Virus record (IMG/VR): IMGVR_UViG_3300043411_000921
Span: 1-64,000 of that record
DNA: 64,000 nt
Reading direction: 5' to 3' (one strand)
Positions within the stretch are counted from its first letter, which is position 1. Each line of letters begins with the position of its first letter. The translations under genes were made by a program, and so were the position numbers. Under the pieces are notes generated by a model, which made no database searches, was not told where the DNA came from, and worked only from the letters and a program-made list of their open reading frames with translations. Below, one piece after another: positions 1-64,000 of this stretch.

Positions 1-122
1 TCAACCAAGCCACAACCAATCTTCTTGTAAAGGTTCTCCAGCGTGATCTCGTCATCAAACGCAACCATCTTCATGGTAGCAGCCTCAATCAAAATGGAAC
101 CCTTGGTGCTCTTGATCGTCAT
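1..122 (-). CDS. Partial CDS (3' end outside window), DUF3846-like phage protein
   Basis: ATG at 122 with GGGAG SD; MTIKSTKGSILIEAATMKMVAFDDEITLENLYKKIGCGLV; downstream of promoter at 163-191. Confidence 0.6.
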   Translation of the reverse strand, partial: MTIKSTKGSILIEAATMKMVAFDDEITLENLYKKIGCGLV

Positions 123-162
123 GGTGTCTTTCTCCCTGTCGTTGCCGTCTTCCGATGTTCTG

Positions 163-228
163 ACTCTATCAGGCTTCTCTGATCTGGTCAAAGGGTTTCT
201 CTTCACTCCCTCTGGCACGATCCTTGCA
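163..228 (-). promoter_or_regulatory. Composite promoter 1: sigma70 TTGACC-17-TAGAGT (minus) + inverted sigma54-like box TGGCACGATCCTTGCA (213-228, plus)
   Basis: Read directly; -10 163-168, -35 186-191, 21 nt gap to box. Confidence 0.8.
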
Positions 229-258
229 GGGACAGCCGCCCCAGTTTTCTCTTTTCCC

Positions 259-360
259 AAATCGCTCCAGGAGGCTTTTGCGGGCGCTGCAAACCTGGGA
301 AGGAACCAAGGTCGTAGAAAAGGCAGAAGGCCCCGGAAGGGGCCTTCTCGTGTCAGTAAT
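259..360. repeat. Dispersed ~110-bp bipartite element, copy A
   Basis: CGCTCCAGGAGGCTTTT ... CCTTCTCGTG, arms 74 nt apart. Confidence 0.65.
325..348 (-). terminator. GC-rich hairpin AGAAGGCCCC-GGAA-GGGGCCTTCT, possible intrinsic terminator
   Basis: 10-bp perfect stem followed by GCCTTTTCT on minus strand; near-identical copy at 6295-6316. Confidence 0.55.
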
Positions 361-458
361 GGGGTGTTGGTAGCTCAGTGCTCTCCGATGCAGTCACGCT
401 GCATTCCGCCTGCCAACCTTATCCAGCACTTAGACCCCAGAATAACATTAGAATTGAA

Positions 459-659
459 TCACACGAAAAACATTTCTCGTTGAAAGTGTCCAGTGTCATC
501 CCACGAACAAGCACAATGAAAAAGCAATGGTGTCTCTCGACCCGGAATGCGAACACCAAACTTTTGAGTTTCCTTACAAGCCGAAATCACAGTTCCGTAT
601 TTGTAAGCATAATCGGAAGGAGTTCGAGTAAAGGAAACCGTGTTTCCAATCATTGGCAT
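459..659 (-). CDS. Hypothetical protein
   Basis: Fills gap in minus-strand unit; start uncertain (MPMIGNTV). Confidence 0.4.
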   Translation of the reverse strand: MPMIGNTVSFTRTPSDYAYKYGTVISACKETQKFGVRIPGRETPLLFHCACSWDDTGHFQREMFFV

Positions 660-679
660 GGGGCTGATGTACTGGAAGG

Positions 680-883
680 TCACTTCACCTTCACAACCTT
701 CCCATCCTTCACTTCGACTTCTGCATACCACTTGTGCGGCTGGGGATAATGCGGACCCTCAAGATATGCCTTCCCATTCGTGGGAGCAGTGCCAAGGCCA
801 GGGCAATAAACCCCAACTTCCTTACCAGCAGCAACAGCTTCCTTGAGGGCCTTCTTCGTCTGAAAGTTGATCGTGGAGTACAT
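680..883 (-). CDS. Conserved-looking small phage protein (MYSTINFQTKKALKEAV...GPHYPQPHKWYA)
   Basis: ATG 883 with GGAAGG SD and upstream TGGTAGAGT extended -10 (915-923). Confidence 0.75.
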   Translation of the reverse strand: MYSTINFQTKKALKEAVAAGKEVGVYCPGLGTAPTNGKAYLEGPHYPQPHKWYAEVEVKDGKVVKVK

Positions 884-942
884 TTTTGTTACCCTTCCCT
901 TTCCTGATGGTCTGACTCTACCAGAAGGTACTGAAGGAATTT

Positions 943-1017
943 TGGAACAGAGATTGGGATTCGAACCCAAATTTTCCTGCTATACAGCACGGAGTCCTAC
1001 CATTAGACGATCTCTGT
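943..1017 (-). tRNA. Atypical tRNA with encoded CCA; nominal anticodon GTA (Tyr) in a mispaired anticodon stem
   Basis: ACAGAGA/TCTCTGT acceptor stem, D arm GTCT-AATGGTA-GGAC, T arm TTGGG-TTCGAAT-CCCAA, T73-CCA. Confidence 0.8.
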
Positions 1018-1055
1018 AAAGTTGAGCGTTTATACCATGCGCTCCCCGGTATCTG

Positions 1056-1364
1056 TCAGACCGCCGTCTTGCGAGCCTGACGAGCGCGACCCTCAGCCAG
1101 GAACTCCTCGGCGTCTGCAACCGCCATGCCAAAGTCCTTCGTCCGAGCGAAGGTGAGCATCAGGCAGGCAGCCCGGCAAACCTCCGAACCAAGCTCGCCC
1201 TCGTGCTTGAGGTACGAGTTGATCGTCTCGTAAGCGTTGGTCTTGCGCTCCAGGTGCTCGGCCCAGCCCTGAGTCGTCCACTTGGACTCCGAACCACGGA
1301 GAACGTGGCGAGCGCAGCGGGCGGTGTGAAACAGAGAAGTGCGAGTCGTATTCGTGTTCGTCAT
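1056..1364 (-). CDS. Hypothetical early protein
   Basis: ORF with AGGA SD behind composite promoter 2. Confidence 0.7.
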   Translation of the reverse strand: MTNTNTTRTSLFHTARCARHVLRGSESKWTTQGWAEHLERKTNAYETINSYLKHEGELGSEVCRAACLMLTFARTKDFGMAVADAEEFLAEGRARQARKTAV

Positions 1365-1427
1365 GATGTTTTTTCCTTTGTCTTTCTTTTGTTGCTGAGG
1401 GCTTCGTTGCCCTCTCTTGATGTTCTT

Positions 1428-1522
1428 ACTCTACCCGAATCCCTCGATCCCTTCAAGGGGTTTCTCTCACTCAACCCTGGCATGGGATTTGCAAACCCAC
1501 ACCATCCGGCACGATCCTTGCA
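1428..1522 (-). promoter_or_regulatory. Composite promoter 2: TTGAAG-17-TAGAGT + two sigma54-like boxes (1478-1493, 1507-1522)
   Basis: TGGCATGGGATTTGCA and CGGCACGATCCTTGCA; 21 nt gap. Confidence 0.8.
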
Positions 1523-1530
1523 ACGGAATG

Positions 1531-2046
1531 TCAACTTTTGGTCTTTGCAGAGAAGTTGAAAAAAACCAGTTCGAGCCCGTGTTTCGCAAACAAAACAGAA
1601 AGCTCTTCACTAAGAGTCTTGGGAACAGCCGTTCCGACTGCAACCGCTTCCTCCTGCTTGGTGGGAGAAGGTGCTTGCGGCACCTTCTCCTCAACCAACT
1701 TCATTCCACAAGAAACTGGATCAAAACCTTTGGGAAAAACGGTTTCCTTGTTGAAAGTTGCATCTCGAAGGTTTGCACCTCGAAGGTTTGCACCTCGAAG
1801 GTTTGCACCTCGAAGGTTTGCACCTCGAAGGTTTGCACCTCGAAGGTCTGCACCCTCAAGGTCTGCATTCCGAAGGTCTGCATTCCGAAGGTCTGCACCT
1901 CGAAGGTCTGCACCCTCAAGGTCTGCATTCGAAAGGTTTGCATACGAAAGGTTTGCATCTGGAAGGCTAGCACGACGACCCTTCGGGTCGTCGTTGAGCC
2001 AGAGCTTGTGAAGATTGAGGATTTTGCTGAGTTCGGTCTGGTTCAT
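1531..2046 (-). CDS. Pentapeptide repeat protein
   Basis: A(D/N)LxG repeats; N-terminal HKLWL; cap [13 protein letters not shown]...GM. Confidence 0.9.
1764..1960. repeat. 15-bp coding tandem repeat (CTCGAAGGTTTGCAC x5 perfect, then degenerate)
   Basis: Encodes (GANLR)n. Confidence 0.9.
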
Positions 2047-2084
2047 GGTTTTCTTTCTTTCTGTTCCGCCTTGGTGATAATCTG

Positions 2085-2150
2085 ACTTTATCAGGTCAGG
2101 CTGCTCAGGCCAACTGGTTTCCTTCGATCCCAGTTGGTACGAAGGTTGCA
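2085..2150 (-). promoter_or_regulatory. Composite promoter 3: TTGGCC-17-TAAAGT + box TGGTACGAAGGTTGCA (2135-2150)
   Basis: Same 21 nt gap and CAGAxx-ATC start context. Confidence 0.7.
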
Positions 2151-2159
2151 AGCTAGTCA

Positions 2160-2882
2160 TCATTCTGAAACCAAGTCGTAAAATCTCAGAAACGCATCTG
2201 CGTCTTTTGTTTCTTTGGAAAAGGGAATGTAAAGTGGATCACCTGATTCGCTCAGAAAGAAATCAACCTCCAAGTCTTCCAAAGTTGCAACAAAAAAAGT
2301 AGAAGAGGAAGCTCTCATGAGCCGATAAAAGTTTTGTAGCGAAGGGTGAAACACAACTCCTTTCGTGGCCGCAGCGAGGGTGTTTCCGTTCTGGTTTCGT
2401 TGGAAAGGTTGTCCTGGGCTGAAACCCCGCTTCTCCATTTGAGAACAAATCCCAAACAAACGAGCCCAACAACCCTTTGGGCGAACACAATCCACAAAAT
2501 CAACAGAATCCGATGCAGTGACCTCAATCATTTTCGTTCCCACAAGGGAACAAGACTGAAAACCCGTTCTATCCATGATGCAGTTTGTAAAACTCGCACA
2601 TGAAAAATCGCAGTTGAACAGCCGTGCCCCTACGAAAGAAACACGGTTGAAAGCAGCATTGGAAAAGTTGCACTCGCGGAAGGTTGCCCAATCAAGAGTG
2701 CAATCCTCAAACAAAAACCCGGAAAAATCCTGGTTGGAAAGCTGGATTGGGAATCCAAGAATGTTGCGGCTGTTGGCCGTCAAAAATCGCTTCCCGTATT
2801 CGGCAAAATACCGTTCATCACCAGCAAGCATCTTCTGCCAATCAACGTTGCGAAAAACCTTTCTTGTGTCGGTCGTCACCAT
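2160..2882 (-). CDS. Pentapeptide repeat protein with C-terminal domain paralogous to 3666..4214
   Basis: [21 protein letters not shown]; shared GFxxGQxFxRNQxG and DFxLSxSG..YIPFS. Confidence 0.85.
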
Positions 2883-2931
2883 GATTCCGGTACCTCTCTT
2901 TCTTGGAAACCACAAATCTTAGAGTTGTTGG

Positions 2932-3159
2932 TTAAAACTCCCTCAAGACCTCTCGGCTGTTGACGCACGCCCGAGTTGCATTGTATACGGTTCCGTCAAC
3001 ATGCTTGCCGCAACTCATGCTCGGCCTATCAACGGCCTCGATTCCAGTGGGAACGCCCTGCTCCCACTTGGCGAGTACCTGCACTGCCTCCTCCTCGTCG
3101 CTAAACGCGACCAGAGTCACCATACCGTCATACGCAGCGTGAAGCATCAGAAGGAACAT
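2932..3159 (-). CDS. Hypothetical protein
   Basis: ORF in operon order. Confidence 0.6.
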   Translation of the reverse strand: MFLLMLHAAYDGMVTLVAFSDEEEAVQVLAKWEQGVPTGIEAVDRPSMSCGKHVDGTVYNATRACVNSREVLREF

Positions 3160-3212
3160 TGTTTTCTCGACTTTTGTTTATAGATGAGGAAGCAAATCTG
3201 AAATTCGTTGAT

Positions 3213-3554
3213 TCAAAACTTGGGTTGAGTCGTCCACCGCTCTTCCCGATAGAGGAAAGGAAAGTCCTGCACAAATCCCTGGGACTCTCCCACTAAATGG
3301 AAACCCTGCACCTTGCCATCGGGCATACGAATGCCAACCATAACCTGCCGACCAGGGAAGTCCGCAGCCGTCACCATTCCCAGCGTCGTGGGAATGTAAC
3401 AAGTGCAATCCATGAAACGAGTCTTGGACTCAACATGAGTTGCATTCGGAGGAGGAAGCACAACCACGTTGGCACGATCCCAACGAGTCTTGATGAGATC
3501 ACCGTTGAGGGCATCAAAAAATCGAATCGTCTTGAGAAAGTTGCTCATCATCAT
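3213..3554 (-). CDS. Hypothetical protein
   Basis: GAGG SD; behind composite promoter 4. Confidence 0.7.
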   Translation of the reverse strand: MMMSNFLKTIRFFDALNGDLIKTRWDRANVVVLPPPNATHVESKTRFMDCTCYIPTTLGMVTAADFPGRQVMVGIRMPDGKVQGFHLVGESQGFVQDFPFLYREERWTTQPKF

Positions 3555-3590
3555 GGCGAACCTCGTCTTGTTTGCTGTTTGGATGTTCTG

Positions 3591-3655
3591 ACTCTACCAG
3601 ATCAGGTTGCTGGAATCAAGGAGTTGTTTGGTGGTGGGTTGGCACGGAAGTTGCA
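3591..3655 (-). promoter_or_regulatory. Composite promoter 4: TTGATT-17-TAGAGT + box TGGCACGGAAGTTGCA (3640-3655)
   Basis: 20 nt gap. Confidence 0.8.
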
Positions 3656-3665
3656 GACGGTTGGG

Positions 3666-4214
3666 TCATCCCGGTTCGGAAACTGGGCTGTAATACTCCA
3701 AAAACTCTTTCAATGCCTTGTGATCATTTGAAAAAGGAATGTAAAACTCCTTTCCAGAATCACTCAACAGGAAATCTTTTCCTTCCTGGGGGGCGATGAG
3801 TGTAAAAGTGGAACAGGTTTCTACAAATCGCATAATGCCTGGGGCTTTGTCGATAAAATCTGCCTGCAAACCTTTGCTTTGGAGAAAATGGCGGTTGCGC
3901 GGAATCGCCTGTGCGAGAGTGATACCCTTTTGATTTCGTGTGAAAGCCTGACCGTGCTGAAAGCCCCTGAGCTTCATCGAAGAAATGGCCTTGCCAAATC
4001 CTTTGCGAAGCTCACACTCGTAAAACACCTCACTGCCAGAAAACACAACACCCTTGAATCGAGCATTACGAAACTTGCACTGTTCAAATCTCACAGACGA
4101 ATCGAAAACACAGCCATCAAACGTGTAATCCCAGAAATCTTCACCCCAAATGTGAGTGTCCTGCTTGCCGGAAAGAAACTTCTGCCACGATTTACTATCG
4201 AAAAACTTCTCCAC
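3666..4214 (-). CDS. Short pentapeptide repeat protein, paralog of 2160..2882
   Basis: TFDGCVF..VRFEQCKFRNARF; shared C-terminal domain. Confidence 0.75.
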   Translation of the reverse strand: MEKFFDSKSWQKFLSGKQDTHIWGEDFWDYTFDGCVFDSSVRFEQCKFRNARFKGVVFSGSEVFYECELRKGFGKAISSMKLRGFQHGQAFTRNQKGITLAQAIPRNRHFLQSKGLQADFIDKAPGIMRFVETCSTFTLIAPQEGKDFLLSDSGKEFYIPFSNDHKALKEFLEYYSPVSEPG

Positions 4215-4234
4215 GTTGAATCTCCTTGGTTGAT

Positions 4235-4645
4235 TTATGGGTTGACGAGAATCATTCCAGCCGCAACGGGATCAAAACCAATAGGAAACACGGTCCTGGC
4301 ATCATAAAACGCAAACTTGAAGTTGAAGTTTGCTTTGCGGAGACAAGCACCAGTGAAATCGGCTCCTTGCAATAGCGCATATTGAAGGTTCGTATCCCCA
4401 AGATTGCAACCCTCAAATTCAGCATCGCGCAAATCGGCACGCTCCATGCTCACTCCAAAAAACGAAGCGCCCATGAAAAGTGCTTGCCGGAGGTCGCAAC
4501 CATTCATATACAAATCCTCCAGCCGAAGAAACTGAAAATCAGCTTGCTCTGCCTTGGGAGAATAGTTTCCGTGACAAAGCCAACAAAAATGGCTTTTGAC
4601 AATCTTCTTAAAAGTCTTCTGATCAATTGAGCTACTCATTGTCAT
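4235..4645 (-). CDS. Pentapeptide repeat protein
   Basis: ADLRDAEFEGCNL; cap YDARTVFPIGFDPVAAGM. Confidence 0.9.
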   Translation of the reverse strand: MTMSSSIDQKTFKKIVKSHFCWLCHGNYSPKAEQADFQFLRLEDLYMNGCDLRQALFMGASFFGVSMERADLRDAEFEGCNLGDTNLQYALLQGADFTGACLRKANFNFKFAFYDARTVFPIGFDPVAAGMILVNP

Positions 4646-4680
4646 TCAGTCCCTTCTGTCTGGTTGATGATCACAACCTA

Positions 4681-4965
4681 CTAGTCGTTGGTGTTGAAGA
4701 ATCGCTTGTGAAATGCAAACCCAAGAAATCCGCAAAGGAAGGCGTTTGCGACGGTTCTGTCTCCAGCGTCGAGGATGCCATACGCACACCAGTACGCAGC
4801 AACATTTCCAGCAAAAACCAGCAACGAAACAGGAAACGTGGGATAACTCGACAGCGAGCGAATGATTTCATCCCACTCATCATAAAACCACTCAGAAATC
4901 CAGAAAAAACCAAGAGCCAAAGGAACTGCAAACAACTCGTAATTGTCAATGAGAAAACTGAGCAT
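4681..4965 (-). CDS. Small membrane protein
   Basis: Three hydrophobic segments. Confidence 0.6.
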   Translation of the reverse strand: MLSFLIDNYELFAVPLALGFFWISEWFYDEWDEIIRSLSSYPTFPVSLLVFAGNVAAYWCAYGILDAGDRTVANAFLCGFLGFAFHKRFFNTND

Positions 4966-5010
4966 GGAAGTGTGAAACCTTTTTGGTGATTTGTGTTTGG
5001 ATTGCTGATT

Positions 5011-5271
5011 TCAGTGATGCTTGACGTAAGTCAGAATGAGAAGGACAACGGAGATGAGAGAGCCGAGCGAACCCGCAACTGCTACCAGCCAACCAAGAAT
5101 GAACGAGCCAACACCAAAAATTCCAACAAAATGGTTTGGATCGCCACCAAACTTGGAATCTTGCAAATAAGCCGCAGAGGCCACGCCGCCAACCAACTTG
5201 AGAATGACAGAAAGACCGATGAGAGCAAGACAAGTGACAAGACCAATGCCACTGCTGAGAAAATCCAGCAT
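5011..5271 (-). CDS. Small membrane protein
   Basis: Two long hydrophobic segments. Confidence 0.6.
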   Translation of the reverse strand: MLDFLSSGIGLVTCLALIGLSVILKLVGGVASAAYLQDSKFGGDPNHFVGIFGVGSFILGWLVAVAGSLGSLISVVLLILTYVKHH

Positions 5272-5326
5272 GATGATTTTTGTTTCTTTCTTTGGGGTCT
5301 TTGTGAGTTGGGTTGAGTTGAGGAAA

Positions 5327-5566
5327 TCAGTGATGAGAGAAGAACAAACCGATCTGGAGAATGAGAGAGATAAGACCGAGAATGCTGCCAATGCTGCTGA
5401 TCAACCAAGAAAGGAAAACAAGAACGCCGCCCGTGCTCTCCTCAACCCTGCAATCATTTACTGCCCAAACAGCGTAAAGCTGTGCGACAATGCCAACAAC
5501 GAAGAGAGCAGCACACACGAGCAGACCAAAACCAGTTGCGAGGAACTCCATCATTGTTTTATCCAC
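5327..5566 (-). CDS. Small membrane protein, similar layout to 5011..5271
   Basis: Two TM segments; WL...GS.LG/LIS.IL...HH C-terminus. Confidence 0.6.
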   Translation of the reverse strand: MDKTMMEFLATGFGLLVCAALFVVGIVAQLYAVWAVNDCRVEESTGGVLVFLSWLISSIGSILGLISLILQIGLFFSHH

Positions 5567-5756
5567 CTTTCAGAAGGAACAGAGTGATTGTGAGAATGAA
5601 ACCTGCCAGGAAGATGACTTTACCACACTTCCAGGAAAACACAAGCGGTTTGTAAAGGTTGTCTCGGAAGGTATGAGTCCCAAGGTAAACCCGAGAAACA
5701 AACGAAACAAACAACCCAAACAAACCGAGAAGAACACCAAGAAGGTAATGCTGCAT
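5559..5756 (-). CDS. Small membrane protein
   Basis: Two TM segments; overlaps next start. Confidence 0.55.
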   Translation of the reverse strand: MQHYLLGVLLGLFGLFVSFVSRVYLGTHTFRDNLYKPLVFSWKCGKVIFLAGFILTITLFLLKGG

Positions 5757-5765
5757 TTCTTTTGG

Positions 5766-6107
5766 TTATTCTACTTCACAAGAAGAAGGAACCAAAATCA
5801 TTCCCCGCCGCTTCGGATTGAACCCTTCTGGGAACTTGGTTTTGTGATTGTAGGTTGCGCCCCACAGTTTCGACCCGTACAAATACGCACCTGTGAGGTC
5901 AGCCCCCTCAAAACGAGCTTTCATCAAGTTCGTTTTGATAATGTTGGCCTGAACCAAACAAGTATTTCGGAAATCCAACCCCTCCAGGTTTTCCATGTGT
6001 GAAGAAAAAGGACGGCCAACACTATTCTGGAGTTCGTCAATAGTCCTTACTTCTCCAAGCCAGATCAAGTGCCGGGCAATCCTTACTTCCAACTCGTTTT
6101 GGTTCAT
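5766..6107 (-). CDS. Pentapeptide repeat protein
   Basis: ARFEGADLTGAYL; cap YNHKTKFPEGFNP..GM. Confidence 0.9.
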   Translation of the reverse strand: MNQNELEVRIARHLIWLGEVRTIDELQNSVGRPFSSHMENLEGLDFRNTCLVQANIIKTNLMKARFEGADLTGAYLYGSKLWGATYNHKTKFPEGFNPKRRGMILVPSSCEVE

Positions 6108-6130
6108 GTCGCCTTCTTTCTGATGCTCTT

Positions 6131-6196
6131 ACCCTACCACACATTTTCCAGCCGGTCAAAACCTTTCCTCGTGCCAGCTTCGGCATGGGGCTTGCA
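6131..6196 (-). promoter_or_regulatory. Composite promoter 5: TTGACC-17-TAGGGT + box CGGCATGGGGCTTGCA (6181-6196)
   Basis: 21 nt gap. Confidence 0.8.
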
Positions 6197-6228
6197 GGGA
6201 TAGCGGCCCTCGTTTGCTCGTGTCAAAA

Positions 6229-6330
6229 ACGGTTCGAGGATGCTTTCTAGTGCCAGGAAATAAACCTGACGACCTGGGAGACGCTGGAAATGATGAAGGC
6301 CCCGGAAGGGGCCTTCTCGTGGCAGGAATG
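6229..6330. repeat. Dispersed ~110-bp element, copy B (includes hairpin 6295-6316)
   Basis: AGGATGCTTT ... GAAGGCCCCGGAAGGGGCCTTCTCGTG. Confidence 0.65.
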
Positions 6331-6340
6331 ATATGGTGGG

Positions 6341-6712
6341 TTAGTTGGCGGCGGGGTTCATCACTTCAATGCTGACAGAGGTGGAGTAAAAACCATTGCT
6401 GGTTCCACACCAACGAATCGTCATGGTTCCACCATGAGAGCGAAGAGTATAAAACGTCCATTGCTGCTCGTCTCCATACTCAGAAGTTTCGCCGTTGGAA
6501 TCTTCCGACGCAGAAAGGATTTCGTGCCCAATCAGGTCTTGAGGCTCACAACCAATCACTTCCTCAACACTCACACTCTCGCAACACTCCTGATAGTGAA
6601 ACATCCGAATCACCTTTCCAGACTTCATGGTGAAACAGATATTATCACTCCCAGACTCACAACCCGTAATCGAAACAGGAACCTCACCAACAAACTCGTT
6701 CATGTTACTCAT
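6341..6712 (-). CDS. Conserved phage protein (HxQxCCExV ... WxGxSNGxYSxxV family)
   Basis: Motifs MFHYQECCESV, WTFYTL, WCGTSNGFYSTSV. Confidence 0.75.
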   Translation of the reverse strand: MSNMNEFVGEVPVSITGCESGSDNICFTMKSGKVIRMFHYQECCESVSVEEVIGCEPQDLIGHEILSASEDSNGETSEYGDEQQWTFYTLRSHGGTMTIRWCGTSNGFYSTSVSIEVMNPAAN

Positions 6713-6747
6713 TTTGTTTTTCTCTTCTTTCTTTTTGACTATCAGTG

Positions 6748-6954
6748 TCAAATGAGATTCAGGTTTGCAAACTCATTGCAGAGATAGAACTCAGAGCCCC
6801 TGGCGCTCTGCTTCTTGCAAAAGAGTTCACGATTTCCAACGTAACCAACCTCAAACACCTTCCCGGTGTTGAGAGCCGTGCGATGCTCCCAATGAATCTG
6901 GCCCAAACCAGCCATGTTCGCAATGTCCTGCATTTCCTGCTTGTTGTCGTTCAT
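6748..6954 (-). CDS. Hypothetical protein
   Basis: AAGGA SD. Confidence 0.6.
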   Translation of the reverse strand: MNDNKQEMQDIANMAGLGQIHWEHRTALNTGKVFEVGYVGNRELFCKKQSARGSEFYLCNEFANLNLI

Positions 6955-6975
6955 GGTTGTTTGTTCCTTTTACTC

Positions 6976-7170
6976 TCAGAGAGCCATCTCGAAATACAGA
7001 TCACAAACCGAGCAAATCCAGGTGCCAGGAACCGCAATCCTTCCACACTTGGAAGTGCCATCACGACCACGAAGGGTGAACATGGTCTGGTTGATCGGCC
7101 CAACCTTCTTCTCGTCGTTGCACCCGCAAAACTTGCAAGGCTCTTGAACCGTCTTGGTGTTGGAAGTCAT
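6976..7170 (-). CDS. Small Zn-ribbon protein
   Basis: CKFC ... CSVC; GGAG SD; behind promoter 6. Confidence 0.65.
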   Translation of the reverse strand: MTSNTKTVQEPCKFCGCNDEKKVGPINQTMFTLRGRDGTSKCGRIAVPGTWICSVCDLYFEMAL

Positions 7171-7202
7171 GATGTCTCTCCGTCTGCTCTTGGGATGGTC
7201 TG

Positions 7203-7267
7203 ACTCTATCAGACAACCCCCAGCCGTTCAAGGGATTTTTCGTGGAAGCCTTGGCACGACCCTTGCA
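7203..7267 (-). promoter_or_regulatory. Composite promoter 6: TTGAAC-17-TAGAGT + box TGGCACGACCCTTGCA (7252-7267)
   Basis: 20 nt gap. Confidence 0.8.
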
Positions 7268-7635
7268 CGCTTCTGAAGTCGAGGACAACCATTCTTCGGA
7301 ATCATCCACCTTTTCATTCTCTTATCAGGCAAACGTGTTTCCTTGTCGTAAACAGCACGAAAAAAACATGCGCATTCCCAATACCGAACATGCCCCAAAT
7401 CAGCACCTCGCAAATCCGCACGGCTGAAATCAGAGCCATCAATTTCTAAAGCTCCAAAATTCGCGTAACGCAAATCAGCGCCGCAAAACTTGTAGTTGTC
7501 CATCATCGGGAACCGAAAGGTCGCACCAACCAAGAAACATTTGCTGAAATTGAATCCAGCCCAACGATCAAAACTAAAAACTAAACCAAACCCAGAACGC
7601 ATTGATTTTCTTTCTTCTTTCACCCACAACATCAT
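7228..7635 (-). CDS. Pentapeptide repeat protein
   Basis: [22 protein letters not shown]; YDKETRLP. Confidence 0.8.
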   Translation of the reverse strand: MMLWVKEERKSMRSGFGLVFSFDRWAGFNFSKCFLVGATFRFPMMDNYKFCGADLRYANFGALEIDGSDFSRADLRGADLGHVRYWECACFFRAVYDKETRLPDKRMKRWMIPKNGCPRLQKRARVVPRLPRKIP

Positions 7636-7637
7636 CC

Positions 7638-7765
7638 TCTCTCTCCCCTTTCCTAAGCAATCCAATGAAACTTTGTGGATGATTTAGGAAAGGGGAGAGA
7701 GAAGGAGATTGGGTGGATTGAATTGACTCCCTGAAAGACTATTCCTAATCCTCCAGGGAGTCAAT
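7638..7765 (-). promoter_or_regulatory. Two inverted repeats (19-bp stem 7638-7702, 12-bp stem 7722-7765) between the radA-like gene and a pentapeptide gene
   Basis: Perfect stems; the first sequesters the SD of 7228..7635. Confidence 0.7.
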
Positions 7766-7774
7766 CAACATCTT

Positions 7775-8818
7775 TCAGAGGAAGTTGATACCGTTGCGGG
7801 TGATCTCGTATTCAAACTCTACGCCCGCGGAGCCCCAGCGGTTCTTTGCCACATCGAGGAGACGGCAACCATAGTTCTCCGACTTCCTGTCAGTGTTCTT
7901 CCGCATGTGAAGGTGCATGTCAATGGCGTGCTTCACACCATTCGTACCAAGAAACTCTCCATCCTTGCCAACCTGCGAAACGAACATCGCAACGGTGTAA
8001 TGCTGCTTCGTCCAAGCGTTGAGGCGATAAACCGCCTCCTCCTGCTGCTTCTGATCGCCCTTCTGACGACCAGCACCCGGACGAGTGCAGCCGACAGTCT
8101 GAATCGAGTCAATGAACAGAAAGAAACCGCGCTGCTCGGCAATCAGATCAAACTTGCAGTGCTCCTCCCGCAGGAGATCCGCATAAGCCAGAATGTCGCC
8201 AATGTCAACGAAGCTGGAAAAGAAAGCCTTACAGTCAGGGGAAGAGAGGTTGCGAAACCCCTTCTGCTCTGCACGAAGCATAACCTGCTCGGGCGACTCC
8301 TCACCACCATTGAGAAGGACAACGTGGCCCTGTCCAAGCAAAGCGTTGATCATCTGAAGAGTCCAGGTGCTCTTACCGCCACCAGACATACCCGAAATCA
8401 TGGCGAGAGTGCTGGGACGGATACCATCACCAGTGAACATCGCATCCGTATGAGCACAACCAGAAGGAAGGCTAACACGCAGACGCGGATCAATCTCAAT
8501 CTCTGCGAAGGCACCAGCACGCTCCACACCAAGCGACAGACGGCTGTGGGTCGGAGCCGAAGCAACCTCAACCTGCTGCTGCGACACGGAGCCCGCAGGC
8601 CGCTGAATCTGCGTGGACATGGTGAAGGAGCGCACGGGAGGCGTCAAAGCAACCCGGACAATCTCATTGTTGACGATTGCGTAACCCGGAACATGCTTGC
8701 CGCTAAGGAGCGCGTCAATCGTGCGCTGCTGCGGACCACGCTTCATACCAGAAGTGTTCACCGTAATGATGGTGCTGGGGTTGGTGTTGCTGGGACCGTT
8801 GTCGTTGGCGTTCGTCAT
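7775..8818 (-). CDS. RadA/Sms-like ATPase (RecA superfamily)
   Basis: Walker A GMSGGGKST, GEESPEQV, Walker B FIDSIQ, KHAID, KNRWG (KNRFG motif). Confidence 0.9.
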   Translation of the reverse strand: MTNANDNGPSNTNPSTIITVNTSGMKRGPQQRTIDALLSGKHVPGYAIVNNEIVRVALTPPVRSFTMSTQIQRPAGSVSQQQVEVASAPTHSRLSLGVERAGAFAEIEIDPRLRVSLPSGCAHTDAMFTGDGIRPSTLAMISGMSGGGKSTWTLQMINALLGQGHVVLLNGGEESPEQVMLRAEQKGFRNLSSPDCKAFFSSFVDIGDILAYADLLREEHCKFDLIAEQRGFFLFIDSIQTVGCTRPGAGRQKGDQKQQEEAVYRLNAWTKQHYTVAMFVSQVGKDGEFLGTNGVKHAIDMHLHMRKNTDRKSENYGCRLLDVAKNRWGSAGVEFEYEITRNGINFL

Positions 8819-8824
8819 GGTCCT

Positions 8825-8931
8825 AACCTACCAGACTCCCCCAGACGGGTCAAAGGGTTTTTCGATCACATCCTTGGCATGAGAGTTGCAAACAGCTCAA
8901 GCCAACACCAAACAGTGGCACGAGCCTTGCA
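8825..8931 (-). promoter_or_regulatory. Composite promoter 7 (leaderless): TTGACC-17-TAGGTT-6-ATG + boxes 8875-8890 and 8916-8931
   Basis: TGGCATGAGAGTTGCA, TGGCACGAGCCTTGCA; 21 nt gap. Confidence 0.8.
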
Positions 8932-8981
8932 ACGTATCCTTATATGGCTCTCCCAGGTTTCTCAGATTTGTTTCCTGGACT

Positions 8982-9680
8982 CTATCGCTCCAAAGTATCA
9001 ATCAATGAAAACAATTCGCTTTCATTAACCAAACGGTGAACGAGTGGAATGTCATGTCTTGCCGTTGCGATGATAATGGTTTTGTTGTCTGCCACCATTC
9101 CAAGAATTTCTTCACCGTGCGCCATTGCGTATCCAGCCAAATTCAACTTGTAGAGTTTGCTTCCGATTTGGTAGTGCGTGTTTGCTGCCGGATATTGAAC
9201 TGGGTGTTTGGTCAGTTGTGTAAACCGACATCCGTAAAGTCGTGCTGTTTTAAGCGTGCTGTATTTGAAGGAACAACGAGTAAGACGCGCATTCAAAAAA
9301 GAGGCGCCCTCAAACACGCATCTTTTCAAGTTCGAATCAAGAAATCTTGCTCCAAAGAATTCTGCGTCAGTGAAATTGCACTGCTCGAACCAAGATTTTC
9401 CAACATGGGAATCATTAAATTGAGCCCCTTTGAAGCTGCAATTCTCGAAGAAAACATCTTTCAAGTAGGTGTAGCTGAAATCAAATCCAGACAAGTCGAG
9501 GTTTTCAAACTTGAAAACTATTGTTCCCGGCATGTTTCTGTATGTTGTTCTGTTTGACTCGTGATAAATCCTTTCGAGCCATTTTCCTCCAGAGCAGGAT
9601 GGCATGTTACCCCTTCTGTTTTTGCGTTGGTTTTCTGTCTCCTTCAGGAAATCGTGCCAAAATTGTGCTTGTGTTTTCAT
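8982..9680 (-). CDS. Pentapeptide repeat protein
   Basis: FENCSFKGAQF..CNFTDAEFFGARF. Confidence 0.85.
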   Translation of the reverse strand: MKTQAQFWHDFLKETENQRKNRRGNMPSCSGGKWLERIYHESNRTTYRNMPGTIVFKFENLDLSGFDFSYTYLKDVFFENCSFKGAQFNDSHVGKSWFEQCNFTDAEFFGARFLDSNLKRCVFEGASFLNARLTRCSFKYSTLKTARLYGCRFTQLTKHPVQYPAANTHYQIGSKLYKLNLAGYAMAHGEEILGMVADNKTIIIATARHDIPLVHRLVNESELFSLIDTLER

Positions 9681-9692
9681 TGTGTTGTTTTC

Positions 9693-10427
9693 TCAGTCGT
9701 TAGGGTTTTTGGTAACAGCCACGAAAGTTCCATGAATAAGCCAGAGTGGTAAATCTCGGTAAATCTCTCCTGTCGCTGGGCAGGTGAATGAGAAGGTTTT
9801 TGTTTTGGTGTTCACGTCAAACAACATCACCATCATTCCATTTTCAACGCCGAAATTCAATTTCGCCTTGGAGAAATCAAAGGTTTCCAGAATGAAACTG
9901 AGTAAGGCTTCGATCCTAACAGCTTTGGCGAGTGCCCCAGTAACCAAGCCCTTCTCTTTTGGATCAGAGAATCTAGCAGTGGAAATGCCATCACACTGGG
10001 AAAATGCGCAACCCGTTAGGTTCGCATCCCTGAAGTCTGCAAAACACAAGTTGGTGTTGAGAAACCCTGCTTGTGTTAGATCAGCACCTGAAAAGTTTAC
10101 TGAGTCTGCATAACAGTTTCGAAAAACATGCCCTGTCAGGTTCATCCCAGAAAAGTTTGCAAAGTTCAAACGATCCAGCAGAAACTCTTTGCTCATTTGT
10201 TGTGGTGTGTTGCGAAAATCAACACCCTCCTTGATATCTTTCCTTGGATCGTATTTCCTTGGAAACCACTTGTACCAGTTCTCGAAAATGAATCTTGTAG
10301 AGTAAACCGTCGGATAGACAACCAAAAAGAGCAACACCTTCAAAAACAACAAAATCATGGTATGTGCAACAAGAACACAAACAATGTTTTCACTCAGAAA
10401 GTTTTTGATTTGTTGTTTGGTTGGCAT
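9693..10427 (-). CDS. Pentapeptide repeat protein with N-terminal TM helix
   Basis: VNFSGADLTQAGF..ADFRDANLTG; hydrophobic N-terminus. Confidence 0.85.
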   Translation of the reverse strand: MPTKQQIKNFLSENIVCVLVAHTMILLFLKVLLFLVVYPTVYSTRFIFENWYKWFPRKYDPRKDIKEGVDFRNTPQQMSKEFLLDRLNFANFSGMNLTGHVFRNCYADSVNFSGADLTQAGFLNTNLCFADFRDANLTGCAFSQCDGISTARFSDPKEKGLVTGALAKAVRIEALLSFILETFDFSKAKLNFGVENGMMVMLFDVNTKTKTFSFTCPATGEIYRDLPLWLIHGTFVAVTKNPND

Positions 10428-11260
10428 AGCGGAGGCGGCTCCTTGAGCATGGTGAGGATTCTGGAGTTGGAGAACTTTTGAGTTTTACCTGTTTCTGGGA
10501 ATAGTAGTGTAAACGTCTTCTTGTTTTTCTCAACCACAACACCAAACGGAATTTGTTCTTCTGGGAGGCAGGAAAGGATTGCCGAACTCTGAGGGTTATA
10601 TTTCTCTGAAGGTTTATGGGCAACCTTCAACAATTTTCCAACCGCAAGATCAACTGGTTTTGGCGGGATGCTCTTTGAATCCCACGGAACATCTAGTTTG
10701 TATTGTCCTGTTGTTTCATTGGGAAAGAAGGGAAACGCAGCCCCAAACAGTGACGTTTGACTTAAATCACAATCAACAAACCAGCGTTTTTCAGAGTATC
10801 TTTGCGGGAAAGCTCCAACGAACCGAGCATTATCAAACTTGCATCTTTCGAAGTAGAAGCAACCTTCCATGCTCTTCACAAATTTGCAGCCACTAAAGTC
10901 ACAATCAATGAACCTGCAATTTCCAGGCGCCATAGACAACCAAAATTCACACCCTCTGAAATCTGCTTTTCTGATAACAATTTCTCCGGTTTTGGATAAC
11001 GCCATCTCCTCAAAGTTTTCAAGTGCGCGATACAAAACGTCTTGGCTGCGTGGATAAGCAAACCCAGCAGTTGGATTCTTTGGATCTTCAAACAGCTTTT
11101 TGTATCCAATGATCCAGTTGTTTAGTTTGAGTTGATGCCCTTTGTTCCCGTTGGTCTTCAACCAAAGCAAATGGGAAAGAAGGAACTTCCTGAGTTGCCG
11201 CTTCTCGTATGGAAGATGGCGAAGGGGTTTGTTGAGTGGATCAGCTTTGGGATGAATCAT
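10394..11260 (-). CDS. Pentapeptide repeat-containing protein
   Basis: HLLWL; ADFRGCEF, CRFIDCDFSGCKF; C-terminal KKTFT..P.TG shared with 9693..10427. Confidence 0.75.
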   Translation of the reverse strand: MIHPKADPLNKPLRHLPYEKRQLRKFLLSHLLWLKTNGNKGHQLKLNNWIIGYKKLFEDPKNPTAGFAYPRSQDVLYRALENFEEMALSKTGEIVIRKADFRGCEFWLSMAPGNCRFIDCDFSGCKFVKSMEGCFYFERCKFDNARFVGAFPQRYSEKRWFVDCDLSQTSLFGAAFPFFPNETTGQYKLDVPWDSKSIPPKPVDLAVGKLLKVAHKPSEKYNPQSSAILSCLPEEQIPFGVVVEKNKKTFTLLFPETGKTQKFSNSRILTMLKEPPPLCQPNNKSKTF

Positions 11261-11301
11261 TGTTTTTTGTGTTTGGGGGGCCTCCCCCGGCCTCGCTGGG
11301 A

Positions 11302-11493
11302 CTAGGTGCTTGTATCAATCAATTCAAGCTCGTCATCATGAAACCAATAACAATCGACTTCATGCTCGATGGAACCGTTAGCAACCAACACAAGAAATTC
11401 AGTTCCCCAACTATCAATGATCACTCCGAAAAAAGGAAATACGCCATCACGTTTAAATTCACAATCACACCTTACCAAATCACCAACCTTCAT
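11302..11493 (-). CDS. Small beta-barrel array-family protein
   Basis: MKVGDLV; VLVANG; ELELI. Confidence 0.65.
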   Translation of the reverse strand: MKVGDLVRCDCEFKRDGVFPFFGVIIDSWGTEFLVLVANGSIEHEVDCYWFHDDELELIDTST

Positions 11494-11741
11494 TTGTTTT
11501 TCAATCCATCCCAGGATACAAGCAACTCCTCAACCAAATCACAATAAAACCACCAAATCTCCAACAGTCCATCGGACTCTCTTCCTTTGACGGCAATATT
11601 CATCAACGCATCTCTGGCAACCTGTGGAATATGTTCCGCACTCATTCCAGTTGCTTTTTCGGCATCTTGAACAAATCTTTCCCAATTCGTTTCATAGAAG
11701 CCATCCAGAATTCCAAGCTCAACATCGGAAGGGGTTGTCAT
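11490..11741 (-). CDS. Hypothetical protein
   Basis: AGGAG SD; ATGA coupling. Confidence 0.7.
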   Translation of the reverse strand: MTTPSDVELGILDGFYETNWERFVQDAEKATGMSAEHIPQVARDALMNIAVKGRESDGLLEIWWFYCDLVEELLVSWDGLKNK

Positions 11742-11780
11742 GTTTATCTCCTATCTTTGTCTCACAGTAAAGAAGGATTG

Positions 11781-12611
11781 TCAAGTCATTCCTCTGAGGG
11801 ACTTGTAGAGATTTGAATACATCATTTCTGGATCATTCTCAGACAACCCAGCACGCTGACCATCCGAAATCTCAATCACAATCCAGTTTCCATCTTCCTT
11901 TTGAGCAACATCCAAAGTGAAGAAAGGAATGTTGGGAGACACTCTCTCAGCAGCTTCGCTAAGGATGCTGGGAGGAATAATAGAGGCGTCTGGTGGTGAG
12001 GATAACCCTGCGTCATCTACCGGCCAATAGAAGCCACTAGAAAGCATCCTCGAACCATAGAAGAACAGTCTAAATTCCATCGACACAGGACAAGACTTCC
12101 CATCCCAGCAACCAAGTCTTTTCAATGGAACATATTCCCGAGCAACGATTTGTTGACCATCAAATCTTGGGTTGTTGTTCATTTCGACGAGAAGGTTGAT
12201 GGCTTGCTGTTTGTCAGCCGCAAACATCTTGTTCCAGCGAGACTTATCCGCTTTCGCTCCCTTCACAATAAAACCTTTGTGTTCGGGGAAGGTTGGAAGG
12301 GTTGAAAAGTCTGTGTAAGTTTTTGGTGTGAGTTCATCCAGGTCATAAGACCAACTGGACGGATCATCCGCATAGACATACGCTCGACGATCATTCAACA
12401 GCGTACCGCCCAGCCTTTTGACTTGGGTTTCAACTCTACGAGGCCAAGGCCACATCGTATGCCTTGCAATCACCAAATCCCCAGGCTGAACATCCAAAAC
12501 ACAATCAGAAATCACGAAGTCTGTGTGATTCCTTACTGCATCTAGTTCTCCTGGATCAATAACAGATGCTTCAAACAGCCAAAGGATTCTGCCAAGATGA
12601 GGAGTATTCAT
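11781..12611 (-). CDS. ATP-grasp domain protein (R2K-clade-like)
   Basis: EFRLFF; FFTLDVAQKEDGNWIVIEISDGQRAGL. Confidence 0.8.
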   Translation of the reverse strand: MNTPHLGRILWLFEASVIDPGELDAVRNHTDFVISDCVLDVQPGDLVIARHTMWPWPRRVETQVKRLGGTLLNDRRAYVYADDPSSWSYDLDELTPKTYTDFSTLPTFPEHKGFIVKGAKADKSRWNKMFAADKQQAINLLVEMNNNPRFDGQQIVAREYVPLKRLGCWDGKSCPVSMEFRLFFYGSRMLSSGFYWPVDDAGLSSPPDASIIPPSILSEAAERVSPNIPFFTLDVAQKEDGNWIVIEISDGQRAGLSENDPEMMYSNLYKSLRGMT

Positions 12612-13240
12612 TTGTTGGTGTTCGGAATCGGAGTTCTTGTTGAAAGATCGAACAAAGCAAGGGAAAGACGACGACAAGCTTCGTGCCAAGCTGTTCGAAC
12701 TTCTGGGTTTTCAGACTCAGCAAACCTCTTGGAATTCTTGTCGTAATATTGAAGGTTAGAACAGGCGTCTTGTGCTTTGCCGAGAATTTTTGCGCTAAAA
12801 ACCTGTGCAGGAGTAAGTTTTTTGGATTCTCTGTTTCCATAGCCAAAACCATAGGTGGAGCCAACCCCTTCTTCGTGTGGACCACAAACTCTGACATCTT
12901 CACCAATCCCACAAAGAGCACTGAGAGCAAATCCGGGACAGCCATCGGAATGCCAGTTTTGGTTCAATTCTTCAAGCTGATGCCAATGAGCTTCTCCGCA
13001 AAAAACGCACGCAACCGTTTGATCACATGCCTCATACATCCAAGGCATCACTTCAACCAACTCTGTCAAAACCTCTTCGTAATTCCCAAGCACTCGCTCC
13101 AGCAACTTCCTCATCTCTTCTGGAGAAAGAGAGTCAAGACCACTGGTTCTGAGTGTTTTGGTCTGCTCAAGAGTGAGACAGTGTTTCAGTTTGTGTGTGA
13201 GGTTTGGATCAACCTCGTTTTCATTCGGTGGCATCGTCAT
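12608..13240 (-). CDS. Hypothetical protein with CxxC...HxxxC motif
   Basis: CVFCG...HSDGCP; GAGG SD. Confidence 0.65.
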   Translation of the reverse strand: MTMPPNENEVDPNLTHKLKHCLTLEQTKTLRTSGLDSLSPEEMRKLLERVLGNYEEVLTELVEVMPWMYEACDQTVACVFCGEAHWHQLEELNQNWHSDGCPGFALSALCGIGEDVRVCGPHEEGVGSTYGFGYGNRESKKLTPAQVFSAKILGKAQDACSNLQYYDKNSKRFAESENPEVRTAWHEACRRLSLALFDLSTRTPIPNTNK

Positions 13241-13397
13241 AGACCTCGCAGTAACACTTTCCGTTTTTCAGATCATCCCCCGAAGTGTGGGAATGACACG
13301 GAAAATTGTTGTAAAAATCGGTTTCGAAGATTTTCCTCAGAAAATCCTCACCACTAACGGGAATGAGTTTATTCGGGTGCTTTGCATGATACCAACG

Positions 13398-13697
13398 TTA
13401 CCAAACCCGAACCGTGTCCCGATAGTGTGGGTCTGGATAGTTGATAAACACCCTGGTTGGACAAGTGGGAACTTGCTTCCAGGTGAGGTTGTTGTATCCG
13501 AACTCTTTTGCCGGAGCCCATCGGCCACCACACGCCCTGCGATAACTCTTGAACCCACTCTTGAAAGGAACCAAAAGGAAAAGGAGCCGCACCAGGAAAG
13601 AAACCAAAGACTTGGGCTTGGGCTTGGGAGGAACCATAAGATCCTTTGCAGAAACTCGGTAGTGCTGCATGAAAGAAGTGTTGTTGGGCGTGTTCAT
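13398..13697 (-). CDS. Hypothetical protein
   Basis: TAATG coupling to upstream gene. Confidence 0.6.
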   Translation of the reverse strand: MNTPNNTSFMQHYRVSAKDLMVPPKPKPKSLVSFLVRLLFLLVPFKSGFKSYRRACGGRWAPAKEFGYNNLTWKQVPTCPTRVFINYPDPHYRDTVRVW

Positions 13698-14029
13698 TAT
13701 CCGGCGTAGCTCCAGAGAATCCAGCAGGGCTGGGTGTTTGGCGTTGATGGTCTGAGTGTATCAGGAACCTTGTTCAAGCGCAAGAGAAAATCGTCCGTGG
13801 CTGGAAGATCGCTGGGGATGCAGATGGCTCCGTTGTCAATCTCATATCCATAACGATCCGTTGCTACTGAAATGGCAGAACCTCTTGCATAAACCACGGC
13901 GAAGTCTCCTCCACCCATCGGTTCAACCAACTCAACGGCATAATCACTGGACTCATCAAAGAAATCGTAATCAGGTGGTGCTGGAATCTTCCAGCCAAAA
14001 ACCAAATAAACTGACAGTGAGGTTGACAT
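13697..14029 (-). CDS. Hypothetical protein
   Basis: ORF in operon. Confidence 0.65.
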   Translation of the reverse strand: MSTSLSVYLVFGWKIPAPPDYDFFDESSDYAVELVEPMGGGDFAVVYARGSAISVATDRYGYEIDNGAICIPSDLPATDDFLLRLNKVPDTLRPSTPNTQPCWILWSYAG

Positions 14030-14038
14030 AGTATTTTC

Positions 14039-14236
14039 TTATTCTTCTTCTTGGGATTGGTGAGGAGTTGGGTCAAGGTAGCCAAAAACATTTGGAATCC
14101 AGACAAGTTTTCCTTCCGGGGAAAGGAGGCGAATAAACTCCTGATCCTGTTCGGTGGTTTTGAAACCAACGATCAAGTAGGTGATGGTGCTTGGGGAGAA
14201 CAAATCACCAATGCGGATTGAAATGTTTCGGCTCAT
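14039..14236 (-). CDS. Array-family protein
   Basis: IRIGDLF; LLSPEGKLVW. Confidence 0.65.
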   Translation of the reverse strand: MSRNISIRIGDLFSPSTITYLIVGFKTTEQDQEFIRLLSPEGKLVWIPNVFGYLDPTPHQSQEEE

Positions 14237-14541
14237 AGATTGCTTTCTGTTTTGCTTGCGATGATGTCAAATCGAACAAAATCCTCGTCCAAGATTTTCA
14301 TAGTTTTCAGAGTCTTAGGATCGAGAAAAACGGTACAAGTTTTGCCGGAACTCAATTCGCTGCTGGCTGAGACAGAAAAAGCAATGACCAGAAGAACACT
14401 GCCCTCGTCAACGACGAAAGGTGTGCGAGGGGGCTGTGTTTCCCAACGCTCGGCATTTCCTAGACGGGTTACAAAAAGCCCATATTCCCACGTTCTTAGC
14501 CGAACCAAATTGTCAATTTCAAGCTTTTGTGTCGTTGACAT
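14233..14541 (-). CDS. Array-family protein
   Basis: LEIDNLV; EGSVLLVI; FLDPKT. Confidence 0.6.
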   Translation of the reverse strand: MSTTQKLEIDNLVRLRTWEYGLFVTRLGNAERWETQPPRTPFVVDEGSVLLVIAFSVSASSELSSGKTCTVFLDPKTLKTMKILDEDFVRFDIIASKTESNL

Positions 14542-14542
14542 T

Positions 14543-14917
14543 TTAAGAAGTGTCGGTGATTTTCTGAAAGAAACATTCACCGATGTCACAAGCGAGAACC
14601 TTCCCGGTTGTTGGGTGAAGGAAACAAAGAAGATCATCCCAGCCCGCTCCGAGAAGTGTGAGAGCTTTTCCCGGTAAGATAGATCGTTGTCCAAGAAAGA
14701 CAAGGTTGTCACCAGGATAAACGTATTCACAATCATAGTCCTGGTTGTCAGCCTTCATGACGACTTCACAAAAGGAACTAAATGGTGGCATCAAAACTCC
14801 CACGAAACCGTAATAGACCGTTTCTCCATCTCTTTGTGCTGATAAACAATTGACATATTGATACAACGTGCCAACTTCCAATCGCTTCCAAACTCGGATT
14901 CCTTTATTCTTGCTCAT
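14543..14917 (-). CDS. Array-family protein
   Basis: LEVGTLY; PGDNLVFLG; FLHPTTGK. Confidence 0.65.
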   Translation of the reverse strand: MSKNKGIRVWKRLEVGTLYQYVNCLSAQRDGETVYYGFVGVLMPPFSSFCEVVMKADNQDYDCEYVYPGDNLVFLGQRSILPGKALTLLGAGWDDLLCFLHPTTGKVLACDIGECFFQKITDTS

Positions 14918-14983
14918 TTACACCAGCGACTTTATGAAAGAGGCATTCCCCGACACAACAGCGTTCCTGGTTTACACTTACCG

Positions 14984-15289
14984 TTACAAATCATTGTCAT
15001 CAACCACCACTTCCTCAAAACATGGCAACGAAATATGCACTAGGCGGCAGGAGTCCCAAGGCTCTGCAATCCTTCCGTTCACAATCATTCCTGTTTTGCA
15101 GTGAAGAATCAAAGCACATGAATTCATTTTTGGTGTTTGTAAAGCAATGCCAAAGTCTCCTGGAAGGATTTGAACGCCTCGATCATGGATTTTGCAGTTA
15201 ACAACCCCGTTGTTCTCGAAGGAATAGACAAGGATAGCTTTTATTCCATCTCGGGCTTTTAGGAGTGCTCCGACTTTTGCTGTTGTCAC
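14984..15289 (-). CDS. Array-family protein
   Basis: KVGALL; PGDFGIAL; ILHCKTG. Confidence 0.6.
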   Translation of the reverse strand: MTTAKVGALLKARDGIKAILVYSFENNGVVNCKIHDRGVQILPGDFGIALQTPKMNSCALILHCKTGMIVNGRIAEPWDSCRLVHISLPCFEEVVVDDNDL

Positions 15290-15441
15290 TCTCTGTGAAT
15301 CCTTCCACAGTTTTCACAACGCCAAACCTTTCCACCAACAGGCTGCCCAGAAGATTGAATCAGAACCCAGGAGTGATTGCAAGGTGCAGGCTTCATCCCA
15401 AAACACCATTCATGAAGTTTTCCTGGAAAAGATGGGTTCAT
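15286..15441 (-). CDS. Small Zn-binding protein (CxH...CxxC)
   Basis: ATGA coupling; CNHSW...CENCG. Confidence 0.5.
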   Translation of the reverse strand: MNPSFPGKLHEWCFGMKPAPCNHSWVLIQSSGQPVGGKVWRCENCGRIHRE

Positions 15442-16214
15442 TGGGAATGTGTCTCCCCACGAGGAAAATAAACCTTGTTTGCTTGCACTTGAACAATATC
15501 CCAATCCCCAGGCTTGTCATCAGTTGTCACCAAGGCGGTCAAACGACCACCAAAGCAACAACCAGTGTCAATTGCATAACACCGAGCGCCAAACTCATTC
15601 TCCCAGACAATCACTTCCTCCAAACTCAAAACCTGATGTCCGAAAATGATGTCATGGTTGCCTTGGTACTTCTCAGCCCAAAACACAGAGCCTTCCGGCT
15701 GAATGAATCCAGGCATCTTCATTGCCATCATCTTGTTTGTCTTTTCACAAACATATCGGCACATGGTCAGAGCCTCGGGAGTCTGCCTGTCCATCGGGAT
15801 GCCAGGAACAACCCCGGCGTGGACCACAAAGGCATTATGCGTGGCAAGCTCGATGTAAAACGGGCAGGAGTCCATCCAGGAAATCTCGGCCCCGGATAAT
15901 GCCTTTACGGTCGATTCCTGGTCGGGGGAATATTTCATCGGGTTCCGATAACCAGGACGAGTTGCAACACGGTGCATGTGGTCAGCACGACGCAACAGCT
16001 TCGTGTCGTGATTTCCCTTCACAAACTCAATGTTGTTTTCCCGCATGAAACGAACAACGCCGGGAGAATCAGGTCCACGATCCACGGCATCTCCAGCAAC
16101 AATTGCCCGATCCACTCCCTTGTCAAAACCAACCTTGTCCAGGAGCATCTTGAGTTCATCAAGGCATCCGTGGACATCGCCAATCACAATCGTCTTCTTC
16201 TGCTTCGAGTTCAT
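15438..16214 (-). CDS. Calcineurin-like metallophosphoesterase (ApaH/PrpE/Ser-Thr phosphatase-like)
   Basis: GDVHG, GDAVDRG, GNHD, VHAG, FGH, IDTGC. Confidence 0.9.
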   Translation of the reverse strand: MNSKQKKTIVIGDVHGCLDELKMLLDKVGFDKGVDRAIVAGDAVDRGPDSPGVVRFMRENNIEFVKGNHDTKLLRRADHMHRVATRPGYRNPMKYSPDQESTVKALSGAEISWMDSCPFYIELATHNAFVVHAGVVPGIPMDRQTPEALTMCRYVCEKTNKMMAMKMPGFIQPEGSVFWAEKYQGNHDIIFGHQVLSLEEVIVWENEFGARCYAIDTGCCFGGRLTALVTTDDKPGDWDIVQVQANKVYFPRGETHSQ

Positions 16215-16221
16215 GGTGAGC

Positions 16222-16251
16222 AGTCTAACACATCCTCCAGCCCAAGGTCAA
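16222..16251 (-). promoter_or_regulatory. sigma70 promoter, leaderless (TTGACC-18-TAGACT-7-ATG)
   Basis: Read directly. Confidence 0.65.
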
Positions 16252-16333
16252 GAAGATTTTTTCCGTGGATGATCCCTTTGGTCTGGGTGCTGGGGCTAAA
16301 AGCCTTGGATTTAAGGAGGTTGGGTTGCAGGTT

Positions 16334-16404
16334 GTGGAGGATAACCAGAAGAGGGATCCAAGAAGGGAACTCTAAGAAAGAAGGGGGTTCATCCGGGGAG
16401 AAGG
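16334..16404. repeat. Purine-rich ~70-bp intergenic repeat, copy 1
   Basis: GTGGAxGATAACCAGAAGAGGGAT..AAGAAGG shared with 37844-37915. Confidence 0.7.
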
Positions 16405-16546
16405 AGTGTGTTGAAAGGATTTTTGAGTATTGGTAAAGAGGGTAAGTAATCTACCAGCTACGGTCTTGAGCAAGAACAATTGGGGTTGTTTCCTCTGCCA
16501 TCACCAATGCAGTCATCCCTTAAAGAACCAAGTCCCCCCAACCTTT

Positions 16547-16816
16547 TTATGCAACATATTCCCAGTAGAACAGGCTCAAGTCATGTTCAATTCCTTCGGG
16601 TGAGTAAACCCGCATGTGTTTTCCGTATTGCTGAAACCAATCAAATGTGATTCGATAATCAGCTCTTATGATTTTGCCATCACTTCTCAAAAGAACGAGT
16701 AGGTTGTTAACGGAATTGCTGCTAACGATCAAAAAGGATCCGGTTATTTGACCCTGAGCGTCTACAATCAAGGTTCCAGGCACGAAAAAACGAATGAAAG
16801 AATCAAGTTTTGTCAT
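16547..16816 (-). CDS. Array-family protein
   Basis: FVPGTLI; FLIV; LRSDGK. Confidence 0.7.
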   Translation of the reverse strand: MTKLDSFIRFFVPGTLIVDAQGQITGSFLIVSSNSVNNLLVLLRSDGKIIRADYRITFDWFQQYGKHMRVYSPEGIEHDLSLFYWEYVA

Positions 16817-17052
16817 TGCTCTTCCTTTTCTGGGTAAACGATTTCAACACTGGGCCAGTTTTCTCTCAGCCAACCTTCAATCGTGGAAGCTCTAACCAAG
16901 TGAGTTTCTCCAGATAGCCACAGCGTCTTGGCGATGTAAGGTTCGTTAGGATTGTCAGCCTTGTTCCAACACAAAATCACAAAAGAGAACTTTCCGTCTT
17001 TGTGATGAAACAGTGTTCCGGCTGGGAATTTGTCTTTTGTGGTTTGGTTCAT
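16813..17052 (-). CDS. Array-family protein
   Basis: FPAGTLF; FVILCW. Confidence 0.7.
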   Translation of the reverse strand: MNQTTKDKFPAGTLFHHKDGKFSFVILCWNKADNPNEPYIAKTLWLSGETHLVRASTIEGWLRENWPSVEIVYPEKEEQ

Positions 17053-17264
17053 TGTTGAGAAGGTTTAGGTGGGAGTAGGACCAAAGTGTTGTCTTGTAAC
17101 GAACAATGATGAATGGTTGTGTAGTGATGACTCGTAACGAATCCATCGGCATTCATGATTTCTACTTCAGGGAATTGTGTCCAAGAAAGGATTAGAAAAG
17201 AAGCCATTGAACGCACAAACAATGTCCCTGGAGGAAATTGTTCTTGAATGGTCTGGGGATTCAT
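17049..17264 (-). CDS. Array-family protein
   Basis: FPPGTLF; FLILSW; MNADG. Confidence 0.7.
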   Translation of the reverse strand: MNPQTIQEQFPPGTLFVRSMASFLILSWTQFPEVEIMNADGFVTSHHYTTIHHCSLQDNTLVLLPPKPSQQ

Positions 17265-17497
17265 GTTGTGGTTGTTTGTTGGTGAGACGAAAAGATTTCA
17301 AATTGAATTGGAAACCCGCCACGGATGTCTGAATTGGGGCAAAGCGATTTTAAGGACATGCTAGATCTTTTGAATTCGATTTCACCATCCTCGAACAACA
17401 CGGTTGCCCGCTTCCCATCGCTCCTCCAGGCAAGAATCAAAACTGACCAGCAATCAGAAGACAACAATGTCCCAACAGGAAACTGATCCTTTGTCAT
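17261..17497 (-). CDS. Array-family protein
   Basis: FPVGTLL; VLILAW; LFEDG. Confidence 0.7.
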   Translation of the reverse strand: MTKDQFPVGTLLSSDCWSVLILAWRSDGKRATVLFEDGEIEFKRSSMSLKSLCPNSDIRGGFPIQFEIFSSHQQTTTT

Positions 17498-17499
17498 AA

Positions 17500-17739
17500 T
17501 CACTCCTCTGAGGTTGATGGCGGAAGAACAATTTGAGTGTTTGGCCACAAAGAGCCTTTGTGGATTATCTCGAAACTAAAAGTCATAATTCGACCACGAC
17601 CTTCCAACACCTCAGCCTGTTCCGTCTCATCGCACCAAGAAACAATCAATTCCACTGCATAGAACTTGTTCTTATTCGTGGAGTGATACAAGATCATGGT
17701 TCCAATTGGGAACCGAGCTTTCACGTCTTGAAAATTCAT
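17500..17739 (-). CDS. Array-family protein
   Basis: FPIGTMI; LIVSW. Confidence 0.7.
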   Translation of the reverse strand: MNFQDVKARFPIGTMILYHSTNKNKFYAVELIVSWCDETEQAEVLEGRGRIMTFSFEIIHKGSLWPNTQIVLPPSTSEE

Positions 17740-17748
17740 TTGGTGCTT

Positions 17749-17976
17749 CTAGTCTTCTGTGTCGGGGTTGGGTGGGATGATAGTAACATACTTGCATTCT
17801 GCTGGCCAGAAGAAAATACTCTGAACCACGCCACTCGGCCAAAGAACATCATAAGCCGAAGCAGGAGGATACTGACATGATTTTTGTTTGAGCACGACGG
17901 CAACGTATTCCCCCATGTATCCAAAAAACACGAGAGACCCAGGTGCAATGTTTTTGAGATCTTCTGGTGTTGTCAC
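17749..17976 (-). CDS. Array-family protein
   Basis: IAPGSLV; VLWPSG. Confidence 0.65.
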   Translation of the reverse strand: MTTPEDLKNIAPGSLVFFGYMGEYVAVVLKQKSCQYPPASAYDVLWPSGVVQSIFFWPAECKYVTIIPPNPDTED

Positions 17977-18233
17977 TTTGAGTTTTCCTCATCATGATCT
18001 GGGGAATAGATTAAAAAGTCGTAAACCCTGCCCTTGAAACTTTGCAAAAAATACTTGGCCTTTATCCCAGACTTTCCACTTAAGCCAATGAAGCTAGTTG
18101 TGCCATCACAATACGTCATATCCCTCTGTTCGGTTTTTACGTTATCCAGAACAAGACAGATGATTTCCTTTGTGGTTGATAGAACAATCAACGCTCCAGG
18201 AACGATATCTTTGGGGTTCTGGGAGATGGTCAT
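17973..18233 (-). CDS. Array-family protein
   Basis: IVPGALI; CLVL. Confidence 0.7.
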   Translation of the reverse strand: MTISQNPKDIVPGALIVLSTTKEIICLVLDNVKTEQRDMTYCDGTTSFIGLSGKSGIKAKYFLQSFKGRVYDFLIYSPDHDEENSK

Positions 18234-18547
18234 GGCTCGTTTCCAGTTGGAAGTAGAATGTAATAGTTGTCCCAAACAATCTCATCGTAGTATCTGTTCT
18301 GGACTCCTTCGACACAAAACTTGTGTTTTTCTCCCGTTACACCGTGTAACCCTGTGAAATACACACTCCAACGAATCTCGTCGCTCAAAAAAGCCCAATC
18401 CCGGCGAGATTCGTTGGAACAATGCACATCCCCCAAAACCAAAAGGTTCACATAAGTTGATGGATCACGACTGACAAAAAGTGTTCCTGGAACAATCTGC
18501 CTCGGGTGAATACCATAGAAAGAATTCTCATACTCCGCATCTGTCAC
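18230..18547 (-). CDS. Array-family protein
   Basis: IVPGTLF; LLVL. Confidence 0.7.
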   Translation of the reverse strand: MTDAEYENSFYGIHPRQIVPGTLFVSRDPSTYVNLLVLGDVHCSNESRRDWAFLSDEIRWSVYFTGLHGVTGEKHKFCVEGVQNRYYDEIVWDNYYILLPTGNEP

Positions 18548-18816
18548 AAGAAAGCTTCCTTTCTGACGTAACAGATACCACTTGGTCCAAGAATCTTCAC
18601 AAAGTTTCGACCAAACGGATCTCGTTCGCCAGTTTCAAGAAACACAACAGGTTTGCCGGATGGAAGTTTTTCATTGGTTTGGAACCAATGCCTTTTCACA
18701 ATTCTATACTTACACGCTTCATCAGGACGACACTCAACTTCCCAGATTGCTGCTCCCATTGCATTCTTCACAAAGATCAGGTTGCCAACCTCAAACACAT
18801 TCTTTGCCATCGTCAT
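18544..18816 (-). CDS. Array-family protein
   Basis: FEVGNLI; PVVFL; ILGPSG. Confidence 0.7.
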   Translation of the reverse strand: MTMAKNVFEVGNLIFVKNAMGAAIWEVECRPDEACKYRIVKRHWFQTNEKLPSGKPVVFLETGERDPFGRNFVKILGPSGICYVRKEAFL

Positions 18817-19090
18817 CACCTTGCTCGTTTGCGAATCTTTCCAGTTCGAGAGCTTGGTAACGGCATAGCACTTGCTCACCTCCCGGCGCAAGTAGATTCC
18901 ACACCTCACCATCTTCTTCCACTTCCAAACAAAGAAAAAGTGTGTTGGAAGGAAATTCAAGAATACCCATAGAAGCTATTTTCCCCCAGAAACGAACAGG
19001 AGTTTCAACAAACTCTTTCTTCTGGCGAACCAAATCCCCCGGCTCAAAAGAATTCCACCACCGTTTCAAATGGCTGCTACCATTGATCAT
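18791..19090 (-). CDS. Array-family protein
   Basis: FEPGDLV; LFLCL; LLAPGG. Confidence 0.7.
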   Translation of the reverse strand: MINGSSHLKRWWNSFEPGDLVRQKKEFVETPVRFWGKIASMGILEFPSNTLFLCLEVEEDGEVWNLLAPGGEQVLCRYQALELERFANEQGDDDGKECV

Positions 19091-19093
19091 AGA

Positions 19094-19190
19094 TCGTTCC
19101 AGGATGCTTTGTAGTGACAGGAAAACGTTTGGACGGATTGGAGTGTGTTGGGAAAAAGGAAGGCGCCAATAAGGCGTATACGGTCAAGGC
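19094..19190. repeat. Dispersed ~110-bp element, copy G
   Basis: CGTTCCAGGATGCTTT; fills the intergenic gap. Confidence 0.55.
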
Positions 19191-19477
19191 TGTTGTAGCT
19201 CGTAGTTGTAAACCCAACCCGTGCAGCCATATGGACCCGGAACTTCAACCCAAACCGCATCTTTCCAACCGTCGTTTGTTCCGCGGTAGACAACCTTGGT
19301 CCCAGCAGGATAGAACGTGGGATTTTTGGAGTCATCTGGATCAGCGTTGAAAACAATTCGGACTTCTGGGGTGTGTCGCATTGTGGAAGTGTGGAACGGC
19401 TGGAGTTGATAAGTCTCCCCAGGAACGAGGTTGATTGGTGGTGGAGGAAAATTGGGCTTGCTGATGTTTTGAATCAT
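19184..19477 (-). CDS. Array-family protein (SH3-like)
   Basis: LVPGETY; PAGTKVV; GCTGWV. Confidence 0.7.
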   Translation of the reverse strand: MIQNISKPNFPPPPINLVPGETYQLQPFHTSTMRHTPEVRIVFNADPDDSKNPTFYPAGTKVVYRGTNDGWKDAVWVEVPGPYGCTGWVYNYELQQP

Positions 19478-19587
19478 GGTGGTGCTTCGTTGCCTTTCTG
19501 AGAATCAGTGTTGGTTCAGAGGATACTGTTGTAGGACTGCTAACCGTTAATCAAAAGTGCTACAACTGGATATGACTAGGTGTTACA

Positions 19588-19911
19588 ATGAATGAACGTG
19601 ATTTTCTGTATTGGTTAAATGGGTTTTTGGAACTTTCCGGTTCAGTGACGCTAAACGAAAAACAAGTGCGGGTTATCAAAGAACACATTGCTCTTGTGAT
19701 GACCAAGGTAACTCCATCTTCTGTTGGATCTCCCACAAACGACTCTTGGCTCGCGGGGCACTTTGTTTCGGGTAAAGATTGGATGAATCCTCCTAACACA
19801 TTTGATCAATGTGACAAGTGCAAAAAGCCCTGCTCAGAAGCAGGCGGAATGTGTAGAAAGTGCATGGAAACTACCAATATATCTAACGTCAAGACCCATT
19901 TGTCTTGTTGA
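19588..19911 (+). CDS. Conserved-looking phage protein (FxYWLxGFxE...IKxHxxLV) with C-terminal Cys cluster
   Basis: Motif recognition; counter-oriented within the array. Confidence 0.75.
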   Translation: MNERDFLYWLNGFLELSGSVTLNEKQVRVIKEHIALVMTKVTPSSVGSPTNDSWLAGHFVSGKDWMNPPNTFDQCDKCKKPCSEAGGMCRKCMETTNISNVKTHLSC

Positions 19912-19925
19912 GAACTTTCGAGTGG

Positions 19926-20067
19926 TTATTCAACACTCTGATCTTTTTTCTGAATGAGAGTGATTTCACGATAGAAGACTGGCCGTGTGTTTCCATCGCT
20001 CCCCGAACCAATGATCAAGGTTGATGGGTGGAGGAGGAAGATTGGGCCTACTGATGTTCTGAGTCAT
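19926..20067 (-). pseudogene. Chimeric remnant of array-family genes
   Basis: MTQNISRPNLPPPPINL (duplicate of the 19477 start) fused out of frame to LIIGSGSDGNTRPVFYREITLIQKK. Confidence 0.6.
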
Positions 20068-20372
20068 GTTGTTGTCTTATTACCTTTCTGAACGAGGGTG
20101 AATTCGTAGGAAAACAGTGGTCTAGCAACTCCAACCCCATCCAGACCAATGAACAGATGGGATTCTCCAGAAAAGTTTTCAATCAAATCAACAACAATCA
20201 AGAAAGAATTTCTTGACAATCCCTCCTTGATTTTAGCGAATTTCCACCAATTTCCGGTTTGAGAGATCAAACTAGCGGTGGTGCCGGTGGATTTGTCAAA
20301 CAGGGTAGCTGATTCCTTGAGCGGATATTTTCTCGTATATTGAATCAAATCACCTATCTTCGTCATAGACAT
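20064..20372 (-). CDS. Array-family protein
   Basis: KIGDLI; LIVVD; EFTLVQK. Confidence 0.7.
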   Translation of the reverse strand: MSMTKIGDLIQYTRKYPLKESATLFDKSTGTTASLISQTGNWWKFAKIKEGLSRNSFLIVVDLIENFSGESHLFIGLDGVGVARPLFSYEFTLVQKGNKTTT

Positions 20373-20704
20373 TCTTCACCATTCCCTCTCTGGATCAATG
20401 TGAGTTCATCTGCACCAAACGGTTTATACTCTCCACTTGGGAAAAAACAAACAAACAGTTCGAGTTTGTCATCAAGGAAGTAAGAGTCAACAATAACAGC
20501 ACTCAAAGAACTTGACACACTAGCAGCAGCATTAGAAAACCTGTAAAACCAAAACAAACCATTGTTTGAACGTGGCAAAGTAGTTCTGTTTTGTGTTGGC
20601 GATGCCGAAACGTGGCGACGTACTTTGTAAGATGTGCGCCGTGCTACAACCAAGTCACCAATCTCAAAAAATTCCCCCGCGTTTTTCTTTGTTTTCAAAG
20701 ACAT
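20363..20704 (-). CDS. Array-family protein
   Basis: FEIGDLV; FFPSG; ELTLIQR. Confidence 0.7.
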   Translation of the reverse strand: MSLKTKKNAGEFFEIGDLVVARRTSYKVRRHVSASPTQNRTTLPRSNNGLFWFYRFSNAAASVSSSLSAVIVDSYFLDDKLELFVCFFPSGEYKPFGADELTLIQRGNGEECL

Positions 20705-21084
20705 TCCTTCGGATTTCCTTCTGCAAGAACTTCATAGAGTTTGTTGGCTCTTGGAGAAAAAACACAAACACCTTGTTCAACATCCAACAAGACGCACCAA
20801 AAACTTTGTGTTTTTGGGTTGAACTTGACATCCATGCAGATGAATTTGTCCTCTGCGCTTAGGATTACAAGGTTCATTCGCCTTTTTGGACCATCATACT
20901 CTAGGCCGCAATTCGATGGATGCAAAACATATCGCCACCTCCCCTCTGTTTCCTCAACAACGGTAAAGTCGTTATTCTGATCATTGGTCACTTCGAAGAA
21001 ACCTCTTGTTCCCCTGTAACCGTCGCGCACATCAGGAATAAAACCAATCAAGTCCCCAAGTTTCATGGAAGACAACTGTTTCAC
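20695..21084 (-). CDS. Array-family protein
   Basis: MKLGDLI; LLDVEQG. Confidence 0.65.
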   Translation of the reverse strand: MKQLSSMKLGDLIGFIPDVRDGYRGTRGFFEVTNDQNNDFTVVEETEGRWRYVLHPSNCGLEYDGPKRRMNLVILSAEDKFICMDVKFNPKTQSFWCVLLDVEQGVCVFSPRANKLYEVLAEGNPKECL

Positions 21085-21371
21085 TGCTTTTCTGCTTGAA
21101 TACGGCTGATCGAGTCTGCCTTCTCAATAGCCAAAACAGACAACACAGCAAAAGCGACAAAAAAGAGGAAAACAATTTCTCGAAACAACTCACCAGGCGG
21201 GGAAGGGAGAATGGGAATGGAGGCGAGGATTGCAAACGCGGTTAGGATATGACAAACAAACCCGGCAAAACCAAGCCCGTTCCAGAACTTGAACCAATCA
21301 TACTTGAGAGGAGTTGGCGGCACCTTTGGAGGTTGCCAAGGAAAACGATAAGGGTGCGTGTTGTTGCTCAT
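21081..21371 (-). CDS. Small membrane protein (leaderless promoter TTGCCA-18-TATGGT-6-ATG)
   Basis: Two TM segments; promoter 21378-21407. Confidence 0.6.
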   Translation of the reverse strand: MSNNTHPYRFPWQPPKVPPTPLKYDWFKFWNGLGFAGFVCHILTAFAILASIPILPSPPGELFREIVFLFFVAFAVLSVLAIEKADSISRIQAEKQ

Positions 21372-21428
21372 ACCCAAACCATACCACAGACCAATAACCC
21401 TTGGCAACAACAAAATACAACAGGCCAC

Positions 21429-21530
21429 AAATCGCTCCAGGAGGCTTTTCCTGGCATGAGAATATCTCGGATGGATTGGGGGTCGTTGAAAAGATTTGGC
21501 GGCACTGCTGAGGCTTGTGGAGCGACTGAG
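21429..21530. repeat. Dispersed ~110-bp element, copy C
   Basis: AAATCGCTCCAGGAGGCTTTT identical to copy A. Confidence 0.65.
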
Positions 21531-21544
21531 AGGGCGTTGGAATG

Positions 21545-21826
21545 TCAGAGGAAGGTTGAGTTGGGATCATGGAACGAGAACCCAGGAACTCTTTTCTGAA
21601 ACTGGATGCAAACGCGGCTGTTGGAATCATTTGGACTAACAACAGAAAAGAAAAGATGTGTGCGATTGTCAAACTCTTCATCAAACACCTCAAATAAAAA
21701 CTTGGTCAAGCAGATATGTTTGCCATCTTCTTGTTCGATCAGCAAGCCGGGGAAGAAGTCATCTTTGGTGAAGAAAGTGATATGGGTTAGTGAGTCTTTG
21801 AGAGAAAGGAAATTGGGTTTGGTCAT
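21545..21826 (-). CDS. Array-family-like protein
   Basis: FFPGLLI; VVSPND. Confidence 0.55.
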   Translation of the reverse strand: MTKPNFLSLKDSLTHITFFTKDDFFPGLLIEQEDGKHICLTKFLFEVFDEEFDNRTHLFFSVVSPNDSNSRVCIQFQKRVPGFSFHDPNSTFL

Positions 21827-22062
21827 GTCTCGCTTGGTTTTTCTGCCACTGCTAAAAGTTCGAGGAAAGTGGAATCAATGGTTTTTGTCTCACCTGCAAG
21901 ATTGCAAATTTTCAAACTTTGGTACGGTTTTGCTCCTGGATAGCAGACCGTGTTTGACACGATCTCAACAACAATTCCTTTTTTGAGGTCACTTTTATCA
22001 GTGATTATTCTGATCTTTACCAAATCACCGACACAGAATTTTCTGGATGTTGTGTTATTCAT
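21823..22062 (-). CDS. Array-family protein (KOW-like)
   Basis: FCVGDLVKI..KGIVVEI. Confidence 0.7.
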   Translation of the reverse strand: MNNTTSRKFCVGDLVKIRIITDKSDLKKGIVVEIVSNTVCYPGAKPYQSLKICNLAGETKTIDSTFLELLAVAEKPSET

Positions 22063-22285
22063 CGGATGTGTCAGTTTCAACGAGGGTCAACCTGGATTCA
22101 AACAACCAGATTTGTTGTCCTGTGGTTGAGTCAAGAAGGCAGACGAATCCTGCCTTTTCCTCACCGCCACCAAGGTTCTTCATGTACCGAACCTGGAGAA
22201 CAATACCAGCGCCTTTGTACGAATATTCATCGTCACCAACCCCACGAACCAAATCGCCGGGTTTGAACTTTGATTCAGATTTCAT
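22055..22285 (-). CDS. Array-family protein (KOW-like)
   Basis: FKPGDLV..GIVLQV; LLDSTTG. Confidence 0.7.
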   Translation of the reverse strand: MKSESKFKPGDLVRGVGDDEYSYKGAGIVLQVRYMKNLGGGEEKAGFVCLLDSTTGQQIWLFESRLTLVETDTSDE

Positions 22286-22599
22286 GCCTCCTCGGATTCT
22301 TTCGTCAATTCCCAGTTTTTATGGAACAGTCTGCCATCATAGAAGTCTGAGTCGCTGAACCTTGTAAAAATCTCTCCGTGGTCTGGATGCAGCCATCGAA
22401 ACTTACAACCAATCCTGTCAACACTGAGAAGAACACACAACTCTCCCGGAACAATCATCACTGATCTACTGGCAGGTAGTTTGGTGTTTCGCCCGCCAAA
22501 AGCAACTCCAACACGAAATTCTTGCCCTTCACGCTCGTAACGAACATGATTCAGACAGCGGAACAATCTACCAACCTTGTAAACTGAATTCTTGATCAT
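22282..22599 (-). CDS. Array-family protein
   Basis: YKVGRLF; PGELCVLL; WLHPDHG. Confidence 0.7.
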   Translation of the reverse strand: MIKNSVYKVGRLFRCLNHVRYEREGQEFRVGVAFGGRNTKLPASRSVMIVPGELCVLLSVDRIGCKFRWLHPDHGEIFTRFSDSDFYDGRLFHKNWELTKESEEA

Positions 22600-22846
22600 G
22601 TTTGGTTCCCTTCCTTCTCTCCCCTGGAAATCCTCTTAAACCATGTTTCTGTGCCTTTGCAGGTTTCACTGGCGAAATACAACGAAATCTTAACTTTTCC
22701 GAGTTCTGGGCTCAAGAGCGTCGCCTGAGCGGTTTTGATTTCATGTTCGTCGTTTAAGATGGAAGAAAGAACAACAACCCGATTCCCCTTCTTGAGTTCG
22801 AGGAAACAAGTTCATACAACTCACCAGGAACAAGATCAAAAATCAT
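22596..22846 (-). pseudogene. Frameshifted array-family gene
   Basis: MIFDLVPGELYELVS in one frame; LELKKGNRVVVL...LLSPELGKV...GNQT* in another, ending in ATGA overlap. Confidence 0.7.
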
Positions 22847-23118
22847 AGATTCTTCTCCTCGTCTACAACAACAAGGATGAGTGAAAGCGGTTCCTTGTGT
22901 GCTTGAAAAAGAATCACTTGCCCGTGTTTGGGAGAAAGGAATGTGTATTCGTCGTACAACCCATAACCCTCTTCGACAACTCTTTGGCCCATGAAAACAA
23001 GCAACTCGTCTGCCTCCAACCGACATTGTTTTCCTCCCCCGTGCGTGTAGGCGAGGTTGTAGTAGTCGGGATCCAAACGATAAAGCTGGCCTGGAATGGG
23101 AGTTGGTTCACTCATCAT
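22843..23118 (-). CDS. Array-family protein
   Basis: PIPGQLY; LLVFMG; FLSPKHG. Confidence 0.7.
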   Translation of the reverse strand: MMSEPTPIPGQLYRLDPDYYNLAYTHGGGKQCRLEADELLVFMGQRVVEEGYGLYDEYTFLSPKHGQVILFQAHKEPLSLILVVVDEEKNL

Positions 23119-23374
23119 TTACTTCTTCAAACGGGTGCAGTCCCAGTGAAAAGTCATCTGGTTTTCTAAACAGAAAAGTACACTCCACAGTCTCATCAAA
23201 CTTTGGGCTTAGAAAAACAACTGTCAGAACTGGATGGTCGTAATTCTCAGACAGGAACACAAGACACTCGCCCTCGTTCAATTTAACTTCCTTCCCACTG
23301 TGAGTTAGGTTCCAATCCAACGCCCAGCCAAGTTTGTAAAGCCTCCCCAAAACCAAATTGGTTTTCTTAGTCAT
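23108..23374 (-). CDS. Array-family protein
   Basis: VLGRLY; GECLVFL; FLSPKF. Confidence 0.7.
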   Translation of the reverse strand: MTKKTNLVLGRLYKLGWALDWNLTHSGKEVKLNEGECLVFLSENYDHPVLTVVFLSPKFDETVECTFLFRKPDDFSLGLHPFEEVNDE

Positions 23375-23414
23375 ACTCCAACCACACAACTTTCATCGCG
23401 GCTCATTTGCTTGC

Positions 23415-23750
23415 TTAAACCTTCGTCAGAACAAAAACAACCTGACTTGCTCGGGTGCAAAAATACCACACCCCAACGACTGGATCCAGCAGAGTCAACT
23501 CTACCATCCCATTGTCCAACATGTCAATCCCCGTCACCACAAAGTTTTTGGAAAATGCAACACGACTGACACTAACTTTCTCCAGGTAGGCCGCAAAGGG
23601 ATCAAGGCGCCGACAAGAAATTCTCGTTACCCAACAGCGATCAACAACCTTCTCCCACCCACACAAATCTCCAGGGCTTAGAACATCAACTTGATTTTTG
23701 CTGTTCATCAGTTGAATTTGGAACTGCTGCTTTTCGTTGCCGCGATTCAT
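23415..23750 (-). CDS. Array-family protein
   Basis: LSPGDLC; LLDPVVG. Confidence 0.65.
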   Translation of the reverse strand: MNRGNEKQQFQIQLMNSKNQVDVLSPGDLCGWEKVVDRCWVTRISCRRLDPFAAYLEKVSVSRVAFSKNFVVTGIDMLDNGMVELTLLDPVVGVWYFCTRASQVVFVLTKV

Positions 23751-23992
23751 CCAGTAACCTCTTCGAAAAAAGAGCAAAGAAATTCCAAATGAACACGACC
23801 ATGAGGTTGGAAAAATCCAACCTTGCCGTGTTCTGGGGAAAGAAACATTCGGTCAACACCACTCTTGGGCCACGCACTGCCCCCCAGATATACCAACAAA
23901 TCTCCTTTGATGAATGTTTTTGGTTTTTCGCCGGAAGAAGTCACCGAACGAAGAACAATATATAACTTCCCGGTCTTAGAATCACTGATCAT
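23747..23992 (-). CDS. Array-family protein
   Basis: KTGKLY; KGDLLVYLG; FLSPEHG. Confidence 0.7.
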   Translation of the reverse strand: MISDSKTGKLYIVLRSVTSSGEKPKTFIKGDLLVYLGGSAWPKSGVDRMFLSPEHGKVGFFQPHGRVHLEFLCSFFEEVTG

Positions 23993-24272
23993 CGTCTGGG
24001 ATCCTCTCGAAGAAAAGTTCCCAATAGTCCGAACTCAATGCCATGTGAACCAAGCCGCCTTGGTCCTTCGATACAAAAGACAGAGCTTTGAATTCCTTTC
24101 CCCAAGACACATACGACTTGAAGCCCACAAAAACAAGAACATCGCCCACTTTGGCAATTTTTGCCAAAAGTTGATCGACTGTGGCATCGTTCCAATCAAC
24201 CTTATCACTAATCCAATAGTAACTTGTGATGAGGCGATATAAACCTCCTGGAACGAAGTAGTCAGTCATCAT
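23982..24272 (-). CDS. Array-family protein
   Basis: VPGGLY; VGDVLVFVG; FVSKDQG. Confidence 0.7.
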   Translation of the reverse strand: MMTDYFVPGGLYRLITSYYWISDKVDWNDATVDQLLAKIAKVGDVLVFVGFKSYVSWGKEFKALSFVSKDQGGLVHMALSSDYWELFFERIPDDDQ

Positions 24273-24579
24273 CACCACAACTCACAACTGGAACGAAGCT
24301 GTGTGAAAAGACCTCCTCCAGCCCTTCCTTGTTGGAATACAAGGAGGTGAGTGAAGTTTTTCCGTGGATTGGATCAAGAAAGTAAATTCGGTAAAACATG
24401 GGGTGTTTGTTATCGGAATCCAAATCGACACCAAGTCCCATAAAAACAACATTGCCACCTGTAACGGATTCGTAACAATCCATCCTGCGTGATTCGTCAA
24501 ATTCCCAACCATAATACACAGACACTTTCTGGGTGTAAACAAGTAACGTTCCGATCTCTGGGAATGTGTTGGCGTTCAT
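24262..24579 (-). CDS. Array-family protein
   Basis: PEIGTLL; VVFMG; FLDPIHG. Confidence 0.7.
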   Translation of the reverse strand: MNANTFPEIGTLLVYTQKVSVYYGWEFDESRRMDCYESVTGGNVVFMGLGVDLDSDNKHPMFYRIYFLDPIHGKTSLTSLYSNKEGLEEVFSHSFVPVVSCGDDD

Positions 24580-24971
24580 TGATCGGGTTCGTCGCTTTCT
24601 GTGTTTATTCGCTCGAAAGTGTCCAGGAAGGTTTTGATGGATTCAAGCCGATAGACGTAATGTGCGTGCCAGCACAAAATTCCCAGCCTCGGGTGAAGAA
24701 CTTCAATGTAATGACGATGGGAATAACCGTCAGACGTGTAGCCCTGTCCCAAGTACACTACTACATCCTTGTCGTAGTCGGAAGAAAAATAGTAGAACGG
24801 CTTCCTGCTTTCCGCGATGGCGCGGTGTGTCCCAATATCAAAGAAGAAAGTGAAATCAGAATTCACTTCAGGAAATCCATCATCCTTTTTGGGATTTTGC
24901 TCTGCTTTGGTTGCAAATCGAAGAAGAGTCCCAACTGGAAAGATCGGAAAGTCTGGTGTGTCATGCTTCAT
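24576..24971 (-). CDS. Array-family protein
   Basis: FPVGTLL; VVVYLG; VLHPRLG. Confidence 0.7.
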   Translation of the reverse strand: MKHDTPDFPIFPVGTLLRFATKAEQNPKKDDGFPEVNSDFTFFFDIGTHRAIAESRKPFYYFSSDYDKDVVVYLGQGYTSDGYSHRHYIEVLHPRLGILCWHAHYVYRLESIKTFLDTFERINTESDEPDQ

Positions 24972-25302
24972 CAGTCACAACTCTTTTGAAGGATTTTTGA
25001 ATCCTTTCAGCGACAGAACTACTGAGGCCGTTTACAACAAAAACCGCCATCGTTTTGCCGAAAACCGGATGAAGAATCCTGAAAACAACATAATGCCTGT
25101 ATTGAAACACCTCTCTTGCGGCAGGAAGCACGAGAATGAAATTCTCTGACTCTCCAATATCGACTTCATCATAATTGCCGGATTGAAAATCCCACGGATC
25201 TGGTGAATGAACAATGAACATTAGATCTTTTTTTGTCGCAAGGAGAGTCCCGGCACCCCAAGATTCGTATTCATTCACTTCGGTCAAGTTGTTATCTGTC
25301 AT
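24961..25302 (-). CDS. Array-family protein (DPW sub-family)
   Basis: GAGTLL; SPDPWD; ILHPVFG. Confidence 0.7.
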   Translation of the reverse strand: MTDNNLTEVNEYESWGAGTLLATKKDLMFIVHSPDPWDFQSGNYDEVDIGESENFILVLPAAREVFQYRHYVVFRILHPVFGKTMAVFVVNGLSSSVAERIQKSFKRVVTDEA

Positions 25303-25304
25303 GA

Positions 25305-25592
25305 TTACTCTTCCCCTGCTGATGTTGCAACTCTGAGATGTTTTGTGACACTTGCGTTGTAAGCAAAAGAAATCAACATCTTTCCACGAACCGGGTGAAC
25401 GCACAGCAATTCTTTATCTTGTTTCACCTCGCACAAGAGAACCAAATCTCCTGGAGACAAAGAGATCCACTCAGATCCGGCACTGTAAGTGAAATCCCAG
25501 GGGTCAGAATGGTTGATTATTGCAGCGGTATGAATTAAAACCTCAAGCAAGTCTCTGGGTTTGAATTGAATGTTGTCACTTGTCATCTTCAT
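25305..25592 (-). CDS. Array-family protein (DPW sub-family)
   Basis: FKPRDLL; SDPWD; PGDLVLLC; VHPVRG. Confidence 0.7.
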   Translation of the reverse strand: MKMTSDNIQFKPRDLLEVLIHTAAIINHSDPWDFTYSAGSEWISLSPGDLVLLCEVKQDKELLCVHPVRGKMLISFAYNASVTKHLRVATSAGEE

Positions 25593-25887
25593 CAACACCC
25601 ACAATTTCCAAGTTTTTCTTAATCTCCTCGACTGAAAAATTCAAACAGATTTTTCCATGAGCCGGGTGAAGTGCCGCCAAAGTTGTCAAACCAAACAAAT
25701 TTTCGAAAGGAGGTTTGCACAACATAACAAGATCGCCAAAAAAGACATGGAATTCTTTTGTTTGATCATCCGACTCATCAATCGGCTCCCAGGGATCTGG
25801 TGAATATTGATATCCTATGAGACCTTTTCTGTTGGTCACTCTCAACATTGTTCCTGGTTGTAGGGATGTTTTTTGATCATCATTCAT
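25576..25887 (-). CDS. Array-family protein (DPW sub-family)
   Basis: LQPGTML; SPDPWE; LHPAHG. Confidence 0.7.
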   Translation of the reverse strand: MNDDQKTSLQPGTMLRVTNRKGLIGYQYSPDPWEPIDESDDQTKEFHVFFGDLVMLCKPPFENLFGLTTLAALHPAHGKICLNFSVEEIKKNLEIVGVDEDDK

Positions 25888-25909
25888 CGTTTTTCACCAT
25901 TCACATCCG

Positions 25910-26176
25910 TTACTGAACCGATTTGAGGAACAGTGCCACCTCTTTTGGATGAAACCTAAGAAGGATTTTTCCATGAGTCGGGTGGATAAGGTGAAACCTG
26001 ATCAGAGAATCACCAAAACCCGCAGGAGATTCACACTTGTAAACAACAACCATTTCACCAAGATTCAACTGCTCCCTAACCAAGGATTGTTCATGACTAA
26101 ACCAACCACAATCCCTCAAGACTTCCAACAAGGTTCCGGGTTGATGTTGGGCCAAAATTGATTCGAAATCACTCAT
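25910..26176 (-). CDS. Array-family protein
   Basis: QPGTLL; LGEMVVV; IHPTHG. Confidence 0.7.
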   Translation of the reverse strand: MSDFESILAQHQPGTLLEVLRDCGWFSHEQSLVREQLNLGEMVVVYKCESPAGFGDSLIRFHLIHPTHGKILLRFHPKEVALFLKSVQ

Positions 26177-26447
26177 CTGTGTTTACCTCGACAATATCAA
26201 ACGTTTGGGCAAGCCAAGTGGAAAACAAAATAGTGCTAATTGGAATTCGTACCATGCCAATTTCTGGCTGGATTGCGAGTAGAAGTGTGTATGGATGATC
26301 TCCTTGATAGAAGGTTTTAATCGAGACAAAGCAAACAAAGCCATCGTTTAGCCGGGCAATGGGGCTAATGATTTTCAGCAGAGTTCCCGCTTTGAGGGGT
26401 TGTCCCTTGAACAAGTACGAACCTTCCGCCGCCAACTTCTTCATCAT
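26169..26447 (-). CDS. Array-family protein
   Basis: LKAGTLL; IQPEIG. Confidence 0.6.
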   Translation of the reverse strand: MMKKLAAEGSYLFKGQPLKAGTLLKIISPIARLNDGFVCFVSIKTFYQGDHPYTLLLAIQPEIGMVRIPISTILFSTWLAQTFDIVEVNTDE

Positions 26448-26745
26448 ATTCTTCGTCGTATCCAAAAGAAACCTCCTCACCGTTCGGCATGAGAACAATC
26501 AAGTAAGAAAAATCGCCACCGCTTTTTATTCTGGAAGAGGCAATGCCAACCACGAGAACAGGGACTCCAGCGTCCAAGCACCTGATGCAGTTATCACATT
26601 GCATGAACTTCTCACAAGTGCAAACTGCATCACAACACCCATAAATGAAGTTCTCCACAAACCCGAAATTCTCTTCGTCTCTCAGGTCTGGGAGATACTG
26701 AACCAGATCGCCAACACGAATCTTTCGTTGCTTCTCACTCATCAC
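26365..26745 (-). CDS. Array-family protein with Cys-rich insertion
   Basis: IRVGDLV; CCDAVCTC..CDNCIRC; VLMPNG. Confidence 0.65.
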   Translation of the reverse strand: MMSEKQRKIRVGDLVQYLPDLRDEENFGFVENFIYGCCDAVCTCEKFMQCDNCIRCLDAGVPVLVVGIASSRIKSGGDFSYLIVLMPNGEEVSFGYDEEYDEEVGGGRFVLVQGTTPQSGNSAENH

Positions 26746-27018
26746 TTTTCACCGAACCAGATGAGATAAAACGCATTTCCACAGGATTAATCGGGACATC
26801 CAACAGTCCATGAATCGGATGAAGGATGATAACGAATCCCTCGTGTGGATTGTCCAAAAAAATCCAAGGGTCAGTCGAAAGAAAATAGACAGGCTCATCT
26901 CCTTTTCTGGCCAAAACTTCCCACGCATAATCAGTTTCGCTGGCGAAACAAGCCAAATCCCCGGTTCCAACTTTTTACCGTTGCAATCGTGGTGCAATTC
27001 GCCAACCGGCCTATTCAT
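26735..27018 (-). pseudogene. Array-family gene split by a 1-nt loss in a G run
   Basis: KKLEPG|DLACF restored by adding one G at 26959-26962; C-terminal ILHPIHG. Confidence 0.7.
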
Positions 27019-27337
27019 TGTTGCCACCCACTTTCTCTTGACAGGGCTTTGCGGGACAAACCAACATAATTCTGTCGCTGCCAATTGGAACTGTCAGTTT
27101 TCCGAGGCTGGGGTGAAGGAGGACAATATCTTCTAAACTGTCGCCCACCACAACCACAGAAAAAAGGATCCAAAGGTCAGTGGATTCAAACTTGTGGATA
27201 GAAACCTTTTTCTCTGTTTCTTTTTTCCACGCACTAACCAACCAGCTTTTTTTCTGTACGGATGATGAAAAATGACACAAATCTCCTTTTCTAAACAATC
27301 TGCCATGCTTGGTTTGGATAATGTCCTTACTCATCAA
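27011..27337 (-). CDS. Array-family protein
   Basis: FRKGDLC; LLHPSLG. Confidence 0.7.
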   Translation of the reverse strand: MMSKDIIQTKHGRLFRKGDLCHFSSSVQKKSWLVSAWKKETEKKVSIHKFESTDLWILFSVVVVGDSLEDIVLLHPSLGKLTVPIGSDRIMLVCPAKPCQEKVGGNNE

Positions 27338-27629
27338 TCCTCTCCAGTGAAGTCAGACGAAACGTTTTGATAACCTGTTTGTCAATGGTGTTGCCAATCA
27401 TTAGCACCTTGGCATACCAAGGACCACGAGCAAGACCTCCAGCACAAGTGCTGCGAAAAGTCTCAATGACCTCGCCCTCTTCACCCTTCTCAGCGTAAAG
27501 AATATGGGTTGGAACCTGAACAGGAACAACAATACCAGGAAGAGTTTCCTTGGTTGCTTCCTCCCAGGAAGCAACCCGATGAATGTCCTTGTTGACTCGA
27601 ACCTTGTTACCCTTGACGATGTTTTTCAC
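27327..27629 (-). CDS. SH3/KOW-like protein; leaderless promoter TTGACA-17-TAAGGT (27637-27665)
   Basis: IVKGNKV; KGEEGEVI; start uncertain (GTG). Confidence 0.6.
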   Translation of the reverse strand: MKNIVKGNKVRVNKDIHRVASWEEATKETLPGIVVPVQVPTHILYAEKGEEGEVIETFRSTCAGGLARGPWYAKVLMIGNTIDKQVIKTFRLTSLERIDE

Positions 27630-27685
27630 AACATACACCTTACCATAACCACAAAACCCTGTCAACACCCTTCCGGTCAAAACCC

Positions 27686-27785
27686 AAATCGCTCCAGGAA
27701 GCCCAGCAGTGCCCGAGGATTATTGGAATGGGTGAGAGGGTGTCGGAATGGTTCGGTGGCACAGATAAGGCTTCTGGGTGCCTTT
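27686..27785. repeat. Dispersed ~110-bp element, copy D
   Basis: AAATCGCTCCAGGAAGC ... GCTTCTGGGTG at +74. Confidence 0.6.
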
Positions 27786-28089
27786 ACGTTGATTTGGGTG
27801 GGATGAGACCAAAGTCTCGGAAGATGTCAAATGCAATGCCAGGGACTGATGGACCAACACCTTGGAAACCTGGAGTCATACTACTTCTGTCTGGATTGAT
27901 ATACCATTCCCAATGATCTGGATTGTCTGGGGAAGTCCAAATTTCAAGATAGATTTTTGGGGTGATAATTTGAATCACGGGGCCAACGCCCCAGCCATCA
28001 TATTTTGCGAATTCACAATTCGGATCAAGAATGTTGAAAATTTCAGCGGTTTTGTGGAATCTGGGGGTTGTGGTATAACCAACGGGCAT
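27784..28089 (-). CDS. Hypothetical protein
   Basis: ORF in operon. Confidence 0.6.
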   Translation of the reverse strand: MPVGYTTTPRFHKTAEIFNILDPNCEFAKYDGWGVGPVIQIITPKIYLEIWTSPDNPDHWEWYINPDRSSMTPGFQGVGPSVPGIAFDIFRDFGLIPPKST

Positions 28090-28090
28090 A

Positions 28091-28378
28091 TCAACAATTC
28101 TCTTCTGTGAGTTCTTCAACCCAGATGGGCTGCGATGGATGGACGTTGTGTTTGTGGTATTCAATCGTTCCGAGTATTCCATCTTCGGTGATGAAATTCG
28201 GCCAGTTGCACGTTCCGTGAGCTTCTTCCAAATCAAACTTGGGAACCACGAAAGTGATGATTGAGCCCACACGAAGAAGTTTGATGTCCAAAAACTCAGT
28301 GTTGTTTACGGCGGCGTAGGGAAGATAAAGGCTATCCATCCCCCCGTTGCTGGAACCACGGATTACTCTGCACAGCAT
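28091..28378 (-). CDS. Array-family protein
   Basis: RVGSIITF; FITEDGILG. Confidence 0.65.
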   Translation of the reverse strand: MLCRVIRGSSNGGMDSLYLPYAAVNNTEFLDIKLLRVGSIITFVVPKFDLEEAHGTCNWPNFITEDGILGTIEYHKHNVHPSQPIWVEELTEENC

Positions 28379-28638
28379 TGATCGTTTGTATCTCCTCTCT
28401 GAATGATCTTGATTTCTTCTTCCATACAGAGGATGGCTCCCGAAATGCCATCCGAAGTCAGGATTGGAAAGAAGTAATAATGCAAAGGCTTCCTGCTTTC
28501 TTCCAAATCAAAGAATGCAACGAATGGTTGATCTTCTTTCAGTTCGCCAACAAAAACTCTGGGTGGCCCTAGCGAGTAAATGAATTGGATTGAGTCGCTA
28601 TAACGACGAAGCAAACAAAGATGAGCAACGAACTTCAT
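28363..28638 (-). CDS. Array-family protein
   Basis: ILTSDGISG. Confidence 0.65.
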   Translation of the reverse strand: MKFVAHLCLLRRYSDSIQFIYSLGPPRVFVGELKEDQPFVAFFDLEESRKPLHYYFFPILTSDGISGAILCMEEEIKIIQRGDTNDQCCAE

Positions 28639-29024
28639 TGACTGGAGAAGCTTTCCAAAATGGTTTGGTCGATCTCATAGAGGAATTTCACGTTCACGAA
28701 GCCAACAAACCCAAGCGGGGAAACAACTTGTAAGAGATACTGATTTATGTTTGTGAGAAAGATGATCTCGCCCAAAGAAACAACAAGAGAACCATTGGGT
28801 ATTTTGTTGTTGTTGTTGAAATTCCTATGGTAGCATAAAATTTCCGGGTAGCGGTCTTCTGACAAGTCTTTTCGTAGATTCCCAAAGTCGTCTGTTGGAC
28901 TGAATGTGGACGCAAGTAACAATTGTCCTTGTGTTCTGGAGCGAAGAGTTCTTTTCTCGACCTTGCTGTATGAAAACCTTCTGATGCTGGGAAGCTGTCT
29001 TGTCCTTGATCGGGTTGCAGTCAT
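28635..29024 (-). CDS. Array-family protein
   Basis: QGQLL; NGSLVVSL; VVSPLGFVGF. Confidence 0.6.
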   Translation of the reverse strand: MTATRSRTRQLPSIRRFSYSKVEKRTLRSRTQGQLLLASTFSPTDDFGNLRKDLSEDRYPEILCYHRNFNNNNKIPNGSLVVSLGEIIFLTNINQYLLQVVSPLGFVGFVNVKFLYEIDQTILESFSSQ

Positions 29025-29028
29025 CGTT

Positions 29029-29355
29029 TCACTCTTCTGTTTTTGTTAACCGTAACAGTTTGGCAGATATTTTTGATTTGGGGTTGCAGTGGATCCAACC
29101 AACCAAGCCGTCTGGGACCAGCAGTCGTGCAAAAAATTCTCCTGTTTTTCTGTGTTGGAAATCGAACATATACACATATTCTATCAAAACAACATTGCAA
29201 GAAAAGGGTGGATAGTATTCTGCCAGAGAAGGACCGAATCTGCTGGTATGTGTTCCCTCACTTCCACGTTGGAGGTAGGGGAACAGGATAGTACCATGAT
29301 ACATGGGGGTAAACAGAAACAACCCACCAATGTCATCATCACTCAAAGTTATCAT
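29029..29355 (-). CDS. Array-family protein
   Basis: IGGLF; LLVPDGLVGW. Confidence 0.7.
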   Translation of the reverse strand: MITLSDDDIGGLFLFTPMYHGTILFPYLQRGSEGTHTSRFGPSLAEYYPPFSCNVVLIEYVYMFDFQHRKTGEFFARLLVPDGLVGWIHCNPKSKISAKLLRLTKTEE

Positions 29356-29382
29356 TACAAAATCTCCCTACCCGACTTGGCT

Positions 29383-29679
29383 TCAGCAATCATTGACATT
29401 TGATTTCTCGTCTTCTGTTCCTCCGACAATGGTAAGTGAGTCAAGATAGACTTCCTGAGTTTCAAAAACCCCTTCGGCTGTCAAAACCTTCAAACCATAG
29501 CCAATGATCACTGAATTGTGCTCTTCTATCCAAATGCCAGTGTCGTTTGTGTCGAGAATGAGAAAGACGGCATTGTGAGGAATGCGGTCGTAAGTGTCAC
29601 TCACCACTTCCAGCCGAATGACATAGAAAGATTTCACCAGCTTCCCTGTGAACTTTTCAAATGGATTCTTGTCGCTCAT
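29383..29679 (-). CDS. Array-family protein
   Basis: FTGKLV; FLIL; VLTAEG. Confidence 0.7.
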   Translation of the reverse strand: MSDKNPFEKFTGKLVKSFYVIRLEVVSDTYDRIPHNAVFLILDTNDTGIWIEEHNSVIIGYGLKVLTAEGVFETQEVYLDSLTIVGGTEDEKSNVNDC

Positions 29680-29706
29680 TCTTTCTGAATCAGAATTTTT
29701 TTTTGT

Positions 29707-30045
29707 TCATGCTGCCTCTGGCTCGTTGGCGTTGGATTCCTCGTTTGTGGAAACAATGGAGAGATTGTCTGGATACACCACATCAATAAACCCGGCACCG
29801 AATTTCGGATGTAGAATTAAAATTTGGGACACATCACCATCACCAGCATATCTGGCGTCTTTCAAAGAAAGAACAACAAACAGATCGCCTGGATCCACCC
29901 CGCCGCAAATAAAGAAGGTTCTGGTGTCGCCTCGTGCATTCCACATATTTCTCCCTACGCCATCTTTCCAGATCACCAACTTTCCAACAAACGGCTGAAA
30001 AGGTTCAAGGAACTCCTTGTCGGTGCTGTTATTCGTTTTGGTCAT
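29707..30045 (-). CDS. Array-family protein
   Basis: FVGKLV; PGDLFVVL; ILHPKFGAGF. Confidence 0.7.
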   Translation of the reverse strand: MTKTNNSTDKEFLEPFQPFVGKLVIWKDGVGRNMWNARGDTRTFFICGGVDPGDLFVVLSLKDARYAGDGDVSQILILHPKFGAGFIDVVYPDNLSIVSTNEESNANEPEAA

Positions 30046-30343
30046 CGCTTGGCCTTGCAAGGAGTTCAAAGTTGGTGTGGAAGAAACAATCACTCGTCCT
30101 GATCCAGCCGACTGTACCATTCATCGTCATCACTTGCAACAACAAAACGTCATACTTGGATCGTTGAGGGATAACTCCACCAAGACGAGCATGTTGCCAA
30201 TCAAGCAACATGAACTTCTCCCCCTTCCTCAAATTTTCAAGATGCTGAGAATTTTCCCAGGTTGTTTCGTCCGTTTGGATTAAACCGCGGCTGATCGTAT
30301 GCGGTTTGCAGCAATTTTCATACAGTCCACGAACAATCCACAT
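30029..30343 (-). CDS. Array-family protein
   Basis: VRGLY; KGEKFMLL; VMTMNGTVGW. Confidence 0.7.
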   Translation of the reverse strand: MWIVRGLYENCCKPHTISRGLIQTDETTWENSQHLENLRKGEKFMLLDWQHARLGGVIPQRSKYDVLLLQVMTMNGTVGWIRTSDCFFHTNFELLARPSDDQNE

Positions 30344-30348
30344 TTTCC

Positions 30349-30618
30349 TTATTCCTCTGTGACTACTTCCCCGAAATGGTGATACTCCCACCAAACATCC
30401 ATCCAACCAGTTGTTCCATCAGCCAGCAAAACCAACTCAACCCCTTCCGGGCTCTTGCCGAGATAAACAAATTTGTCCAGCAAACCAATCTCCCCAACAA
30501 GACTTTCTTCGTGATCCTTGTCTGGATGGTCTGGATATTCGTAAACCTCGCAGGAATACTCGGAGTGGGTTGTGAGGTAATAGAGTCTGCCTGGGATTAG
30601 TGGATCAGAGAACGCCAT
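30349..30618 (-). CDS. Array-family protein
   Basis: IPGRLY; FVYLG; LLADGTTGW. Confidence 0.7.
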   Translation of the reverse strand: MAFSDPLIPGRLYYLTTHSEYSCEVYEYPDHPDKDHEESLVGEIGLLDKFVYLGKSPEGVELVLLADGTTGWMDVWWEYHHFGEVVTEE

Positions 30619-30901
30619 TTGAACCGGCTGGGCTTAGGAGAGTTATGTTTAGGACTTTAAACCAACCGGAACTAAACCAACCGGAACTAATCGTGCCAGC
30701 ACCCTCGAAGGTTAAGACTTTAATGTACCTGAAACCTTTCGGGAGATCTTTGGTGTCTACACTTTCCAAAAGAATGAATGAAACCGGCAAATCCAGCACG
30801 ATGGCCTCCTCCATGTCAACATCCACCCACAAATTAAGAGACACTCGGTCTCGGTCGTTCAACGACTTTATCAACAGCAAGTCCCCTTTTTGATAGATCA
30901 T
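30605..30901 (-). CDS. Array-family protein with a 15-bp internal duplication
   Basis: QKGDLL; KVLTFEG; SSGWFSSGWF. Confidence 0.7.
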   Translation of the reverse strand: MIYQKGDLLLIKSLNDRDRVSLNLWVDVDMEEAIVLDLPVSFILLESVDTKDLPKGFRYIKVLTFEGAGTISSGWFSSGWFKVLNITLLSPAGSNGVL

Positions 30902-30923
30902 CCAATCATTCCTCCCGGTTTCT

Positions 30924-31253
30924 CTAAACAACGGGTGTCAAAATTCTTTGCCAAAAGTGTAAAAAGGCAAATCCTTCTCTTCCGTCTCCTGTCAAGACTC
31001 TAACACTTGTCTGTTCATCGGTCCAGGAGAAAGTATCTTTCTCATCGGTCAACTCAACAAAGCAATCTTCAAGCACCAAAAGGCTTCTGAGAGGATACTG
31101 AAACTCCTTAATTTCCGAATTCCAACCACCACCGAAATCCCCAACGATGGTGAACCGCTCGGAAAAAATCCGAATAACGTCATATTCCCGCGGGGCAATT
31201 GGTAGGACCAACAAAGTTCCAGCATCATAAAGCTTTACTTTTGCATGGGGCAT
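30924..31253 (-). CDS. Array-family protein
   Basis: DAGTLL; LLVL; VLTGDGREGF. Confidence 0.7.
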   Translation of the reverse strand: MPHAKVKLYDAGTLLVLPIAPREYDVIRIFSERFTIVGDFGGGWNSEIKEFQYPLRSLLVLEDCFVELTDEKDTFSWTDEQTSVRVLTGDGREGFAFLHFWQRILTPVV

Positions 31254-31579
31254 GGCTCTTCTTTCCCTCCATTGATTTCGGAAACAATAATCCAATCATT
31301 TTCAAGGGTGGAATTAACCCAGCCGTGGCGTCCCTCGCTGTTGAGAACGTGCAACCGAAAATGGCACAGATGTATTGGATAGACACCCAAAACCAAGACG
31401 GGTTTACACCAATCGTTATAGATGTATGTTGTATCGAAAAACAGAGCCCCTGGTGTTTGTTTCCAACGACCACAACTGTCATATTGAAAATTATACTGAA
31501 CCAAGCTCCCGACGAACTTCTCCTTCAATCGTTTTTCTTCCTCAACCCTGTTTGTTGTCAGCCTGTTGTTTCCTCTCAT
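31235..31579 (-). CDS. Array-family protein
   Basis: FVGSLV; VLVLG; VLNSEGRHGW. Confidence 0.7.
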   Translation of the reverse strand: MRGNNRLTTNRVEEEKRLKEKFVGSLVQYNFQYDSCGRWKQTPGALFFDTTYIYNDWCKPVLVLGVYPIHLCHFRLHVLNSEGRHGWVNSTLENDWIIVSEINGGKEEPCPMQK

Positions 31580-31920
31580 TTTGTGTCAACAGATACTGCG
31601 GACATCCAGGCGATCTTTCCACAAGGAGTGATAACTTTGACCCAAGCATGATTGAATTTGGGATTTATGGGAATGTAATCAAGAATGTGGACGTAATCAT
31701 TCTCTTCTAGCAAGATTCGTTCAACCACATCTTTTGGGTAAACTAATCCGTTTCGCGGTTCGTCGGTGCGAAGAATGTAAGCAGTTTTTAGCCGAAAATC
31801 GTAGGATGAAACGACTCGATACAACTTTCCAATTTCTGGCGATGGGCGCCGTCTCTTCGTCAAGTATTCAGCTTCCATCTCTGAAATCTTTTCTGCAATC
31901 GGATCTCTCTTATCCTCCAT
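31576..31920 (-). CDS. Array-family protein
   Basis: PEIGKLY; VITPCGKIAW. Confidence 0.7.
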   Translation of the reverse strand: MEDKRDPIAEKISEMEAEYLTKRRRPSPEIGKLYRVVSSYDFRLKTAYILRTDEPRNGLVYPKDVVERILLEENDYVHILDYIPINPKFNHAWVKVITPCGKIAWMSAVSVDTK

Positions 31921-31922
31921 GA

Positions 31923-32270
31923 TCACTCGCCTTCTTCTTTGATTTCTTCCAACCAAGCCGGGTCGCAACAATCAATCCAACCAACAACGCCTTCTGGAAC
32001 CGTCAAGACTTTCAACATGAAAGCGTCTGGAAAGTTTGATTTGAAAAGTGTTGTTTCGTGCAATTCTGCTACTTCCAACACAATAAAAGAAGCACAGTGC
32101 AGCAAGTTTTTTCCCCTGGAAACAACATGGTTTACCGGGCTGTCGCCTAACACCACCGACAACTTGTCGTCTTTCACAGCAAAGGTGTAGAGTTTCTTTC
32201 CTCTGACCAGTTTTCCAACCAAAGGGTGTTGGATTACCTCTTCCTGTTTGTTACTACTCGTCATTGGCAC
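31923..32270 (-). CDS. Array-family protein
   Basis: LVGKLV; FIVL; VLTVPEGVVGW. Confidence 0.7.
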   Translation of the reverse strand: MPMTSSNKQEEVIQHPLVGKLVRGKKLYTFAVKDDKLSVVLGDSPVNHVVSRGKNLLHCASFIVLEVAELHETTLFKSNFPDAFMLKVLTVPEGVVGWIDCCDPAWLEEIKEEGE

Positions 32271-32595
32271 TCACCATAACTTCCTTGAGGGTTTTGGTGT
32301 TGATGTTCATATTGATCAGCATGGCCGAACAAACTTCACCCGCAATGATGATTTCCAAATCGTAGCACAAGACCACAACACGCTTGTTTTTCGATTTTCG
32401 AAGTTGCACTTCGCGCCTTGGGATCACACGCAAAACAACAAAGAGTTGATCCGAGTTCAGAACGCCCGGTGTGTAACCACTTCCTGAACCTTTGTAACCG
32501 AAATACACTGTCAAAAGCCGTGTGGAACACATCAGCTTACCAACGAGGTTTTCTATTTTAGCAGGAGGTCTTGGGTTCTTCGTCTTTTTCGGCAT
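32254..32595 (-). CDS. Array-family protein
   Basis: LVGKLM; LFVVL. Confidence 0.7.
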   Translation of the reverse strand: MPKKTKNPRPPAKIENLVGKLMCSTRLLTVYFGYKGSGSGYTPGVLNSDQLFVVLRVIPRREVQLRKSKNKRVVVLCYDLEIIIAGEVCSAMLINMNINTKTLKEVMVSANDE

Positions 32596-32824
32596 TGTCC
32601 AAATCTTCCACCGACTCAGTTTCTACAACTTGGACCCTATTCAAGCGGAAGAAATAGAACTTAACTCTCCCATTTGAATCAATATACTCCCAGCACTCTT
32701 CATCCGGGAATGAAAAACGCTTTTCATGCTCAACCAAACGTCGGACTAAAACAAGAAACAAAGTATTCATGTGGTTATAGTCATACCGAATGAGCATTCC
32801 AGGTCGTAACTTCTCTGTTGCCAC
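32558..32824 (-). CDS. Array-family protein
   Basis: EKLRPGMLIRY; paralog of 32827..33048. Confidence 0.7.
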   Translation of the reverse strand: MATEKLRPGMLIRYDYNHMNTLFLVLVRRLVEHEKRFSFPDEECWEYIDSNGRVKFYFFRLNRVQVVETESVEDLDNAEKDEEPKTSC

Positions 32825-32826
32825 TT

Positions 32827-33048
32827 TTACTCTCCCTCCAAGGTGTCTGGTGTGAGGATGATTTCAAATAACGACACATCAAACAGATGCTGTTCGATAT
32901 CCACATATCCAGCAGTGACATACTGCCATCTTTCAACACTATCACGACCAATTCGGGTATGGCGTGGCAGTTGCTGAATTAACAAGAGAGGAGTAACCTC
33001 GCCCGCATAACGAACAAGCATTCCAGGTTGCAGCTTCTCTGTTGTCAT
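32827..33048 (-). CDS. Array-family protein
   Basis: EKLQPGMLVRY. Confidence 0.7.
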   Translation of the reverse strand: MTTEKLQPGMLVRYAGEVTPLLLIQQLPRHTRIGRDSVERWQYVTAGYVDIEQHLFDVSLFEIILTPDTLEGE

Positions 33049-33359
33049 TTGAGTTCAACCCAATCCCCCTGCAAATAAGCATTGAACCAACCTGTCCTAC
33101 CATCTTCCAACAAAACATGGAAAAGTAAGCAATTTTGTTCTTCCTTGAAGTTCGTATATTCAAAACCGACAACCAAGAAATTGCACGGCTTGATAACCAA
33201 GAAACTGTCTTCCCAGGAATAGGGAAGACGATTAATTGGCTTTGTTGTGTAAAACTCAACTCGGACGTTCTTGAATCGCGGGTCGTGTTTCCAAGAAAAA
33301 CAAAACAGCTTGCCCACCAAATTTTCAGGCGTATTGCCATGTTTTTTACGCACAGACAT
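33045..33359 (-). CDS. Array-family protein
   Basis: LVGKLF; FLVVG; VLLEDGRTGW. Confidence 0.7.
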   Translation of the reverse strand: MSVRKKHGNTPENLVGKLFCFSWKHDPRFKNVRVEFYTTKPINRLPYSWEDSFLVIKPCNFLVVGFEYTNFKEEQNCLLFHVLLEDGRTGWFNAYLQGDWVELK

Positions 33360-34482
33360 TCCCCGTGGGGCGGATATGCTGGAGGATGGTCTGCTTCACA
33401 GCCTCTTCACCCTTCTTCCTCAAGGGAAAAACAAGGCTCCAAGGAATTTCCTTGCGGCTGGATTCTGACTTCAATGCCAAACCCAATTCCTTGTCAGAAA
33501 GGTGTTCGACCGACTTTGCAGCGACAAGAACAGCCTGGAAAATCTCATCGCGCTTCTGCATAAAGAAGGAGAGCATGTTGTCGATGTCACCCCAAAATTC
33601 TTCAGGCATCGAAGCCTTGTAAGAATCCATGTCATGACCAAGAACCAAAAGGTTCCAGATCGACAAAGGAGTGATGTTGGAAATCAAGCGGTGAAGAACA
33701 CAATATTCCTCACCCTTCATCTTCACACGATCACCAGTCCCACGAAAACGAATAACAAAGCCTTCTTCAGTCCCAGGAAGAACCTTCAACACCTCCATGA
33801 TCTGCTCAAAAGTGGTGTAGTTGTAACGCTCTGCAATTCGCATTCCAACCTTTCCACACAACTCATCAAGCGAGTCATAGGAAAGCTCGTGACCAGTGAC
33901 ACGATTGTAAGCTCCCAACATCACAAGACCTTCAAAGTCATACGAAATGACAATGCGGTTTGCCTCATAAATGACTTCACAAAGATAAGTCACATCCTTG
34001 TCGAGAGCAGCAAGGATTTCTGGGTGGCTGTTAATCCAACCCGTTGCCCAGACAGCCTGATCACTGTTCAAAGAGCCGCGAGTTGCAACACGCCAAGAGC
34101 CATCGTAGTGATACACCACACCAAGACTACCATCCAGCTTCTTGAAAACTTCAAAGCCAGAATCATCAAACCGAACGGACTTGGCGCCTTCCTGCTCCGT
34201 TGCATTGAAGAACTTCGGAAAAGGAAGAGCAACAATGCGGCCAGAAGTGCGGTTGACAGCCGACTCATGCTCCAGGATCAAGCCTCGTGCCATGACAGTC
34301 CACTGGTTCCAGGTTCGAGAGAACTGACAACCCTTGGAGTAGTTGTAGATTGAAAGAACCTTGCCGTTCGCCTGGATGGAATCCGAGCGAAGGATAGAAC
34401 CTTCCTGAACCCAAGGCTCAAGGCCCTGGACCAAATCCTGGAAGGAAAGAGAAAGTGCGGGATGGATTGGAGTGGTGAACAT
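33346..34482 (-). CDS. RNA ligase, T4 Rnl1/RnlA family
   Basis: ARGLI, PFPKFFN, motif I KLDGSLG, ATRGS, EGFV, KMKGEEY. Confidence 0.92.
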   Translation of the reverse strand: MFTTPIHPALSLSFQDLVQGLEPWVQEGSILRSDSIQANGKVLSIYNYSKGCQFSRTWNQWTVMARGLILEHESAVNRTSGRIVALPFPKFFNATEQEGAKSVRFDDSGFEVFKKLDGSLGVVYHYDGSWRVATRGSLNSDQAVWATGWINSHPEILAALDKDVTYLCEVIYEANRIVISYDFEGLVMLGAYNRVTGHELSYDSLDELCGKVGMRIAERYNYTTFEQIMEVLKVLPGTEEGFVIRFRGTGDRVKMKGEEYCVLHRLISNITPLSIWNLLVLGHDMDSYKASMPEEFWGDIDNMLSFFMQKRDEIFQAVLVAAKSVEHLSDKELGLALKSESSRKEIPWSLVFPLRKKGEEAVKQTILQHIRPTGNVCA

Positions 34483-34488
34483 GACCAG

Positions 34489-34517
34489 ACCTTAGCATGG
34501 TTCTGGGGAGCCGTCAA
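34489..34517 (-). promoter_or_regulatory. sigma70 leaderless promoter TTGACG-17-TAAGGT-6-ATG (extended -10)
   Basis: Read directly. Confidence 0.75.
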
Positions 34518-34548
34518 GAACTAAATTTCTCTGGTTCGTGAATTGGGT

Positions 34549-34890
34549 TTATGAACTTTTGACCCACAATGTCGTTTCTCCGTGTTTGTTAACGTGACAC
34601 CTAATTCTGTGTTGAGATACCCAACCTTCCCAAGTTTTTTCTGAAGTTGACAGCAAAACACGAACCCAAGGATTCCTGGTGTTTGTATACCTCTTCTCCA
34701 ACACCAACAAAGACATTCCATCCTCCAAGTCAACACTTGTTGCTTTTTGCGAAAGAACATCCGTTCCAGCCAACCCAGGAACAGAAAACAGACTCATTTG
34801 GTCTTCTCCAGTCAAAACAGCGAACGGAGCACTCTTCCATGTGAAGAGTTCACCAACCATAACCGCAGGCTTGTCATACTCCCACGTCAT
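34549..34890 (-). CDS. Array-family protein
   Basis: MVGELF; DGMSLLVL; WEGWV. Confidence 0.65.
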   Translation of the reverse strand: MTWEYDKPAVMVGELFTWKSAPFAVLTGEDQMSLFSVPGLAGTDVLSQKATSVDLEDGMSLLVLEKRYTNTRNPWVRVLLSTSEKTWEGWVSQHRIRCHVNKHGETTLWVKSS

Positions 34891-34906
34891 CTTCTCATAT
34901 ACCCTT

Positions 34907-35005
34907 CAATCGCTCCAGGATGCTTTTTAAGGCTGCTGAATTATTTTGACGCCCTCTGACCCGTTCAGGATATTCTCGGGCTCTGTTAAGGCGTCTGGTG
35001 GCATT
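34907..35005. repeat. Dispersed ~110-bp element, copy E
   Basis: AATCGCTCCAGGATGCTTTT ... GCGTCTGGTG at +74. Confidence 0.6.
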
Positions 35006-35223
35006 CGGAGGAGTTCTTCGTGCCAAACCCAAAGAGCTAAACCCACACAAGCAAACAAAACAAGAATCCACCTTTCCTTTTGTTTAAGAACAACGCCCAA
35101 ACTATGGTCAGGAATCATCACTGGATCACCAATGGGATGAGTTGCATAACAAGTAATAGTTTTGTTCGCATCTCTGTCTCGTACTTTCGCTGCCACGAGT
35201 CCCCCAGTTTTAAACAGTAACAT
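34927..35223 (-). CDS. Array-family protein
   Basis: FKTGGLV; LGVVL; LWVW. Confidence 0.6.
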   Translation of the reverse strand: MLLFKTGGLVAAKVRDRDANKTITCYATHPIGDPVMIPDHSLGVVLKQKERWILVLFACVGLALWVWHEELLRMPPDALTEPENILNGSEGVKIIQQP

Positions 35224-35551
35224 CGGAACTATTTTCCTTTGAGGTTGGTTGATGTTTTTCTGAAAATGAGTCTTCAACCCAAAGAAGTTGTCCGCTGCGA
35301 TCCAACACGAGAAACTCTTTGAATGAAGAACAACCTTCTTCCTCAATTGTTCTGATATCCAGAACGGGCAGCGTTGTACCGCTCGGGATGTAGGCGATTC
35401 GCATATCATCATCCACTTCACTAATCCTGGTTCCGGGAATTCCCGCTGGAATTCCGCGGTTGTGGCCTATCCAGTAATTGCCCCAGGATTTCACTGACGC
35501 TTCATAGCTCACCACGATCAAATCACCAACCGCTATATTTTTCACTTTCAC
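35210..35551 (-). CDS. Array-family protein
   Basis: IAVGDLI; VLDRSGQLLW. Confidence 0.7.
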   Translation of the reverse strand: MKVKNIAVGDLIVVSYEASVKSWGNYWIGHNRGIPAGIPGTRISEVDDDMRIAYIPSGTTLPVLDIRTIEEEGCSSFKEFLVLDRSGQLLWVEDSFSEKHQPTSKENSSDVTV

Positions 35552-35715
35552 GGTTTGCTTCTACTGGCCAATTCTGCTTTGAGAAGGATGTTTTCTTGTT
35601 CAAGATGATTGACTCTGGAACGAAGAGTCCTGAACTCCTCATTCATTTGTTTCAGCCAATCATTAATCCTGTCAACCTGACACTTGACCAAGAATGCGTC
35701 ATTGCAATTCCACAT
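35548..35715 (-). CDS. Small coiled-coil protein (55 aa, below ORF-track cutoff)
   Basis: AAGGA SD; GTGA coupling; heptad LRSRVNHLEQENILLKAEL. Confidence 0.55.
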   Translation of the reverse strand: MWNCNDAFLVKCQVDRINDWLKQMNEEFRTLRSRVNHLEQENILLKAELASRSKP

Positions 35716-35732
35716 GTGTTATTGTCCTTCCT

Positions 35733-37049
35733 TCAGCAAGTGCAGTGAAGAACTTCACTGATGAGAACAGCGTCCCCAGCGTTGAGCATCGACGCACGTT
35801 CAACCAACTTGGACCTGATTTTTGGAGAAATTCCATCCCAAAGTGAATATTTTTTGAACTTATCCAGCTTGATGATTGGTTTGAACCATGTTGCTGGATT
35901 AGTGCTGATCTTCAGCAATCGTTTATCCGCACCCTCCGCAAAGGTTTGATGAAGGATCATTGGAATCGGACGCCAAAGCCCACTTGAATGATAGAAATAC
36001 TGACTGTCGTATTTCTCAATCTCAAATAGATCAGTGTCCTCATTCGCCACGCTGTAAAACCTGTTTTTCAGTGTTGTTCCGGTGATATATTTCACAGACA
36101 ATCCAGTGTTATGAGAAACAAGCTCAACCGGAATGGCAACAGTAAACTGATCGGTTCTTTTCCCGTAATAATCGAACACAGATAGCGCAATCGGTTTGTC
36201 AGCTTGCAAAGGCATTCCAACGCGGTTTTTGACTGCATCTTCGTAAGTGTGACAAAGATACTGCCAAAGATTGAACATACCCTTTGTCATTCCATAATCG
36301 GCAGCAACAAGTTTCCGATCAGTTTCTTCTTCGACAACAGAATCGGGCATGTCCACAATCTTTTTGGTTTGTTCGACAAACTCAAGAAGGAAGCGAGCCC
36401 AAGTCTGGATGGTTGTTGCATCAACAGTCCCAGCAAAGTGCCGAAATTCAACCGTTCCAAATTTTTCGATGGAGTTGAGATTCACCTTCCAATACTTGGA
36501 ATCAATATCATAAGACAAATTGAGAGCATCTTCTTTCTCTCCCAAAACCCTCCGAAGCATCCTGGGGTCGTTGCAAGAATGAGCATATTCAAGTTTGTTT
36601 ACACGACGATTTTCGGGAACAAAAGCATCGAAGATTTTTTCAGCCCTTGCATACCTCAGAAACAACCGTTGAACCAGTTTTAGGGCTTCTTTGCTTTTCA
36701 ATTCCTTACCAAGTCCAATGTGGATATGAAGACCACAAGAGTAATTTGCGTATGCGCCAATCGACTGGAGATACTCACACACATGCTCAATCTCCTTCCA
36801 GTTAGAAGGTTTGCTGGCATCAAGAATCCTTGAGACAATCTCAACACCTGCATAACCCGCGCCATGAGGATGAATTGATCCATCCAGGCGCACTTGCCAA
36901 GAAGAATTATTTTCAGAATATCCGGCAGATGTAATCCGCACCTTCTTTTTTTTCATCGCAGGAACAAAACCTGCATTGAAAGTGTTGAGATGGTTTGGAT
37001 CTGTGGGAGTAGTTGGAATCAAACACTCAATTTCAACACCGAACTTCAT
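35733..37049 (-). CDS. Putative amidoligase (COOH-NH2 ligase, Amidoligase_2-like) with C-terminal extension
   Basis: FGVEIE, DGSI, EIVS, SCGLHIH, KYWKVNL, GTVEFRHF. Confidence 0.88.
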   Translation of the reverse strand: MKFGVEIECLIPTTPTDPNHLNTFNAGFVPAMKKKKVRITSAGYSENNSSWQVRLDGSIHPHGAGYAGVEIVSRILDASKPSNWKEIEHVCEYLQSIGAYANYSCGLHIHIGLGKELKSKEALKLVQRLFLRYARAEKIFDAFVPENRRVNKLEYAHSCNDPRMLRRVLGEKEDALNLSYDIDSKYWKVNLNSIEKFGTVEFRHFAGTVDATTIQTWARFLLEFVEQTKKIVDMPDSVVEEETDRKLVAADYGMTKGMFNLWQYLCHTYEDAVKNRVGMPLQADKPIALSVFDYYGKRTDQFTVAIPVELVSHNTGLSVKYITGTTLKNRFYSVANEDTDLFEIEKYDSQYFYHSSGLWRPIPMILHQTFAEGADKRLLKISTNPATWFKPIIKLDKFKKYSLWDGISPKIRSKLVERASMLNAGDAVLISEVLHCTC

Positions 37050-37062
37050 GGTCTTCCCTTCT

Positions 37063-37245
37063 CTATTCTTTCTTCGGAGGATGAAGAGGACGATACAAAC
37101 AAAAGCTGCAATCGGGATCAGTGCAACGCTCTTCGGTCCACTCCCCACAGTGCTCACAAAAGTAAGCATCATATTTGTCATCACGAAACTCCTCAACCAA
37201 ACGGGTTTCCTGTTTACATTCGGGACAGGTTTTAGACTTCAACAT
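37063..37245 (-). CDS. Small Cys-rich Zn-binding protein
   Basis: CPEC, YDAYFCEHCGEWTE..CTDPDCSFC. Confidence 0.7.
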   Translation of the reverse strand: MLKSKTCPECKQETRLVEEFRDDKYDAYFCEHCGEWTEERCTDPDCSFCLYRPLHPPKKE

Positions 37246-37732
37246 AGGAATACTTCCATTCAGGCTTGCTCGGGAAATGGTTGCAACCCTTGAGAATAGA
37301 CACGAGGGTTTGAAGTCTGTTGTGCATGTTCATCACACTGTCCTCGGGAACTCCGTGGACATTCCGTGCTGCTGCAACCTTGGGATCTGCAACGACGTGA
37401 ACCAAGGTTGGAATGATTCCGTGCTGGTTTGCAAACTCGACATAAGGAGCCAGAGCCTTGAGTTGTGTGTTGGTATTATCAACCACCACCGTAATCGCTC
37501 CAGGACGAATAACAGCAGCCTTGAAATTCTCCAAGCACTCAGAGTGTGCCCGACCCAACTGAGAGCCGTTAAAAAGGTACTGGCCCGTCTGCCGGTCAAT
37601 GAAATAATGATCAGCCGACGCCACGACCACCTCTCCAGGAATCCCTCGAATGTAGGTGCTTTTCCCAGCACCGGGAACCCCCAGCATCAAAACCACCTTC
37701 TTTTCCAGTCGCTCCAAGTTGTTCGTCATCAT
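37232..37732 (-). CDS. P-loop kinase, AAA_33/N4BP2-like (putative 5'-OH polynucleotide kinase)
   Basis: GVPGAGKST, SADHYF, AHSEC, VVDNTN, RNVHGVP; leaderless promoter 37739-37768. Confidence 0.85.
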   Translation of the reverse strand: MMTNNLERLEKKVVLMLGVPGAGKSTYIRGIPGEVVVASADHYFIDRQTGQYLFNGSQLGRAHSECLENFKAAVIRPGAITVVVDNTNTQLKALAPYVEFANQHGIIPTLVHVVADPKVAAARNVHGVPEDSVMNMHNRLQTLVSILKGCNHFPSKPEWKYSYVEV

Positions 37733-37843
37733 GACCAAAAGGTACCATGCCGAATGACCATACGTCAAGAAAAATCGTCAGGGGGGCCTCCCCCGGCTTC
37801 CCCCAGAGAATCTAGGGGTTTCCTTGATCAACTTTCTTGCCTA

Positions 37844-37915
37844 GTGGAAGATAACCAGAAGAGGGATTGAAGAAGGCATCTCTTAAAGAAGAGGATGATC
37901 AAGAAGATGAGAAGG
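37844..37915. repeat. Purine-rich ~70-bp intergenic repeat, copy 2
   Basis: Matches 16334-16404. Confidence 0.7.
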
Positions 37916-37943
37916 GTTCTCAGGAAGATGGTGGAGGATGAGA

Positions 37944-38843
37944 TCAGGAGTTGTGAATTGTTTTCCAGAATCTTGTTGGACCATCGAGGAAATACTCTTC
38001 GATCTCTTCCAAGCTCCTAGAGAACCAAGGCTCATACTGAACAAGGACATTTGGATTCAGGATAACTTCTCTTCCCAAGAGTTTTGATTCAACGGTGATT
38101 CTGCTCCCAACATCAATATCTCTAGGAAAGAAGACAAGACCTTTGCTGGAACTTAGTTGTTTTAGGAAGTCTTCGTTGCTGAGGTTTTTCAGCAGCACGA
38201 ACTTCATTCCATTTTGATTACAATGATCAACAGCATCAGAGGTTCCTTTGATCCAGCTATCAGAGTCGAGGATGCACCAATGGTTTTGTGCTGGAAGGTT
38301 TTGTTCTCTGACAGCGCGAATCTTTTTGATTGTGTCTGGATAGAAGGTGGATCCCTGAACAAAGTCTTGGGTTCGCCCAATCAGATGAGGATATTCACCA
38401 TAGAACTTGTCTCGTTGTTTTCCAGAACACCAGAACAAGGTCTTGGCTCCGGTCATCCAGTAAGACATCCATTGACCGTGTTGTGACTGTGTGCAATCAC
38501 AAGGTTTTCCAGTGATGGATTCATGTTTTTTGGTTGAGCGATAGACGCAGGGTTTGTAGTCGTACTCAAAGAAATGATATTCGATGTTGAGTTCGAGGAA
38601 GAGGTTAAGGATCCAGGGAGGGACTTGGGTTTGATTTCCGAACACCCATTTCTTGGCTCTGTGAGCTTTAACAAGGCGCTCGGTGAGGGAGCGTGAGTGA
38701 AGGTGGCATACCCTCCTGTCGGCAGCCTGGATAATGGCATCTGAGGTCATCTCGGCCCCTCCAAGAATCTCATCCACAAAGAAATCCTCAACGAAAATCA
38801 CTTCGGCGTTTGGTGGAACGTAAAACTCGATGTTGTTTGGCAT
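37944..38843 (-). CDS. Glycosyltransferase-like protein (GT-B/GT4-like)
   Basis: GGAEMT, WIKG, KGLVFFP..D..SR..VESKLLG. Confidence 0.7.
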   Translation of the reverse strand: MPNNIEFYVPPNAEVIFVEDFFVDEILGGAEMTSDAIIQAADRRVCHLHSRSLTERLVKAHRAKKWVFGNQTQVPPWILNLFLELNIEYHFFEYDYKPCVYRSTKKHESITGKPCDCTQSQHGQWMSYWMTGAKTLFWCSGKQRDKFYGEYPHLIGRTQDFVQGSTFYPDTIKKIRAVREQNLPAQNHWCILDSDSWIKGTSDAVDHCNQNGMKFVLLKNLSNEDFLKQLSSSKGLVFFPRDIDVGSRITVESKLLGREVILNPNVLVQYEPWFSRSLEEIEEYFLDGPTRFWKTIHNS

Positions 38844-38891
38844 ACCGAAGTATCTTTGTTGTTAGGGATTCAATATTTACACAGCAACACC

Positions 38892-39653
38892 ATGTCCCTG
38901 AAAAACCTCATCAAAGATTTGATTGTGCTGGAGCAATACAGCATGACTCCTTCTCCTTCCGGCAAACAAGAGTTCTCAATGAAAGACTCTCCGGTTGTTG
39001 ACACATTGAAAGGTGTTGCGCTCCGCAAACTCAACAACATTGGAATGACAGTCAGAAGCCCAAGCGCCAAACTTCAAGATTTCCAAAAGGCTTATGACGC
39101 TATTGATGATGTTGAGTCTGACATTGGTGCTCTTGGCTCCATCAAGTTCATGGGAGAACCACCAGGAATGAAGCTTGACAAGGATACAGCCAAACATTCT
39201 GGTACAGTTGCAAAAGCAGTTTCCGCAGGCAAACCTCCTCCTCCACTTCCAAAGAGTGACGTTGCAACAGCACCAACCATTCCACAAAAAAAAGCATTCC
39301 CAACAATCACACCAAACGCTGTTACAAATCCAGCAAGCAATCCCACAAAACACATGGGAACTTCTGAGCTTGGCGCAACAAAATCTAGTGAAACACAGCC
39401 AATGGCAGTGAGCCAAACCCCAGAAGAAATCAGAAGTGCTGCGCGGGTAACTCCTTCTCCTCCTCCATTTGGTGTTTCTGGAAGAGTTCCAAGGGCGGCT
39501 CCAACGCAAAGAATGCAGCAACAAGCTTTGAACTATGCTCAAAGCAAGTCAACACCAACTGGAACATTTGACCCCAACCTCGGCAGAGATCGTGTCAATG
39601 AGTCAGCAAACCTGAAAGATGTTTTGAAGAGGGTCATTCTCGGAGGAGAATGA
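38892..39653 (+). CDS. Putative late/virion protein, Pro/Thr-rich
   Basis: TATTTA 12 nt upstream; MSLKNLIKDLIVLEQ. Confidence 0.7.
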   Translation: MSLKNLIKDLIVLEQYSMTPSPSGKQEFSMKDSPVVDTLKGVALRKLNNIGMTVRSPSAKLQDFQKAYDAIDDVESDIGALGSIKFMGEPPGMKLDKDTAKHSGTVAKAVSAGKPPPPLPKSDVATAPTIPQKKAFPTITPNAVTNPASNPTKHMGTSELGATKSSETQPMAVSQTPEEIRSAARVTPSPPPFGVSGRVPRAAPTQRMQQQALNYAQSKSTPTGTFDPNLGRDRVNESANLKDVLKRVILGGE

Positions 39654-39667
39654 CATAGGCGGGAAAA

Positions 39668-39940
39668 CTATGAGGAAACCGGAGTGAGGATTGAGGAAAA
39701 AAGAGCCTCAATCCTTTCTTTTTTGATGAGTTTGAGCGGTTCTCCTGGTTCAAACTCATAAATCCGCATATATTGAACGAAACGTAGTATCTCTTTTCCG
39801 GTGAAGATGTTTTCGGGGAAGAGCTTGCGGGCGAGAGTATAGCAGTAATTCACCGCCGTTTCGAAATCCATGAAAACACGGCAGTTTCCAACGTGAAGTT
39901 TTCTCTGGGACGCACTGGTTACAAGATACATTGTTGTCAT
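39668..39940 (-). CDS. Hypothetical protein
   Basis: ATGA coupling. Confidence 0.6.
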   Translation of the reverse strand: MTTMYLVTSASQRKLHVGNCRVFMDFETAVNYCYTLARKLFPENIFTGKEILRFVQYMRIYEFEPGEPLKLIKKERIEALFSSILTPVSS

Positions 39941-40533
39941 TGTTTTTTTGTTTCTTCCTGGTGAGTGATTGAAATGCCTAGCGTTTTTTCCATAGCACGG
40001 TAGAAAACTTCCCGACAAGCAAAAACATCTGACTCAGCACTATGAGCCTTGGAATGCTCAATCCCAAGATGTTTTGTGACAGCAGTCAAACTCCTGCTTG
40101 AGATATGACCAGGAAAAACCCAATGTTCATAAGCCAAGGTTGCTGTGTCGATTGTGTGATAGAAGCTGAAATCCTCGTGCCCAGAACAACGAATCATTGC
40201 TTCTTCGATGATTCCTCTGTCATAGGAGATGTTGTGTCCAACAATCTCAGTAGCAAGACTTAGAATCTCAGCAACCTCATCTGCAATCTCGTAGAAGTAC
40301 GGAGCGTACTTCCAGGCTTCTGGAGTGTATCCATTGATTGCTGCTGCCTTCTCAAAAACCTTGATTGTCGGTTTCACCTTCCTTGTGAATGTCCTGACGA
40401 TGTTTCCACGAATGAAAGGGCGGGCGGGGTCAAATTCCTCCAGAACCAAACAAATCTCAACGATTTGATCCTTCCGAGTGTTCAGTCCTGTGGTTTCGGT
40501 GTCGAGAAAACAACGATATGTTTCGTTGCTCAT
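39937..40533 (-). CDS. DEDDh 3'-5' exonuclease (DnaQ-like)
   Basis: LDTETTGL, GHNISYD, IDT, AHSAESD. Confidence 0.9.
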   Translation of the reverse strand: MSNETYRCFLDTETTGLNTRKDQIVEICLVLEEFDPARPFIRGNIVRTFTRKVKPTIKVFEKAAAINGYTPEAWKYAPYFYEIADEVAEILSLATEIVGHNISYDRGIIEEAMIRCSGHEDFSFYHTIDTATLAYEHWVFPGHISSRSLTAVTKHLGIEHSKAHSAESDVFACREVFYRAMEKTLGISITHQEETKKQ

Positions 40534-40928
40534 CGGAAATCCCATGCGACAACAGAGCCGTTGACAGTCCAAATGGCCAAGTCAAAGCTGTCATCAACAT
40601 CTTCGTGCTTTGATTCCAAAACCCAAGTCTTTGCCTTTACTGCCCCGACCAAATCAGATGGAGAAATGGAAATGTGTGACATACCACAACACCAACTGGG
40701 AATATCCAGTAGATCATTGAGAATCATTGTCAACTCATAGGCTGGGAGATCATGTGAATCGGCAACAAACCAACCACTTGGATCGGTAATGCAATTCCAA
40801 AGATGGTCGAGGTCAATCACTTCATCCTCTTGATCAAGGATCTGGTGTTCGGAAAGGATCTTGTTCTTCCCTTCTTCCAACTTTAAGAGAATGTTGGGGA
40901 GGAATGAGAGAATATCTGTTTCGGTCAT
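40530..40928 (-). CDS. Hypothetical protein
   Basis: ATGA coupling. Confidence 0.65.
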   Translation of the reverse strand: MTETDILSFLPNILLKLEEGKNKILSEHQILDQEDEVIDLDHLWNCITDPSGWFVADSHDLPAYELTMILNDLLDIPSWCCGMSHISISPSDLVGAVKAKTWVLESKHEDVDDSFDLAIWTVNGSVVAWDFR

Positions 40929-40949
40929 TTGTGGTGCTTCTTTGAATTC

Positions 40950-41240
40950 TTACAACAAAAAACGAGCTAACAATTGTCCAGCAGTCTGCAACCGCTCGTC
41001 CTCGTCATGAATCAGTGAACAAGCGAATCCAGAGAGGTCTGGATTTTCTCCCCGGAACATGCCGGTCTGACGAATCTTTTTAATCAACGCATCAATGTGG
41101 TCATTGTTACCCAACGAGAGTGGAATGCGACCCGAAATTCCTTCAAACTGTTCGATGAAGACCTGTGCCTTGTTCGGAGAGGTTGCGAGAGCACCTACAA
41201 AGAAAGTGAGTTCTGCAATATCGCTGTACTGTTTAGTCAT
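40950..41240 (-). CDS. Hypothetical protein
   Basis: ORF in operon. Confidence 0.6.
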   Translation of the reverse strand: MTKQYSDIAELTFFVGALATSPNKAQVFIEQFEGISGRIPLSLGNNDHIDALIKKIRQTGMFRGENPDLSGFACSLIHDEDERLQTAGQLLARFLL

Positions 41241-41709
41241 CGCGTTGGGAGATTCCTTCAAAGTATTCAACTTCGACAAACTGAAACATGCCGGATTGCT
41301 GGAACTTCAACAGCTTGTCAAAAACGTCCGTTGAAAGCGGGTTCTTTGCTCGTGTGACAAAAATCTTGTCGTCAAACCCAAGACCAGAAACATATTCGTA
41401 GTCTTGAAGTTCAAGGAACTTCAAGAGTTGTTCCTTTGTGGATTCCCCGTTCAAACGTAGAAGGATGTAGTTCCTGAAAGCGAGAAGTTTCCCGGAAGGC
41501 GTCTCAACAACCCGGCAAACCTCCTCCACTTCATCGACTGCATCAACGAACACAGGAGGAACAGTATCTCCATCTTCGTAAAAGAAAAACTTGGGTTGCT
41601 CGCTATCTTTGATTTTCAAGAAGAGAACTTCCAAAAAAAGCTTTGCTGTGGTGTTGCCACGGGCGCGAGGAAAAACGATTTCTTGAATCCTGTGCATTTT
41701 CATTTTCAC
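41233..41709 (-). CDS. Hypothetical protein
   Basis: GTGA coupling. Confidence 0.65.
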   Translation of the reverse strand: MKMKMHRIQEIVFPRARGNTTAKLFLEVLFLKIKDSEQPKFFFYEDGDTVPPVFVDAVDEVEEVCRVVETPSGKLLAFRNYILLRLNGESTKEQLLKFLELQDYEYVSGLGFDDKIFVTRAKNPLSTDVFDKLLKFQQSGMFQFVEVEYFEGISQRDD

Positions 41710-41897
41710 TTTCGATTTGGGTTCAAAGAATCATTCACATATCGAGTGGCATCACACCAGAGTGATTCCCACAGCTTGCCACCCTCAAGCTCTTCACGAA
41801 CATGGGCTGGGAGTTCTTCGTATTCTACCACGGAAGTCCTGGTGGTGCCAGAACAAAACCGATCAAGAATCGTCTTCTGCTTCTTCGTCAGTGCCAT
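41706..41897 (-). CDS. Hypothetical protein
   Basis: MALTKKQK start after GGAGGG SD. Confidence 0.55.
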   Translation of the reverse strand: MALTKKQKTILDRFCSGTTRTSVVEYEELPAHVREELEGGKLWESLWCDATRYVNDSLNPNRK

Positions 41898-42345
41898 TGT
41901 CCGTACCCTCCTCTTCATTCTTGCTGTGCTTGACAATCTTGATGGTATATTCCTTCTCAAGCTCGATTCCATAAGGCTTGTCATCCCGATAAAGGATTTC
42001 AGCAAACCCACAGGCAATCGCAAACCCAATTTGGTCCAAACCAAGCTCTGCTGCCGGATGACCACGCTTCGTCATGTTCTGCAACATCAGAGAACAATCA
42101 TCAAGGTTAACTTCTGTCACCTTGTAAGCTGTGTCATCAATCCCAACCACATCATCAACACGAAGAGTTTTGAGAAACTCTTGGACCTTGATGGGATCAG
42201 GGTCTTCATATCCAGCATTCAAAGCTTCAATTCGAGCCTTGAGATGATCTCGTGTCTGTTGGCCGCACATGTAATACATGTCTCGCGGATTGTCCTTGAT
42301 CTGAACCTTGACCTTCTTCTCCGTAACCGTTGCTTCTTCACTCAT
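41863..42345 (-). CDS. Hypothetical acidic protein
   Basis: GAGGAG SD. Confidence 0.7.
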   Translation of the reverse strand: MSEEATVTEKKVKVQIKDNPRDMYYMCGQQTRDHLKARIEALNAGYEDPDPIKVQEFLKTLRVDDVVGIDDTAYKVTEVNLDDCSLMLQNMTKRGHPAAELGLDQIGFAIACGFAEILYRDDKPYGIELEKEYTIKIVKHSKNEEEGTDNGTDEEAEDDS

Positions 42346-42357
42346 CTTGTTTTTGTT

Positions 42358-42606
42358 TCACTCCTCTGAAATGTTGTTGGTGTTGGAAATATCTGAATCA
42401 ATCAAGAAAACCCAGGAGTCGTAGTAAACGACTGTCTTGTCTTTTTTTCCATCCGGTGTCAAGTGCTCGATAAAGCAACGTGAGTCGTCTTTGTTTTTCC
42501 TGATCCTGTCAATTGCCTCATTCCACGAATAAAGAACCAGAAGACACCGCGCTGCTTCATTTTCAGATTGAATCAAATCTCCTGGTTTTGGCATTCGATG
42601 AAGCAT
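42358..42606 (-). CDS. Array-family protein; leaderless promoter TTGACA-17-TAGAGT-6-ATG (42613-42641)
   Basis: PKPGDLI; LLVL; LTPDGK. Confidence 0.7.
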   Translation of the reverse strand: MLHRMPKPGDLIQSENEAARCLLVLYSWNEAIDRIRKNKDDSRCFIEHLTPDGKKDKTVVYYDSWVFLIDSDISNTNNISEE

Positions 42607-42637
42607 GGCTGGACTCTACTCTGAGTCTCGGTCCATG

Positions 42638-42868
42638 TCAACCAAAATCAGTGACGAGGTTGTGATTCAGGTGGATGAACAAAAGATCATGATTTCTAAC
42701 ACTTGGAGCTTGTCTTCGGTTGTTTGTTTCCAAACAGACAAACATGGTTGGTTGATCATTGCAGCGACCAAGAACGATGAGGAAATAATTCGGGAAAACG
42801 GAATCTCGGTACAAACCACCAATCACTGGATCTGGAATGGCGGTGGTGGTGAGATTGGGTGTTGTCAT
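42638..42868 (-). CDS. Array-family protein
   Basis: PVIGGLY; LIVLG. Confidence 0.65.
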   Translation of the reverse strand: MTTPNLTTTAIPDPVIGGLYRDSVFPNYFLIVLGRCNDQPTMFVCLETNNRRQAPSVRNHDLLFIHLNHNLVTDFG

Positions 42869-42870
42869 GT

Positions 42871-43104
42871 TTATTCTTCCTTCTCTTCTGTCTTGGTGAT
42901 TACAAAAATGTCCCGAAGAAGTCTTGTGGTGGCACACCCCATTTCGGTTCGTAGACCTTCTTTTGCCAACCAGCACTCCACATAGGAAACACACTTGTCA
43001 CAGTTTTGGTGCTCGGTGCAAGGACCAACAATAACCATGTGTCCATTTCCTCTTGATGGTTTACGCTTGTAAAGCTTACCAATAACAAAATCACCAATAT
43101 TCAT
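42871..43104 (-). CDS. Array-family protein
   Basis: FVIGKLY; VIVG. Confidence 0.65.
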   Translation of the reverse strand: MNIGDFVIGKLYKRKPSRGNGHMVIVGPCTEHQNCDKCVSYVECWLAKEGLRTEMGCATTRLLRDIFVITKTEEKEE

Positions 43105-43110
43105 TCACAT

Positions 43111-43392
43111 TTATTCTTCCGGTGGAATGCGTTTGAAATCGTTTCTGTTGGCCTTCTGAATGACCACACACTCACCCTCCAGACGAACGTACAATCCAAA
43201 TTTTCCATGTTCTGGTGAGAGGAACCGCGCAATCCCTGTTCCGAGTTGTGCTGAGTCAACTCCAATGAGTACAGCGGGAGTGAATTGACCATGATACTCA
43301 GAAGAAAAGAAGCCCGCTTCAACCAGCACGAGGTCTCCAATCTTGATTTTCCAGGGTTTGAAACGTGTGTTTGGTTTATACGGAGTTGCCAT
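43111..43392 (-). CDS. Array-family protein
   Basis: IKIGDLV; FLSPEHGKFG. Confidence 0.7.
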   Translation of the reverse strand: MATPYKPNTRFKPWKIKIGDLVLVEAGFFSSEYHGQFTPAVLIGVDSAQLGTGIARFLSPEHGKFGLYVRLEGECVVIQKANRNDFKRIPPEE

Positions 43393-43654
43393 CAGGTTTA
43401 TCCTCGACTGTTAGAACTTCTTGGAAATGCCAATCCCTTGATTTACTTTGGTAGACAAAACCTCGCTCACCACTCCCAGCTGCCAAAACTTTCAAAACTC
43501 GTGTTGATGTTGTTTCCTCAAAATCAAGTACAACAAACTTGTCCCCTAAGCGCAACCAGCCAGCGGCAGAAGCGGATAACGTTCGATTTGGATATATTCC
43601 ATACTTGCCGCACCCGCGATCATATTCATACAACCCACCAATCTTGAATGTCAT
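43376..43654 (-). CDS. Array-family protein (KDG sub-family)
   Basis: KIGGLY; LGDKFVVL; GERGFV. Confidence 0.75.
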   Translation of the reverse strand: MTFKIGGLYEYDRGCGKYGIYPNRTLSASAAGWLRLGDKFVVLDFEETTSTRVLKVLAAGSGERGFVYQSKSRDWHFQEVLTVEDKPDGNSV

Positions 43655-43917
43655 TGTTCCTCAATTCCTGTTTGTACTTCTTCAATGCTTTTGTTTGTAA
43701 CGGCTCGGGTGAGACCGCCAATGAATCCACGTTTACCTTCTTTGGGAACTAAGACTTCATGAAAATCCGCTGCCACGTTATTGGGGTTGGATTTCAGAAG
43801 AACAAAACAATCCCCAGGGTACAAGTGAGAAACTATTCGAAAGTCATTGGATGCGTCATTCATCCAGACGGTGATTTTTTTGATTCCAACCACCCTAAAC
43901 AAACTGCCCGCAATCAT
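43651..43917 (-). CDS. Array-family protein (KDG sub-family)
   Basis: AGSLF; VW; PGDCFVLL; VLVPKEGKRGF. Confidence 0.75.
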   Translation of the reverse strand: MIAGSLFRVVGIKKITVWMNDASNDFRIVSHLYPGDCFVLLKSNPNNVAADFHEVLVPKEGKRGFIGGLTRAVTNKSIEEVQTGIEEQ

Positions 43918-44162
43918 TCCTCAGCCTTTACTTCCTCAAACCATCCAAGACCACATCTTTTTTGCCGTTTGGCAACAAAACCCCGCCTACCATCTTTGGG
44001 AACTAGGATTTCAGTATAGAGTTCGTCATCGGCAACGACAACAAAAAGATCACCTTTTCTTAATGCGGAAGCAAAGTTTTCATTTTTCGGATCTGTGTTA
44101 TCCCACACAATAATACGACCGATCAGTTCCGTGATTTGAAACAAACCGCCGATCTTCAGCAT
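43914..44162 (-). CDS. Array-family protein (KDG sub-family)
   Basis: KIGGLF; KGDLFVV; ILVPKDGRRGF. Confidence 0.75.
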   Translation of the reverse strand: MLKIGGLFQITELIGRIIVWDNTDPKNENFASALRKGDLFVVVADDELYTEILVPKDGRRGFVAKRQKRCGLGWFEEVKAEE

Positions 44163-44440
44163 TTTGAACCTTTCACTTCCTCAATCCACCCCAATTCAAC
44201 TTTCCCTTTCAACTGATAAAGAAATCTGATTTGCCCGTCTTTTGCAACCAGAACCTTCACAAACCCACCCTTCTTTCTATCCAAATCTAGCAAAACGAAC
44301 AAATCACCCTCGAACAGCATGGAAACTCTGGAATGGTCGCTCCCGCTCCAGTTACTCCAAACGTTGATGAAATCGCCTTCACCAAGATTGTAACCGTTTT
44401 TAGTTTCACCAGTTACCTTCAGTAACGTTCCGGGTTTCAT
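44156..44440 (-). CDS. Array-family protein (KDG sub-family)
   Basis: KPGTLL; EGDLFVLL; VLVAKDG. Confidence 0.75.
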   Translation of the reverse strand: MKPGTLLKVTGETKNGYNLGEGDFINVWSNWSGSDHSRVSMLFEGDLFVLLDLDRKKGGFVKVLVAKDGQIRFLYQLKGKVELGWIEEVKGSKC

Positions 44441-44727
44441 TGTTCGTTTTCCTCCGCCCGCTCAACAACCAATTCCAAAAATCTGAAGTGTAAATCGACA
44501 ATATAGCCATACTGGCAGTTTTTGGAAACTAGAACTTTACAAAGGTATTTGCCTTCGATCCCAGTAACAACAACAAAATCACCTTCCACCAAGAAACAAA
44601 CAAGCGTTTCATCGTTTGGACGACGATTCGCCCACACCTTAATTCTATCACAAACGAGTTGGCCCATTGCCCCAACAAAGGTGACTCGATACAATCCTCC
44701 AACCTTCAACGCTGTTTCCACGATCAC
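44437..44727 (-). CDS. Array-family protein (KDG sub-family)
   Basis: KVGGLY; EGDFVVV; VLVSKN. Confidence 0.75.
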   Translation of the reverse strand: MIVETALKVGGLYRVTFVGAMGQLVCDRIKVWANRRPNDETLVCFLVEGDFVVVTGIEGKYLCKVLVSKNCQYGYIVDLHFRFLELVVERAEENEQ

Positions 44728-44984
44728 TTTTCCTTCCCCTCACTCAACAGCACAACCGTTCTGGCCATGTCTCTGTCCCCCAGACCGTAAACAAATCCCA
44801 ATTTGCCATTTTTTGGGAACAGAATCTCCCAACCCCCGTCTGCTTCGAAGCTAACGACAACAAACAAGTCATTCCTTCTCAAGCCGTTTATGTCGTATTG
44901 TCTCAAGCCAGTTATGTCGCAGTTGTTGTTGAGGTACACAGCCCAGTTCCCACCAACAAACCGATACAATCCTCCGACTTTCAT
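44724..44984 (-). CDS. Array-family protein (KDG sub-family)
   Basis: KVGGLY; NDLFVVV; ILFPKNGKLGF. Confidence 0.75.
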   Translation of the reverse strand: MKVGGLYRFVGGNWAVYLNNNCDITGLRQYDINGLRRNDLFVVVSFEADGGWEILFPKNGKLGFVYGLGDRDMARTVVLLSEGKEK

Positions 44985-45228
44985 TCCTCGATCTCCACTT
45001 CTTTGATGAGTGACATTACGATTTTTACGTTGAGTTTCGGAACAAACCCACGTTGACCATCTTTGGAGACTAAAATTTCCGTGTAGATGTCGTCAGTAAA
45101 AGCAATAATGACAAAAAATCACCTTGAACCAACTTGGAGGCAATGCGAATAGATCTTGAATCGGTGTTTTCCCATACGTCCAAATCATAATAAGATGTTA
45201 GCATCTGATACATTCCACCGATTTTCAT
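44981..45228 (-). pseudogene. KDG sub-family gene split by a 1-nt loss in a T6 run
   Basis: MKIGGMY..QGDF | FVII..EILVSKDGQRGF..EIEE*; A6 at 45113-45118. Confidence 0.8.
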
Positions 45229-45488
45229 TCTTCGATCTCCACCTTTACCACCACGCCCTCTAGCAACAACTCGTTCAGAGTGTGAAAAAAGCCACGTTGA
45301 CCGTCTTTGGAAACTAGGATTTCATCGAAACCATTACGACCTTTGCCAAGAAAAACAAAGTGATCTCCACGGCATAACCTGCTGACTGTCTCAGCAGGGT
45401 CGTCGAGTTCGAGCATATCAGTTTCCCAGACGGCACGGCCATCGGCCCCGTGTTTTGAAACAACCCGATATAGACTACCAATCTTCAT
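45225..45488 (-). CDS. Array-family protein (KDG sub-family)
   Basis: KIGSLY; RGDHFVFL; ILVSKDGQRGF. Confidence 0.75.
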   Translation of the reverse strand: MKIGSLYRVVSKHGADGRAVWETDMLELDDPAETVSRLCRGDHFVFLGKGRNGFDEILVSKDGQRGFFHTLNELLLEGVVVKVEIEE

Positions 45489-45745
45489 TCCTCAACCTCC
45501 TTCACCTCTTCAACCTCGCCATCTTCAATTTTCTGATCGAGTCGAGAAATAAATCCACGTTTGCCGTCCTTGGAGACTAAAATTTCCCAATAATTGTCCC
45601 CAGCACCACATGAATCTGAGTTGAGAAGAACAAACAAATCTCCCACATCCAACAAAGAAGCTTTGCTAAAATCATGAGGTGCGGTATTCAGCCAAACAGG
45701 CTGATCATAATCAAGATTCCGATACAAACCACCAGCTTTCAACAT
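45485..45745 (-). CDS. Array-family protein (KDG sub-family)
   Basis: KAGGLY; VGDLFVLL; ILVSKDGKRGF. Confidence 0.75.
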   Translation of the reverse strand: MLKAGGLYRNLDYDQPVWLNTAPHDFSKASLLDVGDLFVLLNSDSCGAGDNYWEILVSKDGKRGFISRLDQKIEDGEVEEVKEVEE

Positions 45746-45755
45746 ACCAACTCCT

Positions 45756-46223
45756 TCACTTCCTGGGATCGGTGATGTTCAGCACACCAAACTCATCATT
45801 AGAAATCGTGTAAGTCGCACGACGAACACCATAAGAGAACAACACAGCCTGACACATCGGACAAGGCTTTGCCATAGCAATCAAAGGATTCTCAACCGAA
45901 TCCAAACGCAGACGACGAATCACAAACACCTTGCTACCAGTCAAATCAATCTTCTTCCGACAATTCAGAACAGCATCAATCTCTGCGTGGATGGTGCAAG
46001 GCTTGGAAGCACGATGCGAATTGTGTTGAGAATAACGTCGCTGGAGACCGGAGGATGCCTTATCCCGGCCATTGAATCCGACAGACAGAATCTTCCCACC
46101 CGAAACAATCAAAGCCGTCAGATAAGCCTGGAGACCGACATCATACTCATGCCCACGAGACAGCTTGATCGCCTCCAAAATGAACTTGTTGAAAACCATA
46201 CCGTTCTTGTCAGTCTCAATCAT
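45756..46223 (-). CDS. Zn-dependent deaminase (cytidine/dCMP/TadA-like fold)
   Basis: SVGFN, HAE, KPCPMC. Confidence 0.85.
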   Translation of the reverse strand: MIETDKNGMVFNKFILEAIKLSRGHEYDVGLQAYLTALIVSGGKILSVGFNGRDKASSGLQRRYSQHNSHRASKPCTIHAEIDAVLNCRKKIDLTGSKVFVIRRLRLDSVENPLIAMAKPCPMCQAVLFSYGVRRATYTISNDEFGVLNITDPRK

Positions 46224-46506
46224 GGTAGACCACCTTCCAGCCATCAAACGAAATCACCAGAAAATGACCGAATTGCGTGAGAACTTCACGCATCAATGGA
46301 CAAGAAAAGTCACTGTTGATATTCAAGTGAAGCTCTTCCATCTCGAAATCAAGAAAACCAATTGTGATTCCGAGGTAGTTGAAGGATCGACCATCAAACA
46401 CCAAGCCATCAACAGAAAATGGCTCGTTGCCACCATATCCTTGCACGAAGGCAAGAAGAGCAAGAGCCATCTTCCGAACATATTTTACAGTCTTGGCGTG
46501 GTTCAT
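46216..46506 (-). CDS. Hypothetical protein
   Basis: Couples to the deaminase start. Confidence 0.55.
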   Translation of the reverse strand: MNHAKTVKYVRKMALALLAFVQGYGGNEPFSVDGLVFDGRSFNYLGITIGFLDFEMEELHLNINSDFSCPLMREVLTQFGHFLVISFDGWKVVYHD

Positions 46507-46560
46507 GGGGAGAAGGTACCACAGAGTCGCCAAAACCACAAGAGAATTTTCCTGGAGGAA

Positions 46561-47616
46561 TTACTTTTCGATCACTCCACCGCCGAACACAGTGTCATCC
46601 TCACCATAAAGCACCAAGCTCTGACCAGGAGAAACCCCGTAGACCATTTCCTGAAATTCAACCACCATCCGGGAATTGTCTGGATCGCCAGGAAGGGGTC
46701 TAATCGCCTTAACAGGGGCCGGAACACCTCGGTACCTCATCACACCCCACAGAGGAATATCCGTGGCACCAGAAACGATCCTGGAGCGATTGATGACCAC
46801 CTCCGTCTGTCCCATGTCCTCCTTCGACCCAACCAACACCTCATTGCTGGAAGGCAACACCTTCAACACAAAACGAGGAGAGGAAGAACCAGCAATCTTT
46901 GCACGCTGACCAGGAACAAAGTTGGAAAAACCTTCATGGATTCCAACAACATTTCCCGTGCCGTTGTCAACAAACTTTCCTGCGGCTGGAGGAATGTGCT
47001 TCTCCAAGAATTCGGCTTTGGTTCCTCCTTCAAAGAAACAAAGGTCGTGACTGTCCTTCTTCTTGGAAACAGAAGTCAAACCAAATTCTTCTGCCAATTT
47101 CCTGGTGTCATCCTTGGAAGGAATATCCCCAAGAGGAAAAATAAAACGCTCAAGGATCTTTGGATCAGCTTCCCAGAGGAAGTAGCTTTGGTCTTTTGCA
47201 AGGTTGGCAGCACGAGCAATCCGACCATTCTTGATCCGAGCATAATGACCAGTTGCAACCATGTCGCAATGAAGATGGTTGGCAACAGCAAAAAGCACGG
47301 GAAGCTTCACAGTGGAATTGCAAGTCACGCAGGGATTGTAAGCAATCCCCTCCTTGGCACCGGCGACATACTGGTCAATGACGTTGTTCTTGAAAACCTT
47401 CTTCCAGTTGGTAACGAGGTATTCAACACCAATGGTGTCACAAACCATCTGAGCATCTCGAATATCCTTGAAGGTACAACAGCCTTCGCTCTCGTCGCCC
47501 TTGGTTGTTTCCAGGAGTTTGAGAGTGTAACCAAAGACCTCGTGACCATCACGCTTGAGAAGAGCAGCAACAACTGCCGAGTCAACACCACCAGACATTC
47601 CAACAAGAATCTTCAT
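46561..47616 (-). CDS. mnmA: tRNA 2-thiouridine(34) synthase MnmA
   Basis: PP-loop GMSGGVDS, GCC, NPCVTCN, ATGHYA, KDQSYFL, DSHDLCF, SPGQ. Confidence 0.92.
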   Translation of the reverse strand: MKILVGMSGGVDSAVVAALLKRDGHEVFGYTLKLLETTKGDESEGCCTFKDIRDAQMVCDTIGVEYLVTNWKKVFKNNVIDQYVAGAKEGIAYNPCVTCNSTVKLPVLFAVANHLHCDMVATGHYARIKNGRIARAANLAKDQSYFLWEADPKILERFIFPLGDIPSKDDTRKLAEEFGLTSVSKKKDSHDLCFFEGGTKAEFLEKHIPPAAGKFVDNGTGNVVGIHEGFSNFVPGQRAKIAGSSSPRFVLKVLPSSNEVLVGSKEDMGQTEVVINRSRIVSGATDIPLWGVMRYRGVPAPVKAIRPLPGDPDNSRMVVEFQEMVYGVSPGQSLVLYGEDDTVFGGGVIEK

Positions 47617-48095
47617 GGAACGAAATTCTTTCTTCGAGAGTTTACGAGTTGCCAGCAATCCTGACAGTAAGTGCCAAAACTGCTTTGTTTTACTGGTTGA
47701 GTATCTTCCCCACAACTGGTGCAGGTTTTATCTGCCATTCTCTCCGCAACCCGAACAAGATCGTGGATGTGGTGTCGAAGTTGCTCGACTTCTTCTGGGA
47801 GAGGAACTCCTAACACGTCTTCTGGTAGGCCGTCAACCTCAATCACGAAATAAACTCTGAGACCTCCAAACTTCTCCTTGATCTGTTCAATGGTCACGAT
47901 GTCAAACTGGACTCCGTAACCACGGACAAGTCTTTGTGTCTGTTCACAAAGAAACAGGATGATCTTGTGCCATCCCAGTGGAACGGAAGCATCTGGATAA
48001 CGGTTGCCAAACAGGTTGGAGTAGTGAGCGTTGAGGAACTCATAGTATTCCTCATGTGTCTTTGGAATTGGTGTTGCTCGTGTTAGAATTGGCAT
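47613..48095 (-). CDS. Conserved phage protein (QIKEKFGGLRxY ... CxxC/CxxC family)
   Basis: PLGW, EQIKEKFGGLRVY, TCTSCG, YCQDC. Confidence 0.75.
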   Translation of the reverse strand: MPILTRATPIPKTHEEYYEFLNAHYSNLFGNRYPDASVPLGWHKIILFLCEQTQRLVRGYGVQFDIVTIEQIKEKFGGLRVYFVIEVDGLPEDVLGVPLPEEVEQLRHHIHDLVRVAERMADKTCTSCGEDTQPVKQSSFGTYCQDCWQLVNSRRKNFVP

Positions 48096-48358
48096 TAAAG
48101 TATCTCCTCTGCGCTCTCTGTCTCGACTGGTTCAAAACGAAAGTGGAAGTTGCCACACCACAAATACGTTTTTCCGTCAACAACTCTCAAAACGAGGTAC
48201 ACATCGCCTCTTTTGAATTGTGGTTCATGCCTCAAAAACACAACCATCTCACCCAGTTTTGGAAAGGAGTAAGATCCATTCTCTTCACTGGGTTGTAGTT
48301 CAAGAACTGTTGTAATGGAACGGTATAGTCCACCGATCTTGGGGTCTGCAAGCATCAC
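48095..48358 (-). CDS. Array-family protein
   Basis: PKIGGLY; LGEMVVFL; VVDGK. Confidence 0.7.
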   Translation of the reverse strand: MMLADPKIGGLYRSITTVLELQPSEENGSYSFPKLGEMVVFLRHEPQFKRGDVYLVLRVVDGKTYLWCGNFHFRFEPVETESAEEIL

Positions 48359-48615
48359 TTATCCAGCCTGTTTGAAATTTCCTGTTCCCAAACACTGACA
48401 CCTCGTTCATCGGAATAAGGATACATGTCAATTACACCAACATTTCCTTCAGTTGTGAGCACGAGAATCTCAGCCGAGATTTTCTGAAAACCAAGAATAA
48501 CGACTTTGACTCCACAATACAAAAAACGTGGCCGGTTTGAGACCAAATCAATGAAAAGGCGTTTTTCCCGCAACTCAATCAGGGCGCCAATGTGATTCTC
48601 ACTCGTGTGATTCAC
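48355..48615 (-). CDS. Array-family protein
   Basis: HIGALI; VLTTEGNVG. Confidence 0.7.
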   Translation of the reverse strand: MNHTSENHIGALIELREKRLFIDLVSNRPRFLYCGVKVVILGFQKISAEILVLTTEGNVGVIDMYPYSDERGVSVWEQEISNRLDK

Positions 48616-48889
48616 TGGATTCCTCAGTTGGTTGCGGCTTTACCAAAAGACGAACAAAAGAAGACCAGAAAGCTGGATCCTCCTGGTCGCAGTTGTTCAT
48701 ATAGGCTTGATGCCCAACCATCGGAAGCAAAACTGCTATTCCGTTGCAAAACCCATAATCGGCTCTGTGATATGAGAGAAACACGAACGTTATTCCTGGA
48801 CCCAAGTGACACATAAATTCACCATCGGTGTGGTATACCGCGAAGTTGTCACTGACGATTTCATACAAACCATTTTCGATAAATTCCAC
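48599..48889 (-). CDS. Array-family protein
   Basis: ENGLY; PGITFVFL; LLPMVG. Confidence 0.65.
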   Translation of the reverse strand: MEFIENGLYEIVSDNFAVYHTDGEFMCHLGPGITFVFLSYHRADYGFCNGIAVLLPMVGHQAYMNNCDQEDPAFWSSFVRLLVKPQPTEESSESHE

Positions 48890-48893
48890 CGTT

Positions 48894-49157
48894 TCACTTC
48901 TCCTCGTCAGAACATTTCACTGGGGCAATGCCGTTCCAAACATCAGGAACTCTGAAGTAATACTCTCCAACCATTCCCGCAATTAAAATTCGTAGTAGAT
49001 TCGTTGTTTGATAGCCGAGGCAAAGAAACATTGCCCCGGCTTCAAAATCTTCTTTCCACACAAAACCGTTCCCGTCCCAACAATAAACTGAATAGGTTGC
49101 GTGGAGTCTGACCTGATACAAACCTCCAATTTGCCATTCCATTGTTTTACCGCTCAA
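48894..49157 (-). CDS. Array-family protein
   Basis: QIGGLY; AGAMFLCLG. Confidence 0.7.
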   Translation of the reverse strand: MSGKTMEWQIGGLYQVRLHATYSVYCWDGNGFVWKEDFEAGAMFLCLGYQTTNLLRILIAGMVGEYYFRVPDVWNGIAPVKCSDEEK

Positions 49158-49395
49158 CCTTCAATTTGAGAAAGTATTTGAGAAAATTCTTGTGAACGAG
49201 TGCGGTTCCGCCGTATGACTCGTAAGTCAGCCCACCCCTCCGCCGCCAAGCCTTGCGTTGTTCACTTAGTCGAACAGGCTGAACGGAGTAAAACTCGCCA
49301 TCAAACCCTTCAAACCTTACCAAAGATTGAGGATCAAGTTGAGTCCAAACAGGCAATGCGTCTGCTTGGATTGGAAAGCAGGGGATACCAGTCAT
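49147..49395 (-). CDS. Hypothetical protein
   Basis: Start uncertain. Confidence 0.5.
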   Translation of the reverse strand: MTGIPCFPIQADALPVWTQLDPQSLVRFEGFDGEFYSVQPVRLSEQRKAWRRRGGLTYESYGGTALVHKNFLKYFLKLKVER

Positions 49396-49515
49396 TTCGG
49401 GTTCTCCATAGAACCTACCAACAACTTGATAGACAATCGTCTGAAGGATTACAGTTTCAGGAGTGAGTGAGGAGGTAGTAATACCCATGACGAGTGAGTA
49501 CCACGCCCTCAACCA

Positions 49516-49776
49516 TCAGTCAAGATTCTTTTCCAGTCTTGCAATCAATCTTTTCAGTCTGGAACAAGTTTGAGAAAGGATGTGTCTGTTGGCCGAGCCT
49601 CTTTCATAAACACTCTTCAGTGCTTCCAAGTGCATCAAGGTCTTGCAAAGCATATCGTAGTGTTTCTTGGTTTCAACCCCAACAGTTTTGTCTCCGTAAA
49701 CGAAGTCGTCTTTTCCTTGAGTTTGTTTCCTTCGTACGAAGGTTTTCTTGTAAAGAACTTCGCTCAGGGATTTCAT
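49516..49776 (-). CDS. Hypothetical protein (putative late)
   Basis: ATGA coupling; MKSLSEVL. Confidence 0.6.
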   Translation of the reverse strand: MKSLSEVLYKKTFVRRKQTQGKDDFVYGDKTVGVETKKHYDMLCKTLMHLEALKSVYERGSANRHILSQTCSRLKRLIARLEKNLD

Positions 49777-50261
49777 TGTGCTGGTTGCGGTGGAGGAGCA
49801 GCGGCGACTTCGGGTGCTGGAGCGGGTGCTGGTGGTGCAGCGGGTTGTTCGGGTGTTGCTGGAGGAGGGTTCGGTTGTGCAATATCTGGTTGTTGGTTTT
49901 GAACGATTGCTCCGATTGTTTTCAGAGATTCATTCAGTTTGGTTTGTTCGTCTGGTGGAAGCTTTTGATACCAGTTTGAGAGGTTGGCATAAACGGCTGG
50001 ATCCGAGAAACTCTTTCCAGAACGAATAATGTTCAGCCTTTCGAGGATGTTGTCAAGAGTAAGAGCTTCTCCGGTTTCTGCGTCGGTTGCAACGCCTGTT
50101 GGAGTTGGGGATGCACCAGCTTCTGGTGCCGCAGCAACGGGTTCAGGAGGCGCAGGAGGGGCCGCTGCTGGATCTGGTGGAGGTGGAGATGCTTGTTGTT
50201 CTCGAAGGGCTTGTGCGGCCTCCAGGAGCGTCAGGGCGATGATTGATTTTCTCAGAGTCAT
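49773..50261 (-). CDS. Putative late/virion protein, Pro/Ala-rich
   Basis: TATTTA 5 nt upstream; LTLLEA; core LNIIRSGKSF. Confidence 0.75.
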   Translation of the reverse strand: MTLRKSIIALTLLEAAQALREQQASPPPPDPAAAPPAPPEPVAAAPEAGASPTPTGVATDAETGEALTLDNILERLNIIRSGKSFSDPAVYANLSNWYQKLPPDEQTKLNESLKTIGAIVQNQQPDIAQPNPPPATPEQPAAPPAPAPAPEVAAAPPPQPAQ

Positions 50262-50285
50262 TGCCCTAAATAGCCATCCTCCTTA

Positions 50286-50840
50286 TCAGAAGTCAAGCCA
50301 CTGGCTTCTAACGCGACATATAAAATCTACTTGAAACAATCCAAGTGTTTCCTTGACTGGCGTAGCAAAAAACTGATGCCAGAACGCAAAACTAACCTCG
50401 AACACACCGAATTCCACTCCATCCCATCCAAAAAAACAGAGAAACAGCCCTCCTGTGCTTCCGCTGTTGTTAGCCTTGGCTTTGTAGATTTCGTTTAGAG
50501 ACTTGGTGTCCACGATTCCACTGAACAAACAAACAGTGCAAAGGCTGTCGATTTCTTTCTTTTCGTCGAGCTTGAAACTGTTTAGGATTACTTCCGCCAA
50601 GGGAGAATCAAGAGAGACGGTTGGCGAAACAAAATCTCTGTAACCGCCGCCACTTCCCAAAGAAATCTCCTTTGATTCCTTCAACCATGCCCTGCAATCC
50701 TCAGCACTGTTAAAAAACAAAGCTCTAAGAGGCTTTGTCTCTGGTTTCGTAGGAGGAAGTGGCTGCTCTGGCGAAATGATTTCTGGGGTTTCATCAGAAA
50801 CATAGAGGCGATTGCCCTGATCATCAATCTGGACTTTCAT
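50286..50840 (-). CDS. Hypothetical protein
   Basis: 184-aa ORF in operon. Confidence 0.6.
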   Translation of the reverse strand: MKVQIDDQGNRLYVSDETPEIISPEQPLPPTKPETKPLRALFFNSAEDCRAWLKESKEISLGSGGGYRDFVSPTVSLDSPLAEVILNSFKLDEKKEIDSLCTVCLFSGIVDTKSLNEIYKAKANNSGSTGGLFLCFFGWDGVEFGVFEVSFAFWHQFFATPVKETLGLFQVDFICRVRSQWLDF

Positions 50841-50867
50841 GGAAAATTGAATCCTGTTGGTTTGGGT

Positions 50868-51221
50868 TTAGAGGCGAATGGTTGGAAGTTGCGAAGAAGA
50901 AGGAAGGTGAATTGCGGAGACTTTGTTTGCTTGATCGCAGATGTCGTAAACAAGAATCTCCAGCAAATCTTTTGAAGCGTCTGGTTTGTGTTCCACGACA
51001 ACCTGGAGAGTATCGTTCCCAACCATTTTTAGGTGAAGGTGAACGGTTTTGTCGTGGTGAAGGCCCATGATGTAAAACATCATGGTGTTCATGTCTTCCT
51101 TAGATTCAAATTTCAAGTCAAAAGAACAGTGTTGCCCATCTGACTGAAGATTGTGAAGCAAGGTCGTGTCAATCCCCTCAACCAAGGAGGGGAACAGACG
51201 CTTGAGAACACTTGAAAGCAT
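50868..51221 (-). CDS. Hypothetical protein
   Basis: ORF in operon. Confidence 0.55.
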   Translation of the reverse strand: MLSSVLKRLFPSLVEGIDTTLLHNLQSDGQHCSFDLKFESKEDMNTMMFYIMGLHHDKTVHLHLKMVGNDTLQVVVEHKPDASKDLLEILVYDICDQANKVSAIHLPSSSQLPTIRL

Positions 51222-51241
51222 ACAGAATTTACTTTCTGGGA

Positions 51242-52576
51242 TTAACGTTTCTTGGAAGCAAGATACGCGGCATATCGAGCATCACTTGCTGCTTTCTCTG
51301 CCGCTTTAGCTTCTGCTCTCTTGGCTGCTGCCTTTTCTTTCGCCGCCAGTTTTGTTGCAGCTTTCTCTTCCTCAGATTTTGCAGGTCGTCCAACACGCAC
51401 GATTGTATCGAACAATTCCTTCCTTGCTGACTTCACTTCCGCATCAGCATCAATGAACTCTCCCAGAGAGTTGAAGTTGGTTTGTTTGCCCGATTCAGAA
51501 GCGAATGAAGCTTTCAAAGATTCAAAAGCCGCTTCCCACTGTTTGGAACTCTTGGCTGGATTCTTGGCGGTGAGAATCAACAAGTCCAAAACAGTAAACT
51601 CTCCGTGTTCCTTTGAAAGGGCATCAACAAAGACTGGAAGCTCGTTGTTGTTGAACTTCTCAACGCCGTGGTTCTTCAGCCCGGCAACAAAGTTTTGCAC
51701 ACCTTTTTCAAGTGCTGTGTAACGCTCGTCATCATTGTCAACATCCACAATGCCTTTCAGGGCTGGGAGCATGGAGTCAACAAACAACTCGGTGTAGTTT
51801 CCAGTTGCTTCATCTGCCAGAGAGTTGAGAACTTCAATGTCAGCAAGAGCATCTGCTTTGTCTTCATCAGACACGTTCTGGTTTTTGAGAAACATGAGGA
51901 GTTGAAAAACTTCTGGTTTGCTAAGGCGTTCCTTAGCTCGGTCCAAGCGGGCATGGACACCTCCCGTTGTTCCAATCTCGGTGGGATCCGCTGCAAGCAT
52001 GTCGCCAACATTTCTGATAAGCTTATCGCCTTCTCGCCCACCCGGTCTCACCCCAGCATCTTCAACTTCTCCCGACGCCGTTGATTCTGCTTCTTCCTCT
52101 TCGTCGCCACCACGGAGCTTGTAGTTTGCCACAGCTTTTGAAGACAGGTTTTTCAGAACAGACTTGTCTGCAACATACTGTTGCAGCACAGTTGCCACTG
52201 GATCAGGCGAAGAACGAAGGCTTCCGCCACCAAAAAACAACTCACGTTCTTTGTTCAATTCCTCAATGAATTGATCTGGTTTATCCATCAATGGAGTCAG
52301 ACGCGCAATGGCATTGGCTCGTGCTTCTGGTTCCAGGTAAATCCTGGAAGCTGGTGTGTTTGTTGGGCTGTTGAGTTCCTTCATCACACGACGAACAAAG
52401 TCGTGCTTGGTAACAGATGGAGTAACCTCCGTCGTCGGGGTTCCTGTTGGAAACTCATTCCAGAATTCTGGGTAGTTGCTTCCGCGATACACAGCTTCCT
52501 TGATAATCGCAAACCTGGAAACAAACTCCTTCCTAACCATCTGACGAATTTGTTCCCGATATTGTTCCATACTCAT
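51242..52576 (-). CDS. Putative late/virion protein with Ala/Lys-rich C-terminus
   Basis: TATTTG upstream; REQIRQMVRKE; GRPAK..AAKKR tail. Confidence 0.75.
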   Translation of the reverse strand: MSMEQYREQIRQMVRKEFVSRFAIIKEAVYRGSNYPEFWNEFPTGTPTTEVTPSVTKHDFVRRVMKELNSPTNTPASRIYLEPEARANAIARLTPLMDKPDQFIEELNKERELFFGGGSLRSSPDPVATVLQQYVADKSVLKNLSSKAVANYKLRGGDEEEEAESTASGEVEDAGVRPGGREGDKLIRNVGDMLAADPTEIGTTGGVHARLDRAKERLSKPEVFQLLMFLKNQNVSDEDKADALADIEVLNSLADEATGNYTELFVDSMLPALKGIVDVDNDDERYTALEKGVQNFVAGLKNHGVEKFNNNELPVFVDALSKEHGEFTVLDLLILTAKNPAKSSKQWEAAFESLKASFASESGKQTNFNSLGEFIDADAEVKSARKELFDTIVRVGRPAKSEEEKAATKLAAKEKAAAKRAEAKAAEKAASDARYAAYLASKKR

Positions 52577-52605
52577 TTGTTCTTCAAATACTCCTGTTTT
52601 TGTAA

Positions 52606-53454
52606 CTACTGTTCGATGAACTCAAAGAAATCTTGTCCTTGCTTGATCCAGTGTTGGATTCCTGCTTCGTCAACATTGACACAGTTAGAAGGCTTCGGCA
52701 AGAAAGAGTTGCCGGTTGATACGAACTTGGCTCTACTCGTCGTTAGTGGTTCGAGGTGGCTTTCTGGCAGGAGATAAACCCAGGCGATAGCTTCCCTCAT
52801 CATTTCCGTTTCGTGGCAGTAATAAGCCACCTCGAACCGTTCTCGGGTATATAGAATTCCGTTGCTCTCAAGAATATCAAGGCGACGAAGAGTATTGCGG
52901 CTGACAGAATACAATTCTCCAGCAATGCCACTTTCACTCTCTCCAGCAACCCTCACAACCGCTGGACAAAATCCAAGATCAACCAGCTTTAGGTTTGAAT
53001 CTTTAATGGTGCCAGCACCAAGAAACTGCGAGCCCTCCAACAAGGAATGATTTCCAAAACCCTGTTTGAGAGTTCCATACACAAACACAAACTCTTCATC
53101 TTTGAGAGCGGTATCATATTCGCCTTCCTCTTCTTCAAAGCGAACTTCCCGATATTCCTCCAACCAACCCTCAACCTCATCATCGTCAGACAATGACCAA
53201 AGTTCAGACTCCAGAGCTTCCAGCCGTGTCTTCTCTTTTCGGCGGATATGAGAATCGGGTTGCATCCTGGAACCACAATGAGGACACTTCACCGAACGTT
53301 CCTCAGAAGCATATCGAAACGCTTCATGCAAGGTCATTTCTGTGTAAGTTCCATCCTCTCTCGGGTTGGAATCAAACCAACAGGTTTTGGATGACTTGGT
53401 GTTGCAGTAGAAACGAATATGATATTCGTCGGATGGGACGAGAGTTTCCTTCAT
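52606..53454 (-). CDS. Gamma-glutamylcyclotransferase (AIG2/GGCT-like) with N-terminal Zn ribbon
   Basis: VFVYGTLKQGFGNH, GELY, LDILE..Y.R, AWVY; CPHCG; leaderless promoter TTGACA-17-TACTCT at 53462-53490. Confidence 0.85.
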   Translation of the reverse strand: MKETLVPSDEYHIRFYCNTKSSKTCWFDSNPREDGTYTEMTLHEAFRYASEERSVKCPHCGSRMQPDSHIRRKEKTRLEALESELWSLSDDDEVEGWLEEYREVRFEEEEGEYDTALKDEEFVFVYGTLKQGFGNHSLLEGSQFLGAGTIKDSNLKLVDLGFCPAVVRVAGESESGIAGELYSVSRNTLRRLDILESNGILYTRERFEVAYYCHETEMMREAIAWVYLLPESHLEPLTTSRAKFVSTGNSFLPKPSNCVNVDEAGIQHWIKQGQDFFEFIEQ

Positions 53455-53492
53455 GACCTGGAGAGTACCAACAAGACCTGTCCATGTCAACC

Positions 53493-54944
53493 CTAATCGT
53501 CTACCAGCCTCATGCCCTCTTCGGCTGGATCAAAGTTGATTGGAAGCTTTGTGCTGGAATTGTAGATTGCTTTGGCGAACCTGTTTGGCAGGTTATCAGA
53601 GTATGATCCAAACAAAATCCAACCTTTCATATCCACGCCTCGAAGATCGGCTCCAACAAACCTAGCTCCAACAAACCCAGCACTTCCTTCCGTTTCAATT
53701 CCTCTCATGTCAGCATTTGTGAAGTTGCAATTGGAGAATGAGCCGCCAGAAATCTTCGTGCCAACAAACTTGGCATTCTCAAAACTGGTGAAGGAACTCA
53801 ACGTGTCCATGAAAGAACAGTGACGAATTTCCGTGTTTGAGAAATCCGATTCGTTGTTGGTTGCTCGAACAAAGTTGCAATGAGCGAAATTTGCACCACG
53901 AGCTTTGGTCTGAAAAAGCTGCGAACCTTCAAAGAAACATTCATAACAACTCGCTCCAACAAGTTTGGCCTTTGAAAAGTTCGAATTGGTGAAAACGACA
54001 TTGCTAAGTTTTGCATTGATGAACTTGGCACTTCCGAGGCGTGAGAAAATCATCTTGGAGTTTTTGATGGTTGAATTGGTGAAGTTGGTTCCGAGCACCA
54101 TTGCATTCGTTAGTTGCAAGTCATCAATCACTTGGTTAGAGTAGTCATCGCCAGAAATGGCCGGTTGAGGTTTTGAAAAGAGTTTGTGGGCTGGGTAATA
54201 TGATCCCTCCATATCCTGCTTCTCAATCACATCAACAATTTCCAGCCGCGTTGTGTTGAAAAACACTGCTTGGTTTGGTTCGTTGGGGTGGATGATTCCA
54301 GCATCAACGTTATCAACCACTCCATCATATCCAAGCATCTTCCAGAGAATGTAAGACCATCGTGTTGTTGGGCCGCCGCCCTCTTTCCCTGGAGGCAGCG
54401 GATTCGTTACTTCTTCCCCATCTTCATCTTCTCCAACCTTCGTCCCAGACAGAATCCTTGTGAGATCCCAAATCTTTTTGCCCGGCGAATCAGAAATCCC
54501 CGACAAATCCCAGAAACTTTTTGGTTTCCCCATTGCCTCATCAATAACAGCCGGATCAAATCCAGCAGCCTTCAATTTTTCTCCGTCTTGCTTCAACTGC
54601 TCTTCTGTATACCTCGACAAATCCAAAAGCCTTGCTTCTGGTTTTGGTTTGAAGATGATCATGAAGGGTCTTTCAGCCGCGAAGGAACTGATTGATTCGT
54701 CGATGAGTGGATAGGCGTAGAAGCCAACAGGAGTGTTATACGAGTTTTTGAGATAGAGTCCCATCTTTGGGAACTTGGAGAAGTGGATGAACAGATTCAT
54801 GTCCACACGATTTTGTTGTTCGTATGCGATCAACCTCTCAGTCCACCTGGGAAGTCGTGACTTCGTTTCTCTTTTGAATCTGGTTGCCTCAAGAACGATT
54901 AGAGCTTTGAGAAGAGTTTGAAGGTTGTGTGGCTGGGAAGGCAT
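53493..54944 (-). CDS. Putative virion protein with C-terminal pentapeptide repeats
   Basis: TATTTA upstream; LLKALIVLEA; TPVGFYAYP, GYDGVVD..GIIHPNEP; ~170 aa pentapeptide repeats with FDP..GM cap. Confidence 0.8.
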   Translation of the reverse strand: MPSQPHNLQTLLKALIVLEATRFKRETKSRLPRWTERLIAYEQQNRVDMNLFIHFSKFPKMGLYLKNSYNTPVGFYAYPLIDESISSFAAERPFMIIFKPKPEARLLDLSRYTEEQLKQDGEKLKAAGFDPAVIDEAMGKPKSFWDLSGISDSPGKKIWDLTRILSGTKVGEDEDGEEVTNPLPPGKEGGGPTTRWSYILWKMLGYDGVVDNVDAGIIHPNEPNQAVFFNTTRLEIVDVIEKQDMEGSYYPAHKLFSKPQPAISGDDYSNQVIDDLQLTNAMVLGTNFTNSTIKNSKMIFSRLGSAKFINAKLSNVVFTNSNFSKAKLVGASCYECFFEGSQLFQTKARGANFAHCNFVRATNNESDFSNTEIRHCSFMDTLSSFTSFENAKFVGTKISGGSFSNCNFTNADMRGIETEGSAGFVGARFVGADLRGVDMKGWILFGSYSDNLPNRFAKAIYNSSTKLPINFDPAEEGMRLVDD

Positions 54945-54970
54945 TGTTGGTTGGAAGTAAATACCCGAAG

Positions 54971-55297
54971 TTACTGCTCGGCAAAAGACAAATCAACCTC
55001 CTCTAACCAACACGATCTTAACGAAGAAATGAACTGGTTTTCCATCCCAACCCTCAACAAATTCTTTTCATCTGCCATGAAACACCAACGAAAAATTTCA
55101 CCCGATCCCGAAATCAAAAACGACTGCAATGGACCAGTGTGATCCATCACTGTGGGCGGAATGCAAACCAAGAGATTCCTTTCCAAATCAAGCTCAAAGG
55201 CTTGGAAGAACCTTTTTCCTTTTATTTCAACACAGAGGCGATAAAGCTTTCCAACTTCGGGAAGATTGTGTGGTATTTCTTTTTCATTCAACATCAC
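54971..55297 (-). CDS. Array-family protein (recent duplicate of 55284..55604)
   Basis: HNLPEVGKLYRLCV; LDLERNLLV. Confidence 0.75.
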   Translation of the reverse strand: MMLNEKEIPHNLPEVGKLYRLCVEIKGKRFFQAFELDLERNLLVCIPPTVMDHTGPLQSFLISGSGEIFRWCFMADEKNLLRVGMENQFISSLRSCWLEEVDLSFAEQ

Positions 55298-55604
55298 AAA
55301 TCACCTCTTCCAACCAAGCGAGAAAATTCGACGAGTATAGCTGTGCTTTTACCGCCACCCTCAACAACATATCTTTATTTGACAAGTGGCACCAACGAAA
55401 AACCTCACCCGTACCCGAAACCAAAAACGACTGCACTGGTCCCATACCATCTCTTATTGTTGGTGGAATACCAACCAAGAGATTCCTTTCTAAATCAAGC
55501 CCATAGGCGCTGAAGGGCCTTTTTCCTCCTCTTTTAACACAGAGTCGATAAAGCTTTCCAACTTCGGGAAGATTGTGCAGTTGTTCATTGTCACTCAACA
55601 TCAC
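55284..55604 (-). CDS. Array-family protein
   Basis: HNLPEVGKLYRLCV; WLEEV. Confidence 0.75.
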   Translation of the reverse strand: MMLSDNEQLHNLPEVGKLYRLCVKRGGKRPFSAYGLDLERNLLVGIPPTIRDGMGPVQSFLVSGTGEVFRWCHLSNKDMLLRVAVKAQLYSSNFLAWLEEVICDVE

Positions 55605-55896
55605 AAACCACCTCCTCTAACCACATCAAATTATATTCTTTCGGACGCAAACCTAAACCAAACAAAACAACTGAATGGTGAGTACCACTCACTAGAAAAA
55701 AATCGTAGGGCTGGCGAATATGCTCTCTTTTTAGCTTTGGCAAGCAAAGTAAGAATGCTCCCTCGGGACAGAACTTAAACTCGCCTCCTCCATAAAGACT
55801 ATTTTGGCTTTTGAAAGCATTGAGCGTCAAGTGCTTAAGAGGAGAACCCATAAGACGATACAATTTTCCAGGGATTGGTCTGTGGCTCTCGTTCAC
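55591..55896 (-). CDS. Array-family protein
   Basis: PIPGKLYRL; FLLC; WLEEVVCDVE. Confidence 0.7.
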   Translation of the reverse strand: MNESHRPIPGKLYRLMGSPLKHLTLNAFKSQNSLYGGGEFKFCPEGAFLLCLPKLKREHIRQPYDFFLVSGTHHSVVLFGLGLRPKEYNLMWLEEVVCDVE

Positions 55897-56177
55897 TATT
55901 CTTCCTCCTCTTCCACTTTTTCAAGCCAAACAGTCAAGTCGGGGTTGTAAAGATGGTACCGCCCGACAACCCCAGGCTCAAAAGCAACAAGATTGGGGCA
56001 ACTCACTTGTTCACCACTCCCAGCAATCAAATACTCGCTGTTTCCAAGATAACAAACGGTTTTTCCATTCGCCATTTTCATTATAGTTGCGCGGGTGAAG
56101 CGATGGCTGGGCAGGCTGCGCACATGATAGAGATAGCCAATGACTGGGTTGCTTGCAAAAACTTCAGGTTGATTCAT
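55896..56177 (-). CDS. Array-family protein
   Basis: PVIGYLY; WLEKV. Confidence 0.7.
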   Translation of the reverse strand: MNQPEVFASNPVIGYLYHVRSLPSHRFTRATIMKMANGKTVCYLGNSEYLIAGSGEQVSCPNLVAFEPGVVGRYHLYNPDLTVWLEKVEEEEE

Positions 56178-56520
56178 AATCCACTTCCACTTCAACCAAC
56201 CAAACCCGTGCGCCTTCAGCATCTTCGTAAGTCTTGGGTTGATAACCTGCTGGAAGTACCTTCAAACGCCAAGTGAAGATTTCGCCCGAATCCGAACAAA
56301 CAAAGGTTGGCATAAGCCAATTTTCCTCCTCTGTTTTTCTCGGCTCAGTGCAAAGAAGAAAGGCTTTTTGATCATCAAAGATGAAATAATGCCCGAATCG
56401 TCGCGCTTTTGGGTGATAGGATTTGATTCGCTTGTCAATGTGTCTGTTGGCAAGACGATACAACTTTCCAGGAATAGGATCGGTTGCAACAACCTTGTTT
56501 TTCTCCTTATTCATCGTCAT
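56164..56520 (-). CDS. Array-family protein
   Basis: PIPGKLYRL; FLLC; SGEIFTW. Confidence 0.7.
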   Translation of the reverse strand: MTMNKEKNKVVATDPIPGKLYRLANRHIDKRIKSYHPKARRFGHYFIFDDQKAFLLCTEPRKTEEENWLMPTFVCSDSGEIFTWRLKVLPAGYQPKTYEDAEGARVWLVEVEVDYEST

Positions 56521-56803
56521 TCTCCACTTCTTCGAGGTAATCCACATAATTTTTTCTGGGCATTGCAACGGTGACACCACCCCAGTCAAACTTGTTACCG
56601 TAAGGGGTTATGAAAACAGGAATGAGATACCCACCATCATCTCTGATTTCACAACAAAGAATTGGGGTTGTTTTCCTGTCCAATGAAAAGGAATTGGTGT
56701 TGACATCAACCAGTGTCAAAACTGGTTGACTGTAAGGGTGTTTGATCTCCCGGAGCCAATACAGTTTTCCCGCTTCGGGATCTTTGTAGAGTGGTGTTGT
56801 CAT
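56507..56803 (-). CDS. Array-family protein
   Basis: PEAGKLY; FITPYG. Confidence 0.7.
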   Translation of the reverse strand: MTTPLYKDPEAGKLYWLREIKHPYSQPVLTLVDVNTNSFSLDRKTTPILCCEIRDDGGYLIPVFITPYGNKFDWGGVTVAMPRKNYVDYLEEVENDDE

Positions 56804-56820
56804 GTTGGGTGTTCCCGTTC

Positions 56821-57135
56821 CTACTCTGCTGTGAGAATGGGAGTGCTGTCAACCACAGAAGAATAAACCAGAATCTTTTTGCCTTCTGGTGTCAAGAGCA
56901 ACACCATTTTCTTGCCCCATAATTCGGGATGGTCAAGAACAACAAACAAGTCCGTTCTGTTAAAGAAAAATTGACTGGCTGAAAGATAGTCAATCGTAGA
57001 CATCTTTGGGTTGTCGGGATCAAAGGGCCGCCCACTCGCTCTTGCCCAAAACTCATCATCCAATTCTCCCACCAGCCGAACAAGCTGTCCGATCTCAGCC
57101 GGTTTCCTGTACGAGTTCTTTCTGAGAATTTGCAT
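56821..57135 (-). CDS. Array-family protein
   Basis: EIGQLV; LFVVL; LLTPEGK. Confidence 0.7.
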   Translation of the reverse strand: MQILRKNSYRKPAEIGQLVRLVGELDDEFWARASGRPFDPDNPKMSTIDYLSASQFFFNRTDLFVVLDHPELWGKKMVLLLTPEGKKILVYSSVVDSTPILTAE

Positions 57136-57460
57136 GGATCGTCCTTTCTTCATCAAGATCATCCGCGTTTACTAAAATCACACTTCCATCTGGAAAAAGC
57201 AAGGAAATGAAGTTGGTTCGGAATTTTTTTTTTGTTGGGTGGGTTTGAATGACAAGGAAGTAATCAAATGTGTGGCGCCCAACAACGGGGTCAATTCCTT
57301 CCCTGCTCGGCACTACGATCCACTTGTCGTTAACGTAATTGTAGATGCGGTAGTGACCCTTGTCACGATCTGAAAGTGTTGGAAGAATGCGGACTTCTCG
57401 TTCGTTGTGATTGCCCCATTCATCCTTGAAACAAACCAAGTCACCAACACGAATATTCAT
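57095..57460 (-). CDS. Array-family protein
   Basis: IRVGDLV; YFLVI; LLFPDG. Confidence 0.7.
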   Translation of the reverse strand: MNIRVGDLVCFKDEWGNHNEREVRILPTLSDRDKGHYRIYNYVNDKWIVVPSREGIDPVVGRHTFDYFLVIQTHPTKKKFRTNFISLLFPDGSVILVNADDLDEERTIHANSQKELVQETG

Positions 57461-57690
57461 AATATCGGATTCCTTTCTGCCAGAACGATCAAATCAGAAA
57501 AAACTGGAATTATCAATCCGTTTGGGGTTAGGAGATAAACCCGATGTGGGGGGGCGGTAGCAAGAACCAAAAACAAAGCACCCTTTGCGGAATAAGCCCA
57601 GTCATGTTTGACGTGACTCCAGAGTGCTATCTCAGGCTTTAACTTCACCAAATCACTGGGCTCAAACTCCATTTTCATCTTTTCTTTCAT
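57457..57690 (-). CDS. Array-family protein
   Basis: FEPSDLV; LFLVL; LLTPNG. Confidence 0.7.
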   Translation of the reverse strand: MKEKMKMEFEPSDLVKLKPEIALWSHVKHDWAYSAKGALFLVLATAPPHRVYLLTPNGLIIPVFSDLIVLAERNPIL

Positions 57691-57967
57691 TCATGGTGAT
57701 AGCGGTTTGCCAATCAAAGAGCGATGCTCTACATGAAACTTTGATTCCATCTGGTGATAGGAGCAAGACAAAACCAAACTCCTCATACTTCAACACAAGG
57801 AACCAAGAAACATATTTGGCTTTGAAAAAGCACAACCTTCGAGGCGCGTCAACTTCGTAAAGATGATTCCTCATTTCGCAATGAGTTGTTGGGGTGCTGT
57901 TAGAAATTCGATCTGGTCGCACCAGTGTTCCCGGTTTTACCTTTCCACCAAAGAAATCATCAGTCAT
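57662..57967 (-). CDS. Array-family protein
   Basis: VKPGTLV; WFLVL; LLSPDG. Confidence 0.7.
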   Translation of the reverse strand: MTDDFFGGKVKPGTLVRPDRISNSTPTTHCEMRNHLYEVDAPRRLCFFKAKYVSWFLVLKYEEFGFVLLLSPDGIKVSCRASLFDWQTAITMNERKDENGV

Positions 57968-58200
57968 GGTAATGGAGCTTTCTTAAAGTCTTCGCGGATT
58001 GATTTGACTATTCGACCATCAGGGCAAACCAAGATTACTCCTGGGAATGAGCGGCTGCCGCAAACGATTGTAACGAATTCGGCAACGAGAAACATTGAGT
58101 CTTCTGGATAAGAGCAGCCCTCGGTGTTGGGACGTTGATAGTCTATCAACAACGCAAGCTGAGGGTCCAGAATCGCCAAATCTCCCACTTTCAAGGTCAT
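57964..58200 (-). CDS. Array-family protein
   Basis: LKVGDLA; MFLV; LVCPDG. Confidence 0.7.
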   Translation of the reverse strand: MTLKVGDLAILDPQLALLIDYQRPNTEGCSYPEDSMFLVAEFVTIVCGSRSFPGVILVCPDGRIVKSIREDFKKAPLP

Positions 58201-58472
58201 TCAACAACCTTTGCTTTCCTGAACTTGTCAGTACGAACATGAATGACTTTACCCATTGGATCTACCAGTTCCAAATAACTCACATCTTGTTGCAAAATAT
58301 TGCACCAGCGATAAAAACACCTGCAAATGAGAAATTTTGAATCGTGACGATACACGCCGATTGGTTTTTCCATGTTGTAGATCGCGGTGATAAAAAACCT
58401 GCCCGGCCCAATATTTCGCGCTGCTTCAACCAAGTCCCCTGGATTGAGGATCGACGAATCCAAATTTCTCAT
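58197..58472 (-). CDS. Array-family protein
   Basis: LNPGDLV; KFLI; LVDPMGK. Confidence 0.7.
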   Translation of the reverse strand: MRNLDSSILNPGDLVEAARNIGPGRFFITAIYNMEKPIGVYRHDSKFLICRCFYRWCNILQQDVSYLELVDPMGKVIHVRTDKFRKAKVVE

Positions 58473-58750
58473 GTTGCAACCTTCCTGAAGAGGTGGGGCA
58501 AAGCCATTGAAGCTTTTCCGTCAGGACAAAGGATCTTGACAACCAACAAATCCTTAGTGGAAAAATCAGGATTTGAGACGAAAAAACAATCCAGGACAAG
58601 AAACAGGGAATTCATTGGATACGTTCGAGCGACATAATCAACAACCCTTCCTCCAGCACAATTCAGGTCGAGAAAGTAGAAGGATTTTTCACTTGGATTA
58701 AAGGTAATGGGCTCTAGCAAATCTTCAGGAAAAAATGGGATGGATGTCAT
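58469..58750 (-). CDS. Array-family protein
   Basis: FPEDLL; LFLVL; ILCPDGK. Confidence 0.7.
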   Translation of the reverse strand: MTSIPFFPEDLLEPITFNPSEKSFYFLDLNCAGGRVVDYVARTYPMNSLFLVLDCFFVSNPDFSTKDLLVVKILCPDGKASMALPHLFRKVAT

Positions 58751-59082
58751 GGTTCTTCTGAATCCTCGGGGGTCAATTTTACCGGAACTAGAAACTCTTG
58801 TTCTTCAACGGTGTATCTGTCAAGGATGCGGATTTTGCCTTCCGGGTCAACAACCTTCAACACTTCAACCGAACGAGCCCACAGAGCAGGTCTAACATCC
58901 ATAACCGACAAAACCAAGAACATGGAATCCTTTCGAGCAGTATAGAGCTTGTCCTCCTTCCAACAAAAGAAACTCATAAATCCAGAGTCAATTCCATTGT
59001 TTCGTGCATTCTCGGGGACTTGAGCCAAGTAGGGTTTGTCCAAAACCGTTTCTCTTATGATTTCTGCAAACTCATATTTCAT
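58747..59082 (-). CDS. Array-family protein
   Basis: MFLVL; VVDPEGK. Confidence 0.65.
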   Translation of the reverse strand: MKYEFAEIIRETVLDKPYLAQVPENARNNGIDSGFMSFFCWKEDKLYTARKDSMFLVLSVMDVRPALWARSVEVLKVVDPEGKIRILDRYTVEEQEFLVPVKLTPEDSEEP

Positions 59083-59726
59083 GGGATCACCACGATTTGA
59101 GGAACGCAAGCAGAATTGTAGAACTTCGTTCCAAACGCTTCTGCTGTCTCGCCACCGGAAGAATGAACATGACCAAACATGTGAACTTTGATGCTCGCAG
59201 CATTCGGATGGTAAGCGTAACATTGCCCGATGGTTGAGCAGCCCCATTCGCTTGCCAAAATTCCTTTTGGTGGAACATGGGTCACAAGCACATCGACATT
59301 TTCATGTTGAAACAGCTTCCTTGAAGCAACAGCAAGGTCATGTGGCTGCAACTCACCATTCCAATCTCCATAGATGTAAGGAATGAAGCTATGCCCAGTC
59401 CACCGCTTCCCACCAAACTCAGTTATTTTGTCCGGTGTTAGCAAATGAACTTCCCCAGCATATCCACACTCAGTCAGCATCTCAGCCAAACAAATGAAAT
59501 CGTGGTTGCCATTGACGACAATGACGGGACGACCAGCTAGATAACGACAGATGTTTTGCGAGTGCTTTGCAAACCAATCCCTTTGGAATTTTGGTTCAAT
59601 ATTCCAATTTCCTCTGATAAGGTTTGGGAAAAAATCACCTGACGACACCACAACGTCCACATCTTTGTCGATGAGGGCTAACGGGTGCAAATCAGCGTGA
59701 AGGTCAGATGCGTGGAAAATCTTCAT
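59079..59726 (-). CDS. Metallophosphoesterase (Icc/MPPED-like)
   Basis: SDLH, SGD, GNHD, THVPP, GHVH; promoter TTGACC-17-TAAGTT at 59743-59771. Confidence 0.88.
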   Translation of the reverse strand: MKIFHASDLHADLHPLALIDKDVDVVVSSGDFFPNLIRGNWNIEPKFQRDWFAKHSQNICRYLAGRPVIVVNGNHDFICLAEMLTECGYAGEVHLLTPDKITEFGGKRWTGHSFIPYIYGDWNGELQPHDLAVASRKLFQHENVDVLVTHVPPKGILASEWGCSTIGQCYAYHPNAASIKVHMFGHVHSSGGETAEAFGTKFYNSACVPQIVVIP

Positions 59727-59782
59727 GGTGTTACTATCCGGGAACTTACCACGTCCGCATCGCAAGGTCAAGAAAATTCTCA

Positions 59783-59880
59783 GACGGGCTCAGGATGCTT
59801 TATAGAGCCCGCAAATAATTTGATGGGTCGGAGGTCGTCCAAACAATTCAGACGCCTGGATGACCCCTTCTCGTGTCAAG
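59783..59880. repeat. Dispersed ~110-bp element, copy F
   Basis: CAGGATGCTTT ... CCTTCTCGTGTCA at +74, as in copy A. Confidence 0.65.
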
Positions 59881-59895
59881 AAAGAATAACAACAG

Positions 59896-60168
59896 GTGAA
59901 AAAGAACATGGTTAAACAACAATATGGCAGACAACAGCAACAGCAGTCCCGGAATGGTGTGATGGAGTGCCGGGATGTGTTTGTGGTTTTGGAAGGATCG
60001 AAGGTTGGAGGGATTTATCGGTATCGAGATGATGCCGATGCACACGCCGAAGTCGTTGGAGGAAAAGTCATCCTTCAACAAATCAAAGAGGAAACGCCCG
60101 GTTGGGTGTCAACAATGCTTGAGGCTGGAAGGGAGAAGGCTAGGATGCAGTCAGGAGGAGGAAGATAG
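59896..60168 (+). CDS. Hypothetical protein
   Basis: Plus-strand ORF filling the gap; start may be the internal ATG. Confidence 0.55.
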   Translation: MKKNMVKQQYGRQQQQQSRNGVMECRDVFVVLEGSKVGGIYRYRDDADAHAEVVGGKVILQQIKEETPGWVSTMLEAGREKARMQSGGGR

Positions 60169-60174
60169 TAGGGA

Positions 60175-60591
60175 TCAACCAACACCATCATAAACGATGA
60201 CGTTGGAATAGGCATTGCTTCCAGTAAAGTAAGGATCTGAGCTGCTGTAAGCAAAAGAGCTTGTAAGATTTGGAATGCTGGCTGTTGGAATGCCTGTGAG
60301 CCCAGCGGCAACAGAGAATGTGGAACCAGTAACCCACATCTTTTTCACACGAACTTCAAGTGTCAACGTCTGACCAGAAGGAACTGTGAACTTATTGTTT
60401 CCCAGAAGTCCATTGCTTGTGAAAGCGATTGTGGTCGCTCCTCCGGTTGCAGCAACAGTCACAAACTTGGTGACATAAGGGAAATTCAACTGAATTGGTT
60501 GTCCTGCTGCGGCTGTCGAAGAAGTGACGTATGGAATGCCTGAGATTTGATAGGCAGGCGTGTGATTGTATCCAGGGTCAGGATATTGCAT
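60175..60591 (-). CDS. Putative virion structural protein (beta-rich)
   Basis: AYQISGIPYVTSS, FPYVTKFVTV; TAGTTA upstream; Ser/Thr/Gly-rich. Confidence 0.65.
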   Translation of the reverse strand: MQYPDPGYNHTPAYQISGIPYVTSSTAAAGQPIQLNFPYVTKFVTVAATGGATTIAFTSNGLLGNNKFTVPSGQTLTLEVRVKKMWVTGSTFSVAAGLTGIPTASIPNLTSSFAYSSSDPYFTGSNAYSNVIVYDGVG

Positions 60592-60916
60592 TTTCGTTGT
60601 CTGTAACTACCTCAAACATCTCAGAAATGTTATCATTGGCCGACAACAAACCAATCTCTCCGCCAGGAAGAAGAAAACAAAAACTGCTATAATCTCTCCC
60701 CTTGAATTCCCCAAGGAAAACAACTGGCTGGCTGAATTTCAACGCTTTGGAACCAGTGATTTTAACCGGCTCCAGGCTTTGTGAGGTAATCCAAACGTGT
60801 GCAGTTTGTTGCACAGAAGTTGGGACACCTTTCTTTCTTCTGGATAGGATGGGATTTGTTTTCCATCTAACGAGAGATCCTAGTGGGAATGGAAGTCCTT
60901 GGTTGTCATTCATCAT
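60578..60916 (-). CDS. Array-family protein
   Basis: FPLGSLV; PVVFLG; LLPGGEIG. Confidence 0.7.
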   Translation of the reverse strand: MMNDNQGLPFPLGSLVRWKTNPILSRRKKGVPTSVQQTAHVWITSQSLEPVKITGSKALKFSQPVVFLGEFKGRDYSSFCFLLPGGEIGLLSANDNISEMFEVVTDNENAIS

Positions 60917-60992
60917 GTTGGTTTTATTCTACTTGAATTGAGGTGTCAAGGGGGTTCAATAACTATTCCTCGAAGGAACAGGTAAACCACAA

Positions 60993-61487
60993 ATGATCGA
61001 ACTAGACTTGGAAAGATGCTGTGAAGAGGTTGCTGGGCTATTCAACCACGACAAATACACACCACTCGCAATCTTCTTGGCTTGTACGGAGGCTTTGCAA
61101 ATAGTTCATCACTCTCACCATTGGCAGACTAACGGACCAGAAGCATATTCCGACCATCTTCTCTTCCAACGTCTCTACGAACAACTCCAAACAGAAATTG
61201 ATCTTGTTGGCGAGAAGCTTGTTGGTGTTTCTGCGAAGCCAGCACTGACAAATTACTTCGCAAGAATCAAAGTTTGGCAGAAGTTCTTCGACATGGTTTC
61301 AACAGGAAAACCATATCACGAAGTTAGCCTGGAAGCCGAGCAAGCATATCTCAAGATCACTCACTTTGTCATGGCAAAACTAAGCGAGGCTGATTGTTTG
61401 ACTTCTGGTCTTGAAAACATGCTTGCTGCTATCGCGGACAAACACGAAGAACACGTTTATCTTCTGAGACAAAGAGCAACACCGTGA
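60993..61487 (+). CDS. Dps/ferritin-like protein
   Basis: HHWQTNG..Y.DHLLFQRLYE..EID..GEK; HEEHVYLL. Confidence 0.8.
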   Translation: MIELDLERCCEEVAGLFNHDKYTPLAIFLACTEALQIVHHSHHWQTNGPEAYSDHLLFQRLYEQLQTEIDLVGEKLVGVSAKPALTNYFARIKVWQKFFDMVSTGKPYHEVSLEAEQAYLKITHFVMAKLSEADCLTSGLENMLAAIADKHEEHVYLLRQRATP

Positions 61488-62083
61488 AACCAATGAACCT
61501 AAAAATGGTTCCAGTGGTTGTTGGTGGTTCTGGGGAAAAGAAGGTGGAGTTGTCTGTGAGTTCTGACTATGTGATGGACATTGTTGGAACTCGTCTTTCT
61601 CTCTTTCCCTGGGAAGCACAAAACCTTGCCGACGTTCTTCAATGCGTTCTTCCTTCCCCAAGACTTGTTGATCTCATCTGGGAAAAGGCGGACTTGAAGT
61701 TGGAACCAAAGAGTCTTTCAACAAACAGAGGAAGTCAAGCTACGCTGATCCAACACAACAACCTCATCAATCAACAAATCAATAGCCGCGAATTCACTTT
61801 GGTTGCTGGACACAAGAAAGACATTGTGTTGAGCAGCAGAATTCCAGCAGGGAAGGTTGTGATTTATGGTTGGCACAAGTTGGATGGCAAACCAATCCAA
61901 CCAGAAAGCTCTATACATTCAGCTTCCTACAAAGACTATTCTCACGGAACAAGATTGATCAGCAGGAAGGTTGTGGTGGATGGTGTTGGTATGGACATCT
62001 GGGATGCGGTCAACACTCCAACCTGGAAACAACTCATCGAATCAAGAACTCTCGTCCGAGCATATCCAGCCAACAAACCATGA
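61484..62083 (+). CDS. Conserved uncharacterised protein (AGHKKD / IYGWH / DYSHG family)
   Basis: Motif set; GTGA coupling. Confidence 0.65.
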   Translation: MKPMNLKMVPVVVGGSGEKKVELSVSSDYVMDIVGTRLSLFPWEAQNLADVLQCVLPSPRLVDLIWEKADLKLEPKSLSTNRGSQATLIQHNNLINQQINSREFTLVAGHKKDIVLSSRIPAGKVVIYGWHKLDGKPIQPESSIHSASYKDYSHGTRLISRKVVVDGVGMDIWDAVNTPTWKQLIESRTLVRAYPANKP

Positions 62084-62661
62084 AACTCTCTGAAATCCTC
62101 TTTCCCAACGAAATCACATCAGCACTCAGAGACTTCTTTGAAAACAACAACAAGGAATCGCTCAGGAAGGTGTTTTCCAGGCTTCCAAAATCCCCAGACG
62201 GACTCAGGGTCTATCGGGGAATGAAAGTCACAGATAAGGCGTATAGAGCCCTTAGCGACGATGTGACATTTTCAAGGGAAGAAACAGACCGAAATGGAAC
62301 CGAATATAAACTCTTCAAAGGAAGGGGAATGGTTCCTGGTCCTGGAGATATTCAAAGCTGGACTACCAACCCTGGTGTCGCCATTCAATTCGCTGTTGAC
62401 CCAGAAAGAAGTGGTGAAGAAGGCGGTGAGATTATCGTCGTCTTTGTTGCTGAGACGGGAAAGGGCGGAAATGATTTTGCTGGAGAACCTGGAAAGCTTG
62501 CTCAGGGGACTTCAAGAGAACACGAACGGGAAGTTGTTTCTTATGGTCCTGTGGGGTTTGTTGGCTTTGCTGTGTCTATCCCGGCAGACGATGGTTTCTT
62601 CGGAAGGAATCCAACACTTGTCAATGTTTCCGTGCTAAAACAGATGTTGTCACAATCCTAG
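62080..62661 (+). CDS. ADP-ribosyltransferase-like protein (R-S-E type)
   Basis: VYRGM, QSWTT..VA..FA, EHEREVV. Confidence 0.65.
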   Translation: MKLSEILFPNEITSALRDFFENNNKESLRKVFSRLPKSPDGLRVYRGMKVTDKAYRALSDDVTFSREETDRNGTEYKLFKGRGMVPGPGDIQSWTTNPGVAIQFAVDPERSGEEGGEIIVVFVAETGKGGNDFAGEPGKLAQGTSREHEREVVSYGPVGFVGFAVSIPADDGFFGRNPTLVNVSVLKQMLSQS

Positions 62662-63234
62662 TCTCTTCCCACCAACAACAACCACCCAAGCATCAGCAGC
62701 ATCCTTCATCTCTGGAACAGGGATTTCTTTCCCCTTCATCTTTCCAGCTTTTGGAATGTAAGTCTTCCAAGGAAACTCAGGATGAAGTGTTTGAACAAAC
62801 TCAAACACTTTGTCTTTTACAGGGCGTTTGTCCGCCTTGGTGTTTTTGAAACCAATCGCTCCACGAGCTTTGGTGACATTGACCGAAGAGACGTTTGGAG
62901 TGAATTGTTTGTAACAGAGATATGAGATGAGTGCGTTGAACTTTGCAAGAGTCATAAGCACATCTGCACTGCTCAAACCACCAGCAAACATCTTTGCGTT
63001 TTCCTCCACAAACACTTTCTCTGGTTTTTTAATCCCATTCCTCAACAAATAACCACAAACTTCATCAATCACATAATCGGCCTTCTCAAACAAAGAAAGG
63101 TCTGCTGGGACTTTGATGTAGTCCAGCAGAACCAGTTCTTCTGTCTTTGAGTCGATGATGCTGATTCCAGTACAGGAAGTGGAGATGTCAAGACCAATCA
63201 AATAGGACTTTTCGCTTTCAGGAGTGTTTGTCAT
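62650..63234 (-). CDS. RuvC-like Holliday junction resolvase
   Basis: IGLDISTSCTG, VFVEE, K..V, DAADA. Confidence 0.8.
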   Translation of the reverse strand: MTNTPESEKSYLIGLDISTSCTGISIIDSKTEELVLLDYIKVPADLSLFEKADYVIDEVCGYLLRNGIKKPEKVFVEENAKMFAGGLSSADVLMTLAKFNALISYLCYKQFTPNVSSVNVTKARGAIGFKNTKADKRPVKDKVFEFVQTLHPEFPWKTYIPKAGKMKGKEIPVPEMKDAADAWVVVVGGKRLGL

Positions 63235-64000
63235 TCTTATGTTGTAACACACTCTTCCAGGTTGATTTCAGAGATTCCTTTACAAAATGCTTGATCGTTC
63301 TTTCATTGACTTGGTTTGATGCCATGTCAAAGATTTTCTCATAGGTGAAGCCTGGATTGGCACGCAGAATTTCATTCTTCTGGTAGTAGTCAAACACACT
63401 CTTGAGACGCTCGTAAATGTCTGCGGGTGGATTTGGAAGGGTGGCGGAATCAACCTGATCCTTCAACACAGCTTCATGACCATTGGTGTAATAACTCTTG
63501 CCATTTGGAAGCTGGAGTAGGAAGTAAGCGTCATAAGCAAAACCGCTTGTTGAGGGTTTCTGAATCCTTTGAAACTTGACAGGATTCAGAAGTGCTTTCA
63601 GCTTCAAAGCTGTTGACTTGTTGTTGTATGCGTCAATCGGAGCATCAAGAACCTTGGAAAGATCAACAACATAGTCGAGGTATTCATCTTTTGGTTCTGT
63701 GCTGCCTTGCCCTTCAATCCCGGAGATTCTTTTCTCTGTTGGGGAATAAGTCGCAACGACATGAGGAGTTCCCTTGGGATCAAACAAGCTGATTATTGTT
63801 CGTTTTGGGTCAGTTCCCATAACGCCCACACTTCCACAATTTTTCATCTTCTTCCCAAGAATCTCGCACTTGTCCCCGGCATCAATCCACTTCCAGCCGT
63901 TTCCGTAAGTTTTGATCGGTGTTTTGTCAGAGAAAAGGAATTTCTCTTCGTATTTGTCACTGGCTTTTTCATAAGCCAACCTGGAATATGGAGCAAGATC
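63218..64000 (-). CDS. Partial CDS (5' end outside window), putative virion protein with PcfJ-like domain
   Basis: Frame open to window edge; MKNCG..IISL..PHV..I..I.G; C-terminal IKHFVKES. Confidence 0.55.
   Translation of the reverse strand, partial: DLAPYSRLAYEKASDKYEEKFLFSDKTPIKTYGNGWKWIDAGDKCEILGKKMKNCGSVGVMGTDPKRTIISLFDPKGTPHVVATYSPTEKRISGIEGQGSTEPKDEYLDYVVDLSKVLDAPIDAYNNKSTALKLKALLNPVKFQRIQKPSTSGFAYDAYFLLQLPNGKSYYTNGHEAVLKDQVDSATLPNPPADIYERLKSVFDYYQKNEILRANPGFTYEKIFDMASNQVNERTIKHFVKESLKSTWKSVLQHKNDKHS

What the first reader, a model, noticed from the sequence alone, without database searches (positions are those of the whole stretch)
163..8931. Repeated composite promoter: sigma70 promoter back-to-back with an inverted sigma54-consensus box at fixed spacing
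Seen: seven minus-strand sigma70 promoters (TTG(A/G)NN-17-TA(G/A)(A/G)(G/T)T, then 6 nt and AT(C/G)) have -10 elements at 163, 1428, 2085, 3591, 6131, 7203 and 8825. Each has a plus-strand (T/C)GG(C/T)A(C/T)G-N4-TTGCA box 20-21 nt beyond its -35 (213, 1478, 2135, 3640, 6181, 7252, 8875); second boxes occur at 1507 and 8916. I saw no such box beyond 9 kb, and none at the later sigma70 promoters. Established: TGGCACG-N4-TTGC is the -24/-12 RpoN consensus, and sigma54 holoenzyme binds it stably without firing until an enhancer-binding protein acts. Here the box points away from the gene, antisense to the upstream gene, and occupies about -57 to -72 of the sigma70 promoter, a class-I-activator-like position. 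Inference: the phage may co-opt sigma54 holoenzyme (or an RpoN-box mimic) as an activator or insulator of early promoters, make antisense RNAs, or titrate sigma54 away from host stress regulons such as psp and rtc. It also implies an rpoN-positive host.
Basis: partly seen in the sequence, partly recalled or inferred. Interest (0 to 1): 0.86.

Follow-up and report, generated by a model that had tools for sequence, protein, structure and literature searches.

The report
Phage early promoters paired with sigma-54 boxes
An uncultivated 241-kb phage repeats, at least 23 times across its early genes, an 80-bp cassette joining a strong ordinary (sigma-70) promoter to a textbook sigma-54 promoter that points the opposite way at a fixed 20-21 bp, suggesting a so far undescribed use of the host's sigma-54 polymerase by a phage.

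Summary
All seven minus-strand sigma70-type promoters and all nine plus-strand boxes lie at the stated coordinates. The box pattern has 10 matches in the window against 0.06 expected by chance.

The window is bases 1-64000 of a 241,399-bp IMG/VR phage contig. In near-identical contigs the cluster runs on past window position 1, giving at least 23 cassettes in about 27 kb.

I located promoters without using the box. That census gave 61-63 distinct promoters of this type in related phages, and every one carries the box. The spacer is 20-21 nt in all but one case (22 nt), although its box-side half is only 34% identical between copies.

The box profile is YTGGCAYGR-N3-TTGCW, with GG in 63/63 and the -12 C in 59/63. 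That is the sigma54 -24/-12 consensus in full detail. The box always points away from the gene it precedes. Its distance to the upstream gene's stop codon varies from -40 to +368 nt, so it is tied to the sigma70 promoter.

I found no RpoN or enhancer-binding protein in the phage, and the host is unknown.

Best reading: a back-to-back sigma70/sigma54 promoter cassette, with host sigma54 polymerase poised to fire antisense. Function is inferred, not shown. Interest is high, and I class it as a new variant of known kinds.

The parts
154..228 (-). Cassette 1. Sigma70-type promoter on the minus strand: -10 at 163-168, -35 at 186-191, predicted start about 156. Inverted sigma54 box on the plus strand at 213-228 (TGGCACGATCCTTGCA), predicted start about 239.
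   Evidence: spacer 21 nt
1419..1522 (-). Cassette 2. -10 at 1428-1433, -35 at 1451-1456. Proximal box at 1478-1493 and second box at 1507-1522, both on the plus strand.
2076..2150 (-). Cassette 3. -10 at 2085-2090, -35 at 2108-2113 (TTGGCC). Box at 2135-2150 (TGGTACG variant), 9 nt past the stop codon of the upstream gene.
3582..3655 (-). Cassette 4. -10 at 3591-3596, -35 at 3614-3619, box at 3640-3655. Spacer 20 nt.
6122..6196 (-). Cassette 5. -10 at 6131-6136, -35 at 6154-6159, box at 6181-6196 (CGGCATG variant).
7194..7267 (-). Cassette 6. -10 at 7203-7208, -35 at 7226-7231, box at 7252-7267. The upstream ORF 7228-7665 runs through the box and stops inside the -35.
8816..8931 (-). Cassette 7, upstream of the KaiC/RadA-like ATPase gene 7775-8818. 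-10 at 8825-8830, -35 at 8848-8853. Boxes at 8875-8890 and 8916-8931.
229..356 (.). Conserved non-coding element of about 130 nt on the far side of box 1. It includes GAGAATCGCTCCAGGAGG-like DNA and the hairpin at 325-348, which is the terminator of the upstream operon. About one third of family cassettes share it.
6197..6325 (.). Second copy of that element (the GGTTCGAGGATG variant), with the hairpin at 6295-6316.
1116..1131 (-). The only gene-sense box (TGGCATGGCGGTTGCA). It lies inside ORF 1056-1364, about 100 nt upstream of the tRNA gene.
911..1017 (-). tRNA gene at 946-1017, followed directly by an orphan cassette-type extended -10 (TCTGGTAGAGTCAGA, 911-925). The tRNA occupies the place where a -35 and box would be.

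Best explanation
Each unit is a back-to-back divergent promoter cassette of about 80 bp.

One half is a strong host sigma70 early promoter. It has TTGAC(C/T), a 17-nt spacer, an extended -10 (TGnTAGAGT), and a conserved RGAAACYC tract just upstream of the -35. It drives the small early genes on the minus strand.

The other half is a genuine sigma54 (RpoN) -24/-12 element on the opposite strand. Its predicted start lies 82-83 bp from the sigma70 start, roughly eight helical turns. The two polymerases would therefore sit back to back and share the 20-21 bp upstream spacer.

Proposed mechanism (inferred, not shown):
1. Host sigma54 holoenzyme binds each box as a stable closed complex and stays silent while sigma70 transcription of the early genes proceeds.
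2. An enhancer-binding ATPase then acts. This is most likely a host one, possibly one that works from solution. It might instead bind the conserved TCTGA-N5-TCAGA palindrome, which overlaps the sigma70 -10 and lies about -73 from the sigma54 start.
3. The box then fires away from its own gene, into the preceding terminator or early gene.
4. The resulting convergent, antisense transcription helps time or shut off the early genes.

As a side effect, about 30 high-affinity sites per genome would hold a large share of a scarce sigma factor.

Shown: the sequence identity to the sigma54 consensus, the fixed geometry and orientation, and conservation across diverged relatives. Inferred: binding, firing and effect.
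For: - Box enrichment: 10 matches against 0.06 expected.
- Box-blind census: 61-63 distinct promoters of this type in the window, three IMG/VR contigs and about 20 metagenome/NCBI loci all carry the box.
- Profile: Y-27 62/63, T-26 59, GG 63/63, C-23 59, A-22 63, Y-21 63, G-20 61, R-19 61, N3 at about 0.1 bit, T-15 60, T-14 63, G-13 63, C-12 59, W-11 59. This matches the conserved GG and TGC elements and the validated Salmonella promoters listed in PMC3844500. The yeaG promoter there has the same 15-nt core as the box at 8875.
- Spacer length is 20-21 nt in 60/61 units, while its box-side 10 nt are only 34% identical. That equals the N4 (36%) and the sigma70 spacer (35%), so length is conserved although sequence is not.
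- The distance from the upstream stop codon to the box ranges from -40 to +368 nt. The box is therefore tied to the sigma70 promoter.
- Of 71 distinct strict boxes in family DNA, 55 are proximal and 5 are distal second boxes. Nearly all of the remaining 11 are cassette boxes that my promoter regex missed, or third boxes.
- Sigma70-type promoters in the same genome that lack the box also lack the CAGA arm of the palindrome.
- Sigma54 holoenzyme is known to bind promoters in an inactive state, often antisense or inside genes (PMC4591121). Activators that lack a DNA-binding domain can fire any sigma54 promoter (PMC3844500).
- Unrelated phage contigs also cluster sigma54-consensus boxes next to strong promoters, beside Fur-like and DnaA boxes. 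Phages carrying binding sites for host regulators is therefore not unique to this family.
Against: - The host is unknown, so the presence of rpoN is unverified.
- No enhancer-binding protein or RpoN was found in the window. Exact scans for the FGHEKGAFTGA and ARRTVAKYR motifs did not hit the phage contig.
- No gene lies downstream of any box in its own direction.
- The region beyond the box shows no convincing conserved RNA structure.
- Four of 63 boxes have TTGAA in place of TTGC.
- Second boxes lie 29 or 41 bp from the first. That is too close for two holoenzymes to bind at once.
- A candidate enhancer at -73 is closer than the usual 80-150 bp.
- There are no transcript or binding data.
Confidence: 0.42

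Rival explanations
1. Sigma54 holoenzyme (or free sigma54) binds the boxes but never fires. The boxes would act as a decoy that drains sigma54 from host stress regulons. Alternatively they would act as an architectural partner of the early promoter, by competing for or sharing the A-tract, by acting as a topological barrier, or as an insulator.
For: - There are about 30 consensus sites per genome.
- No activator gene and no downstream gene were found.
- The fixed 20-21 nt spacing to the -35 suggests physical coupling with the sigma70 polymerase.
- Other phage contigs carry tandem or face-to-face box arrays, spaced 18-28 bp apart, that cannot all be promoters.
- The phage carries its own RNA-repair genes (RNA ligase, kinase-like and phosphoesterase genes). 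This fits a conflict over host RNA-damage responses.
Against: - A pure decoy needs neither fixed spacing nor a single orientation, yet every cassette-linked box points away from the gene its sigma70 promoter drives; the single gene-sense box, at 1131-1116, is not cassette-linked.
- Roadblock repression by bound sigma54 holoenzyme was not seen in E. coli (PMC4591121).
- No precedent is known to me for sigma54 holoenzyme activating a neighbouring sigma70 promoter.
Confidence: 0.25
2. The box is the operator of another DNA-binding protein, either phage-encoded or from a host that lacks sigma54. The protein would act from about -64 as a class-I-type activator or as a repressor of the early promoters. 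The likeness to the sigma54 consensus would be coincidence or mimicry.
For: - The position, centred near -64, is typical of upstream activators.
- The box reads as an 11-bp-spaced direct repeat, T(G/T)GCA ... T(G/T)GCA, as used by winged-helix response regulators.
- TTGAA variants exist.
- The host is unknown.
- Most early proteins have no known domain.
Against: The profile matches the sigma54 consensus at 14 positions, including its asymmetry: CAYGR follows the first half-site only. It also has uninformative bases exactly where sigma54 has none. An unrelated protein sharing all of this is unlikely. No helix-turn-helix or RpoN-domain protein was detected in the window.
Confidence: 0.2
3. The box has no present function. 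It is a relic carried along as part of a mobile promoter/terminator cassette that spreads by recombination, as PeSL cassettes do in T4-like phages.
For: - The cassettes are repeated between small, variable early ORFs.
- About one third include a shared terminator hairpin and about 100 nt of further conserved DNA.
- Assemblies break in this region.
Against: The non-specified positions have diverged to about 34-36% identity. The 12-14 specified box positions stay at 88% pairwise identity with GG invariant, and the spacer length stays fixed. That pattern indicates purifying selection on the box itself.
Confidence: 0.1

Closest known systems
Sigma54 (RpoN) -24/-12 promoters of bacteria, e.g. the validated Salmonella and E. 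coli sets (PMC3844500, PMC4591121)
   Same: Same sequence profile: YTGGCAYGR-N3-TTGCW with invariant GG and near-invariant GC at exact spacing. Individual boxes are indistinguishable from validated promoters.
   Different: They lie in a phage. They are repeated at least 23 times. They always lie 20-21 nt from the -35 of a sigma70 promoter in the opposite orientation. No gene lies downstream, and no cognate activator or clear enhancer was identified.
Antisense and intragenic sigma54 binding sites of E. coli (Bonocora et al. 2015, PMC4591121)
   Same: Consensus sites that point against, or lie within, genes. They are bound in an inactive state, and their function is largely unknown.
   Different: The E. 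coli sites are scattered, weaker on average and not positioned relative to other promoters. Here the geometry is fixed and the sites are near-consensus.
Divergent sigma70/sigma54 promoter pairs in which the activator's binding sites overlap the sigma70 promoter (pspF-pspA in E. coli; xylR Pr / xylS Ps of the TOL plasmid). This comparison rests on my own knowledge.
   Same: A back-to-back sigma70 and sigma54 promoter. A conserved palindrome over the sigma70 -10 could both repress that promoter and serve as an enhancer for the sigma54 one.
   Different: In the known cases the sigma70 promoter drives the activator's own gene, and the start sites lie further apart. Here the downstream genes are pentapeptide-repeat and unknown proteins, the starts are only 82-83 bp apart, and the unit is multicopy.
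PeSL composite terminator/early-promoter cassettes of T4-like phages (PMC2839356, PMC4122927)
   Same: Short conserved cassettes with an early sigma70 promoter, often preceded by a terminator stem-loop. They are repeated among small variable early ORFs and are likely substrates for modular shuffling.
   Different: No sigma54 element has been described in PeSLs. Only about one third of the units here carry the stem-loop. The phage shows no detectable relation to T4-like phages in the window.

Membership tests
sigma54-dependent promoter | GG and GC doublets exactly 10 bp apart (-24/-12) | tested here: met
   GG 63/63, G-13 63/63 and C-12 59/63 in box-blind promoter-anchored units. All 9 window boxes meet it.
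sigma54-dependent promoter | Extended consensus YTGGCACGR-N3-TTGCW with uninformative central bases | tested here: met
   position table, compared with the validated promoters listed in PMC3844500.
sigma54-dependent promoter | Host encodes RpoN and the holoenzyme binds the site | not testable with these tools
   Host not identified. No binding data.
sigma54-dependent promoter | Enhancer-binding AAA+ activator with an upstream activating sequence 80-150 bp upstream | tested here: inconclusive
   No Sigma54_activat domain in 145 window ORFs. No FGHEKGAFTGA-coding DNA in the phage contig. Only a candidate palindrome at about -73.
sigma54-dependent promoter | A gene or defined RNA downstream in the promoter's direction | tested here: not met
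   All genes are on the other strand. The downstream DNA is the 3' end of the preceding gene or a non-coding element without convincing structure.
sigma70 (housekeeping) promoter | -35 TTGACA-like and -10 TATAAT-like hexamers, a 17±1 spacer, and an ORF with a ribosome-binding site downstream | tested here: met
   TTGA 60/61, TA...T 61/61, spacer 17 in 61/61, extended TG 61/61. ORFs start 2-121 nt downstream.
PeSL cassette of T4-like phages | Early promoter immediately preceded by a terminator stem-loop, repeated in hyperplastic regions of a T4-like genome | tested here: not met
   The stem-loop is present in only about one third of units. No T4-like relationship was found. It works like a PeSL in being a repeated early cassette, but it is not a member.
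Class I activator site (CRP-type) | Dimer-symmetric site centred near -61.5, -71.5 and so on, bound by a transcription factor that contacts the alpha C-terminal domain | tested here: inconclusive
   The centre at about -64 fits. However, the box is asymmetric rather than palindromic, and no factor is known.
pspF-pspA / xylR-xylS type divergent pair | The sigma70 promoter of the pair drives the activator gene itself | tested here: not met
   The downstream genes encode pentapeptide-repeat proteins, a KaiC/RadA-like ATPase and unknown proteins.

The most novel reading that the evidence does not exclude
A lytic jumbo phage has built host sigma54 holoenzyme into the architecture of every one of its 23 or more early promoters. 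The silent closed complex would be a fixed-geometry partner of sigma70 transcription, acting as a switch, barrier or decoy. The box arrays in unrelated phage contigs would mean that phage exploitation of sigma54 is widespread and has been overlooked.
Probability: 0.3. Interest if true: 0.88.

Novelty: new variant of a known kind. Interest (0 to 1): 0.72.

Why it matters
As far as I know and could find, sigma54 has not been described as part of phage gene control. Known phage takeover strategies target sigma70, sigmaS or the core polymerase.

A conserved multicopy cassette that couples every early promoter to a sigma54 site would be a new regulatory design. It could work as an early-gene timer that depends on the host's ATP-driven activators, or as a trap for a scarce sigma factor that controls envelope-stress and RNA-repair responses relevant to infection.

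It would also give a natural system for studying interactions between two polymerase holoenzymes bound back to back, and a host-range marker (an rpoN-positive host) for an uncultivated jumbo phage.

Tried and rejected
- A small ORF running through the cassette (169-309, minus strand). Rejected because 20-nt and 21-nt spacers break the frame between copies.
- A conserved structured small RNA from the box to the hairpin. RNAalifold gave only -5.5 kcal/mol and little covariation outside the terminator stem. Indels also rule out a conserved peptide.
- Rfam found only the tRNA.
- Phage RpoN or an enhancer-binding protein. Pfam scans of 145 window ORFs and of 47 ORFs from the other box-array phages found none. 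Exact-motif scans of IMG/VR were negative for this phage.
- Host identification. There was no DNA or close protein relative among 50,697 phage records. The MnmA search and the promoter-core search of 185,579 genomes found nothing. Assembly accessions were not found in the literature.
- A partial walk beyond the window end showed IMPDH-like, RNA ligase, NUDIX and glycosyltransferase genes but no regulators. I stopped it as too costly.
- One search was a mis-specified pattern with the wrong gap length, so its zero result means nothing. One search is the corrected scan.
- An IHF or Fis site, and an RNA-level element in read-through transcripts, were considered. Both were dropped because the consensus does not fit or the pairing potential is negligible.

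Full report
**The observation.** Reading window 1-9600 and scanning for YGGYAYG-N4-TTGCA gave ten matches against 0.06 expected, with no shuffle reaching ten. Nine are on the plus strand at 213, 1478, 1507, 2135, 3640, 6181, 7252, 8875 and 8916, all between genes or at gene ends. A scan for TTGNNN-(16-18)-TARRKT found the seven minus-strand promoters at the stated places. An alignment of the seven units shows the shared layout on the gene strand: TGCAA-N4-CRTGCCA, 20-21 nt, TTGAC(C/T), 17 nt ending in TGn, TAGAGT, CAGAnCATC. The tenth match is on the minus strand at 1131-1116, inside ORF 1056-1364 and about 100 nt upstream of a tRNA gene at 946-1017. Five other sigma70-like promoters later in the window have no box.

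**Context.** All real genes in the region are on the minus strand. They encode many pentapeptide-repeat proteins, a KaiC/RadA-like ATPase and small proteins of unknown function. The 15-nt repeats at 1760-1960 read A-N-L-R-G on the minus strand, which confirms the gene orientation. The window is bases 1-64000 of IMGVR_UViG_3300043411_000921, a contig of 241,399 bp. It looks like an uncultivated jumbo phage. It carries R2K ATP-grasp, amidoligase, gamma-glutamyl cyclotransferase, RNA ligase, MnmA, exonuclease and deaminase genes. It has no close relative among 50,697 deposited phage genomes.

**The cluster is larger than the finding.** Near-identical contigs from NCBI metagenome assemblies extend past window position 1 in the direction of transcription. 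They carry at least 16 more cassettes over about 17 kb. The phage therefore has at least 23 cassettes, and about 30 boxes counting second boxes, in about 27 kb of small early-type genes. The window holds only the upstream end.

**Relatives.** Pattern scans found a diverged relative in IMG/VR (L079, eight or more cassettes) and about 20 metagenome loci of the same family. I then located promoters without using the box, anchoring on TTG, the spacer, the extended -10 and the family's post -10 bases. I asked what lies upstream of each. All 61-63 distinct promoters of this type have the box. The only anchors without it are chance matches or other promoter types elsewhere in the window.

**Box profile.** In the sigma54 orientation the counts are: -27 Y 62/63, -26 T 59, -25 G 63, -24 G 63, -23 C 59, -22 A 63, -21 Y 63, -20 G 61, -19 R 61, -18/-17 about 0.1 bit, -16 Y 53, -15 T 60, -14 T 63, -13 G 63, -12 C 59, -11 A/T 59. 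This is the sigma54 consensus in full, including its asymmetry and its uninformative centre. Validated Salmonella promoters in PMC3844500 look the same. The yeaG promoter there shares its 15-nt core with the box at 8875. The four boxes with TTGAA instead of TTGC resemble weaker sites that are still bound in E. coli (PMC4591121 tables).

**Geometry.** The box-to--35 spacer is 21 nt in 37 units, 20 nt in 23 and 22 nt in one. The -35/-10 spacer is 17 nt in all 61. Mean pairwise identity is 34% in the box-side ten bases of the spacer, 36% in the N4 and 35% in the sigma70 spacer. It is 88% at the specified box positions. The cassettes are therefore old copies in which sequence has drifted freely wherever it is not specified, yet the length has not changed. 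I read that as selection on spacing, which is an inference. The promoter-side half of the spacer carries a conserved RGAAACYC tract, with AA in 61/61, where a proximal UP-element subsite would lie. The distance from the upstream ORF's stop codon to the box ranges from -40 to +368 nt. The box is therefore positioned relative to the sigma70 promoter and not relative to the upstream gene. For cassette 1 the predicted sigma70 start is at 156 and the predicted sigma54 start at 239. That is 83 bp apart, or 82 bp with the 20-nt spacer, roughly eight helical turns.

**Other conserved features.** The extended -10 and the bases after it form a palindrome, TCTGA-N5-TCAGA, with both arms at least 82% conserved. 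Its right arm has no known role for sigma70 and is absent from the box-less promoters of the same genome. It is centred at about -9 of the sigma70 promoter, which is about -73 of the sigma54 promoter. About one third of cassettes also carry a conserved element of roughly 130 nt beyond the box. It contains GAGAATCGCTCCAGGAGG-like or GGTTCGAGGATG-like DNA and the terminator hairpin of the preceding operon. Indels break any reading frame, and RNAalifold finds little beyond the terminator stem. I cannot assign it a role.

**Search for sigma54 components.** Pfam scans of 145 window ORFs found no RpoN, enhancer-binding, sigma or helix-turn-helix domains. Exact scans of IMG/VR for DNA encoding FGHEKGAFTGA found 24 contigs, and scans for ARRTVAKYR found 6. 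Neither scan hit this phage's contigs. This excludes only canonical versions. The host could not be identified. Standard -35/-10 promoters and Shine-Dalgarno sequences argue against Bacteroidota, but nothing more can be said.

**Interpretation.** A chance likeness, or an unrelated protein with the same 14-position asymmetric specificity, is unlikely. I take the boxes to be real sigma54 sites with about 0.65-0.7 probability.

- *What fits sigma54 biology.* The holoenzyme forms stable, silent closed complexes and needs an ATP-driven activator to fire (PMC3844500, PMC4591121).
- *Preferred model.* The layout is a back-to-back sigma70/sigma54 pair. I prefer a poised antisense promoter that, once activated, transcribes against the preceding early unit. 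The palindrome could serve as a combined operator and enhancer, by analogy with pspF-pspA and xylR-xylS (my own knowledge).
- *Silent-binding rival.* Silent roles, such as a decoy for a scarce sigma factor or an architectural partner, are nearly as likely. They explain the absence of any activator or downstream gene. A pure decoy does not explain the single orientation and fixed spacing.
- *Roadblock insulation.* This is disfavoured by the E. coli result that bound holoenzyme did not affect overlapping genes.
- *Relic reading.* This is disfavoured by the conservation pattern.

**Comparison with known systems.** As a repeated early promoter cassette among variable small ORFs, sometimes with a terminator stem-loop, it behaves like the PeSL cassettes of T4-like phages (PMC2839356, PMC4122927). 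It is not a member of that class, because only about one third of the units carry the stem-loop, the window shows no T4-like relationship, and no sigma54 element has been described in PeSLs. As a sigma54 site it meets the sequence definition but fails the test of having a downstream gene. Literature searches found no description of sigma54 boxes in phage early promoters.

**Beyond this family.** The same scans turned up unrelated phage contigs with clusters of sigma54-consensus boxes:
- L126 has eight boxes in 2.7 kb, some spaced 18-26 bp apart, next to Fur-like palindromes and strong sigma70 promoters.
- L133 has a box divergent from a strong promoter and flanked by Fur-like boxes.
- L030, L040 and L120 have arrays of 5-8 boxes in both orientations, beside two DnaA boxes.
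- L153 has eight boxes in 3.5 kb.

These are phages, carrying terminase, ThyX and GP88 genes, and none carries an RpoN domain. The scans were designed to find boxes, so frequency cannot be judged from them. The multiplicity per locus is nevertheless far beyond chance, which suggests a wider phenomenon.

**Verdict.** The sigma54 identity of the box is well supported at the sequence level. The function is open. I class it as a new variant of known kinds, namely sigma54 promoters, divergent promoter pairs and phage early promoter cassettes, and I rate its interest as high.

Noticed in passing
L177:10300-20309 and L182:1-19673 (NCBI contigs JARYGD010000675.1 and JARYGD010001213.1, same phage): The cassette cluster continues past window position 1, with at least 16 more units. 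The window shows only one end of an early region of about 27 kb. Assemblies break repeatedly in this region.
   Followed up: yes
window 1116-1131 (-), 946-1017 (-), 911-925 (-): The single gene-sense sigma54 box lies about 100 nt upstream of a tRNA gene. Directly after the tRNA is an orphan cassette-type -10 with no -35 or box, as if the tRNA had replaced the upstream half of a cassette. Relatives carry tRNA-Lys(UUU) genes inside the cluster.
   Followed up: partly
window 229-356 and 6197-6325; alignment A6: A conserved non-coding element of about 130 nt lies between the operon terminator hairpin and the box in about one third of cassettes. It includes the palindrome GCTCCAGGAGC. A similar sequence forms the 3' coding end of a gene just upstream of the box-less promoter at 27665. 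It is neither coding nor clearly structured.
   Followed up: partly
window 154-172 and the equivalent place in every cassette: The palindrome TCTGA-N5-TCAGA overlaps the -10 and the bases after it. It is specific to box-bearing promoters and is a candidate operator for an early-gene repressor or activator.
   Followed up: partly
window 1478-1522; L130, L160, L165, L177:14850-14895, L182:14909-14954: Double-box modules are spaced 29 nt apart, with the conserved inverted repeat GGGATT-GCA-AATCCC centred on the -12 element of the proximal box.
   Followed up: no
L126:1-1560, L133:2500-2930: Unrelated low-GC phage contigs carry tandem sigma54-consensus boxes beside perfect Fur-type palindromes (AATGAGAATCATTCTCATT) and strong sigma70 promoters. 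They look like arrays of binding sites for host regulators.
   Followed up: partly
L030:1-200, L040:6040-6240, L120:5360-5560 (IMG/VR 3300044723_000506 and _001572): Arrays of 5-8 sigma54-consensus boxes occur in both orientations, some face to face, next to two DnaA boxes (TTATCCACA) at contig ends. This may be an origin-like or regulatory region of a 36-kb phage.
   Followed up: partly
window 1531-11260 and L177/L182: There is an unusual density of pentapeptide-repeat proteins among the early genes: eight or more in the first 22 kb. They are possibly DNA mimics used in host takeover.
   Followed up: no
window 11781-12689, 33346-34482, 35733-37196, 52606-53490: R2K ATP-grasp, amidoligase and gamma-glutamyl cyclotransferase genes are present, together with RNA ligase, a kinase-like AAA_33 protein and phosphoesterases. 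These are typical jumbo-phage peptide-ligase and RNA-repair sets.
   Followed up: no

Follow-up and report, generated by a model that had tools for sequence, protein, structure and literature searches.

A large array of small paralogous genes with a predicted SH3-like fold in an uncultured phage

Why would a phage carry many tens of small, similarly sized genes packed head-to-tail on one strand, and are these genes in fact related? The question was raised by a 64,000-nt stretch (positions 1 to 64,000; hereafter the window) of IMG/VR record IMGVR_UViG_3300043411_000921, a 241-kb uncultured phage. Between window positions 11302 and 60916, the original prediction described 85–90 small SH3/KOW-like paralogues. 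A tiling of minus-strand ORFs across this interval gave 132 co-directional, mostly overlapping genes; of the junctions, 72 overlap, and 39 overlap by exactly 4 nt (30 ATGA and 9 GTGA). The family described below occupies about 40–50% of this 50-kb stretch.

To test whether the shared skeleton exceeds chance, sequence comparisons of increasing sensitivity were used. BLASTP alone links only a 9-member group, a 4-member group, and a few pairs, leaving 127 singletons, and most copies share only about 20% identity. An iterated HMM seeded on the group at 43.4–45.7 kb converged on 67 real proteins and none of 324 reversed or shuffled decoys, and 65 small proteins are supported by the profile. For cross-validation, a model built only from the members at 11–36 kb found 20 of 26 members at 42–61 kb above every decoy, and the reverse test found 26 of 39. 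Leave-one-out hhalign, with BLAST-near paralogues removed, placed 53 of the 65 above all 132 decoys; the other 12 failed this test. Among all 559 ORFs of 45 aa or more in the window, the HMM hit 70 on the minus strand and none of 267 on the plus strand. In loci around MnmA, hits fall only on the coding strand, and loci from unrelated large phages gave 0–1 hits each.

We therefore count 53 members as robust and 65 as supported by the profile; a further 17 candidates, which rest on weak scores, bring the total to 82, and the true number is at least 53 and probably about 80. Beyond these there are 2 re-called ORFs, 3 decayed copies, and 1 fused domain, making the predicted 85–90 an upper bound rather than the demonstrated number. 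With that qualification the observation itself is confirmed, and the predicted block limits match those of the members recovered: 11302–11493, 14039–15289, 16547–33359, 34549–35551, 42358–45745, 48095–49157, 54971–59082, and 60578–60916. The parts of the array are as follows.

10394–11260, minus strand: pentapeptide-repeat protein (288 aa) belonging to a BLASTP family of pentapeptide paralogues, with a C-terminal stretch (residues 200–261) matched by the family HMM as one domain (i-E 0.007); a possible fusion of the two expanded families.
11302–11493, minus strand: outlying member (63 aa) in the iterated HMM set, supported by the profile only, with a leave-one-out hhalign score of 16.5, just at the decoy maximum.
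14039–15289, minus strand: block of 4 small genes, comprising 2 robust members (14039–14236 and 14543–14917) and 2 candidates.
16547–33359, minus strand: main array of 54 small genes, comprising 27 robust members, 6 supported by the profile only, 10 candidates, and 11 unassigned; the predicted FPxGTL, SP.HG, DPW/HP..G, and ..G..GW sub-blocks are visible in the translations.
16813–18547, minus strand: FPxGTL sub-block of 7 genes, 2 in the profile set and 5 candidates; the block profile scores 19.3 against the family profile by hhalign, compared with 8.1 for the reversed control and 6–8 for real negative groups.
22599–22846, minus strand: decayed copy, frameshifted in the window.
26365–26742, minus strand: member with a 7-Cys cluster inserted in the RT loop, inferred to be a metal-binding insert; all 7 Cys are conserved in a 77%-identical orthologue in the relative R2.
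26735–27018, minus strand: decayed copy, split over two frames.
34549–35551, minus strand: three members between the RNA ligase and the amidoligase.
42358–45745, minus strand: block of 13 genes that includes the 9-copy KDG.RGF subfamily at 43376–45745, the only large group detected by BLASTP.
44985–45228, minus strand: truncated copy, a 52-aa ORF followed by an out-of-frame remnant of the KDGQRGF strand, encoded in the gap 44985–45069.
45485–45745, minus strand: representative member (86 aa) used for structure prediction.
48095–49157, minus strand: block of 4 members.
54971–59082, minus strand: block of 14 genes, comprising 8 robust members, 2 supported by the profile only, and 4 candidates, with the P..GKLY and LL.PDG sub-blocks and the most recent duplicate pair.
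60578–60916, minus strand: last member of the array (112 aa), found by the 11–36 kb half-model with E 1.3e-7; beyond it the genes change strand, and only one weak hit follows.

For prediction of the fold, AlphaFold2 models were built for two of the roughly 80 proteins. Both models are SH3-like beta-barrels. The model of 45485–45745, from an MSA made only of the paralogues, has pLDDT 92.4 and pTM 0.81, with top Foldseek hits to the SH3b domains of 2hbw and 2evr (TM 0.66), followed by the Lyn, Fyn, and Src SH3 domains. The model of 17500–17739, within the FPxGTL sub-block, has pLDDT 87.7 and pTM 0.72 and is an SH3/Tudor-like barrel, although the MSA used for it included the family; its best matches include Tudor, ribosomal L2/KOW, Spt5 KOW, and integrase C-terminal domains. 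Foldseek E-values are modest (about 1e-2), as is usual for about 60 aligned residues. The family consensus, vG.LyR ... W ... Gd.FVvLg ... Llp..Gk.gw ... leeV, carries the three predicted anchors, which in the 86-aa model correspond to βa (G.LY), βb (GD.FVVL), and βc, distal hairpin, and βd (LL.P.GK.GW), followed by βe (.EEV). Conserved residues are core and turn positions, whereas variation in length and sequence sits in the RT loop, which is the predicted variable segment (inserts up to 35 aa), the n-Src loop, and the segment before βe.

Despite this fold, no Pfam, PHROG, or isolated-phage relative reached significance: no member reached any Pfam SH3 threshold, Pfam KOW and Tudor models gave no hit, and tblastn returned no hit in 50,697 phage records. 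Among 1.84 billion sequences, the family profile reached two multi-SH3_3 proteins, aligned on the W.kV..pnGk.GW strand pair, but an ad hoc SH3_3 profile–profile comparison was weak (probability 4%). The proteins are 52–131 aa long, and 64 of the 65 members have no long hydrophobic stretch, so they are probably cytoplasmic. The family is on the whole acidic (median pI 5.9, median net charge −2), and 40% of members have a tail charge of −3 or lower, against 14% of other small proteins (p = 1.6e-5).

We next examined how the array evolves. As predicted, neighbouring copies are more alike than distant ones: for 32% of members the closest paralogue lies within 1.5 kb, against 7.8% expected and a maximum of 21.5% in 1000 permutations, and the Mantel test gave p = 0.004. 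Most copies nevertheless share no DNA similarity, and just one adjacent pair, the repeat 55050–55316/55357–55623, is 80% identical at the DNA level. The predicted term "gene accordion" therefore fits only partly; this is long-term birth-and-death evolution rather than a recent amplification.

Comparison with a strain about 97–99% identical elsewhere showed family genes to be gained, lost, frameshifted, or replaced, with 10 of 49 family orthologues falling below 85% identity against 0 of 45 other genes (Fisher p = 0.0013). Seven intact family genes are found only in the window and at least 6 only in the relative R1, in addition to the 3 decayed copies in the window. R1 carries 4 extra family genes inserted between the orthologues of 14984–15289 and 14543–14917, and the R1 orthologue of 48894–49157 is only 43% identical, whereas its neighbours are 89–100% identical. 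The intact 92-aa family gene R1_33925_34203 (HMM E 7e-5) matches the decayed copy at 22599–22846 in two different frames, residues 1–15 and residues 22–92, the latter at 93% identity. Likewise, R1_30000_30296 (98 aa) matches 26735–27018 in two frames, of which the C-terminal frame still matches the HMM with E 0.035; the truncated copy at 44985–45228 has no orthologue in R1. Copy number after the deaminase gene also differs between strains, with 9 in the window, 6 in those designated L007 and L001, and 4 in L008, and gene content in the 54971–59082 block differs among L105, L106, and L107. Against R2, the family median identity is 50%, compared with 82% for large genes.

Pooled dN/dS is 0.45 against R1 and 0.30 against R2, indicating purifying selection. 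Core strands give 0.34, the RT loop 0.53, and the n-Src loop 0.49, so that loops evolve about 1.5 times faster than strands. No dN/dS above 1 was found, and neither diversifying selection nor an arms race is demonstrated; other small genes of the same region outside the family also have raised dN/dS (0.33), and part of the signal may be generic to small phage genes.

Taken together, the original interpretation is partly supported. What the analysis shows is a lineage-specific expansion of one family of stand-alone proteins, lying in long co-directional, overlapping gene runs in an arm of a phage that carries auxiliary enzyme genes, and evolving by tandem duplication, deep divergence, loss, frameshift decay, and allele replacement while individual copies remain under purifying selection; our confidence in this structural and evolutionary part is high, with the fold resting on the two predicted models. 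Expression, binding of host proteins, anti-defence, and host takeover, by contrast, are all inference. In SH3 domains the RT and n-Src loops flank the ligand surface, and we think it most likely that each paralogue binds a different macromolecular target, a host protein or a protein of a competing element, through its loop-defined face. This functional part is plausible but tentative; the two parts blended merit moderate confidence. The genomic context includes an RNA ligase, a PNK-like ATPase, phosphoesterases, an MnmA-like enzyme, an amidoligase, an R2K ATP-grasp enzyme, GGACT, and the pentapeptide-repeat paralogues. Iyer et al. (2021) discuss phage RNA ligases as repair of RNA cleaved by RNase effectors (PMC7824862). 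The other enzymes are of types known from such conflict systems.

Of the alternatives, two remain possible but unlikely, to an equal degree. The paralogues could be nucleic-acid binders of the Tudor, KOW, Sm, or integrase-C-terminal type of small barrel that tune phage or host RNA or DNA transactions, in keeping with the matches of the second model, with the neighbouring RNA ligase, PNK-like ATPase, MnmA-like enzyme, and exonuclease, and with small SH3-fold proteins noted next to jumbo-phage DNA polymerases (PMC7824862). The acidic character of the family and its acidic C-tails, the absence of a conserved basic patch from the consensus, and the lack of Pfam KOW or Tudor hits speak against this. 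Alternatively, the family could be a largely dispensable set of duplicates with little specific function, persisting by near-neutral birth and death through high duplication rates in a large genome with slack packaging limits. Frequent loss and frameshift decay between close strains, a dN/dS higher than that of enzymes, and the absence of a conserved surface motif beyond the scaffold residues would fit; however, dN/dS stays well below 1 in both strain comparisons and is lowest in the core strands, members persist in relatives whose MnmA is only 55–60% identical, and tight overlapping operon packing is maintained.

Less likely still, the barrels could be readers, carriers, or substrates of peptide tags made and removed by the phage's own amidoligase, R2K ATP-grasp enzyme, and gamma-glutamyl cyclotransferase, which lie inside or beside the arrays. 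The best structural matches, 2hbw and 2evr, are SH3b domains of gamma-D-glutamyl-L-diamino-acid endopeptidases, and those domains help bind gamma-glutamyl peptides. The argument is purely associative, the enzymes are single-copy while the barrels number 53–80, and no conserved ligand-binding residues are seen. A role as cell-wall-binding SH3b modules in lysis or adsorption, suggested by similarity to the SH3b domains of endolysins and NlpC/P60 enzymes, is very unlikely, because the proteins have no signal peptide, membrane segment, or attached catalytic domain, no Pfam SH3_3 hit reaches threshold, and the genes lie among DNA/RNA-metabolism and auxiliary enzyme genes, not next to any lysis or structural gene found in the window. 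That the skeleton is a chance or compositional pattern, or that the ORFs are not genes, as the BLASTP singletons and low identity might suggest, is contradicted by all decoy, opposite-strand, cross-validation, and leave-one-out controls, by dN/dS below 1, and by the confident common fold predicted from the paralogues alone.

Among characterized proteins, bacterial SH3b domains (Pfam SH3_3/SH3_4), such as the N-terminal SH3b of the cyanobacterial NlpC/P60 endopeptidases 2hbw and 2evr and those of LytB and phage endolysins, share the five-strand barrel and give the best Foldseek matches (TM 0.62–0.66), and the βc–distal–βd motif resembles W.kV...G..GW. The array proteins differ in being stand-alone, without a secretion signal or attached hydrolase, and no SH3b family is known to be present in dozens of copies in one genome. 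Single stand-alone SH3-like phage proteins (BFVD entries named "SH3 domain protein" and DUF1653-like proteins) are similar in size and predicted fold (TM 0.5–0.63) but show no detectable sequence relation and, as far as is known, occur as isolated genes rather than as arrays. Eukaryotic SH3 and Tudor domains share the fold, with the RT and n-Src loops as variable elements next to the binding face, but give no significant sequence match, and neither canonical proline-peptide-binding residues nor an aromatic cage were established. Multigene families and gene accordions at the genome arms of large eukaryotic DNA viruses likewise form tandem paralogue arrays whose copy number differs between strains, but here the virus is bacterial and the copies are anciently diverged rather than recently amplified.

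In agreement with the original prediction, no described phage expansion of this size was found. A review of 224 jumbo phages calls a ~35-copy Zn-ribbon expansion in Bacillus phage G "unprecedented" (PMC7824862); there too one small domain with a proposed binding or regulatory role is multiplied within a single large phage genome, but the fold is different, and the present family is larger, is arranged as long tandem overlapping arrays, and has documented strain-level turnover. This makes it one of the largest single-domain gene expansions seen in a phage. On the binder reading, which remains inference, the set would act as a repertoire of inhibitors or adaptors for host takeover or counter-defence, and its strain-level turnover would follow variation in the hosts.

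The array lies in an arm of the 241,399-bp uncultured viral contig IMGVR_UViG_3300043411_000921. The window is positions 1-64000 of this contig, and the coordinates of the RNA-ligase and MnmA matches coincide with those of the window. Megablast found no close relative of the sequence among 50,697 isolated phage records, and the RNA ligase is at most 33% identical to any of them. G+C content is about 45% throughout, and nearly all genes run on the minus strand. ORF tiling gave 132 genes between 11302 and 60916. Of the junctions, 72 overlap, 39 of them by 4 nt (30 ATGA, 9 GTGA). This tiling mis-called at least two genes (43111-43392 and 26169-26498 are the conserved frames) and created a few spurious short ORFs. 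The larger genes interspersed among the small ones are as follows.
33346-34482, an Rnl1-type RNA ligase
35733-37196, an amidoligase (Amidoligase_2)
37232-37768, a PNK-like AAA_33 ATPase
39937-40545, a DEDDh exonuclease
45756-46223, a dCMP-deaminase-like gene
46561-47616, an MnmA-like tRNA thiolase (tRNA 2-thiouridylase)
52606-53490, a gamma-glutamyl cyclotransferase (GGACT)
53493-54944 (minus strand), a pentapeptide-repeat protein
15438-16214 and 59079-59771, two metallophosphoesterases
11781-12611, an R2K-clade ATP-grasp enzyme

The RNA ligase, the PNK-like ATPase, the two metallophosphoesterases, the MnmA-like gene and the deaminase-like gene form an RNA-repair and nucleotide set interleaved with the arrays, whereas the amidoligase, the ATP-grasp enzyme and GGACT, which lie in the same arm, are a combination that suggests peptide ligation or tagging chemistry. 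A second paralogue family (1531-11260 and 53493-54944, minus strand) consists of ten proteins linked by BLASTP. Its 483-aa member matches the Pfam pentapeptide-repeat models, a related 110-aa pentapeptide gene lies beyond the window in strain contigs, and one member (10394-11260) ends in a stretch that matches the SH3-like family profile. A 98-aa hydrophobic, probably membrane, protein that does not belong to the family sits inside the main array (21081-21377, minus strand), and several other unassigned small genes (27327-28638) have no Pfam match either. A single tRNA-like gene (943-1017, minus strand) scores 43 bits with Rfam, but ARAGORN could not assign an anticodon ('tRNA-???'). A 58-nt direct repeat of 78% identity (16334-16391 and 37844-37901) lies in two of the longest intergenic gaps (16215-16546 and 37769-37943); it matches no Rfam family and may be a regulatory element or a small RNA. 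A scan of 14-34 kb for sigma-70 promoters and terminators showed no enrichment (22 sites against 23.4 expected, and 17 against 23.3). The product of 63218-63979 was not on record, probably because the start codon is called differently.

To establish whether the small genes form one family, BLASTP all-against-all was used first, but it proved too insensitive, finding one 9-member group (43376-45745), one 4-member group (54971-56520), a few pairs and 127 singletons. Profile methods gave a different picture. An HMM seeded on the 9-member group was iterated against the 162 window proteins plus 324 reversed or shuffled decoys, and converged on 31 proteins at E 0.01 and on 67 at E 0.05, with no decoy at any step. 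Because iteration can drift, the model was cross-validated: a model built only from the 39 members at 11-36 kb detected 20 of the 26 members at 42-61 kb above the best of 324 decoys, 10 of them at E < 1e-3, and the reverse model detected 26 of 39. In a leave-one-out hhalign test, in which the BLAST-near paralogues of each query were removed from the template, 53 of 65 small members exceeded all 132 reversed-alignment decoys.

Two further controls used real sequence. Among all 559 ORFs of 45 aa or more in the window, the model hit 70 on the minus strand and none of the 267 on the plus strand, and in 21-kb loci of related and unrelated large phages it hit only coding-strand ORFs, with 0-1 hits per locus in the unrelated ones. 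Seventeen further small proteins, including the FPxGTL block and the groups at 14.2-15.3, 32.6-33.0 and 57.9-58.8 kb, among others, scored weakly but above both reversed and real-protein controls, and in the correct register. Because probabilities in the group-wise hhalign comparison stayed below 15%, these remain candidates only. The defensible count is therefore 53 robust members and 65 with profile support, reaching 82 with the candidates, beyond which there are two re-called ORFs, three decayed copies and one fused domain. The original prediction of a large array of small paralogous genes was thus borne out, although its figure of 85-90 genes is the ceiling. The 65 members encode 19.1 kb, or 39% of the 49.6-kb span, and the 82 encode 23.7 kb.

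The family consensus is vG.LyR ... W ... Gd.FVvLg ... Llp..Gk.gw ... leeV. For structure prediction, an AlphaFold2 model of 45485-45745 was built using only the 65 paralogues as its alignment, giving a mean pLDDT of 92.4 and pTM of 0.81. The predicted fold is a five-stranded SH3-like barrel, with βa at residues 7-10, an RT-type hairpin at 15-32, βb at 37-40, a loop (n-Src) at 41-51, βc at 52-57, a tight turn (the distal hairpin), βd at 62-67, a short helix at 69-74 and βe at 78-80. Foldseek against the PDB returned, in order, the SH3b domains of the cyanobacterial NlpC/P60 endopeptidases 2hbw and 2evr (TM 0.66, rmsd 2.1-3.4 Å), the Lyn, Fyn, Src and Hck SH3 domains, and the SH3b domains of LytB and of a Clostridium phage endolysin, with probabilities of about 1.00 but E-values of only about 1e-2. 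Against predicted viral structures, the top hits were small phage proteins named 'SH3 domain protein', NlpC/P60 proteins and endolysins. A second model, of 17500-17739 from the FPxGTL block, which the HMM had not recruited, reached pLDDT 87.7 and matched SH3-like sub-domains of TraI, a designed SH3 barrel, and Tudor and KOW domains. Its alignment contained the family, making this result supportive rather than independent, and the fold assignment rests on these two members only.

The three sequence anchors of the original prediction thus correspond to βa, βb and the βc-distal-βd hairpin in the model, and the variable segment between the first two is the RT loop. Insert lengths confirm this, with up to 35 residues in the RT region, up to 24 residues before βe and N-terminal extensions of up to 50 residues. 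One RT-loop insert, in 26365-26742, carries seven cysteines, all conserved in a 77%-identical orthologue, from which a metal-binding knuckle is inferred as likely. In 64 of 65 members no hydrophobic N-terminus or membrane stretch was found, and 40% end in a strongly acidic tail, against 14% of the other small proteins (p = 1.6e-5). With regard to the aromatic and proline ligand-binding residues of canonical peptide-binding SH3 domains, the consensus, read from sequence alone without placement of residues on the model surface, keeps an LY in βa and a W in the RT region.

We next compared the family with known ones. None of the 65 members scanned reached a Pfam gathering threshold; the best result was SH3_2 in 4 members, at E of 0.012 or worse and 14.4 bits against a cut-off of 21.8, and LytB_SH3 and SH3_YKFC_2nd each hit one member at E of about 0.07. 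No KOW hit was seen at E up to 0.1 in any of the 65, KOW proteins appearing only as low-ranked fold matches. No PHROG matched, and a PDB sequence-profile search gave nothing significant, with a best hit of E 0.06 to an unrelated transcription factor and the Pex13 SH3 domain at E of about 1. No match was found by tblastn of two members against the 50,697 phage records, and a further search for homologous proteins with the profile returned only the query itself. A profile search of 1.84 billion representative proteins found only 15 hits at E ≤ 1e-3. Of these, 11 are small proteins, nine of which are the window's own or 88-99%-identical strain variants, while the other two (P0005 and P0015) are more distant relatives, about 28% and about 24-52% identical over partial alignments. 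Two are multi-SH3_3 proteins, aligned on the W.kV..pnGk.GW hairpin. The remaining two, which were the top hits, are ankyrin-repeat giants whose score is the sum of 18 weak matches of about 4 bits each (i-E about 0.015 each), and these were rejected as a repeat artefact. An ad hoc SH3_3 repeat profile aligned to the family in the right register but weakly (score 14.3 against 7.2 reversed, probability 4%). The family therefore has the SH3 fold, as predicted, with a hint of kinship to bacterial SH3b, but it is not a member of any curated sequence family.

Paralogues share about 19-27% identity on match columns; those within 1 kb of each other average 27%, against 19-21% beyond 3 kb. For 32% of members the closest paralogue lies within 1.5 kb (7.8% expected; maximum of 21.5% in 1000 permutations), and the Mantel test gave p = 0.004, in agreement with the original prediction that neighbours are more alike than distant copies. 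Only one adjacent pair keeps DNA similarity (80% over 267 nt at 55.05-55.62 kb), although the 43.4-45.7 kb copies share a conserved stretch of 41-76 nt. Most duplications are therefore old. The direct-repeat search found no template/variable-like pair of the kind expected for a diversity-generating retroelement, only repeats between paralogous coding regions, and no reverse transcriptase appeared among the larger genes scanned.

The window was then compared with two partial strain genomes, R1, which joins three overlapping loci of contig 3300013800_000005, and R2, which joins two loci of 3300020576_003018. Against R1, non-family genes are 88-100% identical, and turnover is concentrated in the family. 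Seven intact family genes are present only in the window and at least six only in R1, including a 4-gene block between the orthologues of 14984 and 14543. Three window copies are decayed while R1 keeps an intact gene or has none, 22599-22846 and 26735-27018 being frameshifted and 44985-45228 truncated. Ten of 49 family orthologues are below 85% identity, the lowest at 43%, against 0 of 45 other genes (Fisher p = 0.0013). At 19478-20372, about 590 nt with no convincing ORF but with one terminator-like hairpin at 19829-19844, plus the family gene 20064-20372, are absent from R1, where the flanking orthologues abut directly. Against R2, the family median identity is 50%, compared with 82% for large genes. 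The block after the deaminase gene has 9, 6 or 4 copies in different strains, and the 55-59 kb block also differs among three further contigs.

Pooled dN/dS values by gene class or region, against R1 and against R2.
Family: 0.45 (R1), 0.30 (R2)
Other small genes: 0.33 (R1), 0.23 (R2)
Large genes: 0.17 (R1), 0.13 (R2)
Family, core strands: 0.34 (R1), 0.20 (R2)
Family, RT loop: 0.53 (R1), 0.35 (R2)
Family, n-Src loop: 0.49 (R1), 0.31 (R2)

The genes are thus real and constrained, with the loops relaxed relative to the scaffold; positive selection is not shown at this resolution. Within ±10 kb of MnmA there are 21 hits in the window's contig, 19 and 12 in close strains, 2-6 in relatives at 55-60% MnmA identity and 0-1 in more distant phages, and the relatives at 55-60% carry runs of 2-8 members next to MnmA, whereas more distant large phages carry none. 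The family therefore predates this lineage and has expanded several-fold within it, which, together with the gains, losses and decayed copies, shows a lineage-specific tandem expansion evolving by birth and death. The term 'gene accordion' used in the original prediction fits, in the strict sense, only the copy-number differences, not the deep divergence of the copies. The array stops at 60.9 kb, with only one weak hit in the next 10 kb, and the strand switch at its end is marked by a Dps/ferritin-like DNA-binding protein (60993-61487, plus strand). The exact sequence of this protein occurs in 77 blocks of the public collection, including a contig binned into the NCBI assembly GCA_029980445.1; the phage is therefore widespread, and that assembly might hint at the host. 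The MnmA-like gene was uninformative in this respect, its best bacterial relatives being only 35-40% identical and spread over several phyla. The environment is probably engineered or wastewater systems, because a sister sample (3300013800) is used in a study of phosphorus-removal reactors.

The original interpretation, a library of diversified host-protein binders on a constant scaffold, is supported only in part. What the analysis shows is a stand-alone scaffold, SH3-like in both predicted structures, with no hydrophobic or export-type N-terminus, variable RT and n-Src loops, tandem birth-and-death dynamics with strain-level turnover, and purifying selection on each copy; binding and every other aspect of function are inferred. 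From established SH3 biology, the RT and n-Src loops bound the ligand face, and the most economical reading is a repertoire of binders with different targets, used for host takeover or counter-defence, which fits the neighbourhood of RNA-repair, tRNA-modification, peptide-ligase and pentapeptide-repeat genes. We hold this reading only tentatively. A stronger form is possible but less likely than not: that this lineage has turned a single SH3-like scaffold into a heritable, rapidly reshuffled repertoire of about 80 intracellular binders, each of which would neutralise or redirect a different host or rival-element protein. Such a repertoire would be a viral counterpart of a binder library, with its composition tracking host-strain defence content, and would be the largest single-domain expansion known in a virus of bacteria.

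Among the alternatives, the proteins could be nucleic-acid-binding and Tudor/KOW-like, but their acidic charge argues against this. A near-neutral swarm of duplicates is opposed by dN/dS below 1 and by retention in distant relatives. The case that they are partners of the phage's gamma-glutamyl peptide-ligase set is associative only. Against cell-wall-binding SH3b modules, export-type N-termini were absent in 64 of 65 members and no hydrolase domain was found in the genes scanned with Pfam. Chance resemblance is refuted by the controls.

Single small SH3-like proteins are common in phages, and lineage-specific expansions are known in jumbo phages, where a survey of 224 genomes called a ~35-copy Zn-ribbon family in Bacillus phage G 'unprecedented' (PMC7824862). 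No report of an SH3-like expansion, or of any phage family at this copy number, was found in the open-access text searched, although this absence is not proof. Even without a known function, the locus sets a new upper mark for paralogue expansion in a phage, at 53-80 copies and 19-24 kb of coding sequence, and defines a family absent from Pfam and PHROGs. It also shows that BLAST-level clustering misses such expansions, and the paralogue content of large uncultured phages may therefore be widely underestimated. If the binder-repertoire reading holds, the locus offers dozens of natural, small, soluble SH3-like proteins with different loops, each of which could be a probe or inhibitor of a bacterial process or defence system, and it would give a tractable case for how large phages use gene duplication, rather than horizontal capture, to diversify counter-measures.
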